Below, piece by piece: positions 1 to 64,000 of a stretch of DNA of 64,000 nucleotides. The position numbers were made by a program, and so were the translations under genes. The stretch comes from an uncultured virus (IMG/VR IMGVR_UViG_3300042343_001623). Its lineage: Duplodnaviria > Heunggongvirae > Uroviricota > Caudoviricetes. The stretch lies in the IMG/VR virus record IMGVR_UViG_3300042343_001623; one strand, written 5' to 3'. The stretch's first letter is position 1. Each line of letters begins with the position of its first letter. Under the pieces are notes generated by a model. The model saw only the letters and a list, made by a program, of their open reading frames with translations. It was not told the DNA's origin and ran no database searches.

Positions 1-39
1 CCCACGGAGGGGTTTTTAATTCTCGATATATTTATAATC

Positions 40-342
40 ATGAATATCAACGATTATTTATCTTCTACAACTGACGATTCAGTCCTTCTTTCTGAATATA
101 GAAATTTCAGGACTTTGTTTAATAATCTTTGTGAAGAAGGTACAGATCTGACATCTGAATCAGATAATACTGAGGTATTGAGAAATCAACTAAACAAAAT
201 TCAGGACGAAATTTTAAATTTTAAAAATATTATCCAAAATAATGGGTTTGATATTTCCGATAACAAATTTTTTGAACATATTTATTCAAAATTCAATATA
301 ATAGAAGAAGAAATACCTTTCAAAAATGGCAATAATATCTGA
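40..342 (+). CDS. hypothetical protein
   Basis: 100-aa ORF preceded by the TATTTATA motif (29-36); no recognisable motif. Confidence 0.6.
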   Translation: MNINDYLSSTTDDSVLLSEYRNFRTLFNNLCEEGTDLTSESDNTEVLRNQLNKIQDEILNFKNIIQNNGFDISDNKFFEHIYSKFNIIEEEIPFKNGNNI

Positions 343-568
343 AAAAATAGAAGGAACAAAGATTTTGAATGAGATTGAATCCTCAAACATCAATCAAACA
401 ATTTATGACACCAAAACTCAAAACCTTGAGGTGACATTTAAAAATGGATTGGTGTATTCTTATGAAGAGGTTCCACATCAAATTTATACGAAGTTCAGAA
501 TGGCGGAATCACAAGGGTCATTTTTTAATAAAGAAATCGCCAAAACTTTCAAATATACTAAAAAATGA
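326..568 (+). CDS. KTSC domain protein
   Basis: SSNI..YD..TQNLEVTFKNGLVYSYEEVP..Y..F..AESQGSFFNKEI is the typical KTSC pattern. Confidence 0.85.
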   Translation: MAIISEKIEGTKILNEIESSNINQTIYDTKTQNLEVTFKNGLVYSYEEVPHQIYTKFRMAESQGSFFNKEIAKTFKYTKK

Positions 569-1323
569 ATTCAATCAATCAGGTCGTTGACACCTTGTTA
601 TATAAGGATGAGTTGAATCCCAAGTTTTGGGACAATCCTAAAACACCTGATAGTTCAACTTTGAAAGAAAACATCAGAAAACAACTCATGAAAATTAGTG
701 AGGAGTTTTTTGAGTATTTGGATCTCGATATATTTTTGTCAGACATCACGATGACAGGATCTTTAGCGAATTTTAACTGGTCTGACTTATCTGATGTTGA
801 CCTTCATTTTATTTTGGATTACAAACAATTAGAAGGAAACGAAGAATTATATAAAGAATATTTTAACCTCAAAAAAACTTTATTCAACAGTACTCATGAT
901 ATTACGATTTATGGACATGATGTGGAAGTTTATATCCAAGATATATTGGAGTCTCATCATTCTTCTGGTGTATACAGTATCTTACATAATGATTGGGTTG
1001 AAATACCCAAACAAGAAGAAACACAGATTGACAAAGATATTTTAAAGAGAAAAATCAAGAATGTTATTTCACAATTTGATGACGTATTTTCAAATTTAAA
1101 TGACGAGGATCCCAAAAAAGCTATAGAAATATTGGATAATTTTAAAGATAAACTAAAAAAATATAGGTCAACTGGGTTACTCAAAGGTGGAGAAAAATCA
1201 TATGAAAACCTCGTTTTTAAATATATGAGGAGGGCTGGATATATTCAAAAACTATTTGATGCTAAAAATAAAATTATAGACAAAACACTTTCTTTAGAAT
1301 CACATAGTAGGAAAAAAAGATAA
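565..1323 (+). CDS. Pol-beta superfamily nucleotidyltransferase
   Basis: TGSLANFNWSDLSDVDLH (GS...DxD) plus a third acidic residue in DVEVYIQD. Confidence 0.75.
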   Translation: MNSINQVVDTLLYKDELNPKFWDNPKTPDSSTLKENIRKQLMKISEEFFEYLDLDIFLSDITMTGSLANFNWSDLSDVDLHFILDYKQLEGNEELYKEYFNLKKTLFNSTHDITIYGHDVEVYIQDILESHHSSGVYSILHNDWVEIPKQEETQIDKDILKRKIKNVISQFDDVFSNLNDEDPKKAIEILDNFKDKLKKYRSTGLLKGGEKSYENLVFKYMRRAGYIQKLFDAKNKIIDKTLSLESHSRKKR

Positions 1324-1361
1324 TTTGTATTTATCTCTATATTTATTTATAAAAAACTATA

Positions 1362-1547
1362 ATGGCAATAACCGCTTGTACTCAATCAAACTACGCTAAC
1401 GTAAACAGAATAAGTGTGGCAAGAAATGACGCAGCTCCTTTCTACTCAATTCCTACTCCATTATGGACAGAGGGAGATAATACAACAGAAATTGCATATC
1501 AATGTAACGCCGTTACTCTTGGAGGTTTTCGAGGGTTAAATTCATAA
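1362..1547 (+). CDS. small hypothetical protein, possibly structural
   Basis: 61-aa ORF with TATTTAT motifs upstream (1328-1351). Confidence 0.6.
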   Translation: MAITACTQSNYANVNRISVARNDAAPFYSIPTPLWTEGDNTTEIAYQCNAVTLGGFRGLNS

Positions 1548-1572
1548 AATTAAAAATTAACAAAAAATACAA

Positions 1573-2817
1573 ATGTCAGATTTGAGACCATTAGGAAGCG
1601 AAAGACTTCAAGGGGATGAAAAAATCAGAAGAATCTTGGAGATCGCAAGATATAAAGAAGTTCCAAAGCAGGTAGTTAACGAAGTATCTAGCGTGGAATA
1701 TTCCAAAACATTAAGTGATGGTGTAAAGTATGTCATAGCCAAAGAAAAGCTTGGATATATTATAAAAAAATCTATCAACGAAGGTGTTGAGGAATACATT
1801 GAGCCTATGAAGAATAGACGATATTATAATTCGTATTCTCAAGCTCTTAAGAGATTAAATTTATTGGCTCGTGAGGTCAATTACACTCAAGGTGTAAATG
1901 AAGAAACAACTCTTTTTGGTGAACAAAAGAAATTTGTATTAAAAACGCCCAAATCCGCACCTGAACCAACATATGATGAACCATCTGCTGATCTTGGTAT
2001 GGACGCAGGATTGGAAGCTCAAACTGACTTGGAGATGCCGGCAGAACCATCTATGGATGCTGGAACCGATACGGGATCTGATTTAGATTTCGATTTGGGT
2101 ATGGATGCTGGTACAGAGGAAACCCCTGATATGGGGATGGAACCTCCAACAGATGAGGAAGGTACTGACTTTAAAACAATCCAAAAAATTACAGGCAAAC
2201 TTTCTCAAAAGTTGAGAGAATTGGATTCTACCCAAGGGTTGGACTCCTCAAATATGAAATATGTTATTAATTCGATTCTTTCGGCGATGGATTTAGAAAA
2301 ATTCAAAGATGAAGATAAAGATGAGGTTATTGAAAGATTGGAAGGGGAAATTGATTATGGTATGGAGGATACATCCGTTGATGTAACAGCAGATGAAGAT
2401 GGAGGTGGAATGGATATGGAATTAGATATGGAAATGGGCACTGAAGAAACACCAGAATCTCCTGAAAAAACAGAGGAGTTAGGTGAGGGTGGTGATTATA
2501 TGATGGAGAAACCAAAAAGTGACTTAGATAAGATTATGGATTCAATATTTGCAGAATCGAAGGTTGAAAAAACTATCAACAAATACTTGAGTGAATCCGT
2601 TATTAAGGAAACCAAAATCAAAAACGAAAAGAAGAAACAACTTATGATTGAGTCAGTCAACAAAATGGCTACAACATATGAACAAGAAGTTGCTTCCAAG
2701 AAAATCATTAAGGAATTTAAAGAGGTTGAGTTAATCGGAAGAACAAACAAGAAAAATATCGTTGTCAAGATCAATGGTGAAGAATTCAAAATTAATCAAA
2801 AAGGATTTTTGGAATGA
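1573..2817 (+). CDS. hypothetical head-associated protein with acidic low-complexity linkers
   Basis: 414 aa; D/E/M/G-rich linkers and many (I/L/V)xE motifs; lies upstream of the terminase. Confidence 0.6.
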   Translation: MSDLRPLGSERLQGDEKIRRILEIARYKEVPKQVVNEVSSVEYSKTLSDGVKYVIAKEKLGYIIKKSINEGVEEYIEPMKNRRYYNSYSQALKRLNLLAREVNYTQGVNEETTLFGEQKKFVLKTPKSAPEPTYDEPSADLGMDAGLEAQTDLEMPAEPSMDAGTDTGSDLDFDLGMDAGTEETPDMGMEPPTDEEGTDFKTIQKITGKLSQKLRELDSTQGLDSSNMKYVINSILSAMDLEKFKDEDKDEVIERLEGEIDYGMEDTSVDVTADEDGGGMDMELDMEMGTEETPESPEKTEELGEGGDYMMEKPKSDLDKIMDSIFAESKVEKTINKYLSESVIKETKIKNEKKKQLMIESVNKMATTYEQEVASKKIIKEFKEVELIGRTNKKNIVVKINGEEFKINQKGFLE

Positions 2818-3209
2818 AACTCGTCTATGTGAATGAACTTGGACCTGACTATAAAGGAAATAACACATACGAATTTATTTTCTCAAAAAACGAAGAGGTC
2901 TACGGTGAAGATTGGGATGTAAGTCCCGCCTCAGGGAGACCATTTCCACCCCAATTGGAGTTCATTCATTGTGTTTTAAAACTGAGCAGTTCCGACATTA
3001 AGTTGGAACTTGTTCGTAATTCTGATTACTTCAATATGTACGATGCAATTGATGGTGTCATTTCTTTGGCTTGGGAATCTGAAGACTCGGGATATGAAGG
3101 AAACCAAAGATTGGTCTTTAGATTTGGAGATGATATTTCTATAATAAAGGATAAATTTTACGAAAGAGATATAGTTCTTTCAGAGGAAAAAATATTACAA
3201 ACACCATGA
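2814..3209 (+). CDS. hypothetical protein
   Basis: 131-aa ORF overlapping both neighbours (ATGA coupling). Confidence 0.7.
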   Translation: MKLVYVNELGPDYKGNNTYEFIFSKNEEVYGEDWDVSPASGRPFPPQLEFIHCVLKLSSSDIKLELVRNSDYFNMYDAIDGVISLAWESEDSGYEGNQRLVFRFGDDISIIKDKFYERDIVLSEEKILQTP

Positions 3210-4153
3210 ACAAAAAAAATATCAAAGTCTTACTTGACGAAGGTTTTTCAATCAAAACAATTCGTTCTTTAAGTGAAAATCAAAGAAATATTTTGGCAAA
3301 AAAAATATTAAAGGAGGGTAGTATTGAATATGGAGATCAGGATACTGCTAATCGTATTGCACCTGAAATAGCATTGAAGAATCCAAAAGCTAAGATTAAA
3401 GTGATGGGTAATAAAATAGAAGTTGGTGAAAATCAGGATGATTTACCTGATCTCACAAGAGAAGTTTATACAGGTCAACAAGGACCACATGATGCTGACG
3501 ACATGGCGCCTGATGGTATGGATGATGATTCCGACAATAATAGATCAATGATGAATGAATTATCTGACGAAGAAATTGATCTTATGTTAGATATCATTAA
3601 GTCAAAAAAATCAAATGGTGAAAAAGGTGAAATCGAAGAAAAGTTTCAAAGTAAATCACAACAAAAATACTTCTTTGCTAAATGTAATGATGAATCATTA
3701 AGTAAAAAAGAAAGAAATAAGTGGTGTAGTATGGCTGACGAATTTGCACAACACACAAATTTCAAAAAACTACCCGAAAAAGTAAAAGAAGATAATCTTA
3801 AATCTTTGGAGGAAAGTGTTATGAAAATTGTTAAAAAACATATTCCTGCAAGTATTACAAAGGGTGACTTGGTTAAATTAGTTAATGAAGCTCCTTTAAC
3901 CAAACCTGTACCTGTAAAGGAACCTGGTGTTGTTCCGTCGAGACCTGAAAGAAAAACACCTTTTCAACCAAAACACAAACCAAAACCAAAGGCAGGAAAA
4001 GAATTACCTGATTGGATGAGTTATTCGGAAATTTTTGATTCTGAACCATTTACAAAGCCAGTACCTGTAAAACCAGATGTTGCACCATCCAAACCTGAAA
4101 GAAAAACTCCATTTCAACCAAAGCATAAACCAAAACCAAAGGCGGAGAAATAA
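3206..4153 (+). CDS. hypothetical protein with duplicated Pro/Lys-rich C-terminal module
   Basis: 315 aa; TKPVPVK..P..PERKTPFQPKHKPKPKA occurs twice. Confidence 0.7.
   Translation: MNKKNIKVLLDEGFSIKTIRSLSENQRNILAKKILKEGSIEYGDQDTANRIAPEIALKNPKAKIKVMGNKIEVGENQDDLPDLTREVYTGQQGPHDADDMAPDGMDDDSDNNRSMMNELSDEEIDLMLDIIKSKKSNGEKGEIEEKFQSKSQQKYFFAKCNDESLSKKERNKWCSMADEFAQHTNFKKLPEKVKEDNLKSLEESVMKIVKKHIPASITKGDLVKLVNEAPLTKPVPVKEPGVVPSRPERKTPFQPKHKPKPKAGKELPDWMSYSEIFDSEPFTKPVPVKPDVAPSKPERKTPFQPKHKPKPKAEK
3893..4144 (+). repeat. intragenic ~100-bp imperfect duplication (3893-3994 and 4046-4144)
   Basis: Two near-identical 33-34 aa units with synonymous differences. Confidence 0.8.
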
Positions 4154-5442
4154 TGAGACAGGATTTAAAAAATACAGTAAGAAAGGCTTTATTAGAGGCA
4201 CCGATTAGATATGATGGTCCTGAAAGAATGGATCCTTCTTTGGAAGATCTTTTTAACAGAGGAGAAACACCTTATAGTAAAAATCCTGCTCTTCCCGATA
4301 AAAATAACGATGGAATACCTGATTCTTTCGAACAAATTATCGCAAGTAAAAGATTCAAGGATGTTATTGAAAATTTGAAACGCCTTACAGGTGTAACAAA
4401 TTTATCGGGAATGAATGGTATGATGCAGTTACAAACTTTGGTTATGGGAGCATCGAATAGAATTCTACAGATTCAATCTAGTCACAAAGAATATTTGGAA
4501 AATTTGGCAATTGATTTGGTGAAGAAGGAAACCGGTATTACAGATCAAGTAAATTTTGAAGCGGACTTAGTTAATCCAGGTGAAATTTCAAAACAAGGTA
4601 TGAGTTCTAAACCAGAAGAGTACGATGAGGATGAAATTGAAAAACAATTCGGAGGTGAAGAGGACGAAGAAGAAGATTTTCAAGATGACTTTATGTCATT
4701 TATGAATTCTATGGAGAATTTTAACGCGGAAACCGCAAAAAGAAGAATTTTAAATGCATTGATTCAGGGTGGTGCAAAAAAAGGTCACTACATGTACCAA
4801 CTTGTAGTTCCAGAATTAGATAGATTGAATCCTGATTTGGTAAGATTATATGGTGTTATAATGTCATATGCTGACTATCTATATTGGATTATGCCTAACC
4901 AACAAATGTTGAATATGGCAGGTAGTGGTGAAGGAATGATGGGTAAAGAAGAAGTTGACGAAACTACAGATCCTCCAACCGTAAAAGCACAGGCTACATG
5001 GTTTCCACTTCTCATTCATGAACTACTTAAAGGTGTGAACGATTTGGTTATGACTCAGGGTTTACCTGACGATCCAAGATCGGCAGAAATGGTTATGGGG
5101 GTTGCAGACACTTTACCACATGAAATTTGGGATATGAGAGTCGGACCAATTATATATGAAAAATTGGTAAATGCTTATCCTGATGAACTATTTGACGAAG
5201 ACAAGAAAATCATTCAGTTCTATCTCAAATCAAGAATTGCCTCTCTGAGTACTGACGAGTTCTTCAAGACTATGAAAGAAATTCTCGCAGAAACACCAAA
5301 AGGCAAGCAAATTGTGGACAAAATGGTAAAAGAGATTATTCAGGAACTCAAAGATCAAGAATATGAAGATGCTATGGGTTCAGAAGATGATGATGAAGAC
5401 TTGGATAATTTCCTCTCTAATCTCGGAATAAGTTTAAATTAA
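4153..5442 (+). CDS. hypothetical protein in the head module
   Basis: 429-aa ORF immediately before the terminase; no motif recognised. Confidence 0.7.
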   Translation: MRQDLKNTVRKALLEAPIRYDGPERMDPSLEDLFNRGETPYSKNPALPDKNNDGIPDSFEQIIASKRFKDVIENLKRLTGVTNLSGMNGMMQLQTLVMGASNRILQIQSSHKEYLENLAIDLVKKETGITDQVNFEADLVNPGEISKQGMSSKPEEYDEDEIEKQFGGEEDEEEDFQDDFMSFMNSMENFNAETAKRRILNALIQGGAKKGHYMYQLVVPELDRLNPDLVRLYGVIMSYADYLYWIMPNQQMLNMAGSGEGMMGKEEVDETTDPPTVKAQATWFPLLIHELLKGVNDLVMTQGLPDDPRSAEMVMGVADTLPHEIWDMRVGPIIYEKLVNAYPDELFDEDKKIIQFYLKSRIASLSTDEFFKTMKEILAETPKGKQIVDKMVKEIIQELKDQEYEDAMGSEDDDEDLDNFLSNLGISLN

Positions 5443-5445
5443 TGG

Positions 5446-7215
5446 ATGGGGTTAACAAGAGAACAGGTATTATTAGAATATGCCAAATGTGTCAAAAGTC
5501 CTGAATATGCGTTAAAAACATATTTGAAAACTTATGATCAAACAGTTCAGGGGTTCGTACCCCTGAAGTTGTTTCCTGACCAAGTGAAATTGATTGAGGA
5601 TTTTGAAAAGTTTGAAGAAAATATTGCGTTAAAATATAGACAGGCGGGAGTTTCCACTGTCACCGCAGCTTGGATTTCCAAAAAGTTGATCACAGCTCCG
5701 AAGGGAAAACCTGAAAAGATATTGATCATTGCCAACAAACTTGACACTGCCGTTGGTATGGCCGATAAAATCAGGTCTTTCCAAGAGCAATGGCCCGATT
5801 GGTTTGGCGTTAGTTTTTCATCGGAAAAAAACTCCCAACGTCACTTCAGATTGACAAATGGTTGTGAAGTAAAAGCGGTTGCAACATCAAAAGACGCATT
5901 GAGAGGTTATACCCCAACTATCCTTGTATTTGACGAAGCAGCATATATTGAAGCGGATGATGATTTCTGGGCGGCTTGTATGGCCTCACTCTCAACGGGT
6001 GGTAAAGTTATAGTTATTTCAACTCCCAACGGATTTGATCAAATTTATTATTCAATTTACGATCAAGCTTTACGGGGTATGAATGATTTTAAAATATCTG
6101 AAATGTATTGGTATAGAGATCCAAGATATACCAAAGACCTTTATTTAGTAAAAACCAAAGATATAGTTCATTATTTGTTAAATAAAGAAGAATATTCTGA
6201 AGAGGAACACGTAATTAGGTTGGATGGTGCGGGTTGGGATTTGGATCTTGAATTTGTTATTCAAAAAATCAATGAAGGTTATAAACCTTGTTCTTCTTGG
6301 TTTGAAACTATGGTTAAGAAGTTGAAATACGATAGAAGAAAGGTGTCTCAAGAATTGGAGTGTAACTTTCTTGGTTCGGGTGACAATGTCATTGACTCTG
6401 GAACTATGGAAAAAATCAAGAAAAATGATATTAAAGAACCCAAAGACAAGATGATGGGAGGGGCGTTATGGGTTTGGGAGGATCCAATATTGGATCACAA
6501 ATATATTATGGGTGTGGATGTGTCAAGAGGTGATTCAGAGGACTTTACAACCTTTAATATAGTTGATTTTGATACAAGAGAACAGGTTGTTGAATTTTTG
6601 GACAAAGTTCCACCTGATATTGCCGCTGAAATTGCCTTAAAATGGGCACAAAGATACAACGCATTTGTGGTTATTGACATCACGGGTGGTATGGGTGTAT
6701 CAACGGCAAGGAAGATGCAAGAGCTGGGGTATAAAAACCTTTATATCGATGGTCAAGTATCGACTGACATATGGAAATATGATCCAAAAGCGCAAGAGAA
6801 AATACCGGGAATTAATTTCAATAACAAAAGGGTTCAGATTATTGCAACTTTTGAAGAATATATTAGACACGGTTTCAAAATCAGATCATCAAGATTATAT
6901 AATGAATTACTAACTTTTGTTTATATAAACGGAAGACCTGACCATATCAAAGGACAACATGACGACTTGATTATGTCTGTTGCTATGGCTTTATATGTTG
7001 GGGAAAGTAGTTTTTCCAAACTTACAAAGGTGACCGAACAAGCAAAAGCAATGATTGATTCTTGGACGGTAAATGAAAGTGTAAAATATAAAACTGACTT
7101 TATGAATCCGAGTGTTCCATCGTATTATGGTCAAACAAATAACGATTCCAATCGAAGTTATAATCAGAAAGACGTAGAGAAATATTTATGGCTCTTCGGA
7201 GGAATGAGAAGATAA
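5446..7215 (+). CDS. terL: terminase large subunit
   Basis: Walker A-like KYRQAGVST, Walker B LVFDEAA, motif ISTPNG, nuclease GVDVSRG and HDDLIMS. Confidence 0.95.
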   Translation: MGLTREQVLLEYAKCVKSPEYALKTYLKTYDQTVQGFVPLKLFPDQVKLIEDFEKFEENIALKYRQAGVSTVTAAWISKKLITAPKGKPEKILIIANKLDTAVGMADKIRSFQEQWPDWFGVSFSSEKNSQRHFRLTNGCEVKAVATSKDALRGYTPTILVFDEAAYIEADDDFWAACMASLSTGGKVIVISTPNGFDQIYYSIYDQALRGMNDFKISEMYWYRDPRYTKDLYLVKTKDIVHYLLNKEEYSEEEHVIRLDGAGWDLDLEFVIQKINEGYKPCSSWFETMVKKLKYDRRKVSQELECNFLGSGDNVIDSGTMEKIKKNDIKEPKDKMMGGALWVWEDPILDHKYIMGVDVSRGDSEDFTTFNIVDFDTREQVVEFLDKVPPDIAAEIALKWAQRYNAFVVIDITGGMGVSTARKMQELGYKNLYIDGQVSTDIWKYDPKAQEKIPGINFNNKRVQIIATFEEYIRHGFKIRSSRLYNELLTFVYINGRPDHIKGQHDDLIMSVAMALYVGESSFSKLTKVTEQAKAMIDSWTVNESVKYKTDFMNPSVPSYYGQTNNDSNRSYNQKDVEKYLWLFGGMRR

Positions 7216-7255
7216 TAATATTGTATTTATTGAAAAAACTACTATTTTAATTACT

Positions 7256-9124
7256 ATGGCACAAACTAATCAACAATATACAATTTGGCAACGACTTTCA
7301 AGGGTCTTTGGACCAGATTCCACATTGGATCAACAAGTTCCTCAATATAGGTTCGATAAAAAAGAAATTTTAAGAACCAAATCTAAAGGGGAATACGAAA
7401 AGGAAAAACTTCAAGCTCAACAGAGTTTGTATTTGGCAAACCAATGGTCAAAGGTTGAAAACAATCTTTACACACAAGCCGTATATTATGAACCAACAAG
7501 GTTGGCTTCATATTATGATTATGAATCTATGGAGTTTACACCCGAAATATCCGCAGCTTTGGACATTTATGCTGAAGAATCAACAACCCCAAATGAAAAT
7601 GGATTTATACTTCAAATATATTCAGAATCCAATAGAATCAAAAGTATTTTGGCCGACTTGTTCAATAACAAGTTGGATATTAATACCAACTTACCTATGT
7701 GGACAAGAAATACTTGTAAGTATGGTGATAATTTTCTCTATTTAAAGATAGATCCTGAACAAGGTGTTGTCGGAGCACAACAATTACCAAATATTGAAAT
7801 CGAAAGATTCGAGAGAGGTATGGTTGTTAATACCGTTGCAATGAATACCGGTGTTGAAAATACCCACTTAACTTTTACTTGGAAAAATAAAAATATAGAA
7901 TTCAATACGTGGGAGGTTGCTCACTTTAGACTTTTGGGTGACGACTCAAAATTACCCTATGGAACTTCTATGTTAGAAAAAGCAAGAAGAGTTTGGAAAC
8001 AACTTCTTTTGTCGGAAGATGCGATGTTAATCTATAGAACATCAAGAGCACCTGAAAGAAGAGTTTTCAAAGTTTTTGTTGGAAATATGGATGATAAAGA
8101 TGTTGAAGCCTATGTCCAAAGGGTTGCCAACAAATTCAAGAGAGACCAAATTGTGGATCCAAAGAATGGTAATGTGGATATGAGATATAATCAGATGGCC
8201 GTGGATCAGGATTATTTTATTCCTGTTCGTGATCCGAACGCACCAAATCCAATTGATACTTTACCTGGCGCTCAGAATCTGAGTGAAATTGCGGATATTG
8301 AATATATTCAAAAGAAATTATTGACCGCTTTAAGAATACCGAAAGCTTTCCTTGGATTTGAAGAAGTGGTTGGTGATGGTAAGAATCTTTCTCTTTTGGA
8401 TATTAGATTTTCAAGGACCATCAATAGAATTCAACAAGCGATGATTCAAGAATTAAATAAAATCGCGATTATTCATCTATATATCTTGGGATTTGAGGAC
8501 GAACTTAATAACTTCACTTTGGGTCTAACCAATCCATCAACACAACAGGATATGTTGAAGATTGAACAACTTCAATCCAAAATCCAACTCTACAGAGACG
8601 CAGTTACTGATCCTGGAAATGGTATTCAGGCGGTATCCGCTTCTTGGGCTAAGAAACATATTCTTGGGTTCAGTGATGAAGAAATTAAGTTGGATATACA
8701 ACAACAAAGAATTGAAAAAGCTGTAGCTAAGGAACTTGAAGAAACTCCGAATGTAATTACCAAGACAGGTATATTTGACAATATTGACAAGTTGTACGGT
8801 AATGGAAAACCAAAGGAGGGAGGTGAAGCAGGTGCAGGTGAGGCAACAACACCAGGTGGTGGAGAAACAACAAGTCCTGATTTAGGTGGTTTTGGTGAGG
8901 TAGGGGGTACAACCACAGTTCCTGAACCTGCGGCTGAAACAGGTGGTACTGAAACAGAGACTATACCTCCACCGGCTGAAGTAACTCCTGAATCCAAAGA
9001 AAAAGATGAAAATTTAATCCTTGAAGATAATATGTTAAACGGTGTTGTAGAACTCAATATCAACAAAGCTAAAAAATCTTTACAGGAGATTGATAAAAAA
9101 CTAAACGAGTTACTAGGATCATAA
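7256..9124 (+). CDS. gp20: portal protein (T4 gp20-like)
   Basis: PEISAALDIYAEE, YGTSMLEKAR..WKQL.L.EDAMLIYR.SRAPERRVF, DYFIP, IDTLPG. Confidence 0.95.
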   Translation: MAQTNQQYTIWQRLSRVFGPDSTLDQQVPQYRFDKKEILRTKSKGEYEKEKLQAQQSLYLANQWSKVENNLYTQAVYYEPTRLASYYDYESMEFTPEISAALDIYAEESTTPNENGFILQIYSESNRIKSILADLFNNKLDINTNLPMWTRNTCKYGDNFLYLKIDPEQGVVGAQQLPNIEIERFERGMVVNTVAMNTGVENTHLTFTWKNKNIEFNTWEVAHFRLLGDDSKLPYGTSMLEKARRVWKQLLLSEDAMLIYRTSRAPERRVFKVFVGNMDDKDVEAYVQRVANKFKRDQIVDPKNGNVDMRYNQMAVDQDYFIPVRDPNAPNPIDTLPGAQNLSEIADIEYIQKKLLTALRIPKAFLGFEEVVGDGKNLSLLDIRFSRTINRIQQAMIQELNKIAIIHLYILGFEDELNNFTLGLTNPSTQQDMLKIEQLQSKIQLYRDAVTDPGNGIQAVSASWAKKHILGFSDEEIKLDIQQQRIEKAVAKELEETPNVITKTGIFDNIDKLYGNGKPKEGGEAGAGEATTPGGGETTSPDLGGFGEVGGTTTVPEPAAETGGTETETIPPPAEVTPESKEKDENLILEDNMLNGVVELNINKAKKSLQEIDKKLNELLGS

Positions 9125-9136
9125 TATTTATTTAGT

Positions 9137-9808
9137 ATGAAAACACTAGGAAGTTATATCACCCAACTCGAAAATGAATTGGTGGAAGGTTATAAAAAAG
9201 GAACCTTCAAAAGTTCATTTACCAAATTTAAGAATCAGGTTTTAAAAAATAAGAACTTAAAGGAGGCGACAAATATATATTACGAATTGTCATCCAAAAA
9301 AGGATATGACAAGGAATTCAGTGAAATGTTCCTTAATGAATCTATCGATAGATTAAAAGAATTATATAAAAGAAAAGATATTCAAAAATATTTGTCTGAA
9401 GGATCCAACAATTACGAATCTATTGACAACTTGATTTTCTCAACAAACATAGAAAAAAAGGTTGAGACAAAACTTTCTCTGTTGGAAAATCTTCGAAAAA
9501 AGGATGAGGTAAACGAAACCATTTATCTTCCTTTATCTATGCAAGTAGACATTGCAAATTCCAAAATCAAACCAATCTTAGAAAGTCTTTCAGAGGAAGA
9601 ACTTTCATTACTCAAAGAAATGAAGGAATTAACTGAAGGTGATTTAACAAACTTGATTGAAGAAACTAAATCTGAAATTGTTTCTGTATTTGAGAAAAAT
9701 ACTATAGAAGAAGGTAAATTGGATCAGTTGAAGTCAAAGTTGGGGTCTTATGATAAATCCCACCGTTCGTTGTTTGAACTCAGAAAATTCTTGAACGAGA
9801 TAGTTTAA
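9137..9808 (+). CDS. hypothetical protein downstream of portal
   Basis: 223-aa helical E/K-rich ORF with TATTTAT at 9125-9131. Confidence 0.7.
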   Translation: MKTLGSYITQLENELVEGYKKGTFKSSFTKFKNQVLKNKNLKEATNIYYELSSKKGYDKEFSEMFLNESIDRLKELYKRKDIQKYLSEGSNNYESIDNLIFSTNIEKKVETKLSLLENLRKKDEVNETIYLPLSMQVDIANSKIKPILESLSEEELSLLKEMKELTEGDLTNLIEETKSEIVSVFEKNTIEEGKLDQLKSKLGSYDKSHRSLFELRKFLNEIV

Positions 9809-9990
9809 TCCTTTTTAAACTTGTCGTTCACATAGATGGCCTTATTCATCTTTTCTCTGTTTTTCACTGAATCTTTAATATATTCTTTATTTTCCCACAG
9901 TTTTTTGTGAACTTGGGTCTTATAAACTTTATATTTATAAGTTTTCAGAGCGGCCTCTATATTTTTTTTATTTACCTCTACTATTATCAT
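9805..9990 (-). CDS. rpsU: phage-encoded ribosomal protein bS21
   Basis: 61 aa from the second Met: MIIVEV..NIEAALK.YK.K..KT....L.....Y.K.SV..R....KAIY matches the Bacteroidota bS21 pattern; lies among head genes. Confidence 0.85.
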   Translation of the reverse strand: MIIVEVNKKNIEAALKTYKYKVYKTQVHKKLWENKEYIKDSVKNREKMNKAIYVNDKFKKD

Positions 9991-10033
9991 AAGTTGTATT
10001 TGTAACGATAAATACAAACGAATTTACGAAATT

Positions 10034-10064
10034 TTGACAATAACCCTTATTTTTATTATGTTTT
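10034..10064 (+). promoter_or_regulatory. sigma70-like promoter TTGACA-N17-TATGTT (also close to Bacteroidota TTTG-N20-TAnnTTTG)
   Basis: TTGACA 10034-10039, TATGTTTT 10057-10064; same architecture as at 57535-57565. Confidence 0.6.
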
Positions 10065-10100
10065 TCAAAAAATAAACGTTTTTACATATGAAGGGATTTT

Positions 10101-10553
10101 ATGAAGAAGGGAAAATCAATAAAAATTAATGGATTTAAAGATTTCAAAATAAATTATGGTACGGTAGATTTCAAATCTATGAAATCAATTTATTTGGTCA
10201 TTCAGGCGTGGGTGGAACCAATAACAGATCTTGAATCGTGGTCATCGGTGGTCAATACATTAAGAAGGGACATAAAACACAAATTATTGGATTCAATAGA
10301 TCTGAATATATTCAACGGAAGAACAATAGTTGATCTTGATCTCAGAACCTCAGGAATTCAGGAAGGGAAGAGGAGTTTTATGAATTTGGAAATCACATTA
10401 TTTTTGGATGAATATATTGATTTCAAATCAGAACAATTAAAAAAATCATTAACAACAATCTGTAAATATATTACAAAAAATAGTTTCAAATCCAACAGGT
10501 ATTTCTCATTTCATCTTTCAAAGATGGAAACACCCGTAAAATTGTTGGCGTGA
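10101..10553 (+). CDS. hypothetical protein
   Basis: 150-aa ORF divergent from bS21, with its own promoter-like element. Confidence 0.7.
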   Translation: MKKGKSIKINGFKDFKINYGTVDFKSMKSIYLVIQAWVEPITDLESWSSVVNTLRRDIKHKLLDSIDLNIFNGRTIVDLDLRTSGIQEGKRSFMNLEITLFLDEYIDFKSEQLKKSLTTICKYITKNSFKSNRYFSFHLSKMETPVKLLA

Positions 10554-10568
10554 ATTATATTTATTTAT

Positions 10569-11414
10569 ATGATTGAAAAATTTATTGAGTTATCACAAGA
10601 AACCGATAAAAGTCTCGTAGAATTTATCGAGGCTTTTTTCGGTGGTAATATTGAAGTTTTTTATAAAAAAATTAAATCGAGTGGTGATTCAATTCCTGCC
10701 TCTATTTTACTTGATCTATATCACCAATATCCAGCATCAACTTTAAAATATGTTTCATCTGTCGGTGATCAGGAACTTAATGAACTTATATTTGAGGTGT
10801 TAATTGATCATAGTAGGGGTTTATCAAAGGATGGTGATGAATATTTCTATCGTATTGATAAGTTAAGAGATTTTGAGATATTCTTTGATCGTGAGACAAA
10901 AGAAGATAGATGGTTAACACAAGGGTTTTGGGACATAGATTGTTATGATTATTGGAATGATGTAATATCTTCTGAAAACAAAAAAAATATTAAGAATTTT
11001 TCGGATTATGAAAAATCTATAATTTGTATATTCATAGAAACAGCAATTAAAATTTCAATAAAAGATAAAATAAATTCCAAAATATTTCAGACAATCAGTG
11101 ATTATTTGGGATACCCCGATGGATCGGGTGTTCGTGAAGATGGGTATGGATATATTTTGAATGTCACCAAAATGATTTCTCAATTGGCTGAGGACACAAA
11201 AGAGTTAATCGAAAATGGTGAAGTTGACAATTCAACACAGCTTGCTTGGGACAACGGAATGTTTTATTTAATACGTTTTACTGTCTCTATTGAGGTTGAA
11301 TTCGGTTCATTAGTTGACGAAAACTCGATAAGAAAAGTCTCAAAAGACATTAATAATTATATTACAACATATTTATCTAGTAAAAAAAATGAAAGAACAA
11401 CTAAGAGTACTTGA
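10569..11414 (+). CDS. hypothetical protein
   Basis: 281-aa ORF; tandem TATTTAT motifs abut the ATG; overlaps the protease start. Confidence 0.6.
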   Translation: MIEKFIELSQETDKSLVEFIEAFFGGNIEVFYKKIKSSGDSIPASILLDLYHQYPASTLKYVSSVGDQELNELIFEVLIDHSRGLSKDGDEYFYRIDKLRDFEIFFDRETKEDRWLTQGFWDIDCYDYWNDVISSENKKNIKNFSDYEKSIICIFIETAIKISIKDKINSKIFQTISDYLGYPDGSGVREDGYGYILNVTKMISQLAEDTKELIENGEVDNSTQLAWDNGMFYLIRFTVSIEVEFGSLVDENSIRKVSKDINNYITTYLSSKKNERTTKST

Positions 11415-12117
11415 GGCTCACGAAACCGGTAAAGGTATTTTGGTGGAGCACGATGCGGGATATATCTCACCAAATCATCCTGAAAACGAAAAGGTTATCA
11501 TGGAATCCAAGTCAATGAGAGATCATTCCAAACCATTTATATTCTATGCTGTTCTTCAAAAGTTTGATACTCCAAATAGAAACGGAAGATTATATCCCGA
11601 AAAAATATTAAAAAGAGAAGCCGAAAATTATAAGAGAATGATCCAAAAGGGAACTTCCCTTTCAGAGTTGAATCACCCCGAATCATCTATTGTAGATTTG
11701 GAAAGAGTTTCACACATTATTGATGATGTATGGTGGGACGGAAATACCTTGATGGGTAAACTCAGACTTCTAACCTCACCAGCGTTTCACGAAACAGGTA
11801 TTGTTTCTACACCTGGTGATATTGCTGCAAACCTTATGAGACAAGGATGTACAATGGGTATATCTTCAAGAGGGGTGGGGACTCTAAAAAAGAAGGGAGA
11901 ACAAAATGAAGTACAAGACGATTTTGAACTTATCTGTTTTGACTTAGTTAGTTCACCATCAACACCAGGAGCATATCTTTTTGACAAACCTGAAGATAAA
12001 TTCAACTTTGAAGAAAACATAGAAGAAGAAAGAAATTTAAGAAAACCTGAATCTGAAAAAGGATTGGGTAAGTCTCTTGATTTAATGAACAAACTTTCCG
12101 ATTTTTTGGGAAGATAA
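11389..12117 (+). CDS. gp21: prohead core protease (T4 gp21-like)
   Basis: NRNGRLYP, ELNHP (catalytic His), VSH, GISSRGVG (catalytic Ser), FDLVSSPSTPGAY. Confidence 0.95.
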   Translation: MKEQLRVLEAHETGKGILVEHDAGYISPNHPENEKVIMESKSMRDHSKPFIFYAVLQKFDTPNRNGRLYPEKILKREAENYKRMIQKGTSLSELNHPESSIVDLERVSHIIDDVWWDGNTLMGKLRLLTSPAFHETGIVSTPGDIAANLMRQGCTMGISSRGVGTLKKKGEQNEVQDDFELICFDLVSSPSTPGAYLFDKPEDKFNFEENIEEERNLRKPESEKGLGKSLDLMNKLSDFLGR

Positions 12118-12127
12118 ATAATTAATT

Positions 12128-12340
12128 ATGGACGAAAAATATTTCATTGCAAAAATCCAATTTGAAACAGTAGATATTCAAACTGGTAAAACCAAAAAAA
12201 CAAGAGAGGAGAAATTGGTGAGGGGTTTTAGTGTAACCGATGTTGAAGCAAAAGTTACAAAGATTTTTGAAAGGTACACTGAAGATTGGAGAATCACAAG
12301 TGTAATAGAAAGTAAAATCAACGAAGTAATTGAAAAATAA
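12128..12340 (+). CDS. DUF4494-like small protein
   Basis: YF.AKI.F...G..KK..E..LV...SVT.VEA..ITSV.ESKI.EV resembles the Bacteroidota DUF4494 family. Confidence 0.65.
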   Translation: MDEKYFIAKIQFETVDIQTGKTKKTREEKLVRGFSVTDVEAKVTKIFERYTEDWRITSVIESKINEVIEK

Positions 12341-12367
12341 AAGAGGGGTCATTTGACCCCTCTTTTT
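12338..12367 (+). terminator. Rho-independent terminator
   Basis: aaaAGAGGGGTCA-tt-TGACCCCTCT followed by a T tract. Confidence 0.85.
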
Positions 12368-12454
12368 ATTTAATTTCATTAATATACAAAAAATGTTAGA
12401 TTTTTCTATAGAAGGGTATATTTATTTAGAAAAATAAATCTACTTAAATAGAAA

Positions 12455-13708
12455 ATGAGCAAAAAAGAAATTCTATTAGACGATACACTCTTACAGTTGA
12501 AGAACTTAGAAGAGTCTATTGCAAAAAACACAAAAGGAATACTTGCTTCAGTAATGAAGGAAGAAATCAAGTCTTTAGTAAAAGAATCTTTAGGTGGTGA
12601 CACCGATGAGATTAAAGAACAAGGTGAGGAAGATGAACTCGATCTTGAACTCGACACCGAGATGGGTGATGAGGGAGAAGAAGAGGAAGTTGAACTCGAC
12701 CTTGATGATGAAGAGGAAATGGACGTTGACCTTCCTGCTGAATTCGGAGACGAGGACTTGGAATCTATGGATGACGAGGAACTCGAAATGGATTTTGAAG
12801 ACGAAATGGAAGACGAAGATTTAATCGACATCACAAACATGAGTGATGAAGAACTCGTAAAGGTTTTCAAATTGATGGGTGATCAAGATGGAGTTATCGT
12901 TCAAAAGGAAGATGACGAAATTCACTTGAAAGATGAAAATGCAGATGTAGAATATGAAATTCAATTGGAAGGTGAAGATCACGAATTGGAGGAAATGATG
13001 GACATGGAGGAAATGATCGACATGGATGAACTCGAAGAAGAAATGGAAGTTTCTGAAATGGAGGACATGGAAGTTTCTGAAATGGAGGACATGGACGAAG
13101 AGGAAGTGATGTACGAAATTGAGTTTGACGAAGAAGAAGAAGACGAAGAAGAAGAGGAAGAAGTTGAGTTAGAAGAAACATACGAAGAGGCTCACGAAGG
13201 TGAGGCACACAAAGAAGAAGCCAAGGAAGCGGCTAGAACCTTGGGTAATGGAAAGGCTTTTGGTAGAAAAGGTTTACCAAAACCAAGATCAGCACCTTAT
13301 CATTTGAAAGTAGAATCTTATGAAAAACAAATAAGTCTACTCAAAGAAAAGAATGAAGAGTACAAAAAGGCTCTTGACCTTTTCAGAACTAAATTAAACG
13401 AGGTTGCGATTTTCAACTCAAATTTAGCTTACGCTACCAGATTGTTCACTGAACATTCTACAACCAAACAGGAGAAAATCAATATTCTTAAAAGATTTGA
13501 CAACGTAGAGACATTAAAAGAATCAAAAAATCTCTATAAGTCAATCAAGAATGAATTGGTTTCCTCTACAAATGTTGTAACCGAATCTGTGGTAAACAAA
13601 GTTCAAAAAACACCACAAAAAGGTTCAACAAACTTAGTTGAATCTAAAACATACGAGAACGCTCAGTTCTTGAGAATGAAAGATTTAATGAACAAAATAA
13701 ACAAATAA
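12455..13708 (+). CDS. prohead core/scaffold protein
   Basis: Very acidic 417-aa protein between the protease and the MCP, with a coiled-coil C-terminus. Confidence 0.75.
   Translation: MSKKEILLDDTLLQLKNLEESIAKNTKGILASVMKEEIKSLVKESLGGDTDEIKEQGEEDELDLELDTEMGDEGEEEEVELDLDDEEEMDVDLPAEFGDEDLESMDDEELEMDFEDEMEDEDLIDITNMSDEELVKVFKLMGDQDGVIVQKEDDEIHLKDENADVEYEIQLEGEDHELEEMMDMEEMIDMDELEEEMEVSEMEDMEVSEMEDMDEEEVMYEIEFDEEEEDEEEEEEVELEETYEEAHEGEAHKEEAKEAARTLGNGKAFGRKGLPKPRSAPYHLKVESYEKQISLLKEKNEEYKKALDLFRTKLNEVAIFNSNLAYATRLFTEHSTTKQEKINILKRFDNVETLKESKNLYKSIKNELVSSTNVVTESVVNKVQKTPQKGSTNLVESKTYENAQFLRMKDLMNKINK
13043..13095 (+). repeat. 24-bp exact tandem repeat, 2 copies (MEVSEMED)
   Basis: atggaagtttctgaaatggaggac twice. 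Confidence 0.85.
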
Positions 13709-13729
13709 ACTAAACAAAAAAAAATTAAT

Positions 13730-15532
13730 ATGGGAGCATTATTAGAAAGTGGTTTAGTTGGTAACATCGGTCTTAAGCACCTTAAAGTTATCAAAGAAGA
13801 CACTATAAACAAATGGGACAAACTTGGTTTCTTGGAAGGATTGGGCGGACACTTAAAAGAAAACATGGCTCAACTTTATGAGAACCAAGCGTCACACTTA
13901 ATCAACGAAGCGGCATCAACAGATTCTTCAGGTTCATTTGAGACTGTTGTATTCCCTATCATCAGAAGAGTTTTCTCAAAACTTTTGGCTAATGATATCG
14001 TTTCTGTTCAGGCGATGAACTTACCTATCGGTAAACTTTTCTACTTCGTACCTAAGATTCAAGCTTATGATACAGGAAATGCACATTATCCACCGGTTGG
14101 TTCACCTGAAGCGGTTGCAAACGGGGATAATAATCCAAACCAAGGATATTCAACAGGTAAAAACCTTTATGATAGATTCTATGAGGGTAATGAAGCAACT
14201 TTGGACCCTCCTGGTTTGTTCGACTACTCAAAAGGAAGATATTCTTCAATTACTTCAACTGACGTTGTTACACAAGTTTGGAGTAGTGGTGATTTGATTG
14301 CATCAGGTTATGGTGCTGGTGAATACAGAAAAGTTCTCCTTACATTATCAGGATTTAGTAACGGTGGTTTTGGTAAATTACTCGGACCTGACGGTAATAT
14401 GGTTGATAGTGAGACTTTCCTTTCGGATTTGACTGTAAAAGCAACAACTATAGCTGGAGGTGCATTCTCAGGTGCTGGTAGTGGTAACTTACTCTTTAGA
14501 GTTGTGACTCAAAAATACGGAAAAGGAATTGTTCAATATGGATCACAAGAAACTGTAGCTTTCGGACAAAGCAATACAGGTAATGGTGGAACTTTTGACA
14601 ATATTTGTGATGCGAATGGTAAAATTTACTTAGAAGTTGACCTTCAGGTTCCTTGTTCCATAGGTGCAAATTCATTGGATGGTTACTCAGGTTTAACTAC
14701 TACCTTTGCAGGTACTTCAATTGCGGGATCCCAATTCTACTGTACTTACAGAATTTATGAAGAACTCGAATTCGAAGATAAGATTGGTGAAGTTTCATTT
14801 GATCTTGAGTCTGTGACTGTTTCTGTTTCAGAAAGAAAGTTGAGAGCTCAATGGTCTCCTGAACTTGCTCAAGACGTTGCTGCGTTCCACAACATCGACG
14901 CTGAGGCTGAATTGACAGCGTTGTTATCAGAACAGGTCGCGGCAGAAATCGACAGAGAAATCTTGAGAGATTTGAGAAAAGGTGCGGCATGGCAGTTAAG
15001 ATGGGACTACAACGGTTGGAAGAGAGGTACATCATCTAACCCATTAACCCAGTACACACAGAAGGATTGGAACCAAACATTGATCACTGCGATCAACCAA
15101 CTTTCTGCACAAATCCACAAATCAACATTGAGAGGTGGTGCGAACTGGATCGTTGTTTCATCCGAAGTTTCAGCTATTTTTGATGACTTGGAATACTTCC
15201 ACGTTTCAAACGCAGCTCCTGAACAGGATCAATACAACATGGGTATTGAAAGAGTTGGTACATTATCTGGTAGATACCAGGTTTACCGTGACCCATACTT
15301 CCCACCAAACCAAATCTTGATTGGTCATAAGGGAACGTCATTACTTGACACAGGTTACGTTTACGCACCATATGTACCTCTCCAATTGACACCAACAATG
15401 TATAACCCATTCAACTTCACCCCAATCAAGGGTATCATGACCAGATACGCTAAGAAGATGGTGAACAACAGATTCTACGGTAGAATCACTGTTGATGGTG
15501 TTAGAACATTCGACCTCAACGAATTGAGATAA
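13730..15532 (+). CDS. gp23: major capsid protein (T4 gp23-like)
   Basis: IVSVQAMNLPIGKLFY, RKLRAQWSPELAQD, DAEAELTALLSEQVAAEIDREIL, YAPYVPL, GIMTRY. Confidence 0.97.
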   Translation: MGALLESGLVGNIGLKHLKVIKEDTINKWDKLGFLEGLGGHLKENMAQLYENQASHLINEAASTDSSGSFETVVFPIIRRVFSKLLANDIVSVQAMNLPIGKLFYFVPKIQAYDTGNAHYPPVGSPEAVANGDNNPNQGYSTGKNLYDRFYEGNEATLDPPGLFDYSKGRYSSITSTDVVTQVWSSGDLIASGYGAGEYRKVLLTLSGFSNGGFGKLLGPDGNMVDSETFLSDLTVKATTIAGGAFSGAGSGNLLFRVVTQKYGKGIVQYGSQETVAFGQSNTGNGGTFDNICDANGKIYLEVDLQVPCSIGANSLDGYSGLTTTFAGTSIAGSQFYCTYRIYEELEFEDKIGEVSFDLESVTVSVSERKLRAQWSPELAQDVAAFHNIDAEAELTALLSEQVAAEIDREILRDLRKGAAWQLRWDYNGWKRGTSSNPLTQYTQKDWNQTLITAINQLSAQIHKSTLRGGANWIVVSSEVSAIFDDLEYFHVSNAAPEQDQYNMGIERVGTLSGRYQVYRDPYFPPNQILIGHKGTSLLDTGYVYAPYVPLQLTPTMYNPFNFTPIKGIMTRYAKKMVNNRFYGRITVDGVRTFDLNELR

Positions 15533-15550
15533 TCAATTTAGAACACAAAG

Positions 15551-15577
15551 AAAAAGGGAACTTCGGTTCCCTTTTTT
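15551..15577. terminator. bidirectional Rho-independent terminator after the MCP
   Basis: aaaaaGGGAAC-ttcg-GTTCCCttttttt between convergent genes. Confidence 0.9.
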
Positions 15578-15801
15578 TATTCCTCAGAATTTCTGATTTT
15601 TCTTATAGATTTACTTATAATTTCAGCTTCTTCCAAACTTAGAATACCCTTCCCTTGTGCGTATTCACAGCACCACATCAAACAGAACATGGATTGTTCT
15701 ACTGTAAGATTATCTATAAATTTGTTCAAATCATCAACTGTGTAATAATTCAGAGTATTGAATAAAATACCGAGTGGTTTTTGTTCTTCTTCATTTTCCA
15801 T
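15577..15801 (-). CDS. hypothetical protein
   Basis: Likely start MENEEEQ at 15801; promoter-like TTGATA-N17-TATTTT upstream. Confidence 0.6.
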   Translation of the reverse strand: MENEEEQKPLGILFNTLNYYTVDDLNKFIDNLTVEQSMFCLMWCCEYAQGKGILSLEEAEIISKSIRKIRNSEE

Positions 15802-15844
15802 AGGTAAAAAATACAATTTTCCGATATATTTATCAATAAAAAAG

Positions 15845-16747
15845 ATGTCTCAGTTAAAAGAAGATTTAGCGGTTTGGTTTGGTAAAAAGAAAAAATCTAA
15901 AGGGTCAAAACAACCACAAGGGCCGTGGGTGAATATATGTAAAAAAAAGGAAGGTGGTGGTCATCCTCCCTGTGGAAGAGATGAGGGTGAAACAAGAGGT
16001 TATCCTGTATGTAGGGCTAGATCTGTGGCTTCCAAAATGACTGAAGAGGAGAAAAAATCTGCTTGTGCAAGAAAAAGATCAAAAGAAAAGAAAGACCCTC
16101 AATCAGGGAAGGGACAAAAACCAACAAGAATTCAAATAAAAGGATACAAAAAAGAATCAGTTATGGATAAAAAGCCAATTTTTGAGTGGAAAACTCTCAA
16201 CGAAAATAAGATTGTTTTGAGTGAAGAAATGAAATATCATATTGATAATAATATTTCAATTCACGAAAATGTTTTTAGGATGGGATCTGACAAATATTTC
16301 TCTTTATTTAGGGAAGCAAGAAGTTTGGGTTATGAAAACTTCAACAATCAAGTGGATAGATGGTTAATTAAAAATACAGATATTGGTTTGTTTGAACTAT
16401 ATGAAGGGGAATTAGTTCCTTTAGATGTCCCGATGTTATATGAAGCCGAGTATCAGGGAAAAAAGGTTCAATTAAATAAACCTATGAGAGGGGGTAGTGG
16501 TGGAAAAAAATTCAAGGTTTATGTAAAAGATCCAAAGACGGGTAATGTAAGAAAAGTTTCATTTGGTGCCGCTGGAGGTGGTGGATCCTTGGCTGTTAAA
16601 TTAAAAGATCCTGCGGCTAAGAGATCATTTGCCGCAAGACACAAATGTCATACAACCAAAGACAAAACAACTGCGTCTTATTGGGCATGTCGTTTACCAA
16701 GATATGCTAAGTCTTTGGGGTTAAGTGGTGGTGGAACATGGTGGTAA
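15845..16747 (+). CDS. basic multi-module protein, putative internal head protein
   Basis: Start reassigned to MSQLKE after TATTTAT (15827-15833); two Lys/Arg/Cys-rich modules separated by LNE/LSE/LYE motifs. Confidence 0.65.
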   Translation: MSQLKEDLAVWFGKKKKSKGSKQPQGPWVNICKKKEGGGHPPCGRDEGETRGYPVCRARSVASKMTEEEKKSACARKRSKEKKDPQSGKGQKPTRIQIKGYKKESVMDKKPIFEWKTLNENKIVLSEEMKYHIDNNISIHENVFRMGSDKYFSLFREARSLGYENFNNQVDRWLIKNTDIGLFELYEGELVPLDVPMLYEAEYQGKKVQLNKPMRGGSGGKKFKVYVKDPKTGNVRKVSFGAAGGGGSLAVKLKDPAAKRSFAARHKCHTTKDKTTASYWACRLPRYAKSLGLSGGGTWW

Positions 16748-17007
16748 ATCCTTATCAGGAAGAAGTAAATGACCGTGTAATCACCCGCATTTTCAACGAA
16801 AATGTTGGGAGTGATGAACTGGTATGGCATCGTGATAGAAACGACCGTATTGTGGAGATATTGGAGTCTGACGGATGGTATTTTCAGTTTGAAGATCAGT
16901 TACCAACAGAAATGAAAAAAGGGGATGTATTGAACATCCCCAAAGAAAGTTATCACCGAATTATCAAAGGTTCAAATGATTTGATTGTGAAGATTTACGA
17001 AATTTGA
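16738..17007 (+). CDS. cupin-fold protein
   Basis: WHRD...KKGDVLNIPKESYHRIIKG cupin motifs. Confidence 0.65.
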   Translation: MVVNPYQEEVNDRVITRIFNENVGSDELVWHRDRNDRIVEILESDGWYFQFEDQLPTEMKKGDVLNIPKESYHRIIKGSNDLIVKIYEI

Positions 17008-17140
17008 TTTGGTAGTGTGGTGAAGACATTAAATCTTCGTGGAATAAATTAAAATAATCTAACGCTGAATCCGCAGATTGAGCCTCTGTTTGGTTAATAA
17101 CTTTTCCTTCCTTAATTAGTTCATAGGTCCGATAATTCAT
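16964..17140 (-). CDS. small hypothetical protein
   Basis: Likely start MNYRT at 17140, with the TATTTAT motif on the minus strand at 17158-17164. Confidence 0.45.
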   Translation of the reverse strand: MNYRTYELIKEGKVINQTEAQSADSALDYFNLFHEDLMSSPHYQIKFRKSSQSNHLNL

Positions 17141-17187
17141 TGTTATGGGATTTGTCAATAAATACACAAAAATGTGTAATAATTACA

Positions 17188-19971
17188 TCAATTGAAATTA
17201 TATTTCAAACTAAAATTGACATTTGATCCCATCCTTGTTTCTTGCCATCTGTTGTCCCCTTCATCCAATTTTTCATTACCGTTAAGGTCTTGGAACATCA
17301 CCAAATCTTGTGAGAGTAAATCTCTAACATTAAATTTCATTTCAATATTTCCGAATTTTTTGGAAACCTGAAGATCAATCAAATTTCGCCCATTTTCCCA
17401 AACCGATGGTTCTTGAATATTTCCGACGATGAAGATTCTCGGACCGACCATATTGTAACTTGCGGAAACATTCCAATTATTTTGTGTGTTATATAACAAA
17501 CCAAAGTTATAAACATAAGGTGATTGACCCTGTAATGGTCTTCCATTTTCAGATCCCTCAAATCCATTCAAATCAACTTCAGATTGAACCAATGAAACAT
17601 TGGATGTAAGATTTAGATTGTCAATCAGATTTATTTTACCTTCAAATTCAATACCTCTGATAAACGCACTTTCAACATTCGAATAATAAATCTCTGGTGC
17701 CCCTGAAACACCAGTTCTATTAATCAATTCAATTGGATTGGTTAAGTTCTTGTTGAATATCGAAATAGAAAAAATCTCATTTAAATCGGGATAAAACTCA
17801 AACCTTACTTCTTGGTTATTTATTTTTGTTCTTTCTAAATATGGATTTCCTGTGATGATATTATCTTGAATAAAGTTGTAGAAGGTGAAGGGTGCGAGTT
17901 CTCTAAATTCAGGTCTTGAAACACTTGAATATACGGACGACCTAAGTTGGGTCTTTTCATTTATTGTATAAACAAAATTGAATGAAGGTAAGAAGTCAGT
18001 TATATTACTATTAATATGAATTGGTTTATTTGAACCAAATTCTGTGTAGAAAAAGTTTTGATTGTAATTTTCAATTCTTACACCATAGATAAATCTGAAT
18101 GATTTATATTTTGTATCAAATGATGTATATCCCGCCCCTAATGTGGAGTTTGCATTATAACTATCATCCACATTGGTTGATTCATCTAATTTAAAACCAC
18201 CCATCCCATTGTCCAATAGTCCCATATTTTCTTGTGAAAAAATCTGACTTGGATCCAAAAGAAGTAATGAACTATCAAAATAACCGTTTTGTGGTTTGTA
18301 TTGTGAATAACCTAAGTTACGAGAGATAAAATTTCTATCTCTGTGTTGATACATCCCACCTATCTTCACTTCATTTTCAAATGAACCGAGTGTTATATTT
18401 CTTGACCAATCTAATTTTCCTGAATATAGATCTTCATCAGAATAAGACCAAAACATATTTCCCGCTGCGGTGGGGATAGTTCCATTTGATTGTATTACAG
18501 CAGTATATTGTGTATTTGGATCATCTTCATTCAAAGAATATTTTCGGTAAACTATTCTTCTTAAGTTTGGAATATCTCTTCTAACATTGTTGTAACTCAA
18601 ATTCCAATTCAACTTTGAATTTATGATGTTGTGAGTTCCAATTAACTGTTGTGATAAAAAGTTATTTTGTGTATACCAAAAATTTGTGGATCTTTCCCAT
18701 TGTCTTGGGTCATTATCCATCTCTCTTACACCTTGTCTTACGTTAATTCTATCTTCAGAATTTATGGTGTAAAAGTTCTTTAATTTTATGGTATTATTAG
18801 GATTTAATAACAAAGAAAAATTAAGAAGACCACTGTTTGCGATATTGTGAACAAAAACTGAGTCATTAAGTTCCATCTTTTGAACAACACCCAAACTTTG
18901 TTCTTCAAAATCTCTTCTTGTTGTAGTGGTGGTATTAAACTGACTTGAATAATTATAAGCTCCGCTTAAAAGAAGGGTTCTACTTCCAAATGAATAATTT
19001 TTTCCTACTGAATATTGAAAAGTAGAAGATACAGGTGCTTTTCTTGAATATGTTGACCAATCCGTTTGAATCAACGATGCAAGTTCAGCTCTTTCTTGTT
19101 TGGATAAATTTACAAACTCAGAAGTGTTTGGAATATTGTCGGGTAAACATCTAAATTCCGATCCCAACCCAATTGGATCCATCGGACTCCCTCTGTAAGT
19201 TCCAAAGTCTTGGAAGGTGGTCATCGTGTTGAATGATGTTCCGATCTGAAAATTCTGATATGTCACTTCCTTCGGATCTGTTGTATTGATGTTAATTAAA
19301 CCACCTGAGAATTCACCAGAGAGATCAGGTGAGGACGATTTATTAACATACAAGTTGTCAATCATATTGGAAGGAAACAAATCAAATGAAAATGCTCTTC
19401 TATCTGATTCGGTTGAAGGGAGAGGAGTTCCATTGATATAAGCGAAGTTATATCTATCGTTTAAACCCCTGATAATAACAAATTTATTTTCTTGTATTGT
19501 TACACCCCCAACTCTTTTGAATACATCGGATGCTTTAGCGTCGGGTGTTTTACTAAAAACCTCTGAAGAAACACCATCAATAACTGATGCTGATCTTTTT
19601 TGTAAAGCAATCATCTGTGTTGCAGATTGTTGATTTGCCTGAGCAACAACTGTGGCCTCACCTATTTCCAAAAAGACGGGGTTAAGAGATACATCAACAA
19701 CCCCACTTTTTCCAACCATATTTATACTTTCAACTGAAGTGTCATAACCGATAAAACTGAATCTAACATTATAAACCCCTGAAGGAATATTTTGAATTGA
19801 GAAGTTTCCATCAAGGTCACTCATCGTCCCTTTACCTAATTCCTCAATATATACCGTTGCACCAATCAACGACTCCCGTGATTGAGAGTCGTTGACCGTG
19901 CCAGATAAATTATATTGTGAAAATAAACAAAAAGGTAAGAATAAAAATATAAATAAGTTGAAGTATTTCAT
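17188..19971 (-). CDS. TonB-dependent outer-membrane receptor
   Basis: Signal peptide, CarboxypepD_reg-like N-domain (LIGATVYI..G...DLDGNF), plug (VIIRGLNDRY, FSGGLINI), beta-barrel with SRPEFRELAPF and C-terminal LKYNFN. Confidence 0.92.
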   Translation of the reverse strand: MKYFNLFIFLFLPFCLFSQYNLSGTVNDSQSRESLIGATVYIEELGKGTMSDLDGNFSIQNIPSGVYNVRFSFIGYDTSVESINMVGKSGVVDVSLNPVFLEIGEATVVAQANQQSATQMIALQKRSASVIDGVSSEVFSKTPDAKASDVFKRVGGVTIQENKFVIIRGLNDRYNFAYINGTPLPSTESDRRAFSFDLFPSNMIDNLYVNKSSSPDLSGEFSGGLININTTDPKEVTYQNFQIGTSFNTMTTFQDFGTYRGSPMDPIGLGSEFRCLPDNIPNTSEFVNLSKQERAELASLIQTDWSTYSRKAPVSSTFQYSVGKNYSFGSRTLLLSGAYNYSSQFNTTTTTRRDFEEQSLGVVQKMELNDSVFVHNIANSGLLNFSLLLNPNNTIKLKNFYTINSEDRINVRQGVREMDNDPRQWERSTNFWYTQNNFLSQQLIGTHNIINSKLNWNLSYNNVRRDIPNLRRIVYRKYSLNEDDPNTQYTAVIQSNGTIPTAAGNMFWSYSDEDLYSGKLDWSRNITLGSFENEVKIGGMYQHRDRNFISRNLGYSQYKPQNGYFDSSLLLLDPSQIFSQENMGLLDNGMGGFKLDESTNVDDSYNANSTLGAGYTSFDTKYKSFRFIYGVRIENYNQNFFYTEFGSNKPIHINSNITDFLPSFNFVYTINEKTQLRSSVYSSVSRPEFRELAPFTFYNFIQDNIITGNPYLERTKINNQEVRFEFYPDLNEIFSISIFNKNLTNPIELINRTGVSGAPEIYYSNVESAFIRGIEFEGKINLIDNLNLTSNVSLVQSEVDLNGFEGSENGRPLQGQSPYVYNFGLLYNTQNNWNVSASYNMVGPRIFIVGNIQEPSVWENGRNLIDLQVSKKFGNIEMKFNVRDLLSQDLVMFQDLNGNEKLDEGDNRWQETRMGSNVNFSLKYNFN

Positions 19972-19972
19972 T

Positions 19973-21565
19973 TTACTTTTGTATTACAAACTTCTGAACA
20001 TCATTGGATGTTTGAATGAAATAAATTCCATCTTCAAAGTTTGAAAGATTGATTGTGGTTGGTGCATAATCCTCATAAACTCTTTGACCCACCTGATTCA
20101 TCACGAAGATGGGAGTTCTATTTGGTGAAACAACATTCAAAAAGTCAGAGGTTGGGTTGGGGTAAATTGTGAAGTTGGATGTGGTTTTGTTGTCAACACC
20201 GATCACAACAGGATTTGACAAAAGTGGATGTGTGAAATCCGCTCCCAAAGCTGGTGAATTACTTTCGCTAAGTCTAGCATCAGGAGTCAAACCCAAATCA
20301 ACAAACAAATTAACCCAATCAATTTGTTCAACTGTTGTTGTTGAGTCGTTGTTGTTTACACCGAAGAATGAGTTGTAAAAATCCTCCGTTCCTGAAACAC
20401 AATTTGAACCATTCGGAAGATCAGCCAAAATATTATTTGCAAACACCAAATCTCCGATTGTTACATTCACTTGTGACGAAATACCTTCAATTGACACGCC
20501 TTTTTCCCAACCTGTAACCAAAGAATTGAAGATAGAAGTTGAGGTGTTTCTTCTCAAACGAAATGCCTTTTCAAAGGTCTCACCATTTGGAAGAGTTTCT
20601 GTAACATCATCACCAAATGGTCCAACCAAAGTTACATTAGAAAAAACAGGTGAGGTTAGAGGTTCATTAGGAGATCCTTGACCATCGTTGTCTGATTCAA
20701 ATGAGTTAGAGTCACCAACTGCATCATACATATATTTGTTTCTAATTGACAAAACAAATTGAACTTTTCCTCTGTAACCAAAGTCTGTGTCAAAATCATC
20801 ATCAATACCACTATAAGCGATGAGGTGCTTACAATTTACAGTTCCACCGAACCATTCAAATGAATCATCACCTGAATAAGATACTTGAACATTATTTACA
20901 TAAGTCCCTGAACCGACAGAACCAAAGGTAATGCCGTTGATTTCTTTATTTGGTTCAAGAGCAATACCACAAAATTCAACTCTAACATATTCTAATATAC
21001 CTGAGTTGTCATTATCATCAGTTCCACCGTATTCAGTATCCGAAGAGGCTGGAATACCTTCGATATTTGCAATACCACCAGGTTGATTATTGATTGCATT
21101 ACCCAAAATAACTAATCCTCCCCAATCACCCTCAGCTCTCTCACCCACAGGTTGATTGGATGTAAAAACGATGGGTTGGTCTTGTGTCCCTTGTGCAATA
21201 ATTTTGGAACCTTTCGTGACAATCAAAGTTGCTTGTGTTGATGCGTCTCCTCTGATAATTGTTCCTGGTTGAATTGTCAAAACCGCACCATTTTTGACAT
21301 ATATTTTGTTTTGGAGTTCAACAACACCTCCGATGGTTGTATTAACCGTAATATCAGAAGAAAGGATCATAGACGGGGTTGGGTATTCTGTGTTTTGTGG
21401 ATCCCAATTTGTCCATCCATAAGTCCAATCGGTGGCTGTTGTGTTGTCAGTCACAGGGAAGGCACCTCTGTAGTTTACATAATCCCAAGTCCATTCTTGA
21501 GCATTAGTCGTCAAAAGACCCATAAATAGTGACAGGGTCAGCAAAATTTGTTTTCTCATAATCAT
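19973..21565 (-). CDS. secreted beta-helix protein with T9SS C-terminal sorting domain
   Basis: Signal peptide; GDWGGLVILG, DNSGILEYVRVEF, EINGITFGSVG, DDSFEWFGGTVN; C-terminal IYPNPT...GIYFI...KFVIQK. Confidence 0.85.
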   Translation of the reverse strand: MIMRKQILLTLSLFMGLLTTNAQEWTWDYVNYRGAFPVTDNTTATDWTYGWTNWDPQNTEYPTPSMILSSDITVNTTIGGVVELQNKIYVKNGAVLTIQPGTIIRGDASTQATLIVTKGSKIIAQGTQDQPIVFTSNQPVGERAEGDWGGLVILGNAINNQPGGIANIEGIPASSDTEYGGTDDNDNSGILEYVRVEFCGIALEPNKEINGITFGSVGSGTYVNNVQVSYSGDDSFEWFGGTVNCKHLIAYSGIDDDFDTDFGYRGKVQFVLSIRNKYMYDAVGDSNSFESDNDGQGSPNEPLTSPVFSNVTLVGPFGDDVTETLPNGETFEKAFRLRRNTSTSIFNSLVTGWEKGVSIEGISSQVNVTIGDLVFANNILADLPNGSNCVSGTEDFYNSFFGVNNNDSTTTVEQIDWVNLFVDLGLTPDARLSESNSPALGADFTHPLLSNPVVIGVDNKTTSNFTIYPNPTSDFLNVVSPNRTPIFVMNQVGQRVYEDYAPTTINLSNFEDGIYFIQTSNDVQKFVIQK

Positions 21566-21586
21566 CTTTTTTTAAATTTATTGTAA

Positions 21587-21641
21587 ATTATACGTCTATA
21601 ATTACAATAGGTCAAAAGAAGGTTGTTAAGAGAAAGTTAAG
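21587..21641 (-). promoter_or_regulatory. sigma70-type promoter with upstream 11-bp-period direct repeats
   Basis: Minus strand: CTTAAC (21641-21636), CTTAAC (21630-21625), TTGACC (21615-21610)-N17-TATAAT (21592-21587). Confidence 0.65.
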
Positions 21642-21658
21642 TAAATAATAATAAGGAG

Positions 21659-21913
21659 TTATTTTTTTTCTTTACAGTAGGAACCTGAACATCTTTTCTT
21701 ACCATCAAGACCAGGCATCCTTCCTTTACACACTTGAACCGCATATCCATTAGCATATGCACTTGGATAAACATCATATTTTGCTTTAGCGGCTGATATA
21801 CCACGAGAACACAACTTATTTGATTTTTTCTTTTTCTCGGTAATGTAAGCCTCAATAAGAAACCTTCTCAAGATTTCTTTCATATCTTCATTATTTAAAA
21901 TAATTTTACTCAT
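21659..21913 (-). CDS. small basic hypothetical protein
   Basis: KAKYDVYPSAYANGY..QVCKG module after a YITE motif. Confidence 0.7.
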   Translation of the reverse strand: MSKIILNNEDMKEILRRFLIEAYITEKKKKSNKLCSRGISAAKAKYDVYPSAYANGYAVQVCKGRMPGLDGKKRCSGSYCKEKK

Positions 21914-23409
21914 TTTTTATTTACGACTTGGAAATTTATTTCGTTTTTGTATGTGACAATATTATTATTTTGATTTAGTTGTAAATCAATAAAATATTCA
22001 TTTGGGATCTTGTCTTTAAGATCTAAAATAAAGAAATATTCCTGAGGTGTTCTATTAAGTTCAGTCCAATCTGTAACCTGAACCTCGGTTTGACCCTCCT
22101 TTACATATATCCTGTATTGAACATCAATGTCGTCGACAATATGTGATTTCGTATAAGCCTTTTTAGGTATAACCGATATTTTTCTTTGATCTGTGTTCAA
22201 TATTTTCTCGGCGTATTGAATTCCATAGAATGTAAATCCGTACTCTTGAGTGTCGGGTAATGAGGTGTCATATTGTAAACTATCACTATAAGATTTGAGT
22301 TCAAATTCATTTTCTATATTGGATAATACAACACCATTTAATACAAGATTTTTCCATCTATCGGTATATAAACAATTCAAACTTCCCCCCGTAATGGCAG
22401 GTACTGAAACCTTATATATCCCTTTACTAACTCTACAGGTTGATATACCTGTCAATCCCGCAATTTCATCGCCATTTGGATCTAAGATGTCCACCGTAGG
22501 ACTTGAATCCAAATTTATTGGGGATCCATTTCTTGAAATGTAGAGATAAAGTTCATTGGATGTACCTTCGGTAAAATTAGTTCTTGAATCATCAATCACA
22601 TCATTCCAAGTGGAATAAAGGTAGGGTTCATAAAATGTTTGAGTATGTCTTGTAAAGAATCCCACAAAATATGATTCACTCAAACCTGTTAAGTTTTCTA
22701 CTTGTGGAACATAAGCGACACCCCACCCTACATTATTTGTCAAAGATCCGTTTAAAATGGAGTTTATTTCACTTGTCATATCGAATGAAATATCTTCGTC
22801 ACCAAATTCAAAATGTTGGGTGTCTACAATGGTGAGTGCTGAATAATTAACCTGACCACTTGTTCCGGTATTATCATTTATATAAATTCCGTTTGTACTC
22901 CAATCGTAAATAAGTTGTCTGTCAAAGTAATTGGATGGTCTCAATGAATAGGATTTATCAGTTTCAATAATGTTTCTATAATATTGACTGTTAACATTGT
23001 CTACAGAGGTTTCGTTGAAATCATATCCAACACCTTCATCCCAACTTTGTGTTGTTCCTGTCGCTCCACCCGATTTTGGTATTCTAAAAAGAATCAAATC
23101 AAATGAAGTAGCTCTTCTTCTACCATCACTATTTGTTTCGTTTAGTAGATCCTCAAAGGCCGACGAATTGGTCATTCTTAATTCGTGGGTGATGTTTGTG
23201 TTACAGGATAAATTAAGATATCCTTCGGTAATTTTCTGTTGGAGAGGTTCTAAATCAAGATCAAAAATAAATCTCGAGAAAGATTTTGTTCCGATGGCGG
23301 GAAAGTTTGATCCGAAAAATAATTCTGTAACAGGGTTTCTACCCGTGTTTACTTCAGAATTAAAAACTATAGTATTGTTTCTACTAAAATATGAACGATG
23401 GTCAGACAT
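21910..23409 (-). CDS. putative virion structural protein
   Basis: 499 aa, beta-rich, follows the baseplate-like gene; TATTTATA upstream (23431-23424). Confidence 0.6.
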   Translation of the reverse strand: MSDHRSYFSRNNTIVFNSEVNTGRNPVTELFFGSNFPAIGTKSFSRFIFDLDLEPLQQKITEGYLNLSCNTNITHELRMTNSSAFEDLLNETNSDGRRRATSFDLILFRIPKSGGATGTTQSWDEGVGYDFNETSVDNVNSQYYRNIIETDKSYSLRPSNYFDRQLIYDWSTNGIYINDNTGTSGQVNYSALTIVDTQHFEFGDEDISFDMTSEINSILNGSLTNNVGWGVAYVPQVENLTGLSESYFVGFFTRHTQTFYEPYLYSTWNDVIDDSRTNFTEGTSNELYLYISRNGSPINLDSSPTVDILDPNGDEIAGLTGISTCRVSKGIYKVSVPAITGGSLNCLYTDRWKNLVLNGVVLSNIENEFELKSYSDSLQYDTSLPDTQEYGFTFYGIQYAEKILNTDQRKISVIPKKAYTKSHIVDDIDVQYRIYVKEGQTEVQVTDWTELNRTPQEYFFILDLKDKIPNEYFIDLQLNQNNNIVTYKNEINFQVVNKK

Positions 23410-23431
23410 ATAGATATTTTATCTATAAATA

Positions 23432-24955
23432 TCAATTTATCTTAAAGTTTTGACTTAAAACTTTTTGATAAGCATCCATCATTTTTTTCATTAATTCAGT
23501 TGTCGTCGCCCCATTTGTTGTAGTTGGTACTGGTGGTAGACCATGATAAGAGTGAACGTGAGTTATCAAATACTCGATTATGTAATTCAACAATTCCAAT
23601 AGCTCTTCACCTCTCACCATAGAAGACACATTCGGAACAATATTTTCATTTATAAAATCAGCTGATACTCCATAATTTGTCCCCTCTAAATTGACTTTTT
23701 GTTTTCCTGGTATTGTAGATTGGTGAGATAAAAAATAAAACTTATCGGCTCCGAATATTTGTACAGTTGAGTTGTCGGATGAAGTCTTCGAATCTTCTAA
23801 ATTAAGTTGTCTAATCTGAACTGGATTATCTTTTTTATCCTTCGAAAAAATTAATCCGAATCCACCAAAACCAGAAGATTCAGTTGAACTCAAAGATATG
23901 CCTACTTGACCTTGAAATTGTAATGAGTTAAGTAAAACACGGGCATCAGAGGTTTGAGTTGTTGCCTCCAAAACTCTTTGTGTTGGTCTGTAATAAAATG
24001 GAAATACATTACCTAAAGAAGGAGAAATACTTAGAGTTGAGTTTTTGAATTTGTCTAATAAAGTATTGATGAACTCAATCGCTTCGTCTATGGGTTTTCC
24101 AAGAAAGCTTTCTTTATAAGCTAATGTTTTTCCTTCGACAATAGTATCAGGAAGGATGTCCATAGTTCTTACATTTTGACCGGCATCAATTCTATAAAAA
24201 TAGATGTCGCCTGAAAAGTTGGACGTACTATCCAAATTAATTATATCCCACTCAACTAAATAAGATACATTAGTTACGACAGGTTCGAATTTAAAAACTT
24301 TTTTCAAAGTTTTTTCAGAAGTTGTTGTCTCCAAATTACTTAATTGAATAAACGATCTTCTTGGGTTCTCGTAGGGATAAATTTGTCCATTAGGCATTTT
24401 GAGTCCAATAGATTTTGCCTTCCCTGATCTCAATAAAAGATCTTCATCTTTTAAAATTATATCGGTATTATATCTTCCTAAAATTGCAATATCATTCGGA
24501 TCGGGAAAAACAGATTGTGTTTTTGGATTGATATAAGAACCATCAGGGTTTTTTAGGTCCGGCATAGATGTAACTCTATTTCCCGTATTTAATAATTGTT
24601 CAGAATTTGCATATACATCTTTATATTGAACTACAGGTGAAGAAATTGGCCCCTGAACATAAAACTTATTCTTATCATCTTCATATTTTGGGTTAGAATA
24701 AATAATGTGAACATATTCACCGACCTTAGGAATTTGTCTGAAAAAGTATGGAATTAAAGAATTATAGACAAAAGGATCTCGTTTAGTCCAAAAATACTTA
24801 GAAGGAATATCACCGGGAATGTCAAATACTTCATCAGGAAAACTCGCCTTTATGATGTCATTACTATATCGTGTGGTTGGGCGAGCACGAATTCTACCAA
24901 TCACCAAAGGATCGTCAACCGAAACACATATTCCAGGATGTATTATTTTGGGCAT
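23432..24955 (-). CDS. baseplate hub/spike protein (gp5-like)
   Basis: N-terminal OB-fold signature DDPLVIGRIRAR..PKVGEYV and C-terminal RGEELL...THVHSY spike-tip HxH. Confidence 0.65.
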   Translation of the reverse strand: MPKIIHPGICVSVDDPLVIGRIRARPTTRYSNDIIKASFPDEVFDIPGDIPSKYFWTKRDPFVYNSLIPYFFRQIPKVGEYVHIIYSNPKYEDDKNKFYVQGPISSPVVQYKDVYANSEQLLNTGNRVTSMPDLKNPDGSYINPKTQSVFPDPNDIAILGRYNTDIILKDEDLLLRSGKAKSIGLKMPNGQIYPYENPRRSFIQLSNLETTTSEKTLKKVFKFEPVVTNVSYLVEWDIINLDSTSNFSGDIYFYRIDAGQNVRTMDILPDTIVEGKTLAYKESFLGKPIDEAIEFINTLLDKFKNSTLSISPSLGNVFPFYYRPTQRVLEATTQTSDARVLLNSLQFQGQVGISLSSTESSGFGGFGLIFSKDKKDNPVQIRQLNLEDSKTSSDNSTVQIFGADKFYFLSHQSTIPGKQKVNLEGTNYGVSADFINENIVPNVSSMVRGEELLELLNYIIEYLITHVHSYHGLPPVPTTTNGATTTELMKKMMDAYQKVLSQNFKIN

Positions 24956-24957
24956 TT

Positions 24958-25170
24958 TTATGAATTTGTTCTATTTTTATATCTAACTAAAAGTTCATTG
25001 TAAACCGTTTCAGTTATTTTCATATGTTCAGAAACTTTTTCGATAATTTTCTTGGAATCATCAAAATCTCTTCTAAGAATATCCAAAACTTCGGTAATTT
25101 TTTTATTTGGGGTATTATCGAAGTCAGATATTACTTCCTTTATAAATTTTTGTTCGTTTTCTGTAATCAT
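24958..25170 (-). CDS. hypothetical protein
   Basis: 70-aa ORF coupled to both neighbours. Confidence 0.6.
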   Translation of the reverse strand: MITENEQKFIKEVISDFDNTPNKKITEVLDILRRDFDDSKKIIEKVSEHMKITETVYNELLVRYKNRTNS

Positions 25171-27107
25171 GTTACTTTACCATATAGTTTAGCTGGACCC
25201 AAAAAACCACCCGCAGTAGGTACTAATGGTGTAAGTTCATTTCCAAAATTTACTGTTGAAATTTGAACTTTTGAGTTTTCATCCATTTCTTTTTTATATG
25301 CCCTCATTTGTGAGAAAGCATCTATCAAACCTAAATTTGGTGATCCATCAGGCATATCCCCGTTTGGGAATCCTAGTTTGTCTCTCTGTTCAATGTGATT
25401 TGAAAAAGCTCTGATTTCGGAAAATCCTTCCAACAAACCGGCAAAAGCAAGTGCGGGAAGAGGTATATCCAGTTTAGGGGCCAACAATCTCAAAAGTGTT
25501 AATAACTCGTCAACTATACTTCTACACCTTTTGTAGTCACGAATCAAATTTACTAAAACAAAAGCAATAGAAAGTAATTTAGTGATGATTACTATATATG
25601 AATTCTTAACTGATTTACTTATTTCTTTATTTAAGGAAGTAATGAGTTTGTAAATTTGTTTTTTTATTATTATAACTAAAACTTCTTTGAATTTTGCTTG
25701 AATTTCAGCAATCAAAGTGATCATGATATTTCTCATGTTGTCCAAGAAACTTTGGAAATCTTCTACTAAATCGACAAAATTTTGTTTTAATGCTTTGAAC
25801 ATTATAAAAATCGGCAACAAAACTTTAGGACTAATCAAAGACATAACAATAGTTTTGGGGAGTTGCCTCAGTACTTCTAAGTTTAGAACCGCATTAAAGT
25901 CAATTGTAGGAAGATTTTGTGACCACTCGGGGTTTTGTGCGGTTTCTTTAATATATTCTAAGAGTTCTTCTTGCAGTTGTTCATCAGTTTTATTTGAAGG
26001 GTTTTCCCAAATATTTGAAATATTAGTAATAATTTGATTGTAATCGACAGGTAATTTAACAGTATCACAACCCTCGAATTCAGAGACTCGATTCATTACG
26101 TTATTGACCTCATTTTCTACATCTCTCAACTCAAATTCGGATAATTCAAAAAAAGAATCATCGATTTCCTCCAAAACAGAAATTTTAGAAGTTCCACCCA
26201 CCTCAATTTCTTGAGTATTGTCAAAACATAGTCCAAGTATTCTCTGTATTATTTTCAATGAAACCGAAACATCCTCCAATTTTTTTTGACCAACATTCAA
26301 TGACATATCAAGACATCCTGTAAGTAAGTTCATGATATTTTTGGCTATGTCCGTAAATTCAAAAATTTGGACACTTTGATAATAATCAACTAAAAAGTCA
26401 GAAACGGTAGTAGGTGAGTTGAGTTTAGGTTGAAGTGTTATTTCATAAAAATCACCAAAATTACCAGTGTTAAGATCTTGAGTAACATATTTTATATCAA
26501 AAAGATCTTGACCTGAATTTCCTTTATAAAATTGACCATATTGTTCCGAATAACTTTGACTACTTAAAGTTCGATTATATAATTCTCTATTCATCGAAAA
26601 TGGATTATTTTGAATAGAAAGAGGATCTTTTTCGTACAAAATTTTAGTTTGATTATCGTCGGGTGAATATTTTAAATAATCTAACAGGTCAATAGATTCG
26701 AGTTTTATGTATATTTTTTCGTTTGGAACATACTGTTGTTCTTGGTCACACCCTAAAGCTTTGATGGTAGAATCGGTAAGAAGTGTGGGGAGTTGATTTT
26801 TGACTTCTCTTGCCGCGTCCAACATGGCTTTCAATAAAATATCCAAAGTTTCACTTCCCGTCTCTGGATTTCTTACCAATTCTAATAGCTGATCGTATTG
26901 GTTTTTTACCTTAGAAGAATTAAACTTTTGTGTTGCATTCTCTTTAGCGGAATTCAGTGTTTCAGAAAAAAACTTATTACTGGCACTTTCAGCGTCACCA
27001 AGTCTTGTTTCTATTGAACTTATTTGTTTGAGTATTTTTTTACTGGTCTGACCACTTTTGATCTTACTCTTAATCTGATCGAAGTCACCGCTTAAATCAA
27101 GTGCCAT
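25167..27107 (-). CDS. hypothetical protein, probably structural
   Basis: 646-aa ORF in an operon with the baseplate-like gene. Confidence 0.65.
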   Translation of the reverse strand: MALDLSGDFDQIKSKIKSGQTSKKILKQISSIETRLGDAESASNKFFSETLNSAKENATQKFNSSKVKNQYDQLLELVRNPETGSETLDILLKAMLDAAREVKNQLPTLLTDSTIKALGCDQEQQYVPNEKIYIKLESIDLLDYLKYSPDDNQTKILYEKDPLSIQNNPFSMNRELYNRTLSSQSYSEQYGQFYKGNSGQDLFDIKYVTQDLNTGNFGDFYEITLQPKLNSPTTVSDFLVDYYQSVQIFEFTDIAKNIMNLLTGCLDMSLNVGQKKLEDVSVSLKIIQRILGLCFDNTQEIEVGGTSKISVLEEIDDSFFELSEFELRDVENEVNNVMNRVSEFEGCDTVKLPVDYNQIITNISNIWENPSNKTDEQLQEELLEYIKETAQNPEWSQNLPTIDFNAVLNLEVLRQLPKTIVMSLISPKVLLPIFIMFKALKQNFVDLVEDFQSFLDNMRNIMITLIAEIQAKFKEVLVIIIKKQIYKLITSLNKEISKSVKNSYIVIITKLLSIAFVLVNLIRDYKRCRSIVDELLTLLRLLAPKLDIPLPALAFAGLLEGFSEIRAFSNHIEQRDKLGFPNGDMPDGSPNLGLIDAFSQMRAYKKEMDENSKVQISTVNFGNELTPLVPTAGGFLGPAKLYGKVT

Positions 27108-27478
27108 TACTTAAGATGATATTTACCATCATCAAGTTTGTCAATGTCTTTTCCGATTAAATTTTGAAGAACATCATCATCAATTTCACTTAAACTGAAA
27201 TTTTCTTCACTTTGGTTGTTAGATTTTTCCCAAATCTGAGATTGAAGTTTTGACAAACTTAATTTTTTCTCGATGGTGTCATTTATTATTTTTTGTTGTT
27301 CTTTAATAATTGGACCTAACACAGTCAAATCTTCAGGATCTTTCATCATTGAAGCCATCTTGTTCTGAAGTCTAACTGCAGTATTTCTTTGTTCAACCAA
27401 CTCGTTGTAAATTTCTTGCATCAATCCCAAGATTGAATCTTTGGATAATTTGATTTCTTTTCTGCGTGGTTTTGTCAT
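27107..27478 (-). CDS. hypothetical coiled-coil protein
   Basis: 123-aa ORF directly downstream of the sigma factor. Confidence 0.65.
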   Translation of the reverse strand: MTKPRRKEIKLSKDSILGLMQEIYNELVEQRNTAVRLQNKMASMMKDPEDLTVLGPIIKEQQKIINDTIEKKLSLSKLQSQIWEKSNNQSEENFSLSEIDDDVLQNLIGKDIDKLDDGKYHLK

Positions 27479-27486
27479 ATCTATAA

Positions 27487-28230
27487 TTATTCAGAATTCA
27501 ATTTATTTAAGAATTCATAATACAGATGACGGTACTTTTTGATTGAACTCCTGACTTCTTTTGTGGACATGTTTGTCATTTCTCTTATTGAAAGAAGTAT
27601 GACGTTTTTATTGAATTTGTTGTTGTCGTTACCCAAGAAAACTCTCTCATAGTTTTTCAATAATTCAACAAGAGCATATCCCAACTTTATTTCATTTGTA
27701 TTGAGATCAGATTTTTCAATAAAATCTTCAAGTTTTTCAACATACATATCAATGACTTCGGTCGTTTCTACATTTTCATATTCTAAATAATAAATCAAGT
27801 CAGGTCTATTCTCTAAATTACTTGAAATATCCTCATATGAAATTCTTCTATTCTGATCTTTTTGGTCTTTTATGATCTGACCCATCAAATAGTTTTTACA
27901 TATGGTTCCGAAATAAGAATATGCTTTTTTGTTTTTTTCAGGTTGAAATTTATCAACTTTGGTCAATAAAAAAGAATGCGTATCACTATGGATGTCATTA
28001 AAATCCATATCTTTTCTGTATAACTTATATCGTCTTATGATTGATGAAATCATCTTATCCAATGGTGCGTGGAGAAACTCATCGTAGATTTTGTTTTTTT
28101 CACCCCACGTTTCGGCCTGAAGGAACATACGAACTGCATGTTCCTCCCTCTCGGCGAAATAATTTTTTTCTTTGGGTTTACGTCCCTTCTTAACTTTTTC
28201 AGTTTCCGTTACTGCTGACGTTGGATTCAT
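27487..28230 (-). CDS. phage sigma factor (gp55-like late sigma)
   Basis: KNYF...KVDKFQPEKNKKAYSYFGTICKNYL resembles sigma region 2 of gp55-like proteins. Confidence 0.75.
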   Translation of the reverse strand: MNPTSAVTETEKVKKGRKPKEKNYFAEREEHAVRMFLQAETWGEKNKIYDEFLHAPLDKMISSIIRRYKLYRKDMDFNDIHSDTHSFLLTKVDKFQPEKNKKAYSYFGTICKNYLMGQIIKDQKDQNRRISYEDISSNLENRPDLIYYLEYENVETTEVIDMYVEKLEDFIEKSDLNTNEIKLGYALVELLKNYERVFLGNDNNKFNKNVILLSIREMTNMSTKEVRSSIKKYRHLYYEFLNKLNSE

Positions 28231-29038
28231 CCACTAATTCAGGTTCGTATTTTATTTCCCTATCCTGAATGAAGAAGTATTCCTTTTTGGCAACTTCTAA
28301 CCAAAACTTAGCTTCATCAGGACTTAAAGGACTTTCACCGAACTTATAATTCCAAAAAATGGATCCTAACCTCATATTCGTATGTTTGTAACCAATCTTA
28401 GGGATGGTTCTTATAATTGCGGAATTATATGTCATTCTCATTAAGAATTCATACACAAATGTTAACTTCATCGACTCTTTAAATCCTCCATAATCCAAGA
28501 ATGTTTCTTTTCTAATAACCATCCCACTACTTTGGAAGTTCTGAAAACGAGCGAGTAACTCGTTTGTAACTATACCGTAATCCAAATTAAAGTTTGCGGC
28601 AAAGGTTGCTTCGTTGGTGAAACCAGCAAATTGGTTTTTGTCATCGACATCAACAACTACAGGCAAAAATGCTTGAGAGTCAGGATATGCTTCTTTATAG
28701 ATTTCTACATTTTTGAACCAAATTGCGGAATATTCATCATCGAATTCACAAAAAGAAACCCACTCGTTAGTTGCTTTTGACACACCATAGTTTATTTGTG
28801 CTTGAAATGATGGTTCACCTTCATAAGTCTCGATTTTGACTATATTTTGTAAGTCTCCGAAATCATAATCTGTCAAAAATAACTGAAGTGATTCTTCGGC
28901 GGTGGGGACGATTATGAATTCTGTTGGTAATACCTTTTGTTTTTGTATTGATTCAACAAGTTTTGAAAAAAAATCCGAAAAGTCTTTTGTTTTGGATGAC
29001 TTGATCGGTAATATTATTGTAGTATTTGATGTACTCAT
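28199..29038 (-). CDS. glycosyltransferase, GT-A/GT2-like
   Basis: TIILPI start, INYGVSKA, SFCEFDDEY (DxD-like). Confidence 0.75.
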   Translation of the reverse strand: MSTSNTTIILPIKSSKTKDFSDFFSKLVESIQKQKVLPTEFIIVPTAEESLQLFLTDYDFGDLQNIVKIETYEGEPSFQAQINYGVSKATNEWVSFCEFDDEYSAIWFKNVEIYKEAYPDSQAFLPVVVDVDDKNQFAGFTNEATFAANFNLDYGIVTNELLARFQNFQSSGMVIRKETFLDYGGFKESMKLTFVYEFLMRMTYNSAIIRTIPKIGYKHTNMRLGSIFWNYKFGESPLSPDEAKFWLEVAKKEYFFIQDREIKYEPELVDESNVSSNGN

Positions 29039-30099
29039 AGTTCAGCTTCTACTGGTTTAAGTTTATCTAATTGTTGTTCCAATGATTCAACTCGATTAGA
29101 AACATATTCTTGAAATAATTTATTCGAAAGAGTTACGAACTCTTCATGATTCTGATATTTTTTGGCAGTGTCCAAACCTTCTTGTATTAAAGTTTCCGAC
29201 ACATTATCTTCTAACCAATTTTTAATATATTCTGCCAAGATATCAACCAAATCAAAATTATTTGTTGTCCAAATACCATTCTTCTCATTAATCCATTCAG
29301 GTTCGATATAGGGAATTCTTCCAATGACTGGTGTACCCACAGACATTGACTCCAACGGATATGTTCCAAAAGATGATTTTTCATCTATCCAAACAGAAAC
29401 ACATGCGTCTCGGAGTGGTTCATAAAATTGATCTTGATTCATAGATCTCATATCACGGAATGTAAACCAACGGTATTGAGGATATTTCTGATAGAAAATT
29501 TTAATCAAATTCAAAGAGTCTCTCTGTTCTCTTGAGTGAATCGCAATAATTGGTTTTGCTGGTTTATCTTTTTCGGTTGCGTATTTTGATAGAGGAACGG
29601 GTAAAACATCAACAGACACACTTCTGAAAATATCTCTTACCTTTTCAGCTAAAATTTCTGAAGTGGTCAAACACTTGTACACTCCAAATCCATTCCAACT
29701 TTGACCTGGTTTGAGAGTCTCGAATACATGATCATATGCTTGTGTGAGAATAATTTTACCACATGGAAGATTTTGAACCTGTTCGATGATATATCCCAAT
29801 AACTCAGGAATAATCAAAAAATCCTCAACCCCAACCTGTAAATTCTGACCATTTACATAATTTTCTTCGAGATCCTCGTATCCTTCACCCAACCATGTTT
29901 TGTGTGATGTATATCCTTTTTCTTCAAACAAAATGATTGCATTTTTTCCATTTTGTTTCAAAGCATTCGCCAAATCATAAATGTATTTTATTGATGCTTT
30001 GGGATTTCCTTTTGTATCTTGCACAAAAAAATAAAACTTATTAGTTCCGTTCTTAAGTGCTAAAATAGTTTTCTCTATTTTTACTATATTATCTGTCAT
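29035..30099 (-). CDS. glycosyltransferase, GT-B/GT4-like
   Basis: SSFGTYPLESMSVGTPVIG (GT4 signature variant). Confidence 0.75.
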   Translation of the reverse strand: MTDNIVKIEKTILALKNGTNKFYFFVQDTKGNPKASIKYIYDLANALKQNGKNAIILFEEKGYTSHKTWLGEGYEDLEENYVNGQNLQVGVEDFLIIPELLGYIIEQVQNLPCGKIILTQAYDHVFETLKPGQSWNGFGVYKCLTTSEILAEKVRDIFRSVSVDVLPVPLSKYATEKDKPAKPIIAIHSREQRDSLNLIKIFYQKYPQYRWFTFRDMRSMNQDQFYEPLRDACVSVWIDEKSSFGTYPLESMSVGTPVIGRIPYIEPEWINEKNGIWTTNNFDLVDILAEYIKNWLEDNVSETLIQEGLDTAKKYQNHEEFVTLSNKLFQEYVSNRVESLEQQLDKLKPVEAEL

Positions 30100-30397
30100 C
30101 GTCTTCTGTTTTTTTCAATATATTATCTTTAACTAAGGTATTAAATGCTAATTTAAAATCTATAGGAACATCACTTCCTCTCATCCCCATATTTTCATCG
30201 ATATCTTCTTTCTCTGTTAATAAAACTTCAATCAAAAATTTGTAAACTTCGTAACTTACAACATTTATTGAAATTTTTTCATCAACATCGGCTCCATCTT
30301 CTTCTGTAATGACTTGTGTTGGTTTTGCGTCAATACGAAGTTTCGCATCTAGATGATTTAAATCTAAATACCATTCATCTCCAAAAATTTTAAACAT
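30089..30397 (-). CDS. hypothetical protein
   Basis: 102-aa ORF within the operon. Confidence 0.65.
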   Translation of the reverse strand: MFKIFGDEWYLDLNHLDAKLRIDAKPTQVITEEDGADVDEKISINVVSYEVYKFLIEVLLTEKEDIDENMGMRGSDVPIDFKLAFNTLVKDNILKKTEDDDR

Positions 30398-30998
30398 TAA
30401 TTATATTATTTTTATAAAAATTTATAAATTCTTCTAAAGAGTAAATCCTTTTACCGTATTCATAAGATGAGTTTTGTTCGTTACTAAATAAAACTACATT
30501 CGGAATCCAGTTTTTATAATCGTTTATTAGTGAGGTGTTACAAGTTACCAACACATCGACATCTTTCAAAATACGATCAATAGTTTTATCATTGTAGAAT
30601 AATATCTCCTCAATTTCACATCCAAATTTAGACAGAAAAAATAAAGTGGAGGGTTTAGATCTACCGATTTCATCTGAAACAATAATTATTTGATTGTCAT
30701 CTCGTAGTTCTTTATAGATTTGGTTCAGAACTTGAAATGTATTCATTTCTGTTGATGGGGCATGACCAAAAATAGTCATTGGGTTTTCTATATAAATAAA
30801 TTCATACAGTTCATCGTCAGATTGAAACTTGAAATGATCTTTAATAATTTCAGTGTTGATGGGTCGTACTATTTCGTATTGGAATTGTTCTTCCTCTTCA
30901 CCAACCTCTAACTCATCTATCAAATATTTCTCATATGTAGATTCCAATTTTTTAATGGTGTCCCGAAGAACACCATTTACTTCGAAAGCGATCCTCAT
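30390..30998 (-). CDS. HAD/5'(3')-nucleotidase-like protein with degenerate active site
   Basis: MRIAFEVNGVLRD corresponds to HAD motif I (IxxDxDGVLxD) with D>E and D>N. Confidence 0.6.
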   Translation of the reverse strand: MRIAFEVNGVLRDTIKKLESTYEKYLIDELEVGEEEEQFQYEIVRPINTEIIKDHFKFQSDDELYEFIYIENPMTIFGHAPSTEMNTFQVLNQIYKELRDDNQIIIVSDEIGRSKPSTLFFLSKFGCEIEEILFYNDKTIDRILKDVDVLVTCNTSLINDYKNWIPNVVLFSNEQNSSYEYGKRIYSLEEFINFYKNNIINV

Positions 30999-31747
30999 TC
31001 TTCGTATTTATCTAATATTTTATTGATCAGGGGATTACGAATAATGTCTTTATTGTCAAAACTAAATACACCAATATCTTCAACATTTTGGAATTTGACC
31101 AAAGCGTCGTATAATCCCGAATGAGTTTTATCCTTGTATCTATCAGTCTGTTCTAAGTCGCCCGAGATAAAAAATTTACTATTGAATCCAATACGAGTAA
31201 GAAGAAGTTTCATTTGTTTTGGAGTGGCATTTTGACCTTCTTCAAATATTAGAATTGAGTTGTCAATATTCATACCCCTCATGTACGCCAAGGCAAAGAC
31301 CTCAATTACCTCTACTTCTTTCAATTTTTCTCTAGCTTCTTTACCAATGATCTTATTCATTAAGTAATAACTCGGAAAGATGTAGGGATCAAGTTTTTCT
31401 TCTACATTACCAGGTAATGATCCTAATTTTTCTTCAGCTTCAACGGCTGGTCTTACTATTATAATTTTCTCATAACCATTTTCAGGGTCACAAAGTAAAT
31501 CAATAGCCGCTCTCATAGCAACAAAAGATTTCCCAACACCAGCCGGACCTGAACAAATCGTGATCTGATTGTTACAAAGAATATCATAATAATCTTTTTG
31601 TGAATCAGTCAAAAACTTTTTTCTTGGTCTTTTAGTGACTATAGAATTTATTAATTCTTTCTTGTTTACATAAACCTCTCTTGGTTTAGTATCTTCTTTT
31701 TTTCTTTGTGTTCTTGTTTTTTTATACTCCTGTTGACCCGAATCCAT
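30995..31747 (-). CDS. phoH: PhoH-family ATPase
   Basis: GPAGVGKS, RPAVEAEEKLGSLPG, AYMRG, LLTRIG, GDLEQTD, IIRNPLI. Confidence 0.95.
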   Translation of the reverse strand: MDSGQQEYKKTRTQRKKEDTKPREVYVNKKELINSIVTKRPRKKFLTDSQKDYYDILCNNQITICSGPAGVGKSFVAMRAAIDLLCDPENGYEKIIIVRPAVEAEEKLGSLPGNVEEKLDPYIFPSYYLMNKIIGKEAREKLKEVEVIEVFALAYMRGMNIDNSILIFEEGQNATPKQMKLLLTRIGFNSKFFISGDLEQTDRYKDKTHSGLYDALVKFQNVEDIGVFSFDNKDIIRNPLINKILDKYEE

Positions 31748-32291
31748 TCGCGTTTCTATCTTTATCGTTTATTTCGTTGACTTTGGTAAGATTAACTGAA
31801 TCACCATTTAACACAGGTGCCATTACCGCTTGAGCAACTTTCATTCCTTTGTGTATTGTAATGTCCATCGTACTGTTATTCATTAATATAACCTTTATTT
31901 CACCATTGTAACCAGAATCGACAGTTCCTGGAGAATTTAAGACGGAAATACCTTTATTAAGGGCAAGACCACTTTTGGATCTTACTTGAATTTCATATCC
32001 ATAAGGAATATCGAAATATAGTCCTGTTGGGACAATAGACCATGATTTAGCCGATATGGTCACTTCAACATTTGATAGTAGATCAAAACCTGAATCACTT
32101 CCATAATTGTAAAAAGGGTCAGGGTTGTCTGATTTATTTACAAAAGACAAAGCGATTTTAGGTTTATAATCTTTTATCTGTTGTTCCAACAAAGACATGG
32201 TTTCTTGCATTTTTGACTGATCGGCTGACATATCCATCAATTCTTTTAGTGCCGACATTGTACTTGTAAAATTTTTAATCTCTTTAATCAT
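31722..32291 (-). CDS. dut: trimeric dUTPase
   Basis: SGFDL, RSKSGLA, GTVDSGYNGEIKV, KVAQ, RNANGFGSTG. Confidence 0.95.
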   Translation of the reverse strand: MIKEIKNFTSTMSALKELMDMSADQSKMQETMSLLEQQIKDYKPKIALSFVNKSDNPDPFYNYGSDSGFDLLSNVEVTISAKSWSIVPTGLYFDIPYGYEIQVRSKSGLALNKGISVLNSPGTVDSGYNGEIKVILMNNSTMDITIHKGMKVAQAVMAPVLNGDSVNLTKVNEINDKDRNANGFGSTGV

Positions 32292-32992
32292 TTTAAATCA
32301 AATATTTTTTTAATTATGTGAGCAAGTGCCACTGTATCTTTTTCACAATACTCACCAATCGTTTCAAGATTTTTGGTTTTGTAATAATATTCATTAAGAT
32401 TTTCACCTGTTACTTCACTGTCTTTGGGAGATTCAATTCCCATACTTACACACAAGAGATCCAAAGAACCAATTGAATAAGGATTATTATAATTCCACAA
32501 ATCTTTAGTATCAATTGCTTTTACTTCCCAAGGCTTTGTATTGTAAATTGGAAATATTTTTGGTGGTTTCATGTCGTTGATTACGAATCTTTTACCGAGT
32601 GTTGGGATATCAAAAAGTTTGATATTATGACCACACATGTAAAAATCCAATCTTTCAATACGATTAAAAAGATTTCTAATTTCAGTCAGAAGTTCAACCT
32701 CGTTGTGGTTAGTAAAGGTTGTTCTATGAAGTTCTTTTTTAGTATCATAAAAACAAAAAGAGGCCGCAACAACTCTTGAAAATTCAGGAACAAGGGCTGC
32801 ACGTTTGAAGTAGGTTTCTTCGGGTGAAATATCGCCATCTTCAGGGTACCTTCGTTTGAAGAAATCAATATAATCCAAAAAAACTTTATGTAACTTTGGT
32901 TTTTGTTTCTTTAACTCGGACAAAGTTTCAAATTCAGATACTGTTTCAATATCAAAAAACAGGATCTTGTCAAGTGGTTTATCTAATGTCAT
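32288..32992 (-). CDS. DEDD 3'-5' exonuclease (PolB-exonuclease-like)
   Basis: FFDIET, GHNIKLFDIP, YCEKD motifs. Confidence 0.85.
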   Translation of the reverse strand: MTLDKPLDKILFFDIETVSEFETLSELKKQKPKLHKVFLDYIDFFKRRYPEDGDISPEETYFKRAALVPEFSRVVAASFCFYDTKKELHRTTFTNHNEVELLTEIRNLFNRIERLDFYMCGHNIKLFDIPTLGKRFVINDMKPPKIFPIYNTKPWEVKAIDTKDLWNYNNPYSIGSLDLLCVSMGIESPKDSEVTGENLNEYYYKTKNLETIGEYCEKDTVALAHIIKKIFDLK

Positions 32993-34203
32993 AATGAATT
33001 ATAGAAATTTCTTCTGTTTTCGGAAAGTACTTTCAAATGATATTTTTCATTTACAGTTTCATAGAGTTGCTCACCCAAATCTTCAACCCAACTCGGATTT
33101 TCGATCAGTTTTTTCATGAACTTACTCCAATCTTTGTGGTTCTTGTATTCATCAACCAAGAGTCCATTTGCGCCTTTGACAAATTCACCGTTATTCAATC
33201 CGTGTTTAATGTCAATTGTATAAGGACCGATATTGGATGCGATAATTGCCTTCTTGTAGAACCCCGCTTCAATGACTTTGAGTTGTGACTTCATCCGATT
33301 GAACATCGTATTCTTAATCGGTGCAAGTGATACGTCAAATTTACTGTAGTTCTTGGCATATGAAGTGACAGGTGCGGTCCAAACCCTTGTATAGAAAGGA
33401 TCGGGTTCATCCATATAATCTTCCTGTTTCCATTTCATCAAAAATTCTTTTTGTTTTTCAGAAACATATTTGTAGTTTGATGTAAAAATCTTTTCATATT
33501 TAGCCCAAACAGTTTCTTCGGGAAGGATGGGTCTTTGTTTTTGTGTACCCGTTGCTTTATCAATCTCAGTCACTGTTCCACGAGTATCAAAACCACAAAT
33601 GTACAGACGATATTTGTCTTTCAAGTCAGAAATTTTATCAAATGTGCCATCCAAAATCATAAGGTCGTGTAAGTGAGATGACCCACCCAACCATCCAAAT
33701 CTGACTTTATCGGATGGGATTGTTTTCTCTTTGAATTGTGGTTCTTCTGGATCGATTCCGTTTGGAATGACGTGAACATTCTTGTTAATAGTTTTTCTAA
33801 TTTCATTAGCAAAAATATCAGTGGTGGTGGTCACCCACTCCGCTTCACGTAGATTATTAACAATTATTTTATCAAACTTTCTTTCAACAACCATTGCGTG
33901 AGCAGGGTGTTCCATACCCGGCATCCAATAATCGTCAATATCACAGACAGTTTTAATACCCATCTGTTTGAGTTGTCCGATTACTTCTCTTGATTTTTCA
34001 TAGTTTGTGTTAAGTGATCTATGAAATGATACAATATCATAATTTTTGAAGAAATTCAAATCGTCAATACTGATATCGTACATAATATCAATATGGAATT
34101 CGTCGGGATATTGCTGTTGTAGATAAGTGTGTGGTTGAACAGAACGAAACTTACCAACACCTGTTCTGTCGCTCGGTAATACTAAAATTCGTTTTTTTGA
34201 CAT
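32989..34203 (-). CDS. glycosyltransferase, GT-B/GT4-like
   Basis: DIDDYW, VIPNGID, GWLGGSSH..DL, DVSLAP..FNRMKSQLKVIEAG, IIASNIGPY. Confidence 0.85.
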   Translation of the reverse strand: MSKKRILVLPSDRTGVGKFRSVQPHTYLQQQYPDEFHIDIMYDISIDDLNFFKNYDIVSFHRSLNTNYEKSREVIGQLKQMGIKTVCDIDDYWMPGMEHPAHAMVVERKFDKIIVNNLREAEWVTTTTDIFANEIRKTINKNVHVIPNGIDPEEPQFKEKTIPSDKVRFGWLGGSSHLHDLMILDGTFDKISDLKDKYRLYICGFDTRGTVTEIDKATGTQKQRPILPEETVWAKYEKIFTSNYKYVSEKQKEFLMKWKQEDYMDEPDPFYTRVWTAPVTSYAKNYSKFDVSLAPIKNTMFNRMKSQLKVIEAGFYKKAIIASNIGPYTIDIKHGLNNGEFVKGANGLLVDEYKNHKDWSKFMKKLIENPSWVEDLGEQLYETVNEKYHLKVLSENRRNFYNSL

Positions 34204-34249
34204 ATTTTTTTATTGAAAGTATAATTAAAAACTCTCAATAAAAAAAGGG

Positions 34250-34804
34250 TTACTTAAGTTTTTTGATACTTGTAATCTTACCTTCAAAAATATGTTTACC
34301 TACCGAAAGCTTCATTGTTTCGTTAGTAACCTTGGATTCAGAGATCATTCCTTTTATATCACCAAATTCTTCTTTGATAACATCTCTAACTGTATCTCTC
34401 ACTAAATTTCTGATCATAGTCTTGAAACTTTCATCAATAATCGGACTTTGTGATGATTGTTTTTTGGGTTGAGTCCCTGATTGACTTTGAATTAATTTCG
34501 CAGCACCTTCAATAATTTCATCTGGTAATGTTGCACTGTATGAGTCAGGTTTTGCTATAGGATTTTCAATCATCAATCTTTTGATTTCATCAGGAAGATT
34601 CGAGCTCATAATTCTTTGTTCGTTGATCTCTGGCTCCGATACTTTGGGTTGCGCGGGAATGTTGTATATTGGTTCTTTATATTCTGACGGGATATTGATG
34701 TTTGGAGATTGTCTAACCTCACCACGACCCATATTGTCGTGTCTCTCCATTATTTTTTTGGAAACTGCCAATTTCTGCATCAGGGAATTCATATCGTTTG
34801 ACAT
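34250..34804 (-). CDS. hypothetical protein
   Basis: ORF of about 184 aa; likely start MSNDM at 34804. Confidence 0.65.
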   Translation of the reverse strand: MSNDMNSLMQKLAVSKKIMERHDNMGRGEVRQSPNINIPSEYKEPIYNIPAQPKVSEPEINEQRIMSSNLPDEIKRLMIENPIAKPDSYSATLPDEIIEGAAKLIQSQSGTQPKKQSSQSPIIDESFKTMIRNLVRDTVRDVIKEEFGDIKGMISESKVTNETMKLSVGKHIFEGKITSIKKLK

Positions 34805-34805
34805 C

Positions 34806-35192
34806 TTAATTAAATTTTGCATTTTTAAATACTCTCGTCATAGATTTGTCACCGTTTGGGTTATAACCTGGACGAGCCTCAGTAAATTTATCACCTGTTA
34901 GATTAAAAGAAAATGTTTTAGGTACAATAAATAAACGCCAACCTGGTAAGGGTTGTTTACCTATTGTAGATGTATGTGATGCACCCTCTCTTTCCCAAGC
35001 TCTCAACACCAAATTTCCTTTTTTTGATATTCCTAAACATACTGGTTCGAGTTCTCTCAATCCTTTACCTCCCGGTTCATCACCATCATAGTTTATGACA
35101 ATAATATTTTTATTGCGTATTGCGTCTATAAGGTCTTTTTGGGACGCGACCTCAAGAATAATTTGTTTTTTTAATATCTCTAATAACTTCAT
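34806..35192 (-). CDS. standalone WYL-domain-like protein
   Basis: AI.NK..I.INY.....R.LEP.CLG....LRAW......WRLF pattern. Confidence 0.7.
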   Translation of the reverse strand: MKLLEILKKQIILEVASQKDLIDAIRNKNIIVINYDGDEPGGKGLRELEPVCLGISKKGNLVLRAWEREGASHTSTIGKQPLPGWRLFIVPKTFSFNLTGDKFTEARPGYNPNGDKSMTRVFKNAKFN

Positions 35193-35485
35193 TATTCAGG
35201 AATAGTATAACCTTTGTCCTTGTTATACTTATTGATCTTGATGTTATTTGTTCTTTCAGCAGTATCTAATGAAGTACCGGCTTGAACATTATAAACATCC
35301 AAGTAAAATCCAGTTCCTCTTCCGATATCATCACCATCAGCAAGAGCGTCAGGGTGAACGGATGAATAACTCTGTGAACGAGGTGAGAAATCATTTCTTG
35401 GGAATAATATACCTCTTTGTTGTTCAGCGATTTTACTCAATTCATTTGCAGGTTGTGCAAAATCTAATCTATCATTTGCTTCCAT
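35192..35485 (-). CDS. hypothetical protein
   Basis: 97-aa ORF within the operon. Confidence 0.65.
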   Translation of the reverse strand: MEANDRLDFAQPANELSKIAEQQRGILFPRNDFSPRSQSYSSVHPDALADGDDIGRGTGFYLDVYNVQAGTSLDTAERTNNIKINKYNKDKGYTIPE

Positions 35486-35936
35486 AATTTATTAATTTTT
35501 TTATTCTGTTTATTTCCTCATTTATATTTTCAGGGGCAAGTTGTTTAAAGTGACTCTGATGTGTATTGTCAGATGCATTTGGAACTATAGGATTGAGATC
35601 TGTATCAGGTTTTGTATGTTTTTGAATAATGGATGACTTCTTATCTTTTTCTCTCATAGACTGAAGTATACCAGTAACCCAACTCCTCATTTTATCTCCT
35701 CCGAGAAGTTCAAACGACAATCCTTCTTTCGGGTTGGTTTTGAACCAATTTTGAATTCTCTCCAAGTTTTGGAATGTCAACATACCCTTCTTTACCAAGT
35801 CCAAATTTCTTTTCCACCCTTGAGTTTGAGATAATTCCTCTTTGGATTTTCCCGCACCGAGTTTTTGTTTCTCTTTTAGAAGACTTATAAGTTCTTGTGG
35901 AACCTTTATTTGTTTTCCGTAGAGTGAACTATTCAT
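35472..35936 (-). CDS. hypothetical protein
   Basis: 154 aa ending in INEEINRIKKLI. Confidence 0.65.
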   Translation of the reverse strand: MNSSLYGKQIKVPQELISLLKEKQKLGAGKSKEELSQTQGWKRNLDLVKKGMLTFQNLERIQNWFKTNPKEGLSFELLGGDKMRSWVTGILQSMREKDKKSSIIQKHTKPDTDLNPIVPNASDNTHQSHFKQLAPENINEEINRIKKLINYGSK

Positions 35937-36709
35937 AGGTTCTTTATTAATTTCAATAATTCAGACATTGTTAATCCTTCTTTGTCTGCCAATTTTTTGA
36001 TGGATTTTATATTTCTTTGTAAGATTTTTGATGTTTTTGGTTCTTTATCACTAACATCATTATCTTTTGATGATTTTCTAACCAAGATATCTTCCACCAT
36101 CTTAATCGCTTTTTGTCGTTGTTCTTCTTGAATTTCTCTTTCTTTTAGAACACTTCTTGATACGAAATTTGGATCGTCTTTGTATGGTGATTTTTCGTCC
36201 ATTTCTGATTTTTTTCCGAATTCTATGGTTCTATCTTCAGCATCGGCAACATCCATACCCAGTTCTTTTTCAAGGTACTTAATTGTATCTTCCGCGTCCA
36301 TAAATTTGGTTTCTTCATAACCAAATGCATCTTCAAAATTTACTTCTTTCAACGAAGGTGAAAAATAAGCTCCGAAAGCTCTGAAACCTCTTGATAGTGG
36401 ATCGTTAGTAATTCTTGCGTTTGGAATGGTTTGATCCATCGTTTTTCTTGGATGAAGTTTTGGGTTAAGTCCAAATGGTATTTTAGAACTGTTCATAGTT
36501 CCATCAAAATCAATTAATTCATCCAATTCTTTTTTGGGTTCCTTTGATTTTGAAACATATTGTTTTTTGGGTTCCTTTGATTTTGAAACATATTGTTTGT
36601 GACTTTTGCATGGCATAAAGACCTCACCGTGTTTGTGAGTTCCTTCACAACCGAGTTCTTCTGCCTTTTTTTCGGCCGTTGTTTCTAACTTATATCCCTT
36701 AAGTTTCAT
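35933..36709 (-). CDS. hypothetical protein
   Basis: 258 aa; N-terminal GCEGTHKH...MPCKSH putative metal-binding motif. Confidence 0.7.
   Translation of the reverse strand: MKLKGYKLETTAEKKAEELGCEGTHKHGEVFMPCKSHKQYVSKSKEPKKQYVSKSKEPKKELDELIDFDGTMNSSKIPFGLNPKLHPRKTMDQTIPNARITNDPLSRGFRAFGAYFSPSLKEVNFEDAFGYEETKFMDAEDTIKYLEKELGMDVADAEDRTIEFGKKSEMDEKSPYKDDPNFVSRSVLKEREIQEEQRQKAIKMVEDILVRKSSKDNDVSDKEPKTSKILQRNIKSIKKLADKEGLTMSELLKLIKNL
36530..36598 (-). repeat. 33-bp exact tandem duplication (KQYVSKSKEPK twice)
   Basis: 36530-36562 is identical to 36563-36595. Confidence 0.9.
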
Positions 36710-36723
36710 TAAGTTTTTTTATC

Positions 36724-36750
36724 TATAAATACAAGGTGAGATGTATTTAT
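36724..36750. promoter_or_regulatory. back-to-back TATTTAT motifs serving divergent operons
   Basis: TATAAATA 36724-36731 (TATTTATA on minus) and TATTTAT 36744-36750 (plus). Confidence 0.7.
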
Positions 36751-36766
36751 TTTAAAAAAAGAATCC

Positions 36767-39163
36767 GTGGGAATACAAAATATCCGAAATCATTCCAACA
36801 ACTCCATTAAATTGAGATTGGATACTTCTGAGTATTATGATTTTTATCTATCTAAAGATGAAATTGAATATGATCAGGAGACCGTATTTTCAACAAATTT
36901 GATCGGTTTTGATGACGGAAATGTATTACCTGTTAATATAAGATTGTGGGATCCGGATTGTTCACCTCAACTCGAATTATTTTACGATGATTTTGAAACT
37001 GATAATAATTTAGTATCGGATAAGTTCTATCCTTTTCCTGATTTAGTTGATGCATCTTGTTACTCGTTGAGTGGAATTTGTGATGTTGGATTAACAGGAA
37101 TTGACAATGGACTCACAGACAGAATGAGTGGTGAAACACTCTATTACACAAGAGGATTATTAGATTCAATTAACAAATTTGACAGATTAACATACGATAG
37201 ACATCTTAAATTAATTTCGGTCACATCAAATGTAAGATCACCCAACTCAAGATTTTCAGGTATAACGGCAAACACCCTATATAATATAGTTTCAAAACAA
37301 GAGGCGGGTATAGGATACTACCAAGAATTATATGGTGGTTTTTATCAAGGTTTTTACAAACTATACGAATATGATTGGCAAATATTACCCGAAAGATATG
37401 AACTCGGATGGTCTATGGAGACGGTAATAAAGCCAAGAATATATGATGAATTTGAACCCGGCGCAGGTGAGACCACTCTAAACGAAATCTATCCAAATAA
37501 CGCAGGGATTTTCTTCTATATGGGGACAAGAGCGGAAGATAAATTCTATCATTATGCCACAGGTCATCCTGAAAGTTACACAGCTTATACACGAGTAACC
37601 GAAGAATTAAGTTGTTTGAAAACTTGTTCTTGTACTTTGACGGCATTCACTTCAGATTGTTACAATGTTTACCCAATATCAGGTGACACCTATCAAGGAA
37701 CGGATTGTACCGTTTGTGGAAATGCATGTGAACACAAAGTGGTTGCCATACCACCCAAAGATCCAACGATAGATGTATTATCAAATTCATTTGCAATACG
37801 ATTATCGGGTGACCCAAAAAACCCAAAAATTAATATAAGGACAATTACCATCACGGGAGCATGTCAAACAACTGCGGATTGTGAAACACACGAATATTAT
37901 TTAACAGGATATACAATCAACAACATTTATTCCAATATTGGAATTTACGATTTCTGTTCGGGAAGTACCAACCAAACTGACTTTTTGAATACTGAAAAAT
38001 GGTTACAGGTTGATGTCGTATTCAAACGATATACTTTCTACGAGGGATGTGACTTATTCTATGAAGGTGGAATTGGGGAAATGAGTTCCTTAATTTACCC
38101 TGCAACTGAAAGAGGTGACACTTTAAGTTTAATTCAACCACCTTATACTCACGACCAAGAAAAAGAATACCCCGTCCAAAGAGTCGTTATGAATAGAGAT
38201 TTCATTGACTCAAAAGATAAAAGACTTGGATCTTTGAAAGTATATCTCAATGGTTATTTATTTATGATCGTAGAAAACTTTGAGGAAATTATTCCAAGAC
38301 CTTTGAATACCGAAAAAGAAAAACAAATCGGTGTAAGTTATTCAATGTCATGGGGTGGTGGTACTCAAGGATTAAGGGAGAATCTAACATTTAATAGTTG
38401 TACAGGAACCACTTACCAACAGGATCCTGAGTTATTTCCCGATACAGTTTTGTCAGGTACATCACTTTCACAATTAGAGACCGGTATTTTATTAGAAAAG
38501 TACTTTGGGGGAACTTTTGATGGTGCAATTTCAGAATTTAGATTCTATGCCGAACCATTGAATGGTGGACAAGTTCAACACAATAACAGAATTTTAAGAA
38601 ATACTTATGATCTCTTTGATTATTTCTGTTTGGATTGTGAAAATTTCGAACCTTTACCAACACCATCACCAACCCCAACACCTACAGTTACACCAACGGT
38701 CACCAAAACTCCAACAAATACGCCAACAGTAACACCAACACTTACACCTTCAATTACCCAAACAATAACACCTACTCAAACAATTACTCCCACACCCACA
38801 GAAACACCTACACCCACGGCAACAGTAACACCCACAGAAACACCTACACAAACCCCTACACCATCTATTACTCCGAGTATCACACCAACAATATCTTTAA
38901 CTCCAAGTCAAACAGTTACACCTGGACTTACTCCAACACAAACACCAAGTGTAACCCCCACTCAAACTCCAACACAGACACCAACAGTTACGACGACACC
39001 AACGGTGACAACTACTCCAACACCAACTCAAACTCCAACTCAGACTCAAACTCCAACCGTATCACCGACAACTACTATAACACCATCAATTACGCCTTCT
39101 ATTTCAGAAACACCTACCGCTTCGGGTATAAGAACTGTCTTTGTTAGATTTAATACGCTGTAA
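36767..39163 (+). CDS. LamG/ConA-like structural protein with C-terminal Thr/Pro repeat
   Basis: GTG start; LKVYLNG and FDGAISEFRFYAEPL are LamG-like; about 155-aa TP-rich tail; Cys clusters. Confidence 0.7.
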   Translation: MGIQNIRNHSNNSIKLRLDTSEYYDFYLSKDEIEYDQETVFSTNLIGFDDGNVLPVNIRLWDPDCSPQLELFYDDFETDNNLVSDKFYPFPDLVDASCYSLSGICDVGLTGIDNGLTDRMSGETLYYTRGLLDSINKFDRLTYDRHLKLISVTSNVRSPNSRFSGITANTLYNIVSKQEAGIGYYQELYGGFYQGFYKLYEYDWQILPERYELGWSMETVIKPRIYDEFEPGAGETTLNEIYPNNAGIFFYMGTRAEDKFYHYATGHPESYTAYTRVTEELSCLKTCSCTLTAFTSDCYNVYPISGDTYQGTDCTVCGNACEHKVVAIPPKDPTIDVLSNSFAIRLSGDPKNPKINIRTITITGACQTTADCETHEYYLTGYTINNIYSNIGIYDFCSGSTNQTDFLNTEKWLQVDVVFKRYTFYEGCDLFYEGGIGEMSSLIYPATERGDTLSLIQPPYTHDQEKEYPVQRVVMNRDFIDSKDKRLGSLKVYLNGYLFMIVENFEEIIPRPLNTEKEKQIGVSYSMSWGGGTQGLRENLTFNSCTGTTYQQDPELFPDTVLSGTSLSQLETGILLEKYFGGTFDGAISEFRFYAEPLNGGQVQHNNRILRNTYDLFDYFCLDCENFEPLPTPSPTPTPTVTPTVTKTPTNTPTVTPTLTPSITQTITPTQTITPTPTETPTPTATVTPTETPTQTPTPSITPSITPTISLTPSQTVTPGLTPTQTPSVTPTQTPTQTPTVTTTPTVTTTPTPTQTPTQTQTPTVSPTTTITPSITPSISETPTASGIRTVFVRFNTL

Positions 39164-39165
39164 AA

Positions 39166-40386
39166 ATGGAAACGAACAATTTACTCCAATCAATTGAAAA
39201 TTTAAAGATAGAATATAACAATGATTCAATTTGTTTGGGAAAAAAAATCAAAAATGGTGTGGTTACTGATGAATTATCTATAGTTTTTTTTGTTGACGAA
39301 AAAAAACCAATAGAAAATTTAACTCAAAGTGATCTAATACCATCGAGAATAAATGTTGGTGGGACTATTTTGAAGACCGATGTTGTTGAAAGTACAACAC
39401 TGAACGTTCATCCTTGTCCAACAGAATTTAATTCAACCTGTATCTTTAATCCAGTACCAAATAGATCTTATATAAGACCAATAAAGGGTGGTATTTCAAT
39501 AAGAAAAACAACTGATGGTATTGGAACTCTTGGTTTTTTGGCTAAACATACTGAAACAGGTGCATTGGTTGGTGTTACTAATTTACACGTTGCACTAAAA
39601 GTACATTTTAATGCAAATGACCTTTGTAAAGAACCACCTTGTACGTTTGATTATAACTCCCTAATTGAACAAATTTATCAACCAGGTGAAAGTTCATCTT
39701 ACGAAACAGATTTTTATAACTTAGGCCGTGTTATGTATTGTACTTTACTTTATAATACTGGTTCGGCTGAAATTGATTGTTGTTTAGTGGCTTTAAAAGA
39801 AAGTGTATTGTCAAATAGTGAATCTTTCAAACAATATGGATTGAGTTTTACAACACCCCCTGTATTTGCAACAACCGCTGAGCTTGATTCTATTTTAACA
39901 AATAATATTCCTTTAGCCGCGTCCGGTAGATCATCAGGACCGAAAGAAGGTTCATTGTGTGGACTAAAAGCATTATATGTAAATTATTCATCTATGGTTA
40001 ATGGATATAGAAAAAACAACGACGGATACGTTTGGGGTAAGAGATTTGCAAATCAAATTGCCTATACTAGAGTAGATCAAGATTGTCCTGACCCATCAAT
40101 ACCCGGTGATTCGGGTTCCGCGGTTTTTGGAAATTTCGGAGGAACTTGGAAAGTTGTTGGTCTGAACTTTGCCGGTGGAACTATGAGTTCAGGCATTGAT
40201 ATAGGAATATTCAATAGAATCGATAGGGTTGCGGCCTTAATGGGAATTGAAGCGTGGGATGGATCTCAATTGAATTTTATAGATCTTAATAATGTCAGTA
40301 CTTACCAAGTTCAAGGTTTCAACTCCAACAACACAATAACTGTTGATGGTTCTACTTATTGTCAATCTGGATTAGTTAATAGTTAA
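39166..40386 (+). CDS. trypsin-like serine protease
   Basis: GTLG, TNLHV (His), IDC (Asp), GRSSG, PGDSGS (Ser), VGLNFAG. Confidence 0.8.
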   Translation: METNNLLQSIENLKIEYNNDSICLGKKIKNGVVTDELSIVFFVDEKKPIENLTQSDLIPSRINVGGTILKTDVVESTTLNVHPCPTEFNSTCIFNPVPNRSYIRPIKGGISIRKTTDGIGTLGFLAKHTETGALVGVTNLHVALKVHFNANDLCKEPPCTFDYNSLIEQIYQPGESSSYETDFYNLGRVMYCTLLYNTGSAEIDCCLVALKESVLSNSESFKQYGLSFTTPPVFATTAELDSILTNNIPLAASGRSSGPKEGSLCGLKALYVNYSSMVNGYRKNNDGYVWGKRFANQIAYTRVDQDCPDPSIPGDSGSAVFGNFGGTWKVVGLNFAGGTMSSGIDIGIFNRIDRVAALMGIEAWDGSQLNFIDLNNVSTYQVQGFNSNNTITVDGSTYCQSGLVNS

Positions 40387-40448
40387 TATTTACCTCTTCA
40401 AAACTTAATTTATGATTTGAATAAAATAAATTTTCAAACATAATTAAA

Positions 40449-41693
40449 GTGACTATATTTGTCCAAATAGCATCATACAGAGATCCCGAATTAGAAAACA
40501 CAGTTAGGGATATGATTTCAAACGCCGATCGACCCGAAAAATTAAGGTTTGGTATTGCAAGACAATATAAAGAAGAGGACGGTTTTGATAAATTAGAAGA
40601 ATTTAGAAATGATGATAGATTCAGAATTTTAGATATACCTTACGAAGAATCAAACGGAGCTTGTTGGGCGAGACACCTTATCCAACAACTTTATAGGAAT
40701 GAAACCTATACCCTCCAAATCGATTCACATATGAGATTCGAAAAGGGTTGGGACACCACTTTGATCGATATGATTGACCAACTACAAGAAGATGGACATG
40801 AGAAACCACTTCTAACAGGATATGTAAGTTCATTTGATCCTGATAATGACCCCGCAGGAAGAGCAAGAGATCCTTGGAGAATGGCATTCGATAGATTTAT
40901 CCCCGAGGGTGCAGTTTTCTTCCTACCTGAAACAATACCTGGTTGGACTGAACTAACCAAACCAGTTCCCGCTAGATTTTATTCCGCACACTTTTGCTTC
41001 ACACTCGGAAAATTTTCAAAAGAAGTTCAACACGACCCTGAATATTATTTCCACGGAGAGGAAATCAGCATCGCAGCAAGAGCATACACTCACGGATATG
41101 ATTTGTTTCACCCTCACAAGGTAGTTGTTTATCACGAATACACAAGAAAAGGACGAACCAAACAGTGGGATGACGATAAGAAGTGGGTTGAAAAGAACAA
41201 TCATTCTCATAAGAGAAACAGACAACTTTTTGGTATGGATGGTGAAGAAATGGTTGACTTAGGTCAATTTGGATTTGGTCCCGTCAGAACTTTAAGAGAT
41301 TATGAAAAATATTCAGGTCTCCTCTTTAGTAAAAGAGCGGTTCAAAAATACACTTTGGATAAGGAATATCCACCAAATCCAAATAATTACGAAACGGAGG
41401 AAGACTGGATCAACTCATTCACAAAACAATTCAAACATTGTATCGATGTTGCCTATGATCAGGTTCCCGAAAGAGATTATGATTTTTGGGTGGTTGCATT
41501 CCATGATCACAAGGATGAAACAATATACCGTAAGGATGCGGATAAACACGAAATTCAAGGGTTTTTTAGAGATCCTGACGGGTATTGTAAAGTTTGGAGA
41601 ACTTTCAATGCTGAAGAAAAACCTGCATATTGGGTTGTTTGGCCACACTCTGAATCTAAAGGGTGGGGTGAAAGAATGACAGGAAATTTATAA
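40449..41693 (+). CDS. GT60-like polypeptide N-acetylglucosaminyltransferase
   Basis: TIFVQIASYRDPEL, GACWAR, LQIDSHMRF..GWD, YFHGEE....ARAYTHGYDLF match the Skp1/mucin-type GlcNAc transferase family. Confidence 0.85.
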   Translation: MTIFVQIASYRDPELENTVRDMISNADRPEKLRFGIARQYKEEDGFDKLEEFRNDDRFRILDIPYEESNGACWARHLIQQLYRNETYTLQIDSHMRFEKGWDTTLIDMIDQLQEDGHEKPLLTGYVSSFDPDNDPAGRARDPWRMAFDRFIPEGAVFFLPETIPGWTELTKPVPARFYSAHFCFTLGKFSKEVQHDPEYYFHGEEISIAARAYTHGYDLFHPHKVVVYHEYTRKGRTKQWDDDKKWVEKNNHSHKRNRQLFGMDGEEMVDLGQFGFGPVRTLRDYEKYSGLLFSKRAVQKYTLDKEYPPNPNNYETEEDWINSFTKQFKHCIDVAYDQVPERDYDFWVVAFHDHKDETIYRKDADKHEIQGFFRDPDGYCKVWRTFNAEEKPAYWVVWPHSESKGWGERMTGNL

Positions 41694-41697
41694 AAAA

Positions 41698-42258
41698 ATG
41701 AAAGATTTATTTCTCAATTTAAAAAATGAAGACTTGGATGAGTTGAAAATGGAATCTTATTCTTTAATCAATAATGAAGAATATCAAAATTATTTTTTAC
41801 AAAAATCATCTCAGGAACACTATCGACTACTAACTTTTTTATCCAATTATTTTGATGGTGTATCATTTGTTGATGTCGGTACTTTATTAGGTTGTTCAGC
41901 ATTGGCTTTGGCCGCAAACAAAACAAATAAAGTTTACTCATTTAATTTGACAGATCAATTACAATTGAAAGAAAAACCGCAAAATGTTGAGTTTATAGTC
42001 GATGACGTAATGAGTGATAAATACAAAGAAATCATATTAGATTCCAAAATAATTCTGTTAGATACTTTCCATACAGGAGATTTTGAACTTATTTTTTTGA
42101 ACTATTTGAAAAAAATTAATTATAATGGAATATTGATATTAGACGACATACGTTTGAATAATGAAATGTCTCAGTTTTGGGAGACAATAAATGAAGATAA
42201 AATGGAAATCACCAACTTGGGTCATGTATCAGGGACTGGTGTTGTTTTTTTTGATTAA
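41698..42258 (+). CDS. class I SAM-dependent methyltransferase
   Basis: VDVGTLLGCSA, LLDTFH, ILILDDI. Confidence 0.75.
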   Translation: MKDLFLNLKNEDLDELKMESYSLINNEEYQNYFLQKSSQEHYRLLTFLSNYFDGVSFVDVGTLLGCSALALAANKTNKVYSFNLTDQLQLKEKPQNVEFIVDDVMSDKYKEIILDSKIILLDTFHTGDFELIFLNYLKKINYNGILILDDIRLNNEMSQFWETINEDKMEITNLGHVSGTGVVFFD

Positions 42259-42260
42259 AG

Positions 42261-42893
42261 ATGATAAAAAGTTGGACATATAACACCACCGGTGGTAAAA
42301 GGGAAGACATAAAAAAATATATATCCGACAACAATTTGAAAACAGTTGATGTTGGTGCATCTTACATGTTTTGGTCTTATCCTGAGTGTAAATTTGTTGC
42401 CGATTCGATTGTTGTCAATAAGGATGATGTTACTTTTTTTAATTTGAATTTGGAAGATAAAACCACATGGGGTGAGATATTATCATATGTCGAAACCTAT
42501 GGAAAATTTGATTTCTCTATTTGCTCACACACAATTGAAGATGTATTTAATCCTTTGGAATTAACAGACTTGTTGACTAAAATATCACTTGAGGGGTTTA
42601 TTGCGTCACCATCAAAATATGATGAATTTTCGTTTTTATACCAAAATAAATATCGTGGTAATGCCCATCATAAACAATTTTTAGAAATTATTAACAATGA
42701 AGTTGTTATTTTTCCAAAATTTTCTTGGATTGAAAATGATGTTAGAAGTGATGAAATCTTGATGAAAAATAAAGGTAAGGAAATTTCTTTTTTTTGGGAA
42801 AAGGAAATACCTATAAAAGTATTCGGAAATGGTATACCGTTTCAATCAGATAGTAACTTAATTAATGAATATTATAGACAATTGGATAATTAA
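42261..42893 (+). CDS. putative class I SAM-dependent methyltransferase
   Basis: VDVGAS, KFDFSICSHTIEDV. Confidence 0.65.
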   Translation: MIKSWTYNTTGGKREDIKKYISDNNLKTVDVGASYMFWSYPECKFVADSIVVNKDDVTFFNLNLEDKTTWGEILSYVETYGKFDFSICSHTIEDVFNPLELTDLLTKISLEGFIASPSKYDEFSFLYQNKYRGNAHHKQFLEIINNEVVIFPKFSWIENDVRSDEILMKNKGKEISFFWEKEIPIKVFGNGIPFQSDSNLINEYYRQLDN

Positions 42894-42894
42894 T

Positions 42895-43614
42895 ATGGAA
42901 AATGAAAAAATTTGCCTGATTACAGTATTATTTGACTATCCTGATTATTACGAACCATCTTTTTATAAAAACGCGTTGAAATATTTTTCATCTGAGGATA
43001 TTCACATAGTCAGAAATTCTGGTTTGGTTAAGAATGGATCTTACTATGACAAACTGTATTACTATAAAATAGTAAATCTTTTAGAATACATTAAATCTCA
43101 AATTCTTGGGAAGTATAAATATATACTATTTTTAGATGCCACGGACACAAATTTTATCGGTTCACCAAAAAATATAGTTGAAGATTTTCATTCATTGAAT
43201 TGTAGTATAGTTATGGGAGCTGAGAAGGGTTTGTGGCCACCGACTAACTATACTCACTTATATGAAAAAAAAAGGTCTATAAACAATTCCAAATATCTTA
43301 ACTCAGGTACATATTTCGGATACACTGAAAAAATAATCTATCATTTAGAGGATATTATTACTAAAGAATATCAAACGGGTATTGATGATCAAGGAAGATG
43401 GACAATTCAATATCTATTGAATGATGATATTATCATCGATCAAGAAAAAAACTTCTTTTTCAGTACGTTAGATAATAAAGACTATGTAGAAATCGAAAAT
43501 AATAAAGTAACATTGTTAAATTCAAATGCGTTTATAATTCATGATAATGGACCCTTCAACGATAATACCATAAAATTAACTCAATTTATTAATGAAAACT
43601 ATCAGAATAACTAG
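42895..43614 (+). CDS. glycosyltransferase, PLOD (lysyl hydroxylase) GT-domain-like
   Basis: LFLDATDT, GAEKGLWP, YLNSGTYFG, DDQ, IIHDNG mirror the PLOD GT domain motifs; start reassigned to MENEK. Confidence 0.75.
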   Translation: MENEKICLITVLFDYPDYYEPSFYKNALKYFSSEDIHIVRNSGLVKNGSYYDKLYYYKIVNLLEYIKSQILGKYKYILFLDATDTNFIGSPKNIVEDFHSLNCSIVMGAEKGLWPPTNYTHLYEKKRSINNSKYLNSGTYFGYTEKIIYHLEDIITKEYQTGIDDQGRWTIQYLLNDDIIIDQEKNFFFSTLDNKDYVEIENNKVTLLNSNAFIIHDNGPFNDNTIKLTQFINENYQNN

Positions 43615-44575
43615 ACAAGGGTTTCCAAATCACGGTCAACACAGTTGGATGAGTTACTTTAAATTTGTACTATCCAAAAAATATAATGTACTTATTGATC
43701 CAATTAATCCTGACATTGTAATACACTCGGATCTACACTATAATAGAGAACAAATCGATACATATACCAATCATTTACCTACAGAATATAGACAGAATGA
43801 TAAGAATAAAAAATTTATTTATGTTTCAGGTGAAGTCGCCGATTTTTCAGGACCTATATTTGCAAATGACAATCAGTGGGCGATAGGTTACAATAAATTT
43901 GAACACGAAAGATATTTGAGACAACCATCTGGTGTGTTCGATGTGTGGACATTATATGACGAATCAAGATTGGTTGATAGTCCATTATCTTGGTTGACTC
44001 AAAAGAGGAATATTGATCAAATTAAGAATAGAAACACAGGATTTTGTTCAATAACACAGGCATCAGATAATAAATTTAGAGGTTTAGTCTTTGACAAATT
44101 AAATGAATATAAGATGGTTACGTCATCAGGCCCTTGGAGACAAAATATAGATCCAAAAGATGAACTGAACAAATATCAATGGTTGAATCAAGTTTATATT
44201 GGAAGAAACGATGGATTGACTTACAGAGAAAAAATACAGTTTTTTCAAAAGTATAAATTTAATATTGCAATACACTACACAAATACTGATTATATATTAC
44301 AGGAAAAGTTATATCATGCTTTTTTTTCGGGTGCTATTCCTATTTTCTACGGGAATCAATATATTTTAGAGGAGGGATTTAACCCTGATAGTTTCGTAAA
44401 TTTGCATAATTTTTCGGATTTGAATGATTTTTTGGAGTTAATCAAGAGAATAGATAATGACGACAATTTGTATAAAAAATATATTGAAGCCCCTATTTTT
44501 TTGAATAATGAATTACCAATTTACTATGATTTTGATTACACACTTAATTTTCTAGAGAAAATTGTTGAATCATGA
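43592..44575 (+). CDS. GT10-like alpha-1,3-fucosyltransferase
   Basis: KIQFFQKYKFNIA......DYILQEKLYHAFFSGAIPIFYG...FNP.SF is the GT10 fucosyl motif. Confidence 0.8.
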   Translation: MKTIRITRQGFPNHGQHSWMSYFKFVLSKKYNVLIDPINPDIVIHSDLHYNREQIDTYTNHLPTEYRQNDKNKKFIYVSGEVADFSGPIFANDNQWAIGYNKFEHERYLRQPSGVFDVWTLYDESRLVDSPLSWLTQKRNIDQIKNRNTGFCSITQASDNKFRGLVFDKLNEYKMVTSSGPWRQNIDPKDELNKYQWLNQVYIGRNDGLTYREKIQFFQKYKFNIAIHYTNTDYILQEKLYHAFFSGAIPIFYGNQYILEEGFNPDSFVNLHNFSDLNDFLELIKRIDNDDNLYKKYIEAPIFLNNELPIYYDFDYTLNFLEKIVES

Positions 44576-45285
44576 AATACATTTTTACAACGTTGGCTGT
44601 TGGTAATTCGTACTTGGAAAATGCAATCAATTGTTATAATCAATTAAGTGAAAAATGTTCAGCAAGTTTTAATATTACAACAAACGAATCGATGGATGTA
44701 AGTGATAGAATCAATTTAGATTTATTTAAGTTAGACAAATATCACGATGACGGTGCTGGATTTTCATTTTACTTGAATTTAAAAGTATTATCCCTCAAAT
44801 ATTGTTTAGATAAGGAATTTGACTACATCATTTTTAACGACGCCGATTGGATGACTTCGGAAGGTTTTAGTGAACAAAAAATTATTAACATGTTCAATTA
44901 TATGGAAAAAAATAATTTAGATTTATTATTTGAAAGACCTGCCAAAATTGGTGACCACAAAAAAGATTTACAAAATTGTTTTTTTGACAGGAAATTATTT
45001 GATTATAACGTCTTCGATCATAATAAATGGGATGAAGCTCATGTAGTTAATGAACAATTTTTAGTGTTTAAAAATAATTGGAAATTCAGATTTTTCGTTA
45101 GGAGATGGGAGGAGTTTTTGTGGTACTCTATAAAAAATAATATAAGGAATTACCCTGACGGATTCGAAATAGGTGTTTCTGCTTTGGAGTCTGATATGAA
45201 ATGGGATTACGAAGCTTTTAGATACTTGTTACCAAATTGTTTTAAATTTTATGATAAATCTAATAACTTACATAAAAAGTTTTAA
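44572..45285 (+). CDS. putative GT-A glycosyltransferase
   Basis: TTLAVGNSY start, YIIFNDADW (DxD). Confidence 0.55.
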   Translation: MKYIFTTLAVGNSYLENAINCYNQLSEKCSASFNITTNESMDVSDRINLDLFKLDKYHDDGAGFSFYLNLKVLSLKYCLDKEFDYIIFNDADWMTSEGFSEQKIINMFNYMEKNNLDLLFERPAKIGDHKKDLQNCFFDRKLFDYNVFDHNKWDEAHVVNEQFLVFKNNWKFRFFVRRWEEFLWYSIKNNIRNYPDGFEIGVSALESDMKWDYEAFRYLLPNCFKFYDKSNNLHKKF

Positions 45286-45287
45286 AT

Positions 45288-45917
45288 ATGAATATACAAA
45301 CAAGAATTACTAAATTTACAAACTTGATAGATAATGACAGTCTATCGGCCTTTGACTATCATTCGGCACAACAAACTCACGAGGCGTACCAAGTATTCTA
45401 TGACTTTATTTCAAGAGTAAAACCCAAGAGGATTTTAGAAATAGGAACTGCTTTGGGTGGTTTTACTGAATTTTTAGATATAATTACTAAAGAACTCAAA
45501 TTAGATGTCAAAATACTATCATATGATATTTCCGAAAGACCTTGGTATAGAGAAATGATTGAAAAAGGTATTGACGTTCGTGTTGAAAACATTTTTTCAG
45601 ATGATTGGACTAATGTTAATCAGGAGGTCATTGACTTCATAAGGGAAGATGGTATAACTATAGTACTTTGTGACGGAGGGTATAAAATCGGAGAATTTAA
45701 TTTATTATCTGATTTTTTAAAGGTCGGTGACTTTATATTGGCACATGATTTTTGCTTAAATGACGAGGTATTTGAAAATGAAATGAAAAATAAAATTTGG
45801 AATTGGTGTGAAATTAAAGAATCTGACATAGTAAGTAAATCTCAAAAAAACAATCTGTCTTTCTATGATTATGATTTATTTAAAAAAGCAGCTTGGGTTT
45901 GTAAAGTTAAAGAATGA
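45288..45917 (+). CDS. class I SAM-dependent methyltransferase
   Basis: KPKRILEIGTALGG, VLCDGG, LKVGDFILAHD. Confidence 0.75.
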   Translation: MNIQTRITKFTNLIDNDSLSAFDYHSAQQTHEAYQVFYDFISRVKPKRILEIGTALGGFTEFLDIITKELKLDVKILSYDISERPWYREMIEKGIDVRVENIFSDDWTNVNQEVIDFIREDGITIVLCDGGYKIGEFNLLSDFLKVGDFILAHDFCLNDEVFENEMKNKIWNWCEIKESDIVSKSQKNNLSFYDYDLFKKAAWVCKVKE

Positions 45918-47596
45918 TGAGTAACGTAACTTTAGTAACAGGTTTATGGGATTTAGGTAGAGGTGCTTTATCTGAAGGATGGGGACGTGATTTTGAATCA
46001 CACTATTTGAGTAAGTTCAAGGATATTCTCAAAATACCTACCAATTTGATCATATTTGGTGATTCAGAGTTGAGGGAGTTTGTTAATGTACACAAAACAC
46101 ATAACGAAATTCAATTTATTGAAAGAAACTTGGATTGGTTCAAAGGTAATTTTTATGAAAAAATACAATCAATCAGAACGGATCCTAACTGGTTCAATCA
46201 AAAAGGGTGGTTAAGTGAATCTACTCAAGCTAAATTGGAAATGTATAATCCTTTGGTTATGCAAAAAATGTTTTTATTAAATGATGCCAAAATAATGGAT
46301 CAGTTTGATTCGAAATATATGTTTTGGTTAGATGCTGGAATTACTAATACTGTTCACCTTGGTTATTTTACGCATGACAAAGTTTTGGAAAAATTACCAA
46401 AATTTATAAACAAATTTTCTTTTGTTTGTTTCCCGTATGATGCGGATGGTGAAATTCACGGATTTAACTACGATGAAATTTGTAAATTATCCGGTACTAA
46501 AGTTAAAAAAGTGGCTAGAGGTGGTTTTTTCGGTGGTCCAAAAGATCAAATATCCGACGCTATGAATCTTTACTATGGTTTCACCAATGACACTCTAAAT
46601 AGAGGTTTTATGGGTACTGAAGAAAGTATTTTTTCAATAATGGTTTACAAATACCCCCAACAGTTTGATTATTTTGAAATTGAATCAAATGGATTATTAA
46701 GTAAATTTTTTGAGGATTTAAAAAATTCCAGTCTCAAAGTGAAAAACGAAACAACAATATTAAATAAGAATATAAGTTTAGACTTAAATAAAACTTCAGT
46801 TTACGTTATTACCTTCAATAGTCCAAAACAATTTGAAAAATTAATAAATTCATTTATTCATTATGATGACGATTTCATCGAAAAGCCAAAAAAATATTTA
46901 TTGAATAACTCGACAGATAGAAGTACTGATAATCATTATGATGAACTTTGTGAAGAGTATGAGTTTACACAAATTAAATTTCCTGAAAACTTAGGTATTT
47001 GTGGGGGAAGACAATATATTGCTGAACATTTTGAAGAGAGTGATTCAGATTTTATGTTTTTCTTTGAAGATGATATGTTTTTTTATGGTGGTGTAGAGGA
47101 TTTTTGTAAAAATGGTTTTGGTAGGAAAGTTTCACAAATATATTCTAAATCATTGGAAATTACAAAAAATGAAGGATTTGATTTCTTAAAACTCAACTTT
47201 ACGGAATTTTACGGAGATAATTCAACACAGTGGTCTTGGTATAATGTACCTCAAGACTTTAGAAACCAAAAATGGCCCGAATATAATAAATTACCTACTC
47301 ATGGTTTAGATCCAAATGCACCCAAAACTTCATTTAAAAACATCAAGAGTTACAAAGGTATACCGTATGCCAGCGGAGAAGTTTATTATTCAAATTGGCC
47401 ACAAATTGTGACGAGAGAAGGAAATAAAAAAATGTTTTTAGAAACTACTTGGGCACATCCTCATGAGCAAACATGGATGTCTTACATTTACCAAGAAACT
47501 CTTAAAGACAGAATTACACCGGGAATCCTCCTTTTGACACCAACAGAACATAATCGATTTGATCATTACGACGGAAAATTAAGAAAAGAATCATAG
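45914..47596 (+). CDS. HtrL-like domain fused to a GT-A glycosyltransferase domain
   Basis: N-terminal TLVTGLWDLGR..FWLDAG..GGFFGG (HtrL-like); C-terminal VITFN..NLGICGGR..FFEDD. Confidence 0.7.
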   Translation: MMSNVTLVTGLWDLGRGALSEGWGRDFESHYLSKFKDILKIPTNLIIFGDSELREFVNVHKTHNEIQFIERNLDWFKGNFYEKIQSIRTDPNWFNQKGWLSESTQAKLEMYNPLVMQKMFLLNDAKIMDQFDSKYMFWLDAGITNTVHLGYFTHDKVLEKLPKFINKFSFVCFPYDADGEIHGFNYDEICKLSGTKVKKVARGGFFGGPKDQISDAMNLYYGFTNDTLNRGFMGTEESIFSIMVYKYPQQFDYFEIESNGLLSKFFEDLKNSSLKVKNETTILNKNISLDLNKTSVYVITFNSPKQFEKLINSFIHYDDDFIEKPKKYLLNNSTDRSTDNHYDELCEEYEFTQIKFPENLGICGGRQYIAEHFEESDSDFMFFFEDDMFFYGGVEDFCKNGFGRKVSQIYSKSLEITKNEGFDFLKLNFTEFYGDNSTQWSWYNVPQDFRNQKWPEYNKLPTHGLDPNAPKTSFKNIKSYKGIPYASGEVYYSNWPQIVTREGNKKMFLETTWAHPHEQTWMSYIYQETLKDRITPGILLLTPTEHNRFDHYDGKLRKES

Positions 47597-47613
47597 TATA
47601 TTTATAATATATT

Positions 47614-49848
47614 ATGATAAATTTTTTTATAAAAAAATCCTCTAGTTTACCAATTCTCAAGGTTGAATTACTTGTTGATGGTAGAAATCTGTATAACGGT
47701 TTATTAACCAGTATTACAGGTTCTACCATTTTCTTTTCAATGGAAGAGGAAAATACAGGTGTTAAGAGAATTTTGAAAGATATTGCCAGTTATGAAATAA
47801 CTGATTCGAAAATTATACTATCTTATCAATTTACTTCACACTACACAAAAAAAATAGGGTCTTATTTCGGGCAGTTTAATATATCCAACAATTACGGATC
47901 TCAAATTTTTCCTATAACAGAAAAAATAAAAATAGGTATTATCGATTCAATTTATGATCAAAGTTCAGTTGATTGTTGTTCTACTGATAAACCGATTTCA
48001 ATACTACCATCACCAACTCCGACCACAACACCAACAAGTACAATATCACCTTTACCAACAAAAACACCTCTACCAACAAAAACACCCACAAGAACTCCGA
48101 CATCTACTCCTACGGTTACACCAACTACTACACCCACAAGGACAGTTACTCCTACAATTACACGAACAAGTACTGTTACGCCAACTACTACACCCACAAG
48201 GACAGTTACTCCTACAATTACACGAACAAGTACTGTTACGCCAACTACTACACCCACAAGGACAGTTACTCCTACAATTACACGAACAAGTACTGTTACA
48301 CCAACTATTACACCTACAAATACAATAACGCAAACTCCAACTGTTACGGTTACACCCACAAATACTATTACACCGACAAATACAGTCACTCCCGGACTTT
48401 CCCCGAGTATCACACCCACCAATACTGTTACAAGAACAAGTACCGCAACACCAGGATTATCTCCAACATCTACTCCGACAAATACTGTAACACCAACATC
48501 TACTCCGACAAATACTGTAACACCAACGAATACCGTAACACCAACGAATACCGTAACACCAACAAACACACCTTCACTAACACCGTTGAGTGAATTGGTT
48601 ATAAATTTTGGATCTGAATATGGATCTGGTTCAACAAGGATTGTTTACACTTTCACAGCATCATCAATATCAGATGAAAATGTGATAATTTCGTTTGATA
48701 ATGTCTTATATAATAAAGTTACAGATCAACAAATTACAATTACGACGGGTGTTACTATAAATGCAGGATCAATTACTGGTCGTACTGAAGTTCTTCTAAG
48801 AGATGTTGATTATAATACGGAAATAGAAAAAGGATCAACATCATTTGTCAATGTAGTTTCAACAAGAAGAAATACTTCTTTCAATAAGTATGTCAAAGTT
48901 GTTTTTGAAGATTATACACCAATAACAGGTTTTGTTTATTTCGAAAAGTGTTGTGACAAAAGTGATCCAGGTCCCGATTATATAGAAGTTCAAGTAACTA
49001 CTTTTGAATGGCATTCATTGGGTGGTGGTATTGTTTATAGTGGTACTTGTTATTCACCAATTGAAGGGCCGATACAATCGACGTTTATTGGTTTGAGGTA
49101 TGGTGCTGACTTTTTCGGGGATTGCACAGATCAAAGATTTTGTTCTTGTTACATTGCACCAACACCAACACCTTCTGTTACACCAACTAAGACTGCAACT
49201 CCTTCACTAACAAAAACACCAACACCAACACCGACTAAAACAGTAACACCTTCTATCACAACAACATTAACACCAACCTCTACAAATCCTAATAGTCTGC
49301 TTTGTTCTAGTAATGTTTCTGCAATTTTTATTGACTGTATTGGTTCTGCGACTCCATTTTTCATTGATTGTGTGGGCACATCGGATCCTTTTTTTATAGA
49401 TTGTTCAGGTTCTTCTCAAAATTTATTCATTGAATGTGAAATATCTACTCAAGAATTTATTATTGAATGTCAAGTAACTACACAAAATTACTTTTTGGAA
49501 TGTGATGTAAACACTATCCCATACTTTTTGAACTGCGAATCTTCATTCCAAACTTTCTTTTTAGAATGTATAGGTAATTTTGAATATCTAACACCAACTC
49601 CTACATCAACGGTGACACTTACACCAACACTTACACCAACTACCACACTCACACCAACAATATCATTAACACCAACACAAACAATTACTCCTACTACTAC
49701 AACCACAAACACACCAACTGTTACGAGAACTAAAACACCAACACCAACGGTCACAAGAACTAAAACACCAACACCAACAATAACACCGACTCAAGATAAG
49801 GTGACTCTGACACCAACGTCTACACCAACGTCTACACCAAGAAGATAA
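47614..49848 (+). CDS. modular virion appendage-like protein with Thr/Pro repeats
   Basis: N-domain paralogous to 57177-57551; three TP tracts; Cys-rich modules; 11-aa FIxC repeat. Confidence 0.7.
48121..48307 (+). repeat. 60-bp tandem repeat, 3 copies
   Basis: Rows 48121, 48181 and 48241 are identical except the last base of copy 3; encodes [20 protein letters not shown]. Confidence 0.95.
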
Positions 49849-49905
49849 ATTTTTACTTCAAATGAAATTTTATCCAAATTAACATATTTATAAAAAAAAA
49901 CTTGA

Positions 49906-51138
49906 ATGGCTACACAAGGACAAATATCGATCACGGCAACCAATCTTTCTGGTGGATCATATAATTTTGAGATATATATTCGTGAATGTGGTTCGGGTAG
50001 TTGGGGATCTCCGATCGATACTATTCCTTACAGTGGGTTTCCTTATTATTTTAACGTAGATGCCGTTCTCAGTGGATCTGTAACTTGTTTTGAATATTTG
50101 GTAGAAGAACCAACAACGTTGGCTCAATGTACCGGACAAGTTAATTTTGTAACACCAACACCGACGCCAACTAAAACTCAAACACCTACACCAACTAAAA
50201 CTAAAACACCGACACCAACACCTACACCAACATCTTCTGTTGATTCCGGTGTCACTTTGAATCTATATTCAACATATAGTTCGGGTTCTCTGTTGGCGAA
50301 TTATGTGTTGGTAAGAGATAGTATAGCAACTGAGGACATCTCATATCGATTCACAAACACTTTAAAAACAACAGGAGGTACAGAGATTTCAATTGGATCG
50401 TTGATAGAAATACCCACAGGATTTTTAAGTGGGGAAACAATTTCTAAATTACCGTTTAATTCTTATAGTGAAATTGAACCAGGATATTCCAATATCTCAG
50501 CATTTACATCTACTTCATTAGAAACAACTGTTGTTGATCGATATACTGAAGTTACATTCCAAGGAGTTGTTATTCCAAATGTACAATATATTTTCCAAGA
50601 TTGTTGTGGAATTTTACCTAATTTGGAGGTTGTGGTTCCGTTGACTGCGGTTCAGGTAAATTCATCTAATCCTTGGGTTCTACAAGGTAGAGTCATCAGT
50701 TATTTGGGTAATTGTTATAAGCCATTGACTCAAGGAGGAACGGGAACTTTATATTATCCAGCACCAGATGGGTCTACTTGTTCATCTTCAATATGCCCAT
50801 CATGTCAAGTAATTACATCTCCAACACCCACAGTTACAAGGACACCAACAGTTACACCAACTATCACCAAAACACCTACAATCACACCTACAAGTAGTGT
50901 TACACCAACGTCACCATGTTCCGATTGTGAATCTAATTTTGTTGATTGTTATGAGATTATGGGATGTTACTCATATCCAATTGGTGTGAGTCCAACACCT
51001 ACAAGTACAGTTACACCTACACCAACACCAACCTCAACAATAACACCAACTATAACTCCAACACCAAGTGTTACACCAACCAACTTGATTTGTTTGGATC
51101 CTGACGCTGAGGGTTATGTTTATGATTATCCCGAATAA
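49906..51138 (+). CDS. Cys-rich Thr/Pro-repeat protein
   Basis: Three TP tracts; N-domain paralogous to 53384 and 55013; middle domain paralogous to 47614. Confidence 0.7.
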   Translation: MATQGQISITATNLSGGSYNFEIYIRECGSGSWGSPIDTIPYSGFPYYFNVDAVLSGSVTCFEYLVEEPTTLAQCTGQVNFVTPTPTPTKTQTPTPTKTKTPTPTPTPTSSVDSGVTLNLYSTYSSGSLLANYVLVRDSIATEDISYRFTNTLKTTGGTEISIGSLIEIPTGFLSGETISKLPFNSYSEIEPGYSNISAFTSTSLETTVVDRYTEVTFQGVVIPNVQYIFQDCCGILPNLEVVVPLTAVQVNSSNPWVLQGRVISYLGNCYKPLTQGGTGTLYYPAPDGSTCSSSICPSCQVITSPTPTVTRTPTVTPTITKTPTITPTSSVTPTSPCSDCESNFVDCYEIMGCYSYPIGVSPTPTSTVTPTPTPTSTITPTITPTPSVTPTNLICLDPDAEGYVYDYPE

Positions 51139-51157
51139 ATAGAAAAAAAAAGATATA

Positions 51158-53365
51158 ATGCCATTAGGACAACTCTGTTTAACTGATTTAGGTGGATTCG
51201 AATTAACCGATTTGGTTAATATCTATTCCAATGTTGATGGGTTTACCACCCCAATTGTTCAAGATGTTTTGATCGAATCTATGGCGTCTTCTGAAGAGAG
51301 TTGTCCTTACTTGTTGACAGATGTACCCGAAGGTACAACACAAATTTATATAGAGACCGTTGGCGGTGAAGTATGTTTATATTTACCATTTCAAGAGATA
51401 AACTTATGTGAAGATTGTGATTTTGGTTTCAATGAATACACCGCTCAGACGATTGGTATACTCTCTGTTGGTATTTTGACTGCATCATGTACAAGTGAAA
51501 TCACCGACTACGTAATTGATTGGTTTAATTCAAACGGTGAAGTTGTATTAACAAGTGGTTTTGGTGATCAATTTGCCTATACCTTTCCACACCCAATGAC
51601 GGGCAATGCATCACCACCTATAAATCCAGGTATATATGAACCAATTATCAGACAAGTTTTGATAAATGGCGTAATCTTTTCATCGGTCGAATTTGGTAAT
51701 AATAATGTTTTGACTTCATTAAGTGGATGTTTACCTAATATTGAAGTAATTGTTTCTCCGAACACCTGTGACAATGGAAACACTCCAAATGGTACTTATA
51801 GTCATAGTGTCACATATAACGCAGTCGTTGGTGAAATACCCTCGTCAATGGATATAGTCTTGGAAATAGATTCGAGCGTAAACTATATTGCTTGGGCATT
51901 TGATGCCGATGCGATCACTGATCAGATTAAAGTTGTTTTTTCAGGATCGGCATATTCAGAAAAATATATTTTAGATTGGTTCAATGTTGGTCAATTGAAT
52001 ATATCTACAAGTTTTTCAGAACCACCTCCGTATGAAATACAATTTTTACAATCATCATCTGGTGATAGACAAGATTTGAAAAAAGTAAATTGTTTGACAG
52101 GATTTACTGTTTCTGAAGGGGACAAAATAATTTTTGAAGTGATTCCGAATCAATTGAATAATAATACAAATTGGAATTTAAGATATAAATGCTTAGAAAC
52201 ATTTGATTGTGAATCTTGTTGGTTGACCGGTACTTCAAAAATTAATTTAACAAATGCGTTTGGAATAAATTCAATTCAAAATACTTGCACAGATAGAAGA
52301 GCCTTCTTATTTAATTTAAGTGGGTCATGTAGTAGTTTTGAAGACAACCTAAATGATTACTTTCAAACTCAATTCATTATAAATCCACCAGGGGTTAACC
52401 CTACTTGGCCGAATACAGGTTCTTACTTTATAAATAGATTTCTCCCTAACGGATCAACCTCATATTGGGACACAACCTATTTATATTTTACACAATTAAG
52501 TTATAGTAGTTTTCCGATCAGTATTTCTCCCGCATGTAATACACCAAGCACCAACCAAATTCAATTTACCAAAACTTATAACCCAGGTATACAAGAGGCA
52601 ACTATCTACATGTATTTTACTAATCAATCTGAATTTTTATCGTATTGGAATAATTATCTCAGTGTTAGTAACCAATTTTCACCAACACAAAACACAAATG
52701 ATCCTGAATATTATGAAGGTTATGTTTTCATAGTAAGACCACAACTGACACCAAATACTCAATGTGGTGATACAAGTCCTGATCCTATAACTTATTATAT
52801 ACCTAAAGATGCTTTATTCGTATCAGGACAAACAGATGGTGGAGGGTACGAACTTCAAGTTTTTTGGGGTCCAGTATATAATAACATTTCCGCATCGAAT
52901 TGTGCGTATGGTACAATAAACAGTGTGGTTAATAGTTACACAAATTCTAGAACAGGAAATAATACTTCATTTACCAATAATAAAGGATCAAGACCTATAG
53001 ATCCTGTTGGTAAGCTTGAAATTTCGACAATTAATTCACTTAATACTGGTGTAACTTTAAGCTATAATTGGGTTTTCCATAGAAAATTAAATGAGACTTT
53101 ACCAAGAAATTATAACGATACAAATATTATATATCCACAATACAGTTCTGTAACGTGCCCAAATTTATATACTTTGGATCAAGCAAATAGTCCAAATACG
53201 GATTACTATAGAAGAATTTATGCTAGATATAGAATAGAATTAATAAATCCAAGTGATCCTGAAGAATTCCGTGTCTTGAGTCAGTCAGTATCGGGAAATG
53301 ATTTGGCGTTTGTTTTTAGTGGAGGAACAATAAATAATGTGAATACAAATTATGTAATTCAATAA
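51158..53365 (+). CDS. Cys/Asn-rich beta-strand protein, putative virion appendage
   Basis: 735 aa, within the same operon; no long TP tract. Confidence 0.65.
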   Translation: MPLGQLCLTDLGGFELTDLVNIYSNVDGFTTPIVQDVLIESMASSEESCPYLLTDVPEGTTQIYIETVGGEVCLYLPFQEINLCEDCDFGFNEYTAQTIGILSVGILTASCTSEITDYVIDWFNSNGEVVLTSGFGDQFAYTFPHPMTGNASPPINPGIYEPIIRQVLINGVIFSSVEFGNNNVLTSLSGCLPNIEVIVSPNTCDNGNTPNGTYSHSVTYNAVVGEIPSSMDIVLEIDSSVNYIAWAFDADAITDQIKVVFSGSAYSEKYILDWFNVGQLNISTSFSEPPPYEIQFLQSSSGDRQDLKKVNCLTGFTVSEGDKIIFEVIPNQLNNNTNWNLRYKCLETFDCESCWLTGTSKINLTNAFGINSIQNTCTDRRAFLFNLSGSCSSFEDNLNDYFQTQFIINPPGVNPTWPNTGSYFINRFLPNGSTSYWDTTYLYFTQLSYSSFPISISPACNTPSTNQIQFTKTYNPGIQEATIYMYFTNQSEFLSYWNNYLSVSNQFSPTQNTNDPEYYEGYVFIVRPQLTPNTQCGDTSPDPITYYIPKDALFVSGQTDGGGYELQVFWGPVYNNISASNCAYGTINSVVNSYTNSRTGNNTSFTNNKGSRPIDPVGKLEISTINSLNTGVTLSYNWVFHRKLNETLPRNYNDTNIIYPQYSSVTCPNLYTLDQANSPNTDYYRRIYARYRIELINPSDPEEFRVLSQSVSGNDLAFVFSGGTINNVNTNYVIQ

Positions 53366-53383
53366 AAAATAAAAAGAAGGAAA

Positions 53384-55006
53384 ATGCCAACAACGATTCA
53401 AATAAATTTGACAAATCCAGCCGCGGGGGCTACAATTTATGACGTATATGTAAGTGATTGTGAAGGCGGTTCCAATATTTTGGTGGCAAATGACATAAAT
53501 GCGGCCACTTTTCCAATTTATGTTGACCTAAGTGCCGACGAGTTTGGTTTAGACGGTGTTACTTGTTATGAATACATAATTTCAGCAGACACTGGTTGTA
53601 TTTGTGAAAATGTTGTTGGTCAAGTTCCGATTTCACCAACACCAACAAATACACCTACAAATACAGTTACTCCAACAAATACCGTTACCCGCACTGTTAC
53701 ACCAACAGTGACTAGAACACCTACAACTACAACAACTCCAACCCCAACAACAACAGTACCCTGTAGTTGTTTTGAAAATATCTATGTTTGGTATACATGT
53801 AATACAGGTGGACAGTCTTCAACAATTTGTCCCGAACAAATACAAGTTGTGTACACTTTATGTGATCAAACAACCGACAAATTTTTATTATCCGAAGGTG
53901 TCGAAAATCAACAATTGATCACAGATTGTGTTATTTTGAGTTCAATTTCGATTGAAACCGCACAGGCAATACCTGGTCTGAACTTCTTATTGGATACCTC
54001 TGAATCTATTTGCTGTGGTGTACCTGTTTCACCAACACAGACACCAACACAGACTGTGACTCCAACAGTAACACAAACACCAAATAATACACAAACACCT
54101 ACACCAACCCCTACAGTTACAAGAACAGTCACCAAAACACCAACAATTACACCAACAAGGACCAAAACTCCGACTCCAAGTCCTTTTGGTTACACTTGTT
54201 TTAGTGCCGAAACAAAGTATAACCAAGATAGTGAACAACCTATCAATACTTTTGCTAATTTATTTGGTACTTTAGATACTGTTAATGTTCATATTTGTGA
54301 CTTCTTGAATTGTGAAGATATTGAGCAAATTAAGACCGAAGGTAATTTGATAACAACAAACCTGTGTTTTATTTCAACAGATCCAAGACCCACGGTTGTA
54401 GGTGATAGTTCACAAGTATATGTTTTCAGCGCAGGAAGTTATGTACCTCTTACTTATGGAATGTTGACATCGATCACAACAAGTGTTTCACCATCGATTG
54501 CATTCCACTATATAATGTTGAATAATTGTGTATACCAATTCTATCCCGGTTTTCCTGAGAATCCTTCTCCAACATCATCGACACCGATGTTCTTGGAGTT
54601 AGTCAATTGTTGTTCGGGTGATTATAACGTTACAAGAGACTATAATATAACAAATTCTGTGACAAATAGTTGGGATTTTGATAATTACATACCCAATAAC
54701 CCAACTATTACTCTGACAAGAAATGAAGAATACCGATTCCATATCTGTGCTGAGGGATATAAGTTTGCAATTGGAAACTTCAGAGGTAATTTCTTATTGG
54801 ATGGAGATTTCTCACCAATCGTTGATCAAGCAGTAATTTCAACAAATAATACTACAGGTGAAGATCTAGGTACAATAGTATTTACACCAAACGAAGATTA
54901 TGGAAATAATGATTTGTATTATTTCGCATACTCTATAAACGGTCAAACAGCGACAGGTTATCCCAACAGTAATTCGTTCTGGGGACTAATAAATTTACAA
55001 GGATAA
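53384..55006 (+). CDS. Cys-rich Thr/Pro-repeat protein
   Basis: YDVYVSDC..CYEY.IS.DTGCICE N-domain; TP tracts; C-terminal NPTITLTR...YRF beta-domain. Confidence 0.7.
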   Translation: MPTTIQINLTNPAAGATIYDVYVSDCEGGSNILVANDINAATFPIYVDLSADEFGLDGVTCYEYIISADTGCICENVVGQVPISPTPTNTPTNTVTPTNTVTRTVTPTVTRTPTTTTTPTPTTTVPCSCFENIYVWYTCNTGGQSSTICPEQIQVVYTLCDQTTDKFLLSEGVENQQLITDCVILSSISIETAQAIPGLNFLLDTSESICCGVPVSPTQTPTQTVTPTVTQTPNNTQTPTPTPTVTRTVTKTPTITPTRTKTPTPSPFGYTCFSAETKYNQDSEQPINTFANLFGTLDTVNVHICDFLNCEDIEQIKTEGNLITTNLCFISTDPRPTVVGDSSQVYVFSAGSYVPLTYGMLTSITTSVSPSIAFHYIMLNNCVYQFYPGFPENPSPTSSTPMFLELVNCCSGDYNVTRDYNITNSVTNSWDFDNYIPNNPTITLTRNEEYRFHICAEGYKFAIGNFRGNFLLDGDFSPIVDQAVISTNNTTGEDLGTIVFTPNEDYGNNDLYYFAYSINGQTATGYPNSNSFWGLINLQG

Positions 55007-55012
55007 AAAAAA

Positions 55013-57166
55013 ATGCCAACTAATGTACTCGTGGGTCTATCGAATGACACAATAGGTGTTGAAAATTATGATATTTACGTTAGTGATTGTAACGATGGTA
55101 TATTGGTTTATGTGACAGGTATAACATTCGAACAATTCGAATATACTTTTGATATAGAACAATATTTAACGGGATATTCAGGATGTTATAACTATTTTAT
55201 TTCAGGAGATACAGGATGTATTTGTGAAGGACAATACACAAATATACCCGCATCCCCAACTCCAACAAAAACCGTCACACCAACAATAACTCCGACCAAT
55301 ACGGTGACTGCGTCTATAACACCAACAAATACAATCACACCCACGAATACCATTACTCCGACAGTAACACCGACAATTACACGAACACCAACATTAACAC
55401 CAACATTGACTAGAACTGTTACTCCAACATCAACTGTAACTCCAACCCCTCCCTGTCTTTGTTATGAAAACATTCAATTGAGTTTGGTGTGTGATATTCT
55501 TGAAGGTCAAAGCTGTCCTGAGTTTATTTTTGTAGATTATACAACTTGTGGTGGTAGTCAAGCGTCCATTCAATTAAACTACGGAGCTTCAGGTATTTTG
55601 ATCTCAGGTTGTTCGACACTCAATTCATTCCAAGTAAGTAGTTCAACTCCAATCTTGGATGGTCAATTAGTAGTTGATTTCTCTAATGCTGATTGTTGTG
55701 CTGATCCACCTCTCTCTCCGACACCAACACAAACCAGCACATCTACGAATACACCAACACCCACACTTACACCTACCGTGACACCTACAAGTCTCAATTT
55801 CGCGGTTAGTATTTCAGGATGTTGCTTCCCGAATGTTCTTTCTACAACATTTACATTCCCAACCGCAGTATTTGTAGGAAACAGTTTTTATTGGGAAGGA
55901 AACCAACAATTCCCCGCACAGTGTTATTTGATCACAAATGTAATTTCTGTTGGTGATGTTTTCGGAGCACCGATCGCCACGATCGAAGATGTGTATGATC
56001 AATGTTCGGGATGTACAACCGTTAATGTTTGTCCTACACCGACACCAACAGTTACTCCGACCGTAACAGTAACACCTACAGTAACAAGTACACCAACATT
56101 AACCCCAAGTGTTACAAGAACAGTCACTCCAACGTTGAGTCAAAACCTAATATATGCAAGAGTAAGTCCCTGTTGTCCTGAATTATATCCTGGACAGACG
56201 AATATAAGTGTCGTGATGCCAGCATCATCTTATAGTCTCCCGCAGGTTATAGTTGCAGACAATAACTGCTTCACGTTAGGTGTTCAACTTCCTCAACCAG
56301 GTACGATAAATTTGGTTTATCAATCAACATTTACTGCGGGGTCTGGAGATTGCGCATCATGTCTCTTAGTATATCCATGTCCAGTAACACCAACTCCAAC
56401 ACCAACGGTCACTCCAACACCGACACCTTCTACTTATTTCAAGTTGACCCCTTGTTGTGATTATGACCCATCAATAACAATTGAACAAACGGTTGCTAGT
56501 TCCGCGTACAACTTCATTAACGGTAGAAGATATATACTCGATGGTGTGGCATATACAGTAGCGGGTCCATTAACCGGTCCTTCTTCTTACGTTCCATCAA
56601 CAATAAATGGACCATATAACACATGTTCATTGGCTTTAGCGGCTCCTGTTGTACAGTTCTCTTGTTATACACCACCCGCACCTACACCTTCCTCTACACC
56701 AGCATGTGATTGTAGAAGATACGTAAGTGTTTCGTATTTGTGTGATGAGATCGACCAAACAACATTCTGTCAAGGGTCGATAGATTTCAAATATACCGAT
56801 TGTGAAACTTTGGAAGAAGTGGTTTCATCTATCGAGTTGTACAACAGTAAAGTTTTACAAGAATGTGTCGTATTCAATAGTATAGAAGCAATCACCGAAC
56901 TGAACCCCGCGGAATTGTTCATCGTAGAAGTAGGACAGAGTGAGTGTTGTGGATCTGCCCCTCAACCTGATAGTTTGGTTTGGGAGGTCAGAAATTGTGT
57001 CACAGGACTTGTTTCTACCATGTCAGGTCCTTCGACATTAACAAATGGTAACGTTGTAAGAACTTCTGATCTACAATGTTGGTTGGTGTTAAATTTGTCA
57101 CCACAACCTACTTACCAATACGTGTATTCGTCAACTCAAGTGTCTTGTAACGATTGTTTATCATAA
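55013..57166 (+). CDS. Cys-rich Thr/Pro-repeat protein
   Basis: YDIYVSDC..CYNY.ISGDTGCICE N-domain; alternating TP linkers and CC...CY...CxxC modules. Confidence 0.7.
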   Translation: MPTNVLVGLSNDTIGVENYDIYVSDCNDGILVYVTGITFEQFEYTFDIEQYLTGYSGCYNYFISGDTGCICEGQYTNIPASPTPTKTVTPTITPTNTVTASITPTNTITPTNTITPTVTPTITRTPTLTPTLTRTVTPTSTVTPTPPCLCYENIQLSLVCDILEGQSCPEFIFVDYTTCGGSQASIQLNYGASGILISGCSTLNSFQVSSSTPILDGQLVVDFSNADCCADPPLSPTPTQTSTSTNTPTPTLTPTVTPTSLNFAVSISGCCFPNVLSTTFTFPTAVFVGNSFYWEGNQQFPAQCYLITNVISVGDVFGAPIATIEDVYDQCSGCTTVNVCPTPTPTVTPTVTVTPTVTSTPTLTPSVTRTVTPTLSQNLIYARVSPCCPELYPGQTNISVVMPASSYSLPQVIVADNNCFTLGVQLPQPGTINLVYQSTFTAGSGDCASCLLVYPCPVTPTPTPTVTPTPTPSTYFKLTPCCDYDPSITIEQTVASSAYNFINGRRYILDGVAYTVAGPLTGPSSYVPSTINGPYNTCSLALAAPVVQFSCYTPPAPTPSSTPACDCRRYVSVSYLCDEIDQTTFCQGSIDFKYTDCETLEEVVSSIELYNSKVLQECVVFNSIEAITELNPAELFIVEVGQSECCGSAPQPDSLVWEVRNCVTGLVSTMSGPSTLTNGNVVRTSDLQCWLVLNLSPQPTYQYVYSSTQVSCNDCLS

Positions 57167-57176
57167 CATTCAGTGA

Positions 57177-57551
57177 ATGGAATTTAATATCAGTAAAAAA
57201 AGCACGTTACCCCTCCTTAAAGTAGAACTTACTAAGGATGGGGTAACGATGTTTACTGATTTTATAGATGACCTTGAAAAGGCGACGATTTTTTTTTCAA
57301 TGAATGATGTTGCCACAGGAACCAAGAAAGTTGTAAACGAAAGGGCGTATATTACAGCAAAAGAATTTACTGAACCTGAAACAAATACCGAATATTATAT
57401 TTTTTATAAATTCAGATCTCAGGACACAAACAGGGTTGGAAGATATGAAGGTGAATTTTTTATATCTATACCCGGAAAAGGTGTTTTAAAAACTCCCATC
57501 CGTGAACCTTTATTTATTAATGTCAAGGACTCGATTGATTTAACGATCTAA
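57177..57551 (+). CDS. BppU-N-like baseplate adaptor domain protein
   Basis: F.I.K.STLP.LKVEL...IFFSM...Y.F...DT..VG.Y.GEF; paralogous to the N-terminus of 47614. Confidence 0.55.
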   Translation: MEFNISKKSTLPLLKVELTKDGVTMFTDFIDDLEKATIFFSMNDVATGTKKVVNERAYITAKEFTEPETNTEYYIFYKFRSQDTNRVGRYEGEFFISIPGKGVLKTPIREPLFINVKDSIDLTI

Positions 57552-57594
57552 TTGTTTTATGTTTTTCAAAAGGTAAATGTCGGATGACCCGACA
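57535..57594 (+). promoter_or_regulatory. promoter-like TTG-N20-TATGTTTT followed by a 5'-UTR hairpin upstream of polB
   Basis: TTGATT 57535-57540, TATGTTTT 57558-57565, TGTCGG-atgac-CCGACA 57578-57594. Confidence 0.6.
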
Positions 57595-57617
57595 GCTAAT
57601 AAACCATTTGAAAAATT

Positions 57618-60332
57618 ATGAAAGAAGCACCATCACCCGACGTTATTAAGTCCTTTCTTGAGGGAAGTGACCCTGAGGAATACATCGTTTCCGTTGAATT
57701 TGATTTCGTAAACGACTGTATATATAAAATCAAAGAAGTACCTGGTAAGGGTAAAACAATCCAAAGGGACACATTTATTCCCTTCGCTTGGGTTGGAGAT
57801 TTAAGATCTCTGAAGTTCTATAATGGATCCAAAGAACTTCAACAAAAAGCAATTAGTGAACACAAAATTGTTATTGAAAAACTCGAAACCCACGACAACG
57901 ATCGATTGGAGAAGGGGTTGACCTTTATGGTTAAATGTCTCAATGGTTATCGTAGTTTGATTAAATTCTTCCGTGACGGAGGACTTGATCCTTATGGTGA
58001 AAAAGGTAAGGATAAGATTATGATCCTACCACCTGTGGAACAATATCTTATCCAAAGAGAAAAAAGGTTGTTCAAAGGTTTTTCTGAATATAACGAGATC
58101 ACCCGTTTTGTATTTGACTTGGAGACGACCTCTTTGGAACCGAAGGACGGTCGTATCTTTATGATCGGTATGAAAACCAACAAAGGTTATCATCGGGTTA
58201 TTGAATGTCATGACGATGAAACCGAGAAGAATGGTATTATTGAATTCTTCAAGGTAATCAATGAACTCAAACCCTCCATCATTGGATCTTATAATGGATT
58301 CAACTTTGACTGGTTTTGGATCTTTGAAAGGTGCAAGATCTTGGGTTTGGATATTAAGCAAATCTGTATATCCCTTAACCCTGAGAGAAAGATTTCTCAA
58401 AGGGAAAATATGTTGAAACTCGCCAACGAGGTGGAGAAGTATGTCCAAACCTCTATTTGGGGTTATAATGTGATTGATATTATCCATGCGGTAAGAAGAG
58501 CTCAAGCCATCAACTCCGATATTAAATCGGCTGGTCTTAAGTACATCACCAAATATATCGGAGCAAACAAAGAAAATCGTGTGTATATTGATCACACAGA
58601 CATAGGTCCTTTTTATCGTGATAATGAAAACTTTTGGTTAAATGTCCAAAACGGAAATTGGAGAAAAGATAAAGAAGAGTTCAAGGATTTGGATGTTCGG
58701 TTTCCCGGTGTTTACCAAAAGGTGACGGGTATGGAACTTGTGGAGAAATATCTTGACGGTGACTTGGAGGAAACGATGGTTGTGGATGAAGAATATAACC
58801 AAGCATCTTTCCTTCTTGCGTCCATGCTTCCCACCACCTATGAAAGGGTTTCAACGATGGGAACGGCAACTCTGTGGAAGATGCTTATGCTCGCATGGTC
58901 ATATAAATATAAGCTCGCCATTCCTGCAAAAGAAGAAAAAACTAATTTTGTCGGAGGATTGTCTCGACTAATCAAGGTGGGGTATTCTGAAAATGTCTTG
59001 AAACTTGACTTCTCTTCTCTTTATCCTTCCATCCAACTTGTTCATGATGTCTTTCCTGAATGTGATGTGACCAATGCGATGAAGGGGATGCTTAAGTTTT
59101 TCCGTGATGCGAGGATTCAATATAAACAACTCGCCGAAGACCATTATTCCACCAATCCGAAGTTGTCATCACAATATAACAGAAAGCAACTTCCGATTAA
59201 GATCTTTATCAACTCTATGTTCGGTGCATTGTCCGCTCCTCAAGTATTCCATTGGGGTGATATGTATATGGGTGAACAGATCACTTGTACAGGAAGACAA
59301 TACTTGCGTCAGATGATCAAGTTCTTTATGGACAAGGGATTTGACCCCCTCGTTATGGATACTGACGGTGTGAACTTCTCTTCACCACCCGATGTAGAGG
59401 ACTATGAATATATCGGAAAGGGATTGAACTGGAAGGTTGAAAAGGGAAAGGTATATAAGGGAACTGAAGCTCACGTGGCCGAGTATAATGACATCTATAT
59501 GAGGGGAGAGATGGCTTTGGATACCGACGGGGTTTGGCCTTCTTGTATCAATGTGGCGAGAAAGAACTATGCTCTTGTAACGGCAAAAGGAAAAATCAAA
59601 CTTGTGGGGAATACCATTAAGTCAAAGAAACTTCCGATCTATATTGAGGAATTTATTGACAAGGGATTGAGAATGCTTCTCGCCGGTGATGGTGAAGGGT
59701 TTGTTGCATATTACTACGATTATATAGATCAGATTTATAACCGTCAAATCCCTTTGTTAAAAATCGCAAACAGAGCAAAAGTAAAACTGTCTATTGATGA
59801 TTATGTCAAAAGGTGTGGTATGAAAACTACCGCAGGAAATCCGATGTCACGGATGGCTCATATGGAACTTGCTATTAAAGAAAACCTGAAGGTAGATCTT
59901 GGCGATGTGATTTATTATGTAAATAATGGAACCCGCCAATCTCACGGGGATGTTCAAAAGAAAAAAGATGAGTTAATTATCAACTGTTATCGTTTGGATC
60001 CACAAGATATTGAAAATAACCCCGATAAGGTGGGGGAATATAATGTTCCAAGGGCGATTAATACCATCAACAAACGAATTGAACCTCTATTGGTTGTGTT
60101 TGATGAAATTGTTCGTGATAACCTTTTGATTGATAATCCAAAAGATAAGTATGTGTTCACAAAAACACAATGTAAACTTATTAATGGTAAGCCGATCAAG
60201 GAAACCGACCAAGATTCTTTGGATGAGGTTTTGACTATTTCAGATCAGGAACTTGAGTATTGGAGAAAGAGGGGACTTTCACCAAACTATATCTACGAAC
60301 TTGCAGATTTGGAGTTGGTTAATCCCACTTAA
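57618..60332 (+). CDS. polB: family B DNA polymerase
   Basis: Exonuclease FDLETT and YNGFNFDW; motif A DFSSLYPS, motif B KIFINSMFG, motif C MDTDG. Confidence 0.95.
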   Translation: MKEAPSPDVIKSFLEGSDPEEYIVSVEFDFVNDCIYKIKEVPGKGKTIQRDTFIPFAWVGDLRSLKFYNGSKELQQKAISEHKIVIEKLETHDNDRLEKGLTFMVKCLNGYRSLIKFFRDGGLDPYGEKGKDKIMILPPVEQYLIQREKRLFKGFSEYNEITRFVFDLETTSLEPKDGRIFMIGMKTNKGYHRVIECHDDETEKNGIIEFFKVINELKPSIIGSYNGFNFDWFWIFERCKILGLDIKQICISLNPERKISQRENMLKLANEVEKYVQTSIWGYNVIDIIHAVRRAQAINSDIKSAGLKYITKYIGANKENRVYIDHTDIGPFYRDNENFWLNVQNGNWRKDKEEFKDLDVRFPGVYQKVTGMELVEKYLDGDLEETMVVDEEYNQASFLLASMLPTTYERVSTMGTATLWKMLMLAWSYKYKLAIPAKEEKTNFVGGLSRLIKVGYSENVLKLDFSSLYPSIQLVHDVFPECDVTNAMKGMLKFFRDARIQYKQLAEDHYSTNPKLSSQYNRKQLPIKIFINSMFGALSAPQVFHWGDMYMGEQITCTGRQYLRQMIKFFMDKGFDPLVMDTDGVNFSSPPDVEDYEYIGKGLNWKVEKGKVYKGTEAHVAEYNDIYMRGEMALDTDGVWPSCINVARKNYALVTAKGKIKLVGNTIKSKKLPIYIEEFIDKGLRMLLAGDGEGFVAYYYDYIDQIYNRQIPLLKIANRAKVKLSIDDYVKRCGMKTTAGNPMSRMAHMELAIKENLKVDLGDVIYYVNNGTRQSHGDVQKKKDELIINCYRLDPQDIENNPDKVGEYNVPRAINTINKRIEPLLVVFDEIVRDNLLIDNPKDKYVFTKTQCKLINGKPIKETDQDSLDEVLTISDQELEYWRKRGLSPNYIYELADLELVNPT

Positions 60333-60654
60333 TTCCGTCGGAACCCAAGATATACCAGTTTCCACCCATAAATTGGAAATGAACTGCGGTTCCTTTGTTG
60401 ATTTCTAATTCAGAATACTCTTCATCGATCAATCCTTTATCAGGTCTGATGATGGTTTTGGTTAAGGATTTCACAACGATATTATCTGTTGTTGTGGAAT
60501 CCAAAGTCAAAATGCAAGTGTCAACTTTTTTCACCAAAAGAACTCCCTCCCCATTGGTTGAATAATCTTTTTCAGAAATTATTGAAATCTCTGATGTTTT
60601 TACGAATTTTCCGCCGACGAATTTAAAGACGGGTGTAGATTTTAAAATACTCAT
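60319..60654 (-). CDS. hypothetical protein
   Basis: 111-aa beta-rich ORF ending GGNWYILGSDG. Confidence 0.65.
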   Translation of the reverse strand: MSILKSTPVFKFVGGKFVKTSEISIISEKDYSTNGEGVLLVKKVDTCILTLDSTTTDNIVVKSLTKTIIRPDKGLIDEEYSELEINKGTAVHFQFMGGNWYILGSDGIKWD

Positions 60655-60655
60655 A

Positions 60656-61774
60656 TTAAATACTAAAGAATGAATAGGGGAACGCTCTATATTGAAGTGA
60701 TTTATTTAAGTTTTCTGCTTCAAGAGCTTGTCTTTCCATCATTTTATCGGGTCTTAATCTTTCAAGTCTTAAGGTTAACTCTTCTAATAATTTAGATTTT
60801 TCGTCTTTAGCCTCAGTTAAAAGAGAATCGTATTCAAGTTGTAGTTCGGAGTCAGGGGTTTTTAAATTACCACTGAATTTACCTCTTACCCTACCTAAAG
60901 TTTCTTTTACATAAGCTACGAACCATCTTCTCACCCAAGTTTTGGAAGGAGTGTTAAGTTCATCCCAAGCGACAACATCAATCGGAATATCTGATGGTAG
61001 TTTTACGATGTCTGGATTGTTGGATAAACAAGCGTCTCTGTCCTTATTGTGTGTATCATAATACCAATACCAAACTCTATATTGGTTTCTTTGAATATTT
61101 CCAAAGTCAAAGGTACCACCAGGAACGTTATAGAGGTGTAGGGCTTTCTTTCCGTCAGGAAGTGCAGTTACTCTATAAGTTAATTCTCCACCGATCAATC
61201 TTTGTTTGATATTTCTATCTTGCATTCTCAAAAGAATATCGAAAGAAGGCATCAAGAAATAGTTTCCTTGAACACCAAACTGAGCGTATCCTGCCGGTCC
61301 ACCAAGACCCATACCACCGAATCCACCGAATCCACCTAAGAATGGATCAATAAATCCTCCGTTTAATTCTGCTACGGTAAACCAAAGTAATTCGTTGATT
61401 TCACGACCTGCGGGTATTTCATATATTTGTTGTCCCGCAACCAAATCTACATAATCTTTTTCTAATACCCAATCTCCACCGGTTTGTAATCCTACAATTT
61501 TGGAGTAAGCGTAAGTGTATTGTGTTGCCCAATCTAAATTTCTTGTAATAAATGCTTTTGTAAGTGATTGTTCATCAAGGTTTAGTCCATAAAGTGATGT
61601 CCACTGTGATTCAATCAACCACTCATTGATGTATTGAGAGTAATCCTGAATGGAAAACTCCAATAGAGAGTCCATCTGTTCTTCTTCTATTTCAATACTA
61701 CGGAGGGGAGCCCCGAGCAAGTGAAGAACTCTTTTGTATAAGGTTTCCCTTTCTGATTGACTAATTCCTGCCAT
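60656..61774 (-). CDS. neck/head-completion protein (gp13-like)
   Basis: LLGAPLRSIEI.EEQ N-terminus; W....AYVKETLGRVRGKF....P....L....L..EA..EK..L C-terminus. Confidence 0.65.
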   Translation of the reverse strand: MAGISQSERETLYKRVLHLLGAPLRSIEIEEEQMDSLLEFSIQDYSQYINEWLIESQWTSLYGLNLDEQSLTKAFITRNLDWATQYTYAYSKIVGLQTGGDWVLEKDYVDLVAGQQIYEIPAGREINELLWFTVAELNGGFIDPFLGGFGGFGGMGLGGPAGYAQFGVQGNYFLMPSFDILLRMQDRNIKQRLIGGELTYRVTALPDGKKALHLYNVPGGTFDFGNIQRNQYRVWYWYYDTHNKDRDACLSNNPDIVKLPSDIPIDVVAWDELNTPSKTWVRRWFVAYVKETLGRVRGKFSGNLKTPDSELQLEYDSLLTEAKDEKSKLLEELTLRLERLRPDKMMERQALEAENLNKSLQYRAFPYSFFSI

Positions 61775-61794
61775 TTATCTTTTTTACATAAATA

Positions 61795-63321
61795 TTATAG
61801 TTCAACCTTATTTTCTTCTGGGAACCTATATTTACCTGTTGAAATATCCATATTGTTGGTTTTGAAGATTAAAACCTCATCTCTTCTTGAAATAAATCCC
61901 ATCAGATCTGTGTTATATTTTTTTACCGCTGCGGTTTTATCTATAACATAATAACCTTCTTCATCAATATGATATCCGTCAAAAGGTTTGATCTGAATGG
62001 ACTTCTTTCCGTCTCCGAAGTCTATATATCCGTCAATTCCATAAAAATCTTCTCTATTTCCAAGACCACTTACAAGTTCAACGGTGACTTTTCCGTTACT
62101 TTTTTCTTCACACACCTTTTTGAATCTATTTTCTGTTGCCTGACCTTTTTCGTGTTGTTTCTTTAAAACATCAAGTATCTTTTCCATCACCCAATCTTGG
62201 GTAATTTCATCTTTGAAGGATTTTAACATCCCCAAAAATCTGTTGAAATTTTTATCAAAGGTTGCGTTGTCCTCAGATTTTAGATTTAAATTATCCCACC
62301 CCTTCTTTTTTGCGATTTTGTTCATCATAAGAACAAGAAAACACATAAGGGTGTAGTTCGTGTTTGCATAACTCAACACGGATCTTCCGGGTTGTTCTAT
62401 ATCATAAAACCCTGACTCAATACCTTGTGATCTATCGGTCTCTTTCCAATTGGAGGAGTACTTGTGTCTAAAAACATCAAAGATAAGTTTGGAGTAGTTC
62501 AACTTTTGGTTTCTTGACAATCTGTTGTAAACCACCATTTTAAATCTTGTTCCTTTACAAGGATCAACCGAGTCTTGTTCAGTCAAAATTCTTGATTCTT
62601 TGATCTGTTCTTTGGGTTCTTCTTTCTTTTCTCTGTTAATTTGGTCGTTGTATAACTTATTTACAAACTCCCAGTTCACTACCTTCCAAAAGTTTTGAAC
62701 ATATTCATCTCTTTTATTTTTGTATTTGAGATAATATGCGTGTTCCCAAAGATCCAACCCAAGAAGTGGATAACCACCATTTTTGATGATATTCATAAGG
62801 GGATTATCTTGGTTGGAGGTGCAGATAATCTTCAAGGTGTTTCTTTTGGTGAGAACAAGCCAACACCACCCTGATCCAAATTTTCTTGTTGCGGTGCTTA
62901 CAAACTTGTTTTTGAAATTTTCATAAGATCCGAAGTCTTTTCTGATCCTTTTCAAAATTTCTCCGTGAATATTCTGTTTTTCGGGTGTTAACATTTTCCA
63001 AAACAAAGCGTGGTTGAAGGCACCCCCTGCGTTATTTCTTACTGTTGTATTATATCTTGATATATTTTTTACAATCTTTTCAAGATCAACATCGTCTTCA
63101 CCTAACTTCTTCAATGCGGAGTTTAGGTTCTTTACATAACCCTTATAATGTTTGTTGTAGTGAACATTCATAGTCTCAGGATCAATAAACTTCCTTAAAG
63201 ATGCGTAACTGTAAGGTAAATTCTCAATCCCAATGGATTTCATTTCTGTTAACAGTGGGTCTTTCTGTTCGGCTAAGATGATTTGGTTTTTTAAAACATC
63301 GGTTTTGGTTTCAATAGACAT
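61795..63321 (-). CDS. sodA: Mn/Fe superoxide dismutase fused to a C-terminal domain
   Basis: LPYSY..L, HYNKHY, GGAFNHALFW, FGSGW, NQD, DLWEHAYY; about 280 extra C-terminal residues. Confidence 0.9.
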   Translation of the reverse strand: MSIETKTDVLKNQIILAEQKDPLLTEMKSIGIENLPYSYASLRKFIDPETMNVHYNKHYKGYVKNLNSALKKLGEDDVDLEKIVKNISRYNTTVRNNAGGAFNHALFWKMLTPEKQNIHGEILKRIRKDFGSYENFKNKFVSTATRKFGSGWCWLVLTKRNTLKIICTSNQDNPLMNIIKNGGYPLLGLDLWEHAYYLKYKNKRDEYVQNFWKVVNWEFVNKLYNDQINREKKEEPKEQIKESRILTEQDSVDPCKGTRFKMVVYNRLSRNQKLNYSKLIFDVFRHKYSSNWKETDRSQGIESGFYDIEQPGRSVLSYANTNYTLMCFLVLMMNKIAKKKGWDNLNLKSEDNATFDKNFNRFLGMLKSFKDEITQDWVMEKILDVLKKQHEKGQATENRFKKVCEEKSNGKVTVELVSGLGNREDFYGIDGYIDFGDGKKSIQIKPFDGYHIDEEGYYVIDKTAAVKKYNTDLMGFISRRDEVLIFKTNNMDISTGKYRFPEENKVEL

Positions 63322-63345
63322 AATGTGATAGTTTCTTAATAAATA

Positions 63346-64000
63346 TTAAGAGAAGTGTTCCGTAATTAAATTTAAGATTTCTTCGGCCACACTTCCGTCA
63401 TCAACATTATCCCCCATAACGGTTTCAAAAATATCTTTTTTCTTGGTTAGAATATCATAAATCGCACCTTCAATCGTATTTTCAAAGATCGGATAATAAA
63501 CGCTGACTTTGTTGTTTTGTCCAATCCTGTAAGCCCTGTCCTCAGCTTGAGAATGATCTGACGGGACAAATGATAGGTCGTTCATTATCACCACCTCGGC
63601 GGCGGTTAAGGTAATACCGACACCGGCAGCTTTTAAATTTCCGATAAAAACTTTAACATTTTCATCGTTTTGAAATTTGTCCACCGCTTCTTGTCTCTTT
63701 GTTTTGGAACAAGATCCATCAAGATAAACACAATCTTTTTTGTAATAATCCACAAACTGATTTAAAGTGTCGGTAAAATTGGTAAAGATAATCACCTTTT
63801 TTTCCTGATCTATTGCCGAGTTTGCAATTTCTATTGTATTTTGTATTTTTTCTTGGGCGATTATCTGTCTGACCTTCATTAATTTGGAGAACTGAAGTGC
63901 CAAAGATTTGGATTCCTCACTATTTCTATACCACTCATAATATTCACCCATCAAACTCTTATATAAGTTGGATTGTAGATTCAAATAGACGGGTGTTCTA
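63346..64000 (-). CDS. SNF2-family helicase, C-terminal part (truncated by the window edge)
   Basis: KVIIFTNF, LDGS, AAGVGITLTAA, QAEDRAYRIGQ, TIE; frame stays open to the window edge. Confidence 0.9.
   Translation of the reverse strand, partial: RTPVYLNLQSNLYKSLMGEYYEWYRNSEESKSLALQFSKLMKVRQIIAQEKIQNTIEIANSAIDQEKKVIIFTNFTDTLNQFVDYYKKDCVYLDGSCSKTKRQEAVDKFQNDENVKVFIGNLKAAGVGITLTAAEVVIMNDLSFVPSDHSQAEDRAYRIGQNNKVSVYYPIFENTIEGAIYDILTKKKDIFETVMGDNVDDGSVAEEILNLITEHFS

Follow-up and report, generated by a model that had tools for sequence, protein, structure and literature searches.

Does a phage build mucin-like glycans on the appendages of its own virion? The question is raised by a stretch of 64,000 nucleotides from an uncultured virus (IMG/VR record IMGVR_UViG_3300042343_001623), here called the window, which is a fragment of an uncultured jumbo phage with a T4-type head and a contractile tail. 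Relatives of this phage have genomes of about 300 kb, its host is probably a member of the Bacteroidota, and a near-identical viral record of 110 kb (G001) extends the flanks of the window. At 36767-57551 sixteen tightly packed genes, all on the plus strand, place glycosyltransferases (GTs) among proteins with long Thr/Pro-rich (TP) tracts (Table 1). The block ends before the gene of a family-B DNA polymerase (PolB).

Table 1. Genes of the block at 36767-57551, with their assignments.
Position	Strand	Length (aa)	Assignment	Matches and modules
36767..39163	+	798	TP protein	TP tract aa 624-786, then 12-aa C-terminal tail
39166..40386	+	406	Serine protease candidate, chymotrypsin-like	GDSGS motif in translation
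40449..41693	+		GT60-family glycosyltransferase	PF11397 E 2.2e-76; phrog_24687 E 4.9e-169
41698..42258	+	186	Probable class-I SAM methyltransferase, weak	Methyltransf_24 E 0.039
42261..42893	+	210	Protein without family match	
42865..43614	+		PLOD-type GT-A glycosyltransferase	PF25342 GT_PLOD E 3e-16, above curated cut-off
43592..44575	+		GT10 (alpha-1,3-fucosyltransferase type)	PF00852 C-terminal domain E 4.3e-11, above cut-off
44572..45285	+	237	Possible GT8-like GT-A enzyme, lead only	
45288..45917	+		CmcI / rhamnosyl O-methyltransferase-type sugar methyltransferase	PF04989 (RMNT_CmcI) E 3.1e-9
45914..47596	+		Two-domain HtrL_YibB + GT2-like GT-A enzyme	HtrL_YibB aa 3-253; GT2-like GT-A aa 295-391
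47614..49848	+	744	TP appendage candidate	BppU_N-like N-domain aa 1-120
49906..51138	+	410	TP protein	~75-aa type A N-domain, three TP tracts, Cys-rich modules
51158..53365	+	735	Cys-containing protein without TP tract	Sits within the TP gene row
53384..55006	+	540	TP protein	Type A N-domain, two TP tracts
55013..57166	+	717	TP protein	Type A N-domain, four TP tracts, 40 Cys (5.6%)
57177..57551	+	124	Stand-alone BppU_N-like Ig-type domain	Last gene before PolB, conserved

Enzymes of the cassette

The eight cassette genes at 40449-47596 are all real open reading frames, co-oriented and flanked by the TP proteins as an earlier note on this DNA had described, with intergenic gaps of -29 to +4 nt. 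The GT60 assignment of 40449 made there is upheld by the family matches and by a DSH motif of the DxH type (aa 92-94) that is invariant in 83 of 83 homologues, including those of the Xanthomonas jumbo phage XacN1 and its relative Xoo-sp13, across which 118 positions are invariant in total. The protein has more than 7,500 metagenomic homologues and a conserved C-terminal extension of about 120 residues (aa 293-414) that lies outside the Pfam model. The use of DxH instead of DxD is described for the GT60 and GT27 families (PMC7185993; this and the other articles are cited from excerpts). GT60 enzymes form GlcNAc-alpha-O-Thr on mucin-like proteins, one member is soluble and cytosolic, and the mucin O-GlcNAc of Dictyostelium can carry a fucose cap (PMC9472816, PMC8724618). 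None of the cassette enzymes, 40449 included, has a transmembrane segment. Judged from its sequence, 40449 is proposed to be the initiating polypeptide alpha-GlcNAc-transferase. A P4H-type oxygenase was not found in any of the five records searched, and a hydroxyproline linkage like that of Skp1 is therefore unlikely.

The PLOD-like and GT10 enzymes named in the earlier note also have Pfam matches above cut-off, and the GT10 homologue of one related locus (L010) matches FucT_N as well. For the proposed HtrL-GT fusion, 45914, the HtrL_YibB part stands (PF09612 E 4.1e-11; TIGR02192 E 5e-14) and the GT2 part is sub-threshold (PF00535 E 0.006). The claim of three methyltransferases was overstated. 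The product of 45288, which has homologues in 25 related loci, is firmly one by its Pfam match; its match to the NCBIfam rhamnosyl O-methyltransferase model (E 3.4e-5) is far below the cut-off of that model; 41698 is a weak case, which hhalign relates to the 45288 family with an E-value of 0.0017 and a probability of 15%; and 42261 has no match in Pfam, PHROGs or NCBIfam and, by hhalign, no relation to the neighbouring methyltransferases. Nor was 44572 confirmed as a GT-A enzyme: it has no Pfam, PHROG or NCBIfam match, and its only lead is that Atlas places it (0.96) in a viral cluster with Glyco_transf_8 in 20% of the members. Three of the eight genes (41698, 42261 and 44572) are without a firm family.

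Thr/Pro proteins

TP tracts were defined as the residues covered by 20-residue windows that contain 13 or more T/S/P, of which P makes up 4 or more and T/S 6 or more. On that definition, exactly the five proteins singled out earlier carry tracts among the 65 ORFs of at least 60 aa in the window (5/115 once the G001 flanks are added), namely 36767 (163 tract residues), 47614 (302), 49906 (132), 53384 (114) and 55013 (187). All five lie inside one block of 16 ORFs, on both sides of the cassette; the hypergeometric P for such clustering is 2.8e-5 for the given block and about 3e-3 after multiplication by 100 possible positions. Single tracts span 32-200 residues and join Cys-rich modules. Their 898 residues are 40% T (359), 21% P (189), 7% V and 7% S, and Tandem Repeats Finder places 18 rows of DNA repeats inside them (for example 48111-48319, with a period of 60, 3.5 copies and 96% matches). 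In agreement with the Cys-rich domains that had been noticed, Cys makes up 2.1-5.6% of the five proteins, whereas the median for the remaining 60 ORFs is 0.65%. The absence of an evident signal peptide is also borne out: no hydrophobic N-terminal segment was found in any of the five, whose Kyte-Doolittle means over 10 residues peak at -0.56 to 1.91 within the first 35 aa. The TonB receptor and the T9SS protein of the window reach 2.80 and 2.25 by the same measure.

The proteins differ in the modules that the tracts join. The N-terminal part of 36767 is a conserved region of 620 aa with a weak ConA-like/Laminin_G_3 lead (Atlas lead 0.94; Laminin_G_3 matches 4 of 18 homologues, best E 0.034), and the AF2 model of the protein has a pLDDT of 33.7. 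Its homologues are the first gene of the plus-strand block in 27 of 80 related loci. The adjacent protease candidate, 39166 (phrog_20754 'protease' E 8.6e-15; weak Pfam matches to Trypsin, E 0.074, and NAL1_N, E 0.006), occurs in only 6 of the 80. After its N-domain, 47614 continues with five TP tracts, a 180-aa module and a module of Cys-containing 10-residue repeats. An N-domain of about 65-75 aa, here called type A, is common to 49906, 53384 and 55013 in an alignment of the N-domains; 53384 further contains a Cys-rich module of about 80 aa and a C-terminal domain of 270 aa. The product of 51158 has no family match in Pfam, PHROGs or NCBIfam, and a 735-kb record of an uncultured phage contains a stretch with 31% identity to its aa 101-351.

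Possible link to the virion

The domain encoded by 57177 and the N-domain of 47614 are paralogues, and the latter is 36% identical to the 57177 family in an alignment. In 68 of 80 loci a 57177-like gene comes after the HtrL-GT gene. Pfam BppU_N did not match the domain. The AF2 model of 57177 (pLDDT 80.5) matches in VIA the 80alpha baseplate (Z 8.7), TP901-1 BppU (8.1) and the NF5 baseplate (7.9), Z values near 8 being, by VIA's own note, within the range that best hits usually reach for models that match nothing clearly; its BFVD matches are BppU_N proteins, tailspikes and minor tail proteins. Longer proteins that join the domain to varied payloads number 373, and its partners in relatives include TP tracts, Big_2, Fib_succ_major, DUF285 and Peptidase_C1. 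One complete relative has a second TP cluster behind its baseplate-wedge genes and a 'virion structural protein', and in XacN1 the gene of ORF325, which has a PT linker, adjoins the baseplate wedge gene. This one BppU_N-like fold (Z ~8), together with the gene order in relatives, suggests a virion location for the TP proteins.

Association of GT60 and TP tracts among relatives

The earlier note had asked whether GT60 and TP proteins co-occur. They do so far above background, with TP ORFs within 10 kb in 66 of 80 GT60 loci versus 4 of 80 portal-centred control loci, and in 28 of 33 GT60 clusters after dereplication at 90% identity. By ORF, the counts are 129/1,313 at GT60 loci versus 4/874 at portal-centred loci of relatives, an odds ratio of 23.7 for loci that are not independent. 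TP tracts are present in the gene directly upstream of GT60 at 27 of 76 loci and in the first plus-strand gene after HtrL-GT at 26 of 73, compared with a background of 32 of 1,064 ORFs in three whole relatives. PTPTPT-coding sites number 31 in XacN1, 23 in Xoo-sp13 and 9, 39, 27, 24 and 1 in G001-G005, with none in five GT60-negative T4-like phages that have the nearest capsid proteins, so that PT tracts are present in 7/7 GT60-positive versus 0/5 GT60-negative genomes.

Nonetheless, the association is not exclusive. At 14 of the 80 GT60 loci, the surrounding 10 kb contain no TP ORF. Of 47 viral records picked by a TPTxTPTxTPT DNA pattern, 11 contain GT60 and 36 do not, the latter including 5 of the 6 records that are at least 90% complete. 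In whole relatives only some TP ORFs are close to GT60, and a second TP cluster lies 60-100 kb away from it.

The cassette has fixed ends and a variable interior. An HtrL-GT gene lies downstream of GT60 in 77 of 80 related viral loci, with 0-10 swappable genes in between. Pfam names 32 of the 68 gene clusters of this island, and all 32 are glycan enzymes: GT25, GT10, PLOD, GT34, GT2, GT7C, RXYLT1, UDP-Galp mutase, sulfotransferases, a carbamoyltransferase, methyltransferases and a sugar nucleotidyltransferase are among the families. No flippase, polymerase or phosphoglycosyl transferase is among these 32.

Competing explanations

Given that soluble sugar-adding enzymes are wedged among the TP-stalk proteins of the phage itself, the phage probably sugar-coats its own appendages. 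We favour, with moderate confidence, reading 36767-57551 as a phage-encoded, cytoplasmic, mucin-type O-glycosylation system for the appendage stalks. The earlier proposal to this effect is partly supported, and all of its predictions that could be tested computationally held.

It is unlikely that the target of the island is instead a glycan of the host envelope (LPS/LOS core, capsule or S-layer glycan), altered during infection so that, for instance, superinfection or the adsorption of progeny to debris is blocked, with the TP proteins as mere neighbours. HtrL_YibB and GT25 are named for LPS-core loci, LPS-core enzymes act in the cytoplasm on a cytoplasmic acceptor and need no phage flippase, Bacteroidota outer-membrane genes lie in the window, and in XacN1 the cluster is adjoined by a gene of GT9, likewise an LPS-core family, whose best matches are reported to be in Xanthomonas (PMC5852040). 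Against this, GT60 enzymes are, in the excerpts of PMC9472816 and PMC8724618, characterised on polypeptides only, no lipid-carrier, flippase or polymerase gene is present in the window or in the annotated island clusters, and both the 24-fold enrichment of GT60 loci in TP ORFs and the split of PT tracts between GT60-positive and GT60-negative genomes would be left unexplained.

Equally improbable is that phage proteins are glycosylated at sites other than the TP tracts, the acceptors being either the folded Cys-rich modules or different virion proteins, and the tracts no more than flexible linkers in a hypervariable region of fibre genes where the island lies by chance. The existence of TP tracts in phages without GT60, the distant second TP cluster and the mycobacteriophage glycans at capsid and tail-tube C-termini (cited in PMC12619734) are in line with it. 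However, the capsid protein and the tail genes identified here carry no Thr-rich tag by the TP measure, the characterised GT60 acceptors are Thr residues in Thr/Pro-rich mucin domains (PMC9472816, PMC8724618), and TP ORFs directly adjoin GT60 or HtrL-GT in about one third of loci each.

Hypermodification of the phage DNA by the GTs (glycosylated hydroxymethyl-pyrimidines) against restriction is very improbable: phage GTs that add diverse glycans to DNA exist (Pyle et al. 2024, cited in PMC12619734) and the block ends at PolB, but no hydroxymethylase was seen in the window, and in two relatives the ThyA-family genes, over 100 kb away from GT60, have the scores of ordinary thymidylate synthase equivalogs. 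Fucosyl-, sulfo-, carbamoyl- and O-methyl-transferases and GT60 are not known to be DNA-modifying types.

Comparison with known systems

The only isolates with GT60 orthologues, among 50,697 phage records, are four: XacN1, Xoo-sp13 and the Stenotrophomonas phages CM1 and RAS14. These orthologues are 45-50% identical to 40449, the HtrL-GT orthologues of XacN1 and Xoo-sp13 are 43% and 40% identical in the same gene order, and XacN1 likewise has many TP-tract ORFs. Unlike in the window, the inner genes are a carbamoyltransferase and two ORFs, and the hosts are Gammaproteobacteria; homologues of 36767 or 57177 were not found in the isolates. XacN1 virions show at least two Schiff-stained bands, for which its authors suggest phage GTs as makers (PMC5852040, Suppl. 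Fig. S4 legend). By analogy, these bands, whose proteins are not named in the excerpts of PMC5852040, are an experimental hint of virion glycosylation; in the same excerpts the GT is not tied to GT60 or to TP tracts.

The protist GT60 enzymes (TcOGNT1 of T. cruzi on mucin Thr; in Dictyostelium a Golgi enzyme that acts on mucin-type domains and the cytosolic Skp1 enzyme) share PF11397, the DxH-type motif and Thr/Pro-rich acceptor-like sequences with the window. The fucose cap in Dictyostelium has a counterpart in the fucosyltransferase-type gene of the GT60 block, and the Skp1 enzyme is soluble and non-membrane like 40449. In contrast to them, 40449 is encoded by a phage, would act in the bacterial cytoplasm, has the C-terminal extension and is known here from sequence. 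Mycobacteriophages glycosylate their own virion proteins with phage GTs, as proposed here (Freeman et al. 2023, cited in PMC12619734 and PMC10877033). Their glycans are on capsid and tail-tube C-termini, whereas the candidate acceptors of the window are TP stalks, long and internal, in modular accessory proteins, its proposed initiating enzyme is a GT60 and its enzyme set is a hypervariable island.

The glycans of giant viruses contain methylated or fucosylated sugars. As proposed for the window, chloroviruses (capsid glycans) and mimiviruses (fibril glycans, collagen glucosyltransferase) have soluble GT sets, PLOD/collagen-type GTs among them, that work in the cytoplasm on structural proteins of the virus itself, but their hosts are eukaryotes, their linkages and enzymes are other, and the excerpts describe no GT60/TP pairing (PMC9614988, PMC4691112, PMC9546862, PMC12003778). 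The 'Moraphages' resemble the window phage in being aquatic, with predicted Bacteroidota hosts and genomes of up to 307 kb; they have four core putative glycosyltransferase orthogroups, for whose function the article weighs DNA, host serotype and virion without choosing between them, and its excerpts mention neither TP tracts nor threonine or proline (PMC12619734).

Proposed mechanism

In the favoured reading, GT60 would move alpha-GlcNAc from host UDP-GlcNAc onto Thr/Ser of the TP tracts in the cytoplasm, a transfer for which no lipid carrier or flippase would be needed. The remaining cassette enzymes would lengthen, fucosylate and O-methylate the chain, and the conserved N-domains (BppU_N-like in 47614 and 57177, type A in 49906, 53384 and 55013) would dock the proteins to the particle. 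The glycosylated stalks, stiffened and protected from proteases, would keep the variable distal modules off the particle. Since the inner enzyme set turns over among relatives, the glycan itself may be under diversifying selection.

The GT60-led cassette and its variable island

The ORFs from 36767 to 60332 (each named by its start coordinate) all run on the + strand and are separated by -29 to +66 nt. The eight-gene glycan cassette that an earlier note read from the sequence alone is real, with GT60, GT_PLOD, GT10, RMNT_CmcI and HtrL_YibB all above their Pfam cut-offs. The GT60 assignment of 40449 was borne out by a match to PF11397 of 258 bits (E 2.2e-76; the curated cut-off is 21) that is split into two parts, one at positions 1-43 and the other at 91-349 of the 352-position model. 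The GT2 domain behind HtrL in 45914 (HtrL-GT) gives a sub-threshold Pfam match. Two assignments held in part: among the three proposed methyltransferases, RMNT_CmcI is above its cut-off, 41698 is weakly methyltransferase-like and 42261 has no family, and for the proposed GT-A enzyme 44572 what is left is an Atlas lead towards GT8. hhalign relates neither 42261 nor 44572 to any of the neighbouring cassette families, and BLASTP of 44572 against 45914 stays at chance level.

Features of the window and their coordinates
Feature	Coordinates	Strand	Remark
Large terminase	5446		T4-type head module
Portal, gp20-type	7256		T4-type head module
Prohead protease	11389		T4-type head module
Capsid protein, gp23-type	13730-15532	+	T4-type head module
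TonB-dependent receptor	17188-19971	-	CarboxypepD_reg, Plug, barrel
Type-9-secretion C-terminal sorting domain protein	19973-21565	-
ECF sigma-70-like protein	27487-28230	-	Weak
Glycosyltransferase candidate, GT2_2	28199-29038	-	Outside the finding
Glycosyltransferase candidate, GT1-like	29035-30099	-	Outside the finding
Glycosyltransferase candidate, phrog_7162	32989-34203	-	Outside the finding
DUF3721 protein	35933-36709	-	Duplicated KQYVSKSKEPKK segment
TP protein	36767	+
GT60	40449-41693	+
Weakly methyltransferase-like	41698	+
No family	42261	+
Proposed GT-A enzyme	44572	+
HtrL-GT	45914	+
TP protein	47614	+	BppU_N-like N-domain
TP protein	49906	+
ORF with match in a 735-kb phage record	51158-53365	+
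TP protein	53384	+
TP protein	55013	+
Stand-alone BppU_N-like protein	57177	+
Family-B DNA polymerase (PolB)	57618	+
Superoxide dismutase-domain protein	61795-63321	-	508 aa; Fe/Mn domains at aa 33-222, long C-terminal part beyond

A viral contig collection scanned by pattern gave 187 GT60 matches, from which 80 loci were kept. HtrL-GT lies downstream of GT60 in 77 of these, a 57177-like gene in 68 and PolB in 36. Between GT60 and HtrL-GT there are 0 to 10 genes (76 loci with both conserved genes), and these 208 intervening ORFs form 68 clusters, of which 32 have a Pfam match at E<=1e-3 and the remaining 36 have none. All 32 matched clusters are glycan-related. They include glycosyltransferases (GT25, GT10 with FucT_N, GT_PLOD, GT34, GT2, GT7C, a weak GT1 and RXYLT1_C), a UDP-galactopyranose mutase and a HAD-nucleotidyltransferase fusion, together with three sulfotransferase families, a carbamoyltransferase, FkbM, CmcI and other methyltransferases; flippases, polymerases and phosphoglycosyl transferases do not occur among them. 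The block is thus built from soluble enzymes, with a conserved initiator and a conserved finisher enclosing a tailoring set that changes quickly.

It is unlikely that the island remodels a host envelope glycan, as the LPS-named families HtrL, GT25 and GT9 might suggest, given that lipid-linked pathway genes are absent from the window and from the 32 annotated clusters. Indeed, no phosphoglycosyl transferase, Wzx/Wzy, ligase or LPS-core gene occurs among the window ORFs, and the LPS-named families at this locus type (window ORFs and the 32 clusters) are HtrL_YibB and GT25 only.

Around the block, the 32989 gene is kept upstream in 13 related loci, and the DUF3721 gene is a conserved divergent neighbour in 18. 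Neither promoter-like sites (117 versus 94 +/- 11 in shuffles) nor terminator-like sites (5 versus 9.9) were in excess in the scan, and operon boundaries were not obtained.

The GT60 enzyme and its predicted chemistry

The DSH at residues 92-94 of the GT60 protein is invariant in 83/83 homologues. Replacement of the GT-A DxD by DxH is described as a trait common to GT60 and GT27 in the consulted part of PMC7185993, and 40449 has it as DSH, a match at the level of sequence. Searches of PDB sequences with the GT60 and HtrL-GT queries gave no usable match. According to the portions consulted of PMC9472816 and PMC8724618, GT60 enzymes transfer alpha-GlcNAc onto Thr of mucin-like proteins, and one member is soluble and cytosolic. 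Metagenomic homologues of the GT60 protein number more than 7,500, with identities of 72-98% among the best 120 listed. Its C-terminal 120 residues (aa 293-414) lie outside the Pfam model and have about 20 invariant positions in the 83 homologues, which include Xanthomonas phages; this part could be a clade-specific acceptor-binding domain.

A prolyl hydroxylase of the PF13640 type, the single family tried, was not found in any of the five records searched. A hydroxyproline linkage is therefore disfavoured, and a direct linkage to Thr or Ser is the likelier of the two. Given the GT60 chemistry, the shared DxH motif, the invariant DSH and the lack of a P4H-type oxygenase in the records searched, we consider that glycans are probably initiated in the cytoplasm on the Thr/Pro (TP) tracts: GT60 would start the glycan on Thr or Ser of these tracts, and the other cassette enzymes would then extend, fucosylate and O-methylate the initiated chain.

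TP-tract proteins and their association with GT60

The five proposed TP proteins were all recovered, with tracts of 114-302 residues each, and no other ORF has such a tract among the 65 of the window or the 115 obtained when flanks are included. The probability that all five TP ORFs fall by chance within a single block of 16 ORFs is 2.8e-5, and about 3e-3 once position is corrected for. Thr makes up 40% and Pro 21% of the tracts, which contain recent DNA tandem repeats. As proposed, they join Cys-rich modules (2.1-5.6% Cys versus a median of 0.65% elsewhere), and signal peptides are not evident, the N-termini being not hydrophobic, unlike those encoded by the window's two outer-membrane genes. 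An AF2 model of the N-terminal part of 36767 from an 18-sequence alignment (pLDDT 33.7, pTM 0.27) was left unused; a profile of this part had no match in the PDB, and tblastn with it and with 57177 found none in 50,697 phage records. Within the block, residues 101-351 of the 51158 product align at 31% identity with a stretch of an uncultured phage record of 735 kb (LR756501/LR756503), which is their sole match in the phage collection.

The earlier note had set co-occurrence of GT60 with TP proteins across relatives as a check, and a TP ORF indeed lies within 10 kb in 66 of the 80 GT60 loci. The tract is in the gene directly upstream of GT60 in 27/76 loci, in one of the three genes upstream in 50/76, and in the first + strand gene past HtrL-GT in 26/73; the background rate in three whole relatives is 32 of 1,064 ORFs (3%). 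When GT60 is dereplicated at 90% identity, 28 of 33 clusters have a TP ORF nearby, and at 80% it is 15 of 18. In a portal-centred control (80 loci of relatives) only 4 of 874 ORFs have TP tracts, versus 129 of 1,313 in the GT60 loci (odds ratio 23.7), a comparison whose P value cannot be read as a real probability because the loci are related to one another.

The reverse association was explored with DNA coding for TPTxTPTxTPT, which gave, among the matches listed, at least 168 stretches in 80 loci of 50 records. Among these listed matches, GT60 lies within 10 kb of the site in 6 of the 50 records and anywhere in the record in 11/47, many of the negatives being small fragments. Of the listed records that are at least 90% complete, 5/6 are without GT60; TP tracts can thus exist in its absence. 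Sites coding for PTPTPT number 31 in phage XacN1, 23 in Xoo-sp13 and 9, 39, 27, 24 and 1 in the related viral records G001 to G005, with 0-1 in the reversed-pattern control. Five T4-like phages whose capsid proteins are the nearest have no such site, and the 4 phage records matched by GT60 include none of these five. In whole relatives, TP ORFs are clustered in two places, around GT60 and 60-100 kb downstream. The 322-kb relative G002 (loci L089-L105) encodes TP-tract proteins of 3,705 and 3,782 aa (189388-200505 and 282440-293788), the larger with 995 tract residues and a 65-aa N-domain of the type called B.

Putative anchor domains and the proposed link to the virion

Four lines of evidence, all of them indirect, suggest that the TP proteins are virion parts. 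The stand-alone protein 57177 is of one family with the N-domain of 47614 (51-sequence alignment, mean column identity 65%). The 57177 model is a beta-sandwich (pLDDT 80.5) which VIA matches to the 80alpha baseplate (Z 8.7), TP901-1 BppU (Z 8.1, 19% identity) and NF5 (Z 7.9), with the TP901-1 ORF48 N-domain (Z 7.1) and generic Ig folds (Z about 7) lower. Given that Z about 8 is common by the tool's own note, this fold match is a lead that takes its weight only from the kind of proteins matched. In BFVD, the model has 64 matches at E<=1e-3, and BppU_N proteins, tailspikes and minor tail proteins are among them. Foldseek rows against the PDB all fell short of E<=1e-3; phage baseplates took the first two places. 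Pfam BppU_N matches neither 57177 nor the 47614 N-domain even at E up to 5, and the 57177 profile gave chance-level rows against PDB sequences.

The BppU_N-like domain is always N-terminal; some proteins consist of it alone, and in others it is joined to TP tracts and to payloads that vary (Big_2, Fib_succ_major, DUF285, Peptidase_C1). As far as sequence tells, this layout is that of an anchor bearing a variable distal part. In 68 TP ORFs of the set the first tract begins at residue 60-79, and the N-domains of about 65 aa preceding it are of two recurring types. Those of 49906, 53384 and 55013 align with type A, for which a PDB profile search found no relative and PHROGs 0 families (14 domains). 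With respect to gene neighbourhood, the second TP cluster of G004 comes after baseplate wedge genes resembling gp25 and gp6 and after a "virion structural protein" gene, and the giant XacN1 ORF325, with its PT linker, adjoins a baseplate wedge gene and a virion-packed peptidase.

The phage

PhoH, dUTPase and helicase are also encoded in the window, and tail sheath and baseplate hub are supplied by the flanks of G001, a near-identical linear viral record of 109,981 bases (CheckV completeness 36%). Identity between the two is 99.3% in the first 404 window bases and 100% elsewhere where compared, with an 18-base offset change located before window position 38952. Complete relatives are of 291-322 kb with a GC of 31-34%, and the nearest isolate capsid proteins (43-44% identical) are those of Microcystis phage Mel-JY01 and Flavobacterium phage immuto. 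In the 600-aa capsid protein the gp23 domain takes up aa 342-585 only, behind an N-terminal extension of about 340 residues. The host is probably a member of the Bacteroidota, because the window encodes a TonB-dependent receptor with CarboxypepD_reg and a protein with a type-9-secretion sorting domain; both have hydrophobic N-termini, and their genes are phage-borne genes of Bacteroidota outer-membrane type.

Comparison with known systems

A close parallel is XacN1, which has orthologues of GT60 (ORF334, 47% identical) and HtrL-GT (ORF330, 43%) ordered as in the window, and at least 10 TP-tract ORFs in its genome. The genes separating the two orthologues are variable, and in XacN1 they include a carbamoyltransferase. 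Its ORF232-237 (122000-134000, L385) are six tandem paralogues with a conserved N-part of about 200 aa followed by a Thr/Pro tract of 70-190 residues; ORF180, ORF190, ORF325 and ORF384 also have such tracts (L385, L387, L386). In the consulted portions of PMC5852040, including the legend of Suppl. Fig. S4, XacN1 virion gels are described with at least two Schiff-stained bands, which the authors attribute, as a proposal, to the phage's glycosyltransferases.

Virion glycosylation by phage-encoded enzymes is known in mycobacteriophages (Freeman et al. 2023, as reported in part of PMC12619734), where major capsid and tail-tube subunits are described as bearing the glycans at their C-termini; glycosyltransferases are common to both systems. 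The window phage differs in that its capsid protein has no Thr/Pro-rich tract by the criterion used for the TP proteins, and none was found in the tail sheath and other flank ORFs (the region of a relative's tail-tube gene). That phage proteins are glycosylated at acceptors other than the TP tracts, as those of mycobacteriophages are, has a low probability. Hypermodification of DNA by the glycosyltransferases is very improbable, since in two relatives the ThyA gene scores like any common thymidylate synthase and is located at a great distance from the block.

Glycosylation of the TP tracts would also have counterparts in giant viruses, which glycosylate their own structural proteins according to the parts consulted of PMC9614988, PMC4691112, PMC9546862 and PMC12003778. 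The consulted part of the moraphage paper (PMC12619734) presents four core glycosyltransferase groups and assigns them no target. No report of a GT60-led hypervariable island paired with TP-stalk proteins in phages was found in the literature searched, which largely excluded subscription journals. It is this coupling that would be new here, virion glycosylation in phages being already known; from the sources consulted, such glycosylation is demonstrated for mycobacteriophages and so far a hint in jumbo phages, given by the Schiff staining of XacN1.

Biological meaning

More tentatively, and with some doubt on our part, the aquatic jumbo-phage clade behind the more than 7,500 metagenomic homologues may cover its own particle with a mucin coat in the manner of eukaryotes. 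A conserved GT60 initiator and a conserved two-domain HtrL-GT finisher would stand at either end of a hypervariable "glycan code" island whose evolution resembles that of a bacterial O-antigen locus, and the glycosylated Thr/Pro stalks would show swappable payloads (lectin-like, Ig-like, protease). If this is true, a very abundant group of aquatic jumbo phages would have a mucin-type pathway with enzyme and candidate substrate genes side by side, and a glycocalyx that adjusts adsorption, the stickiness of the particles and how well they withstand proteases or grazers. Surface glycans would then be a variable trait of the virion, affecting host range and persistence on particles and mucus. The cassette enzymes might be of use as tools for cytoplasmic O-glycosylation, and phages would be a reservoir of GT60, so far studied in protists only, with the family gaining a bacterial-virus branch.
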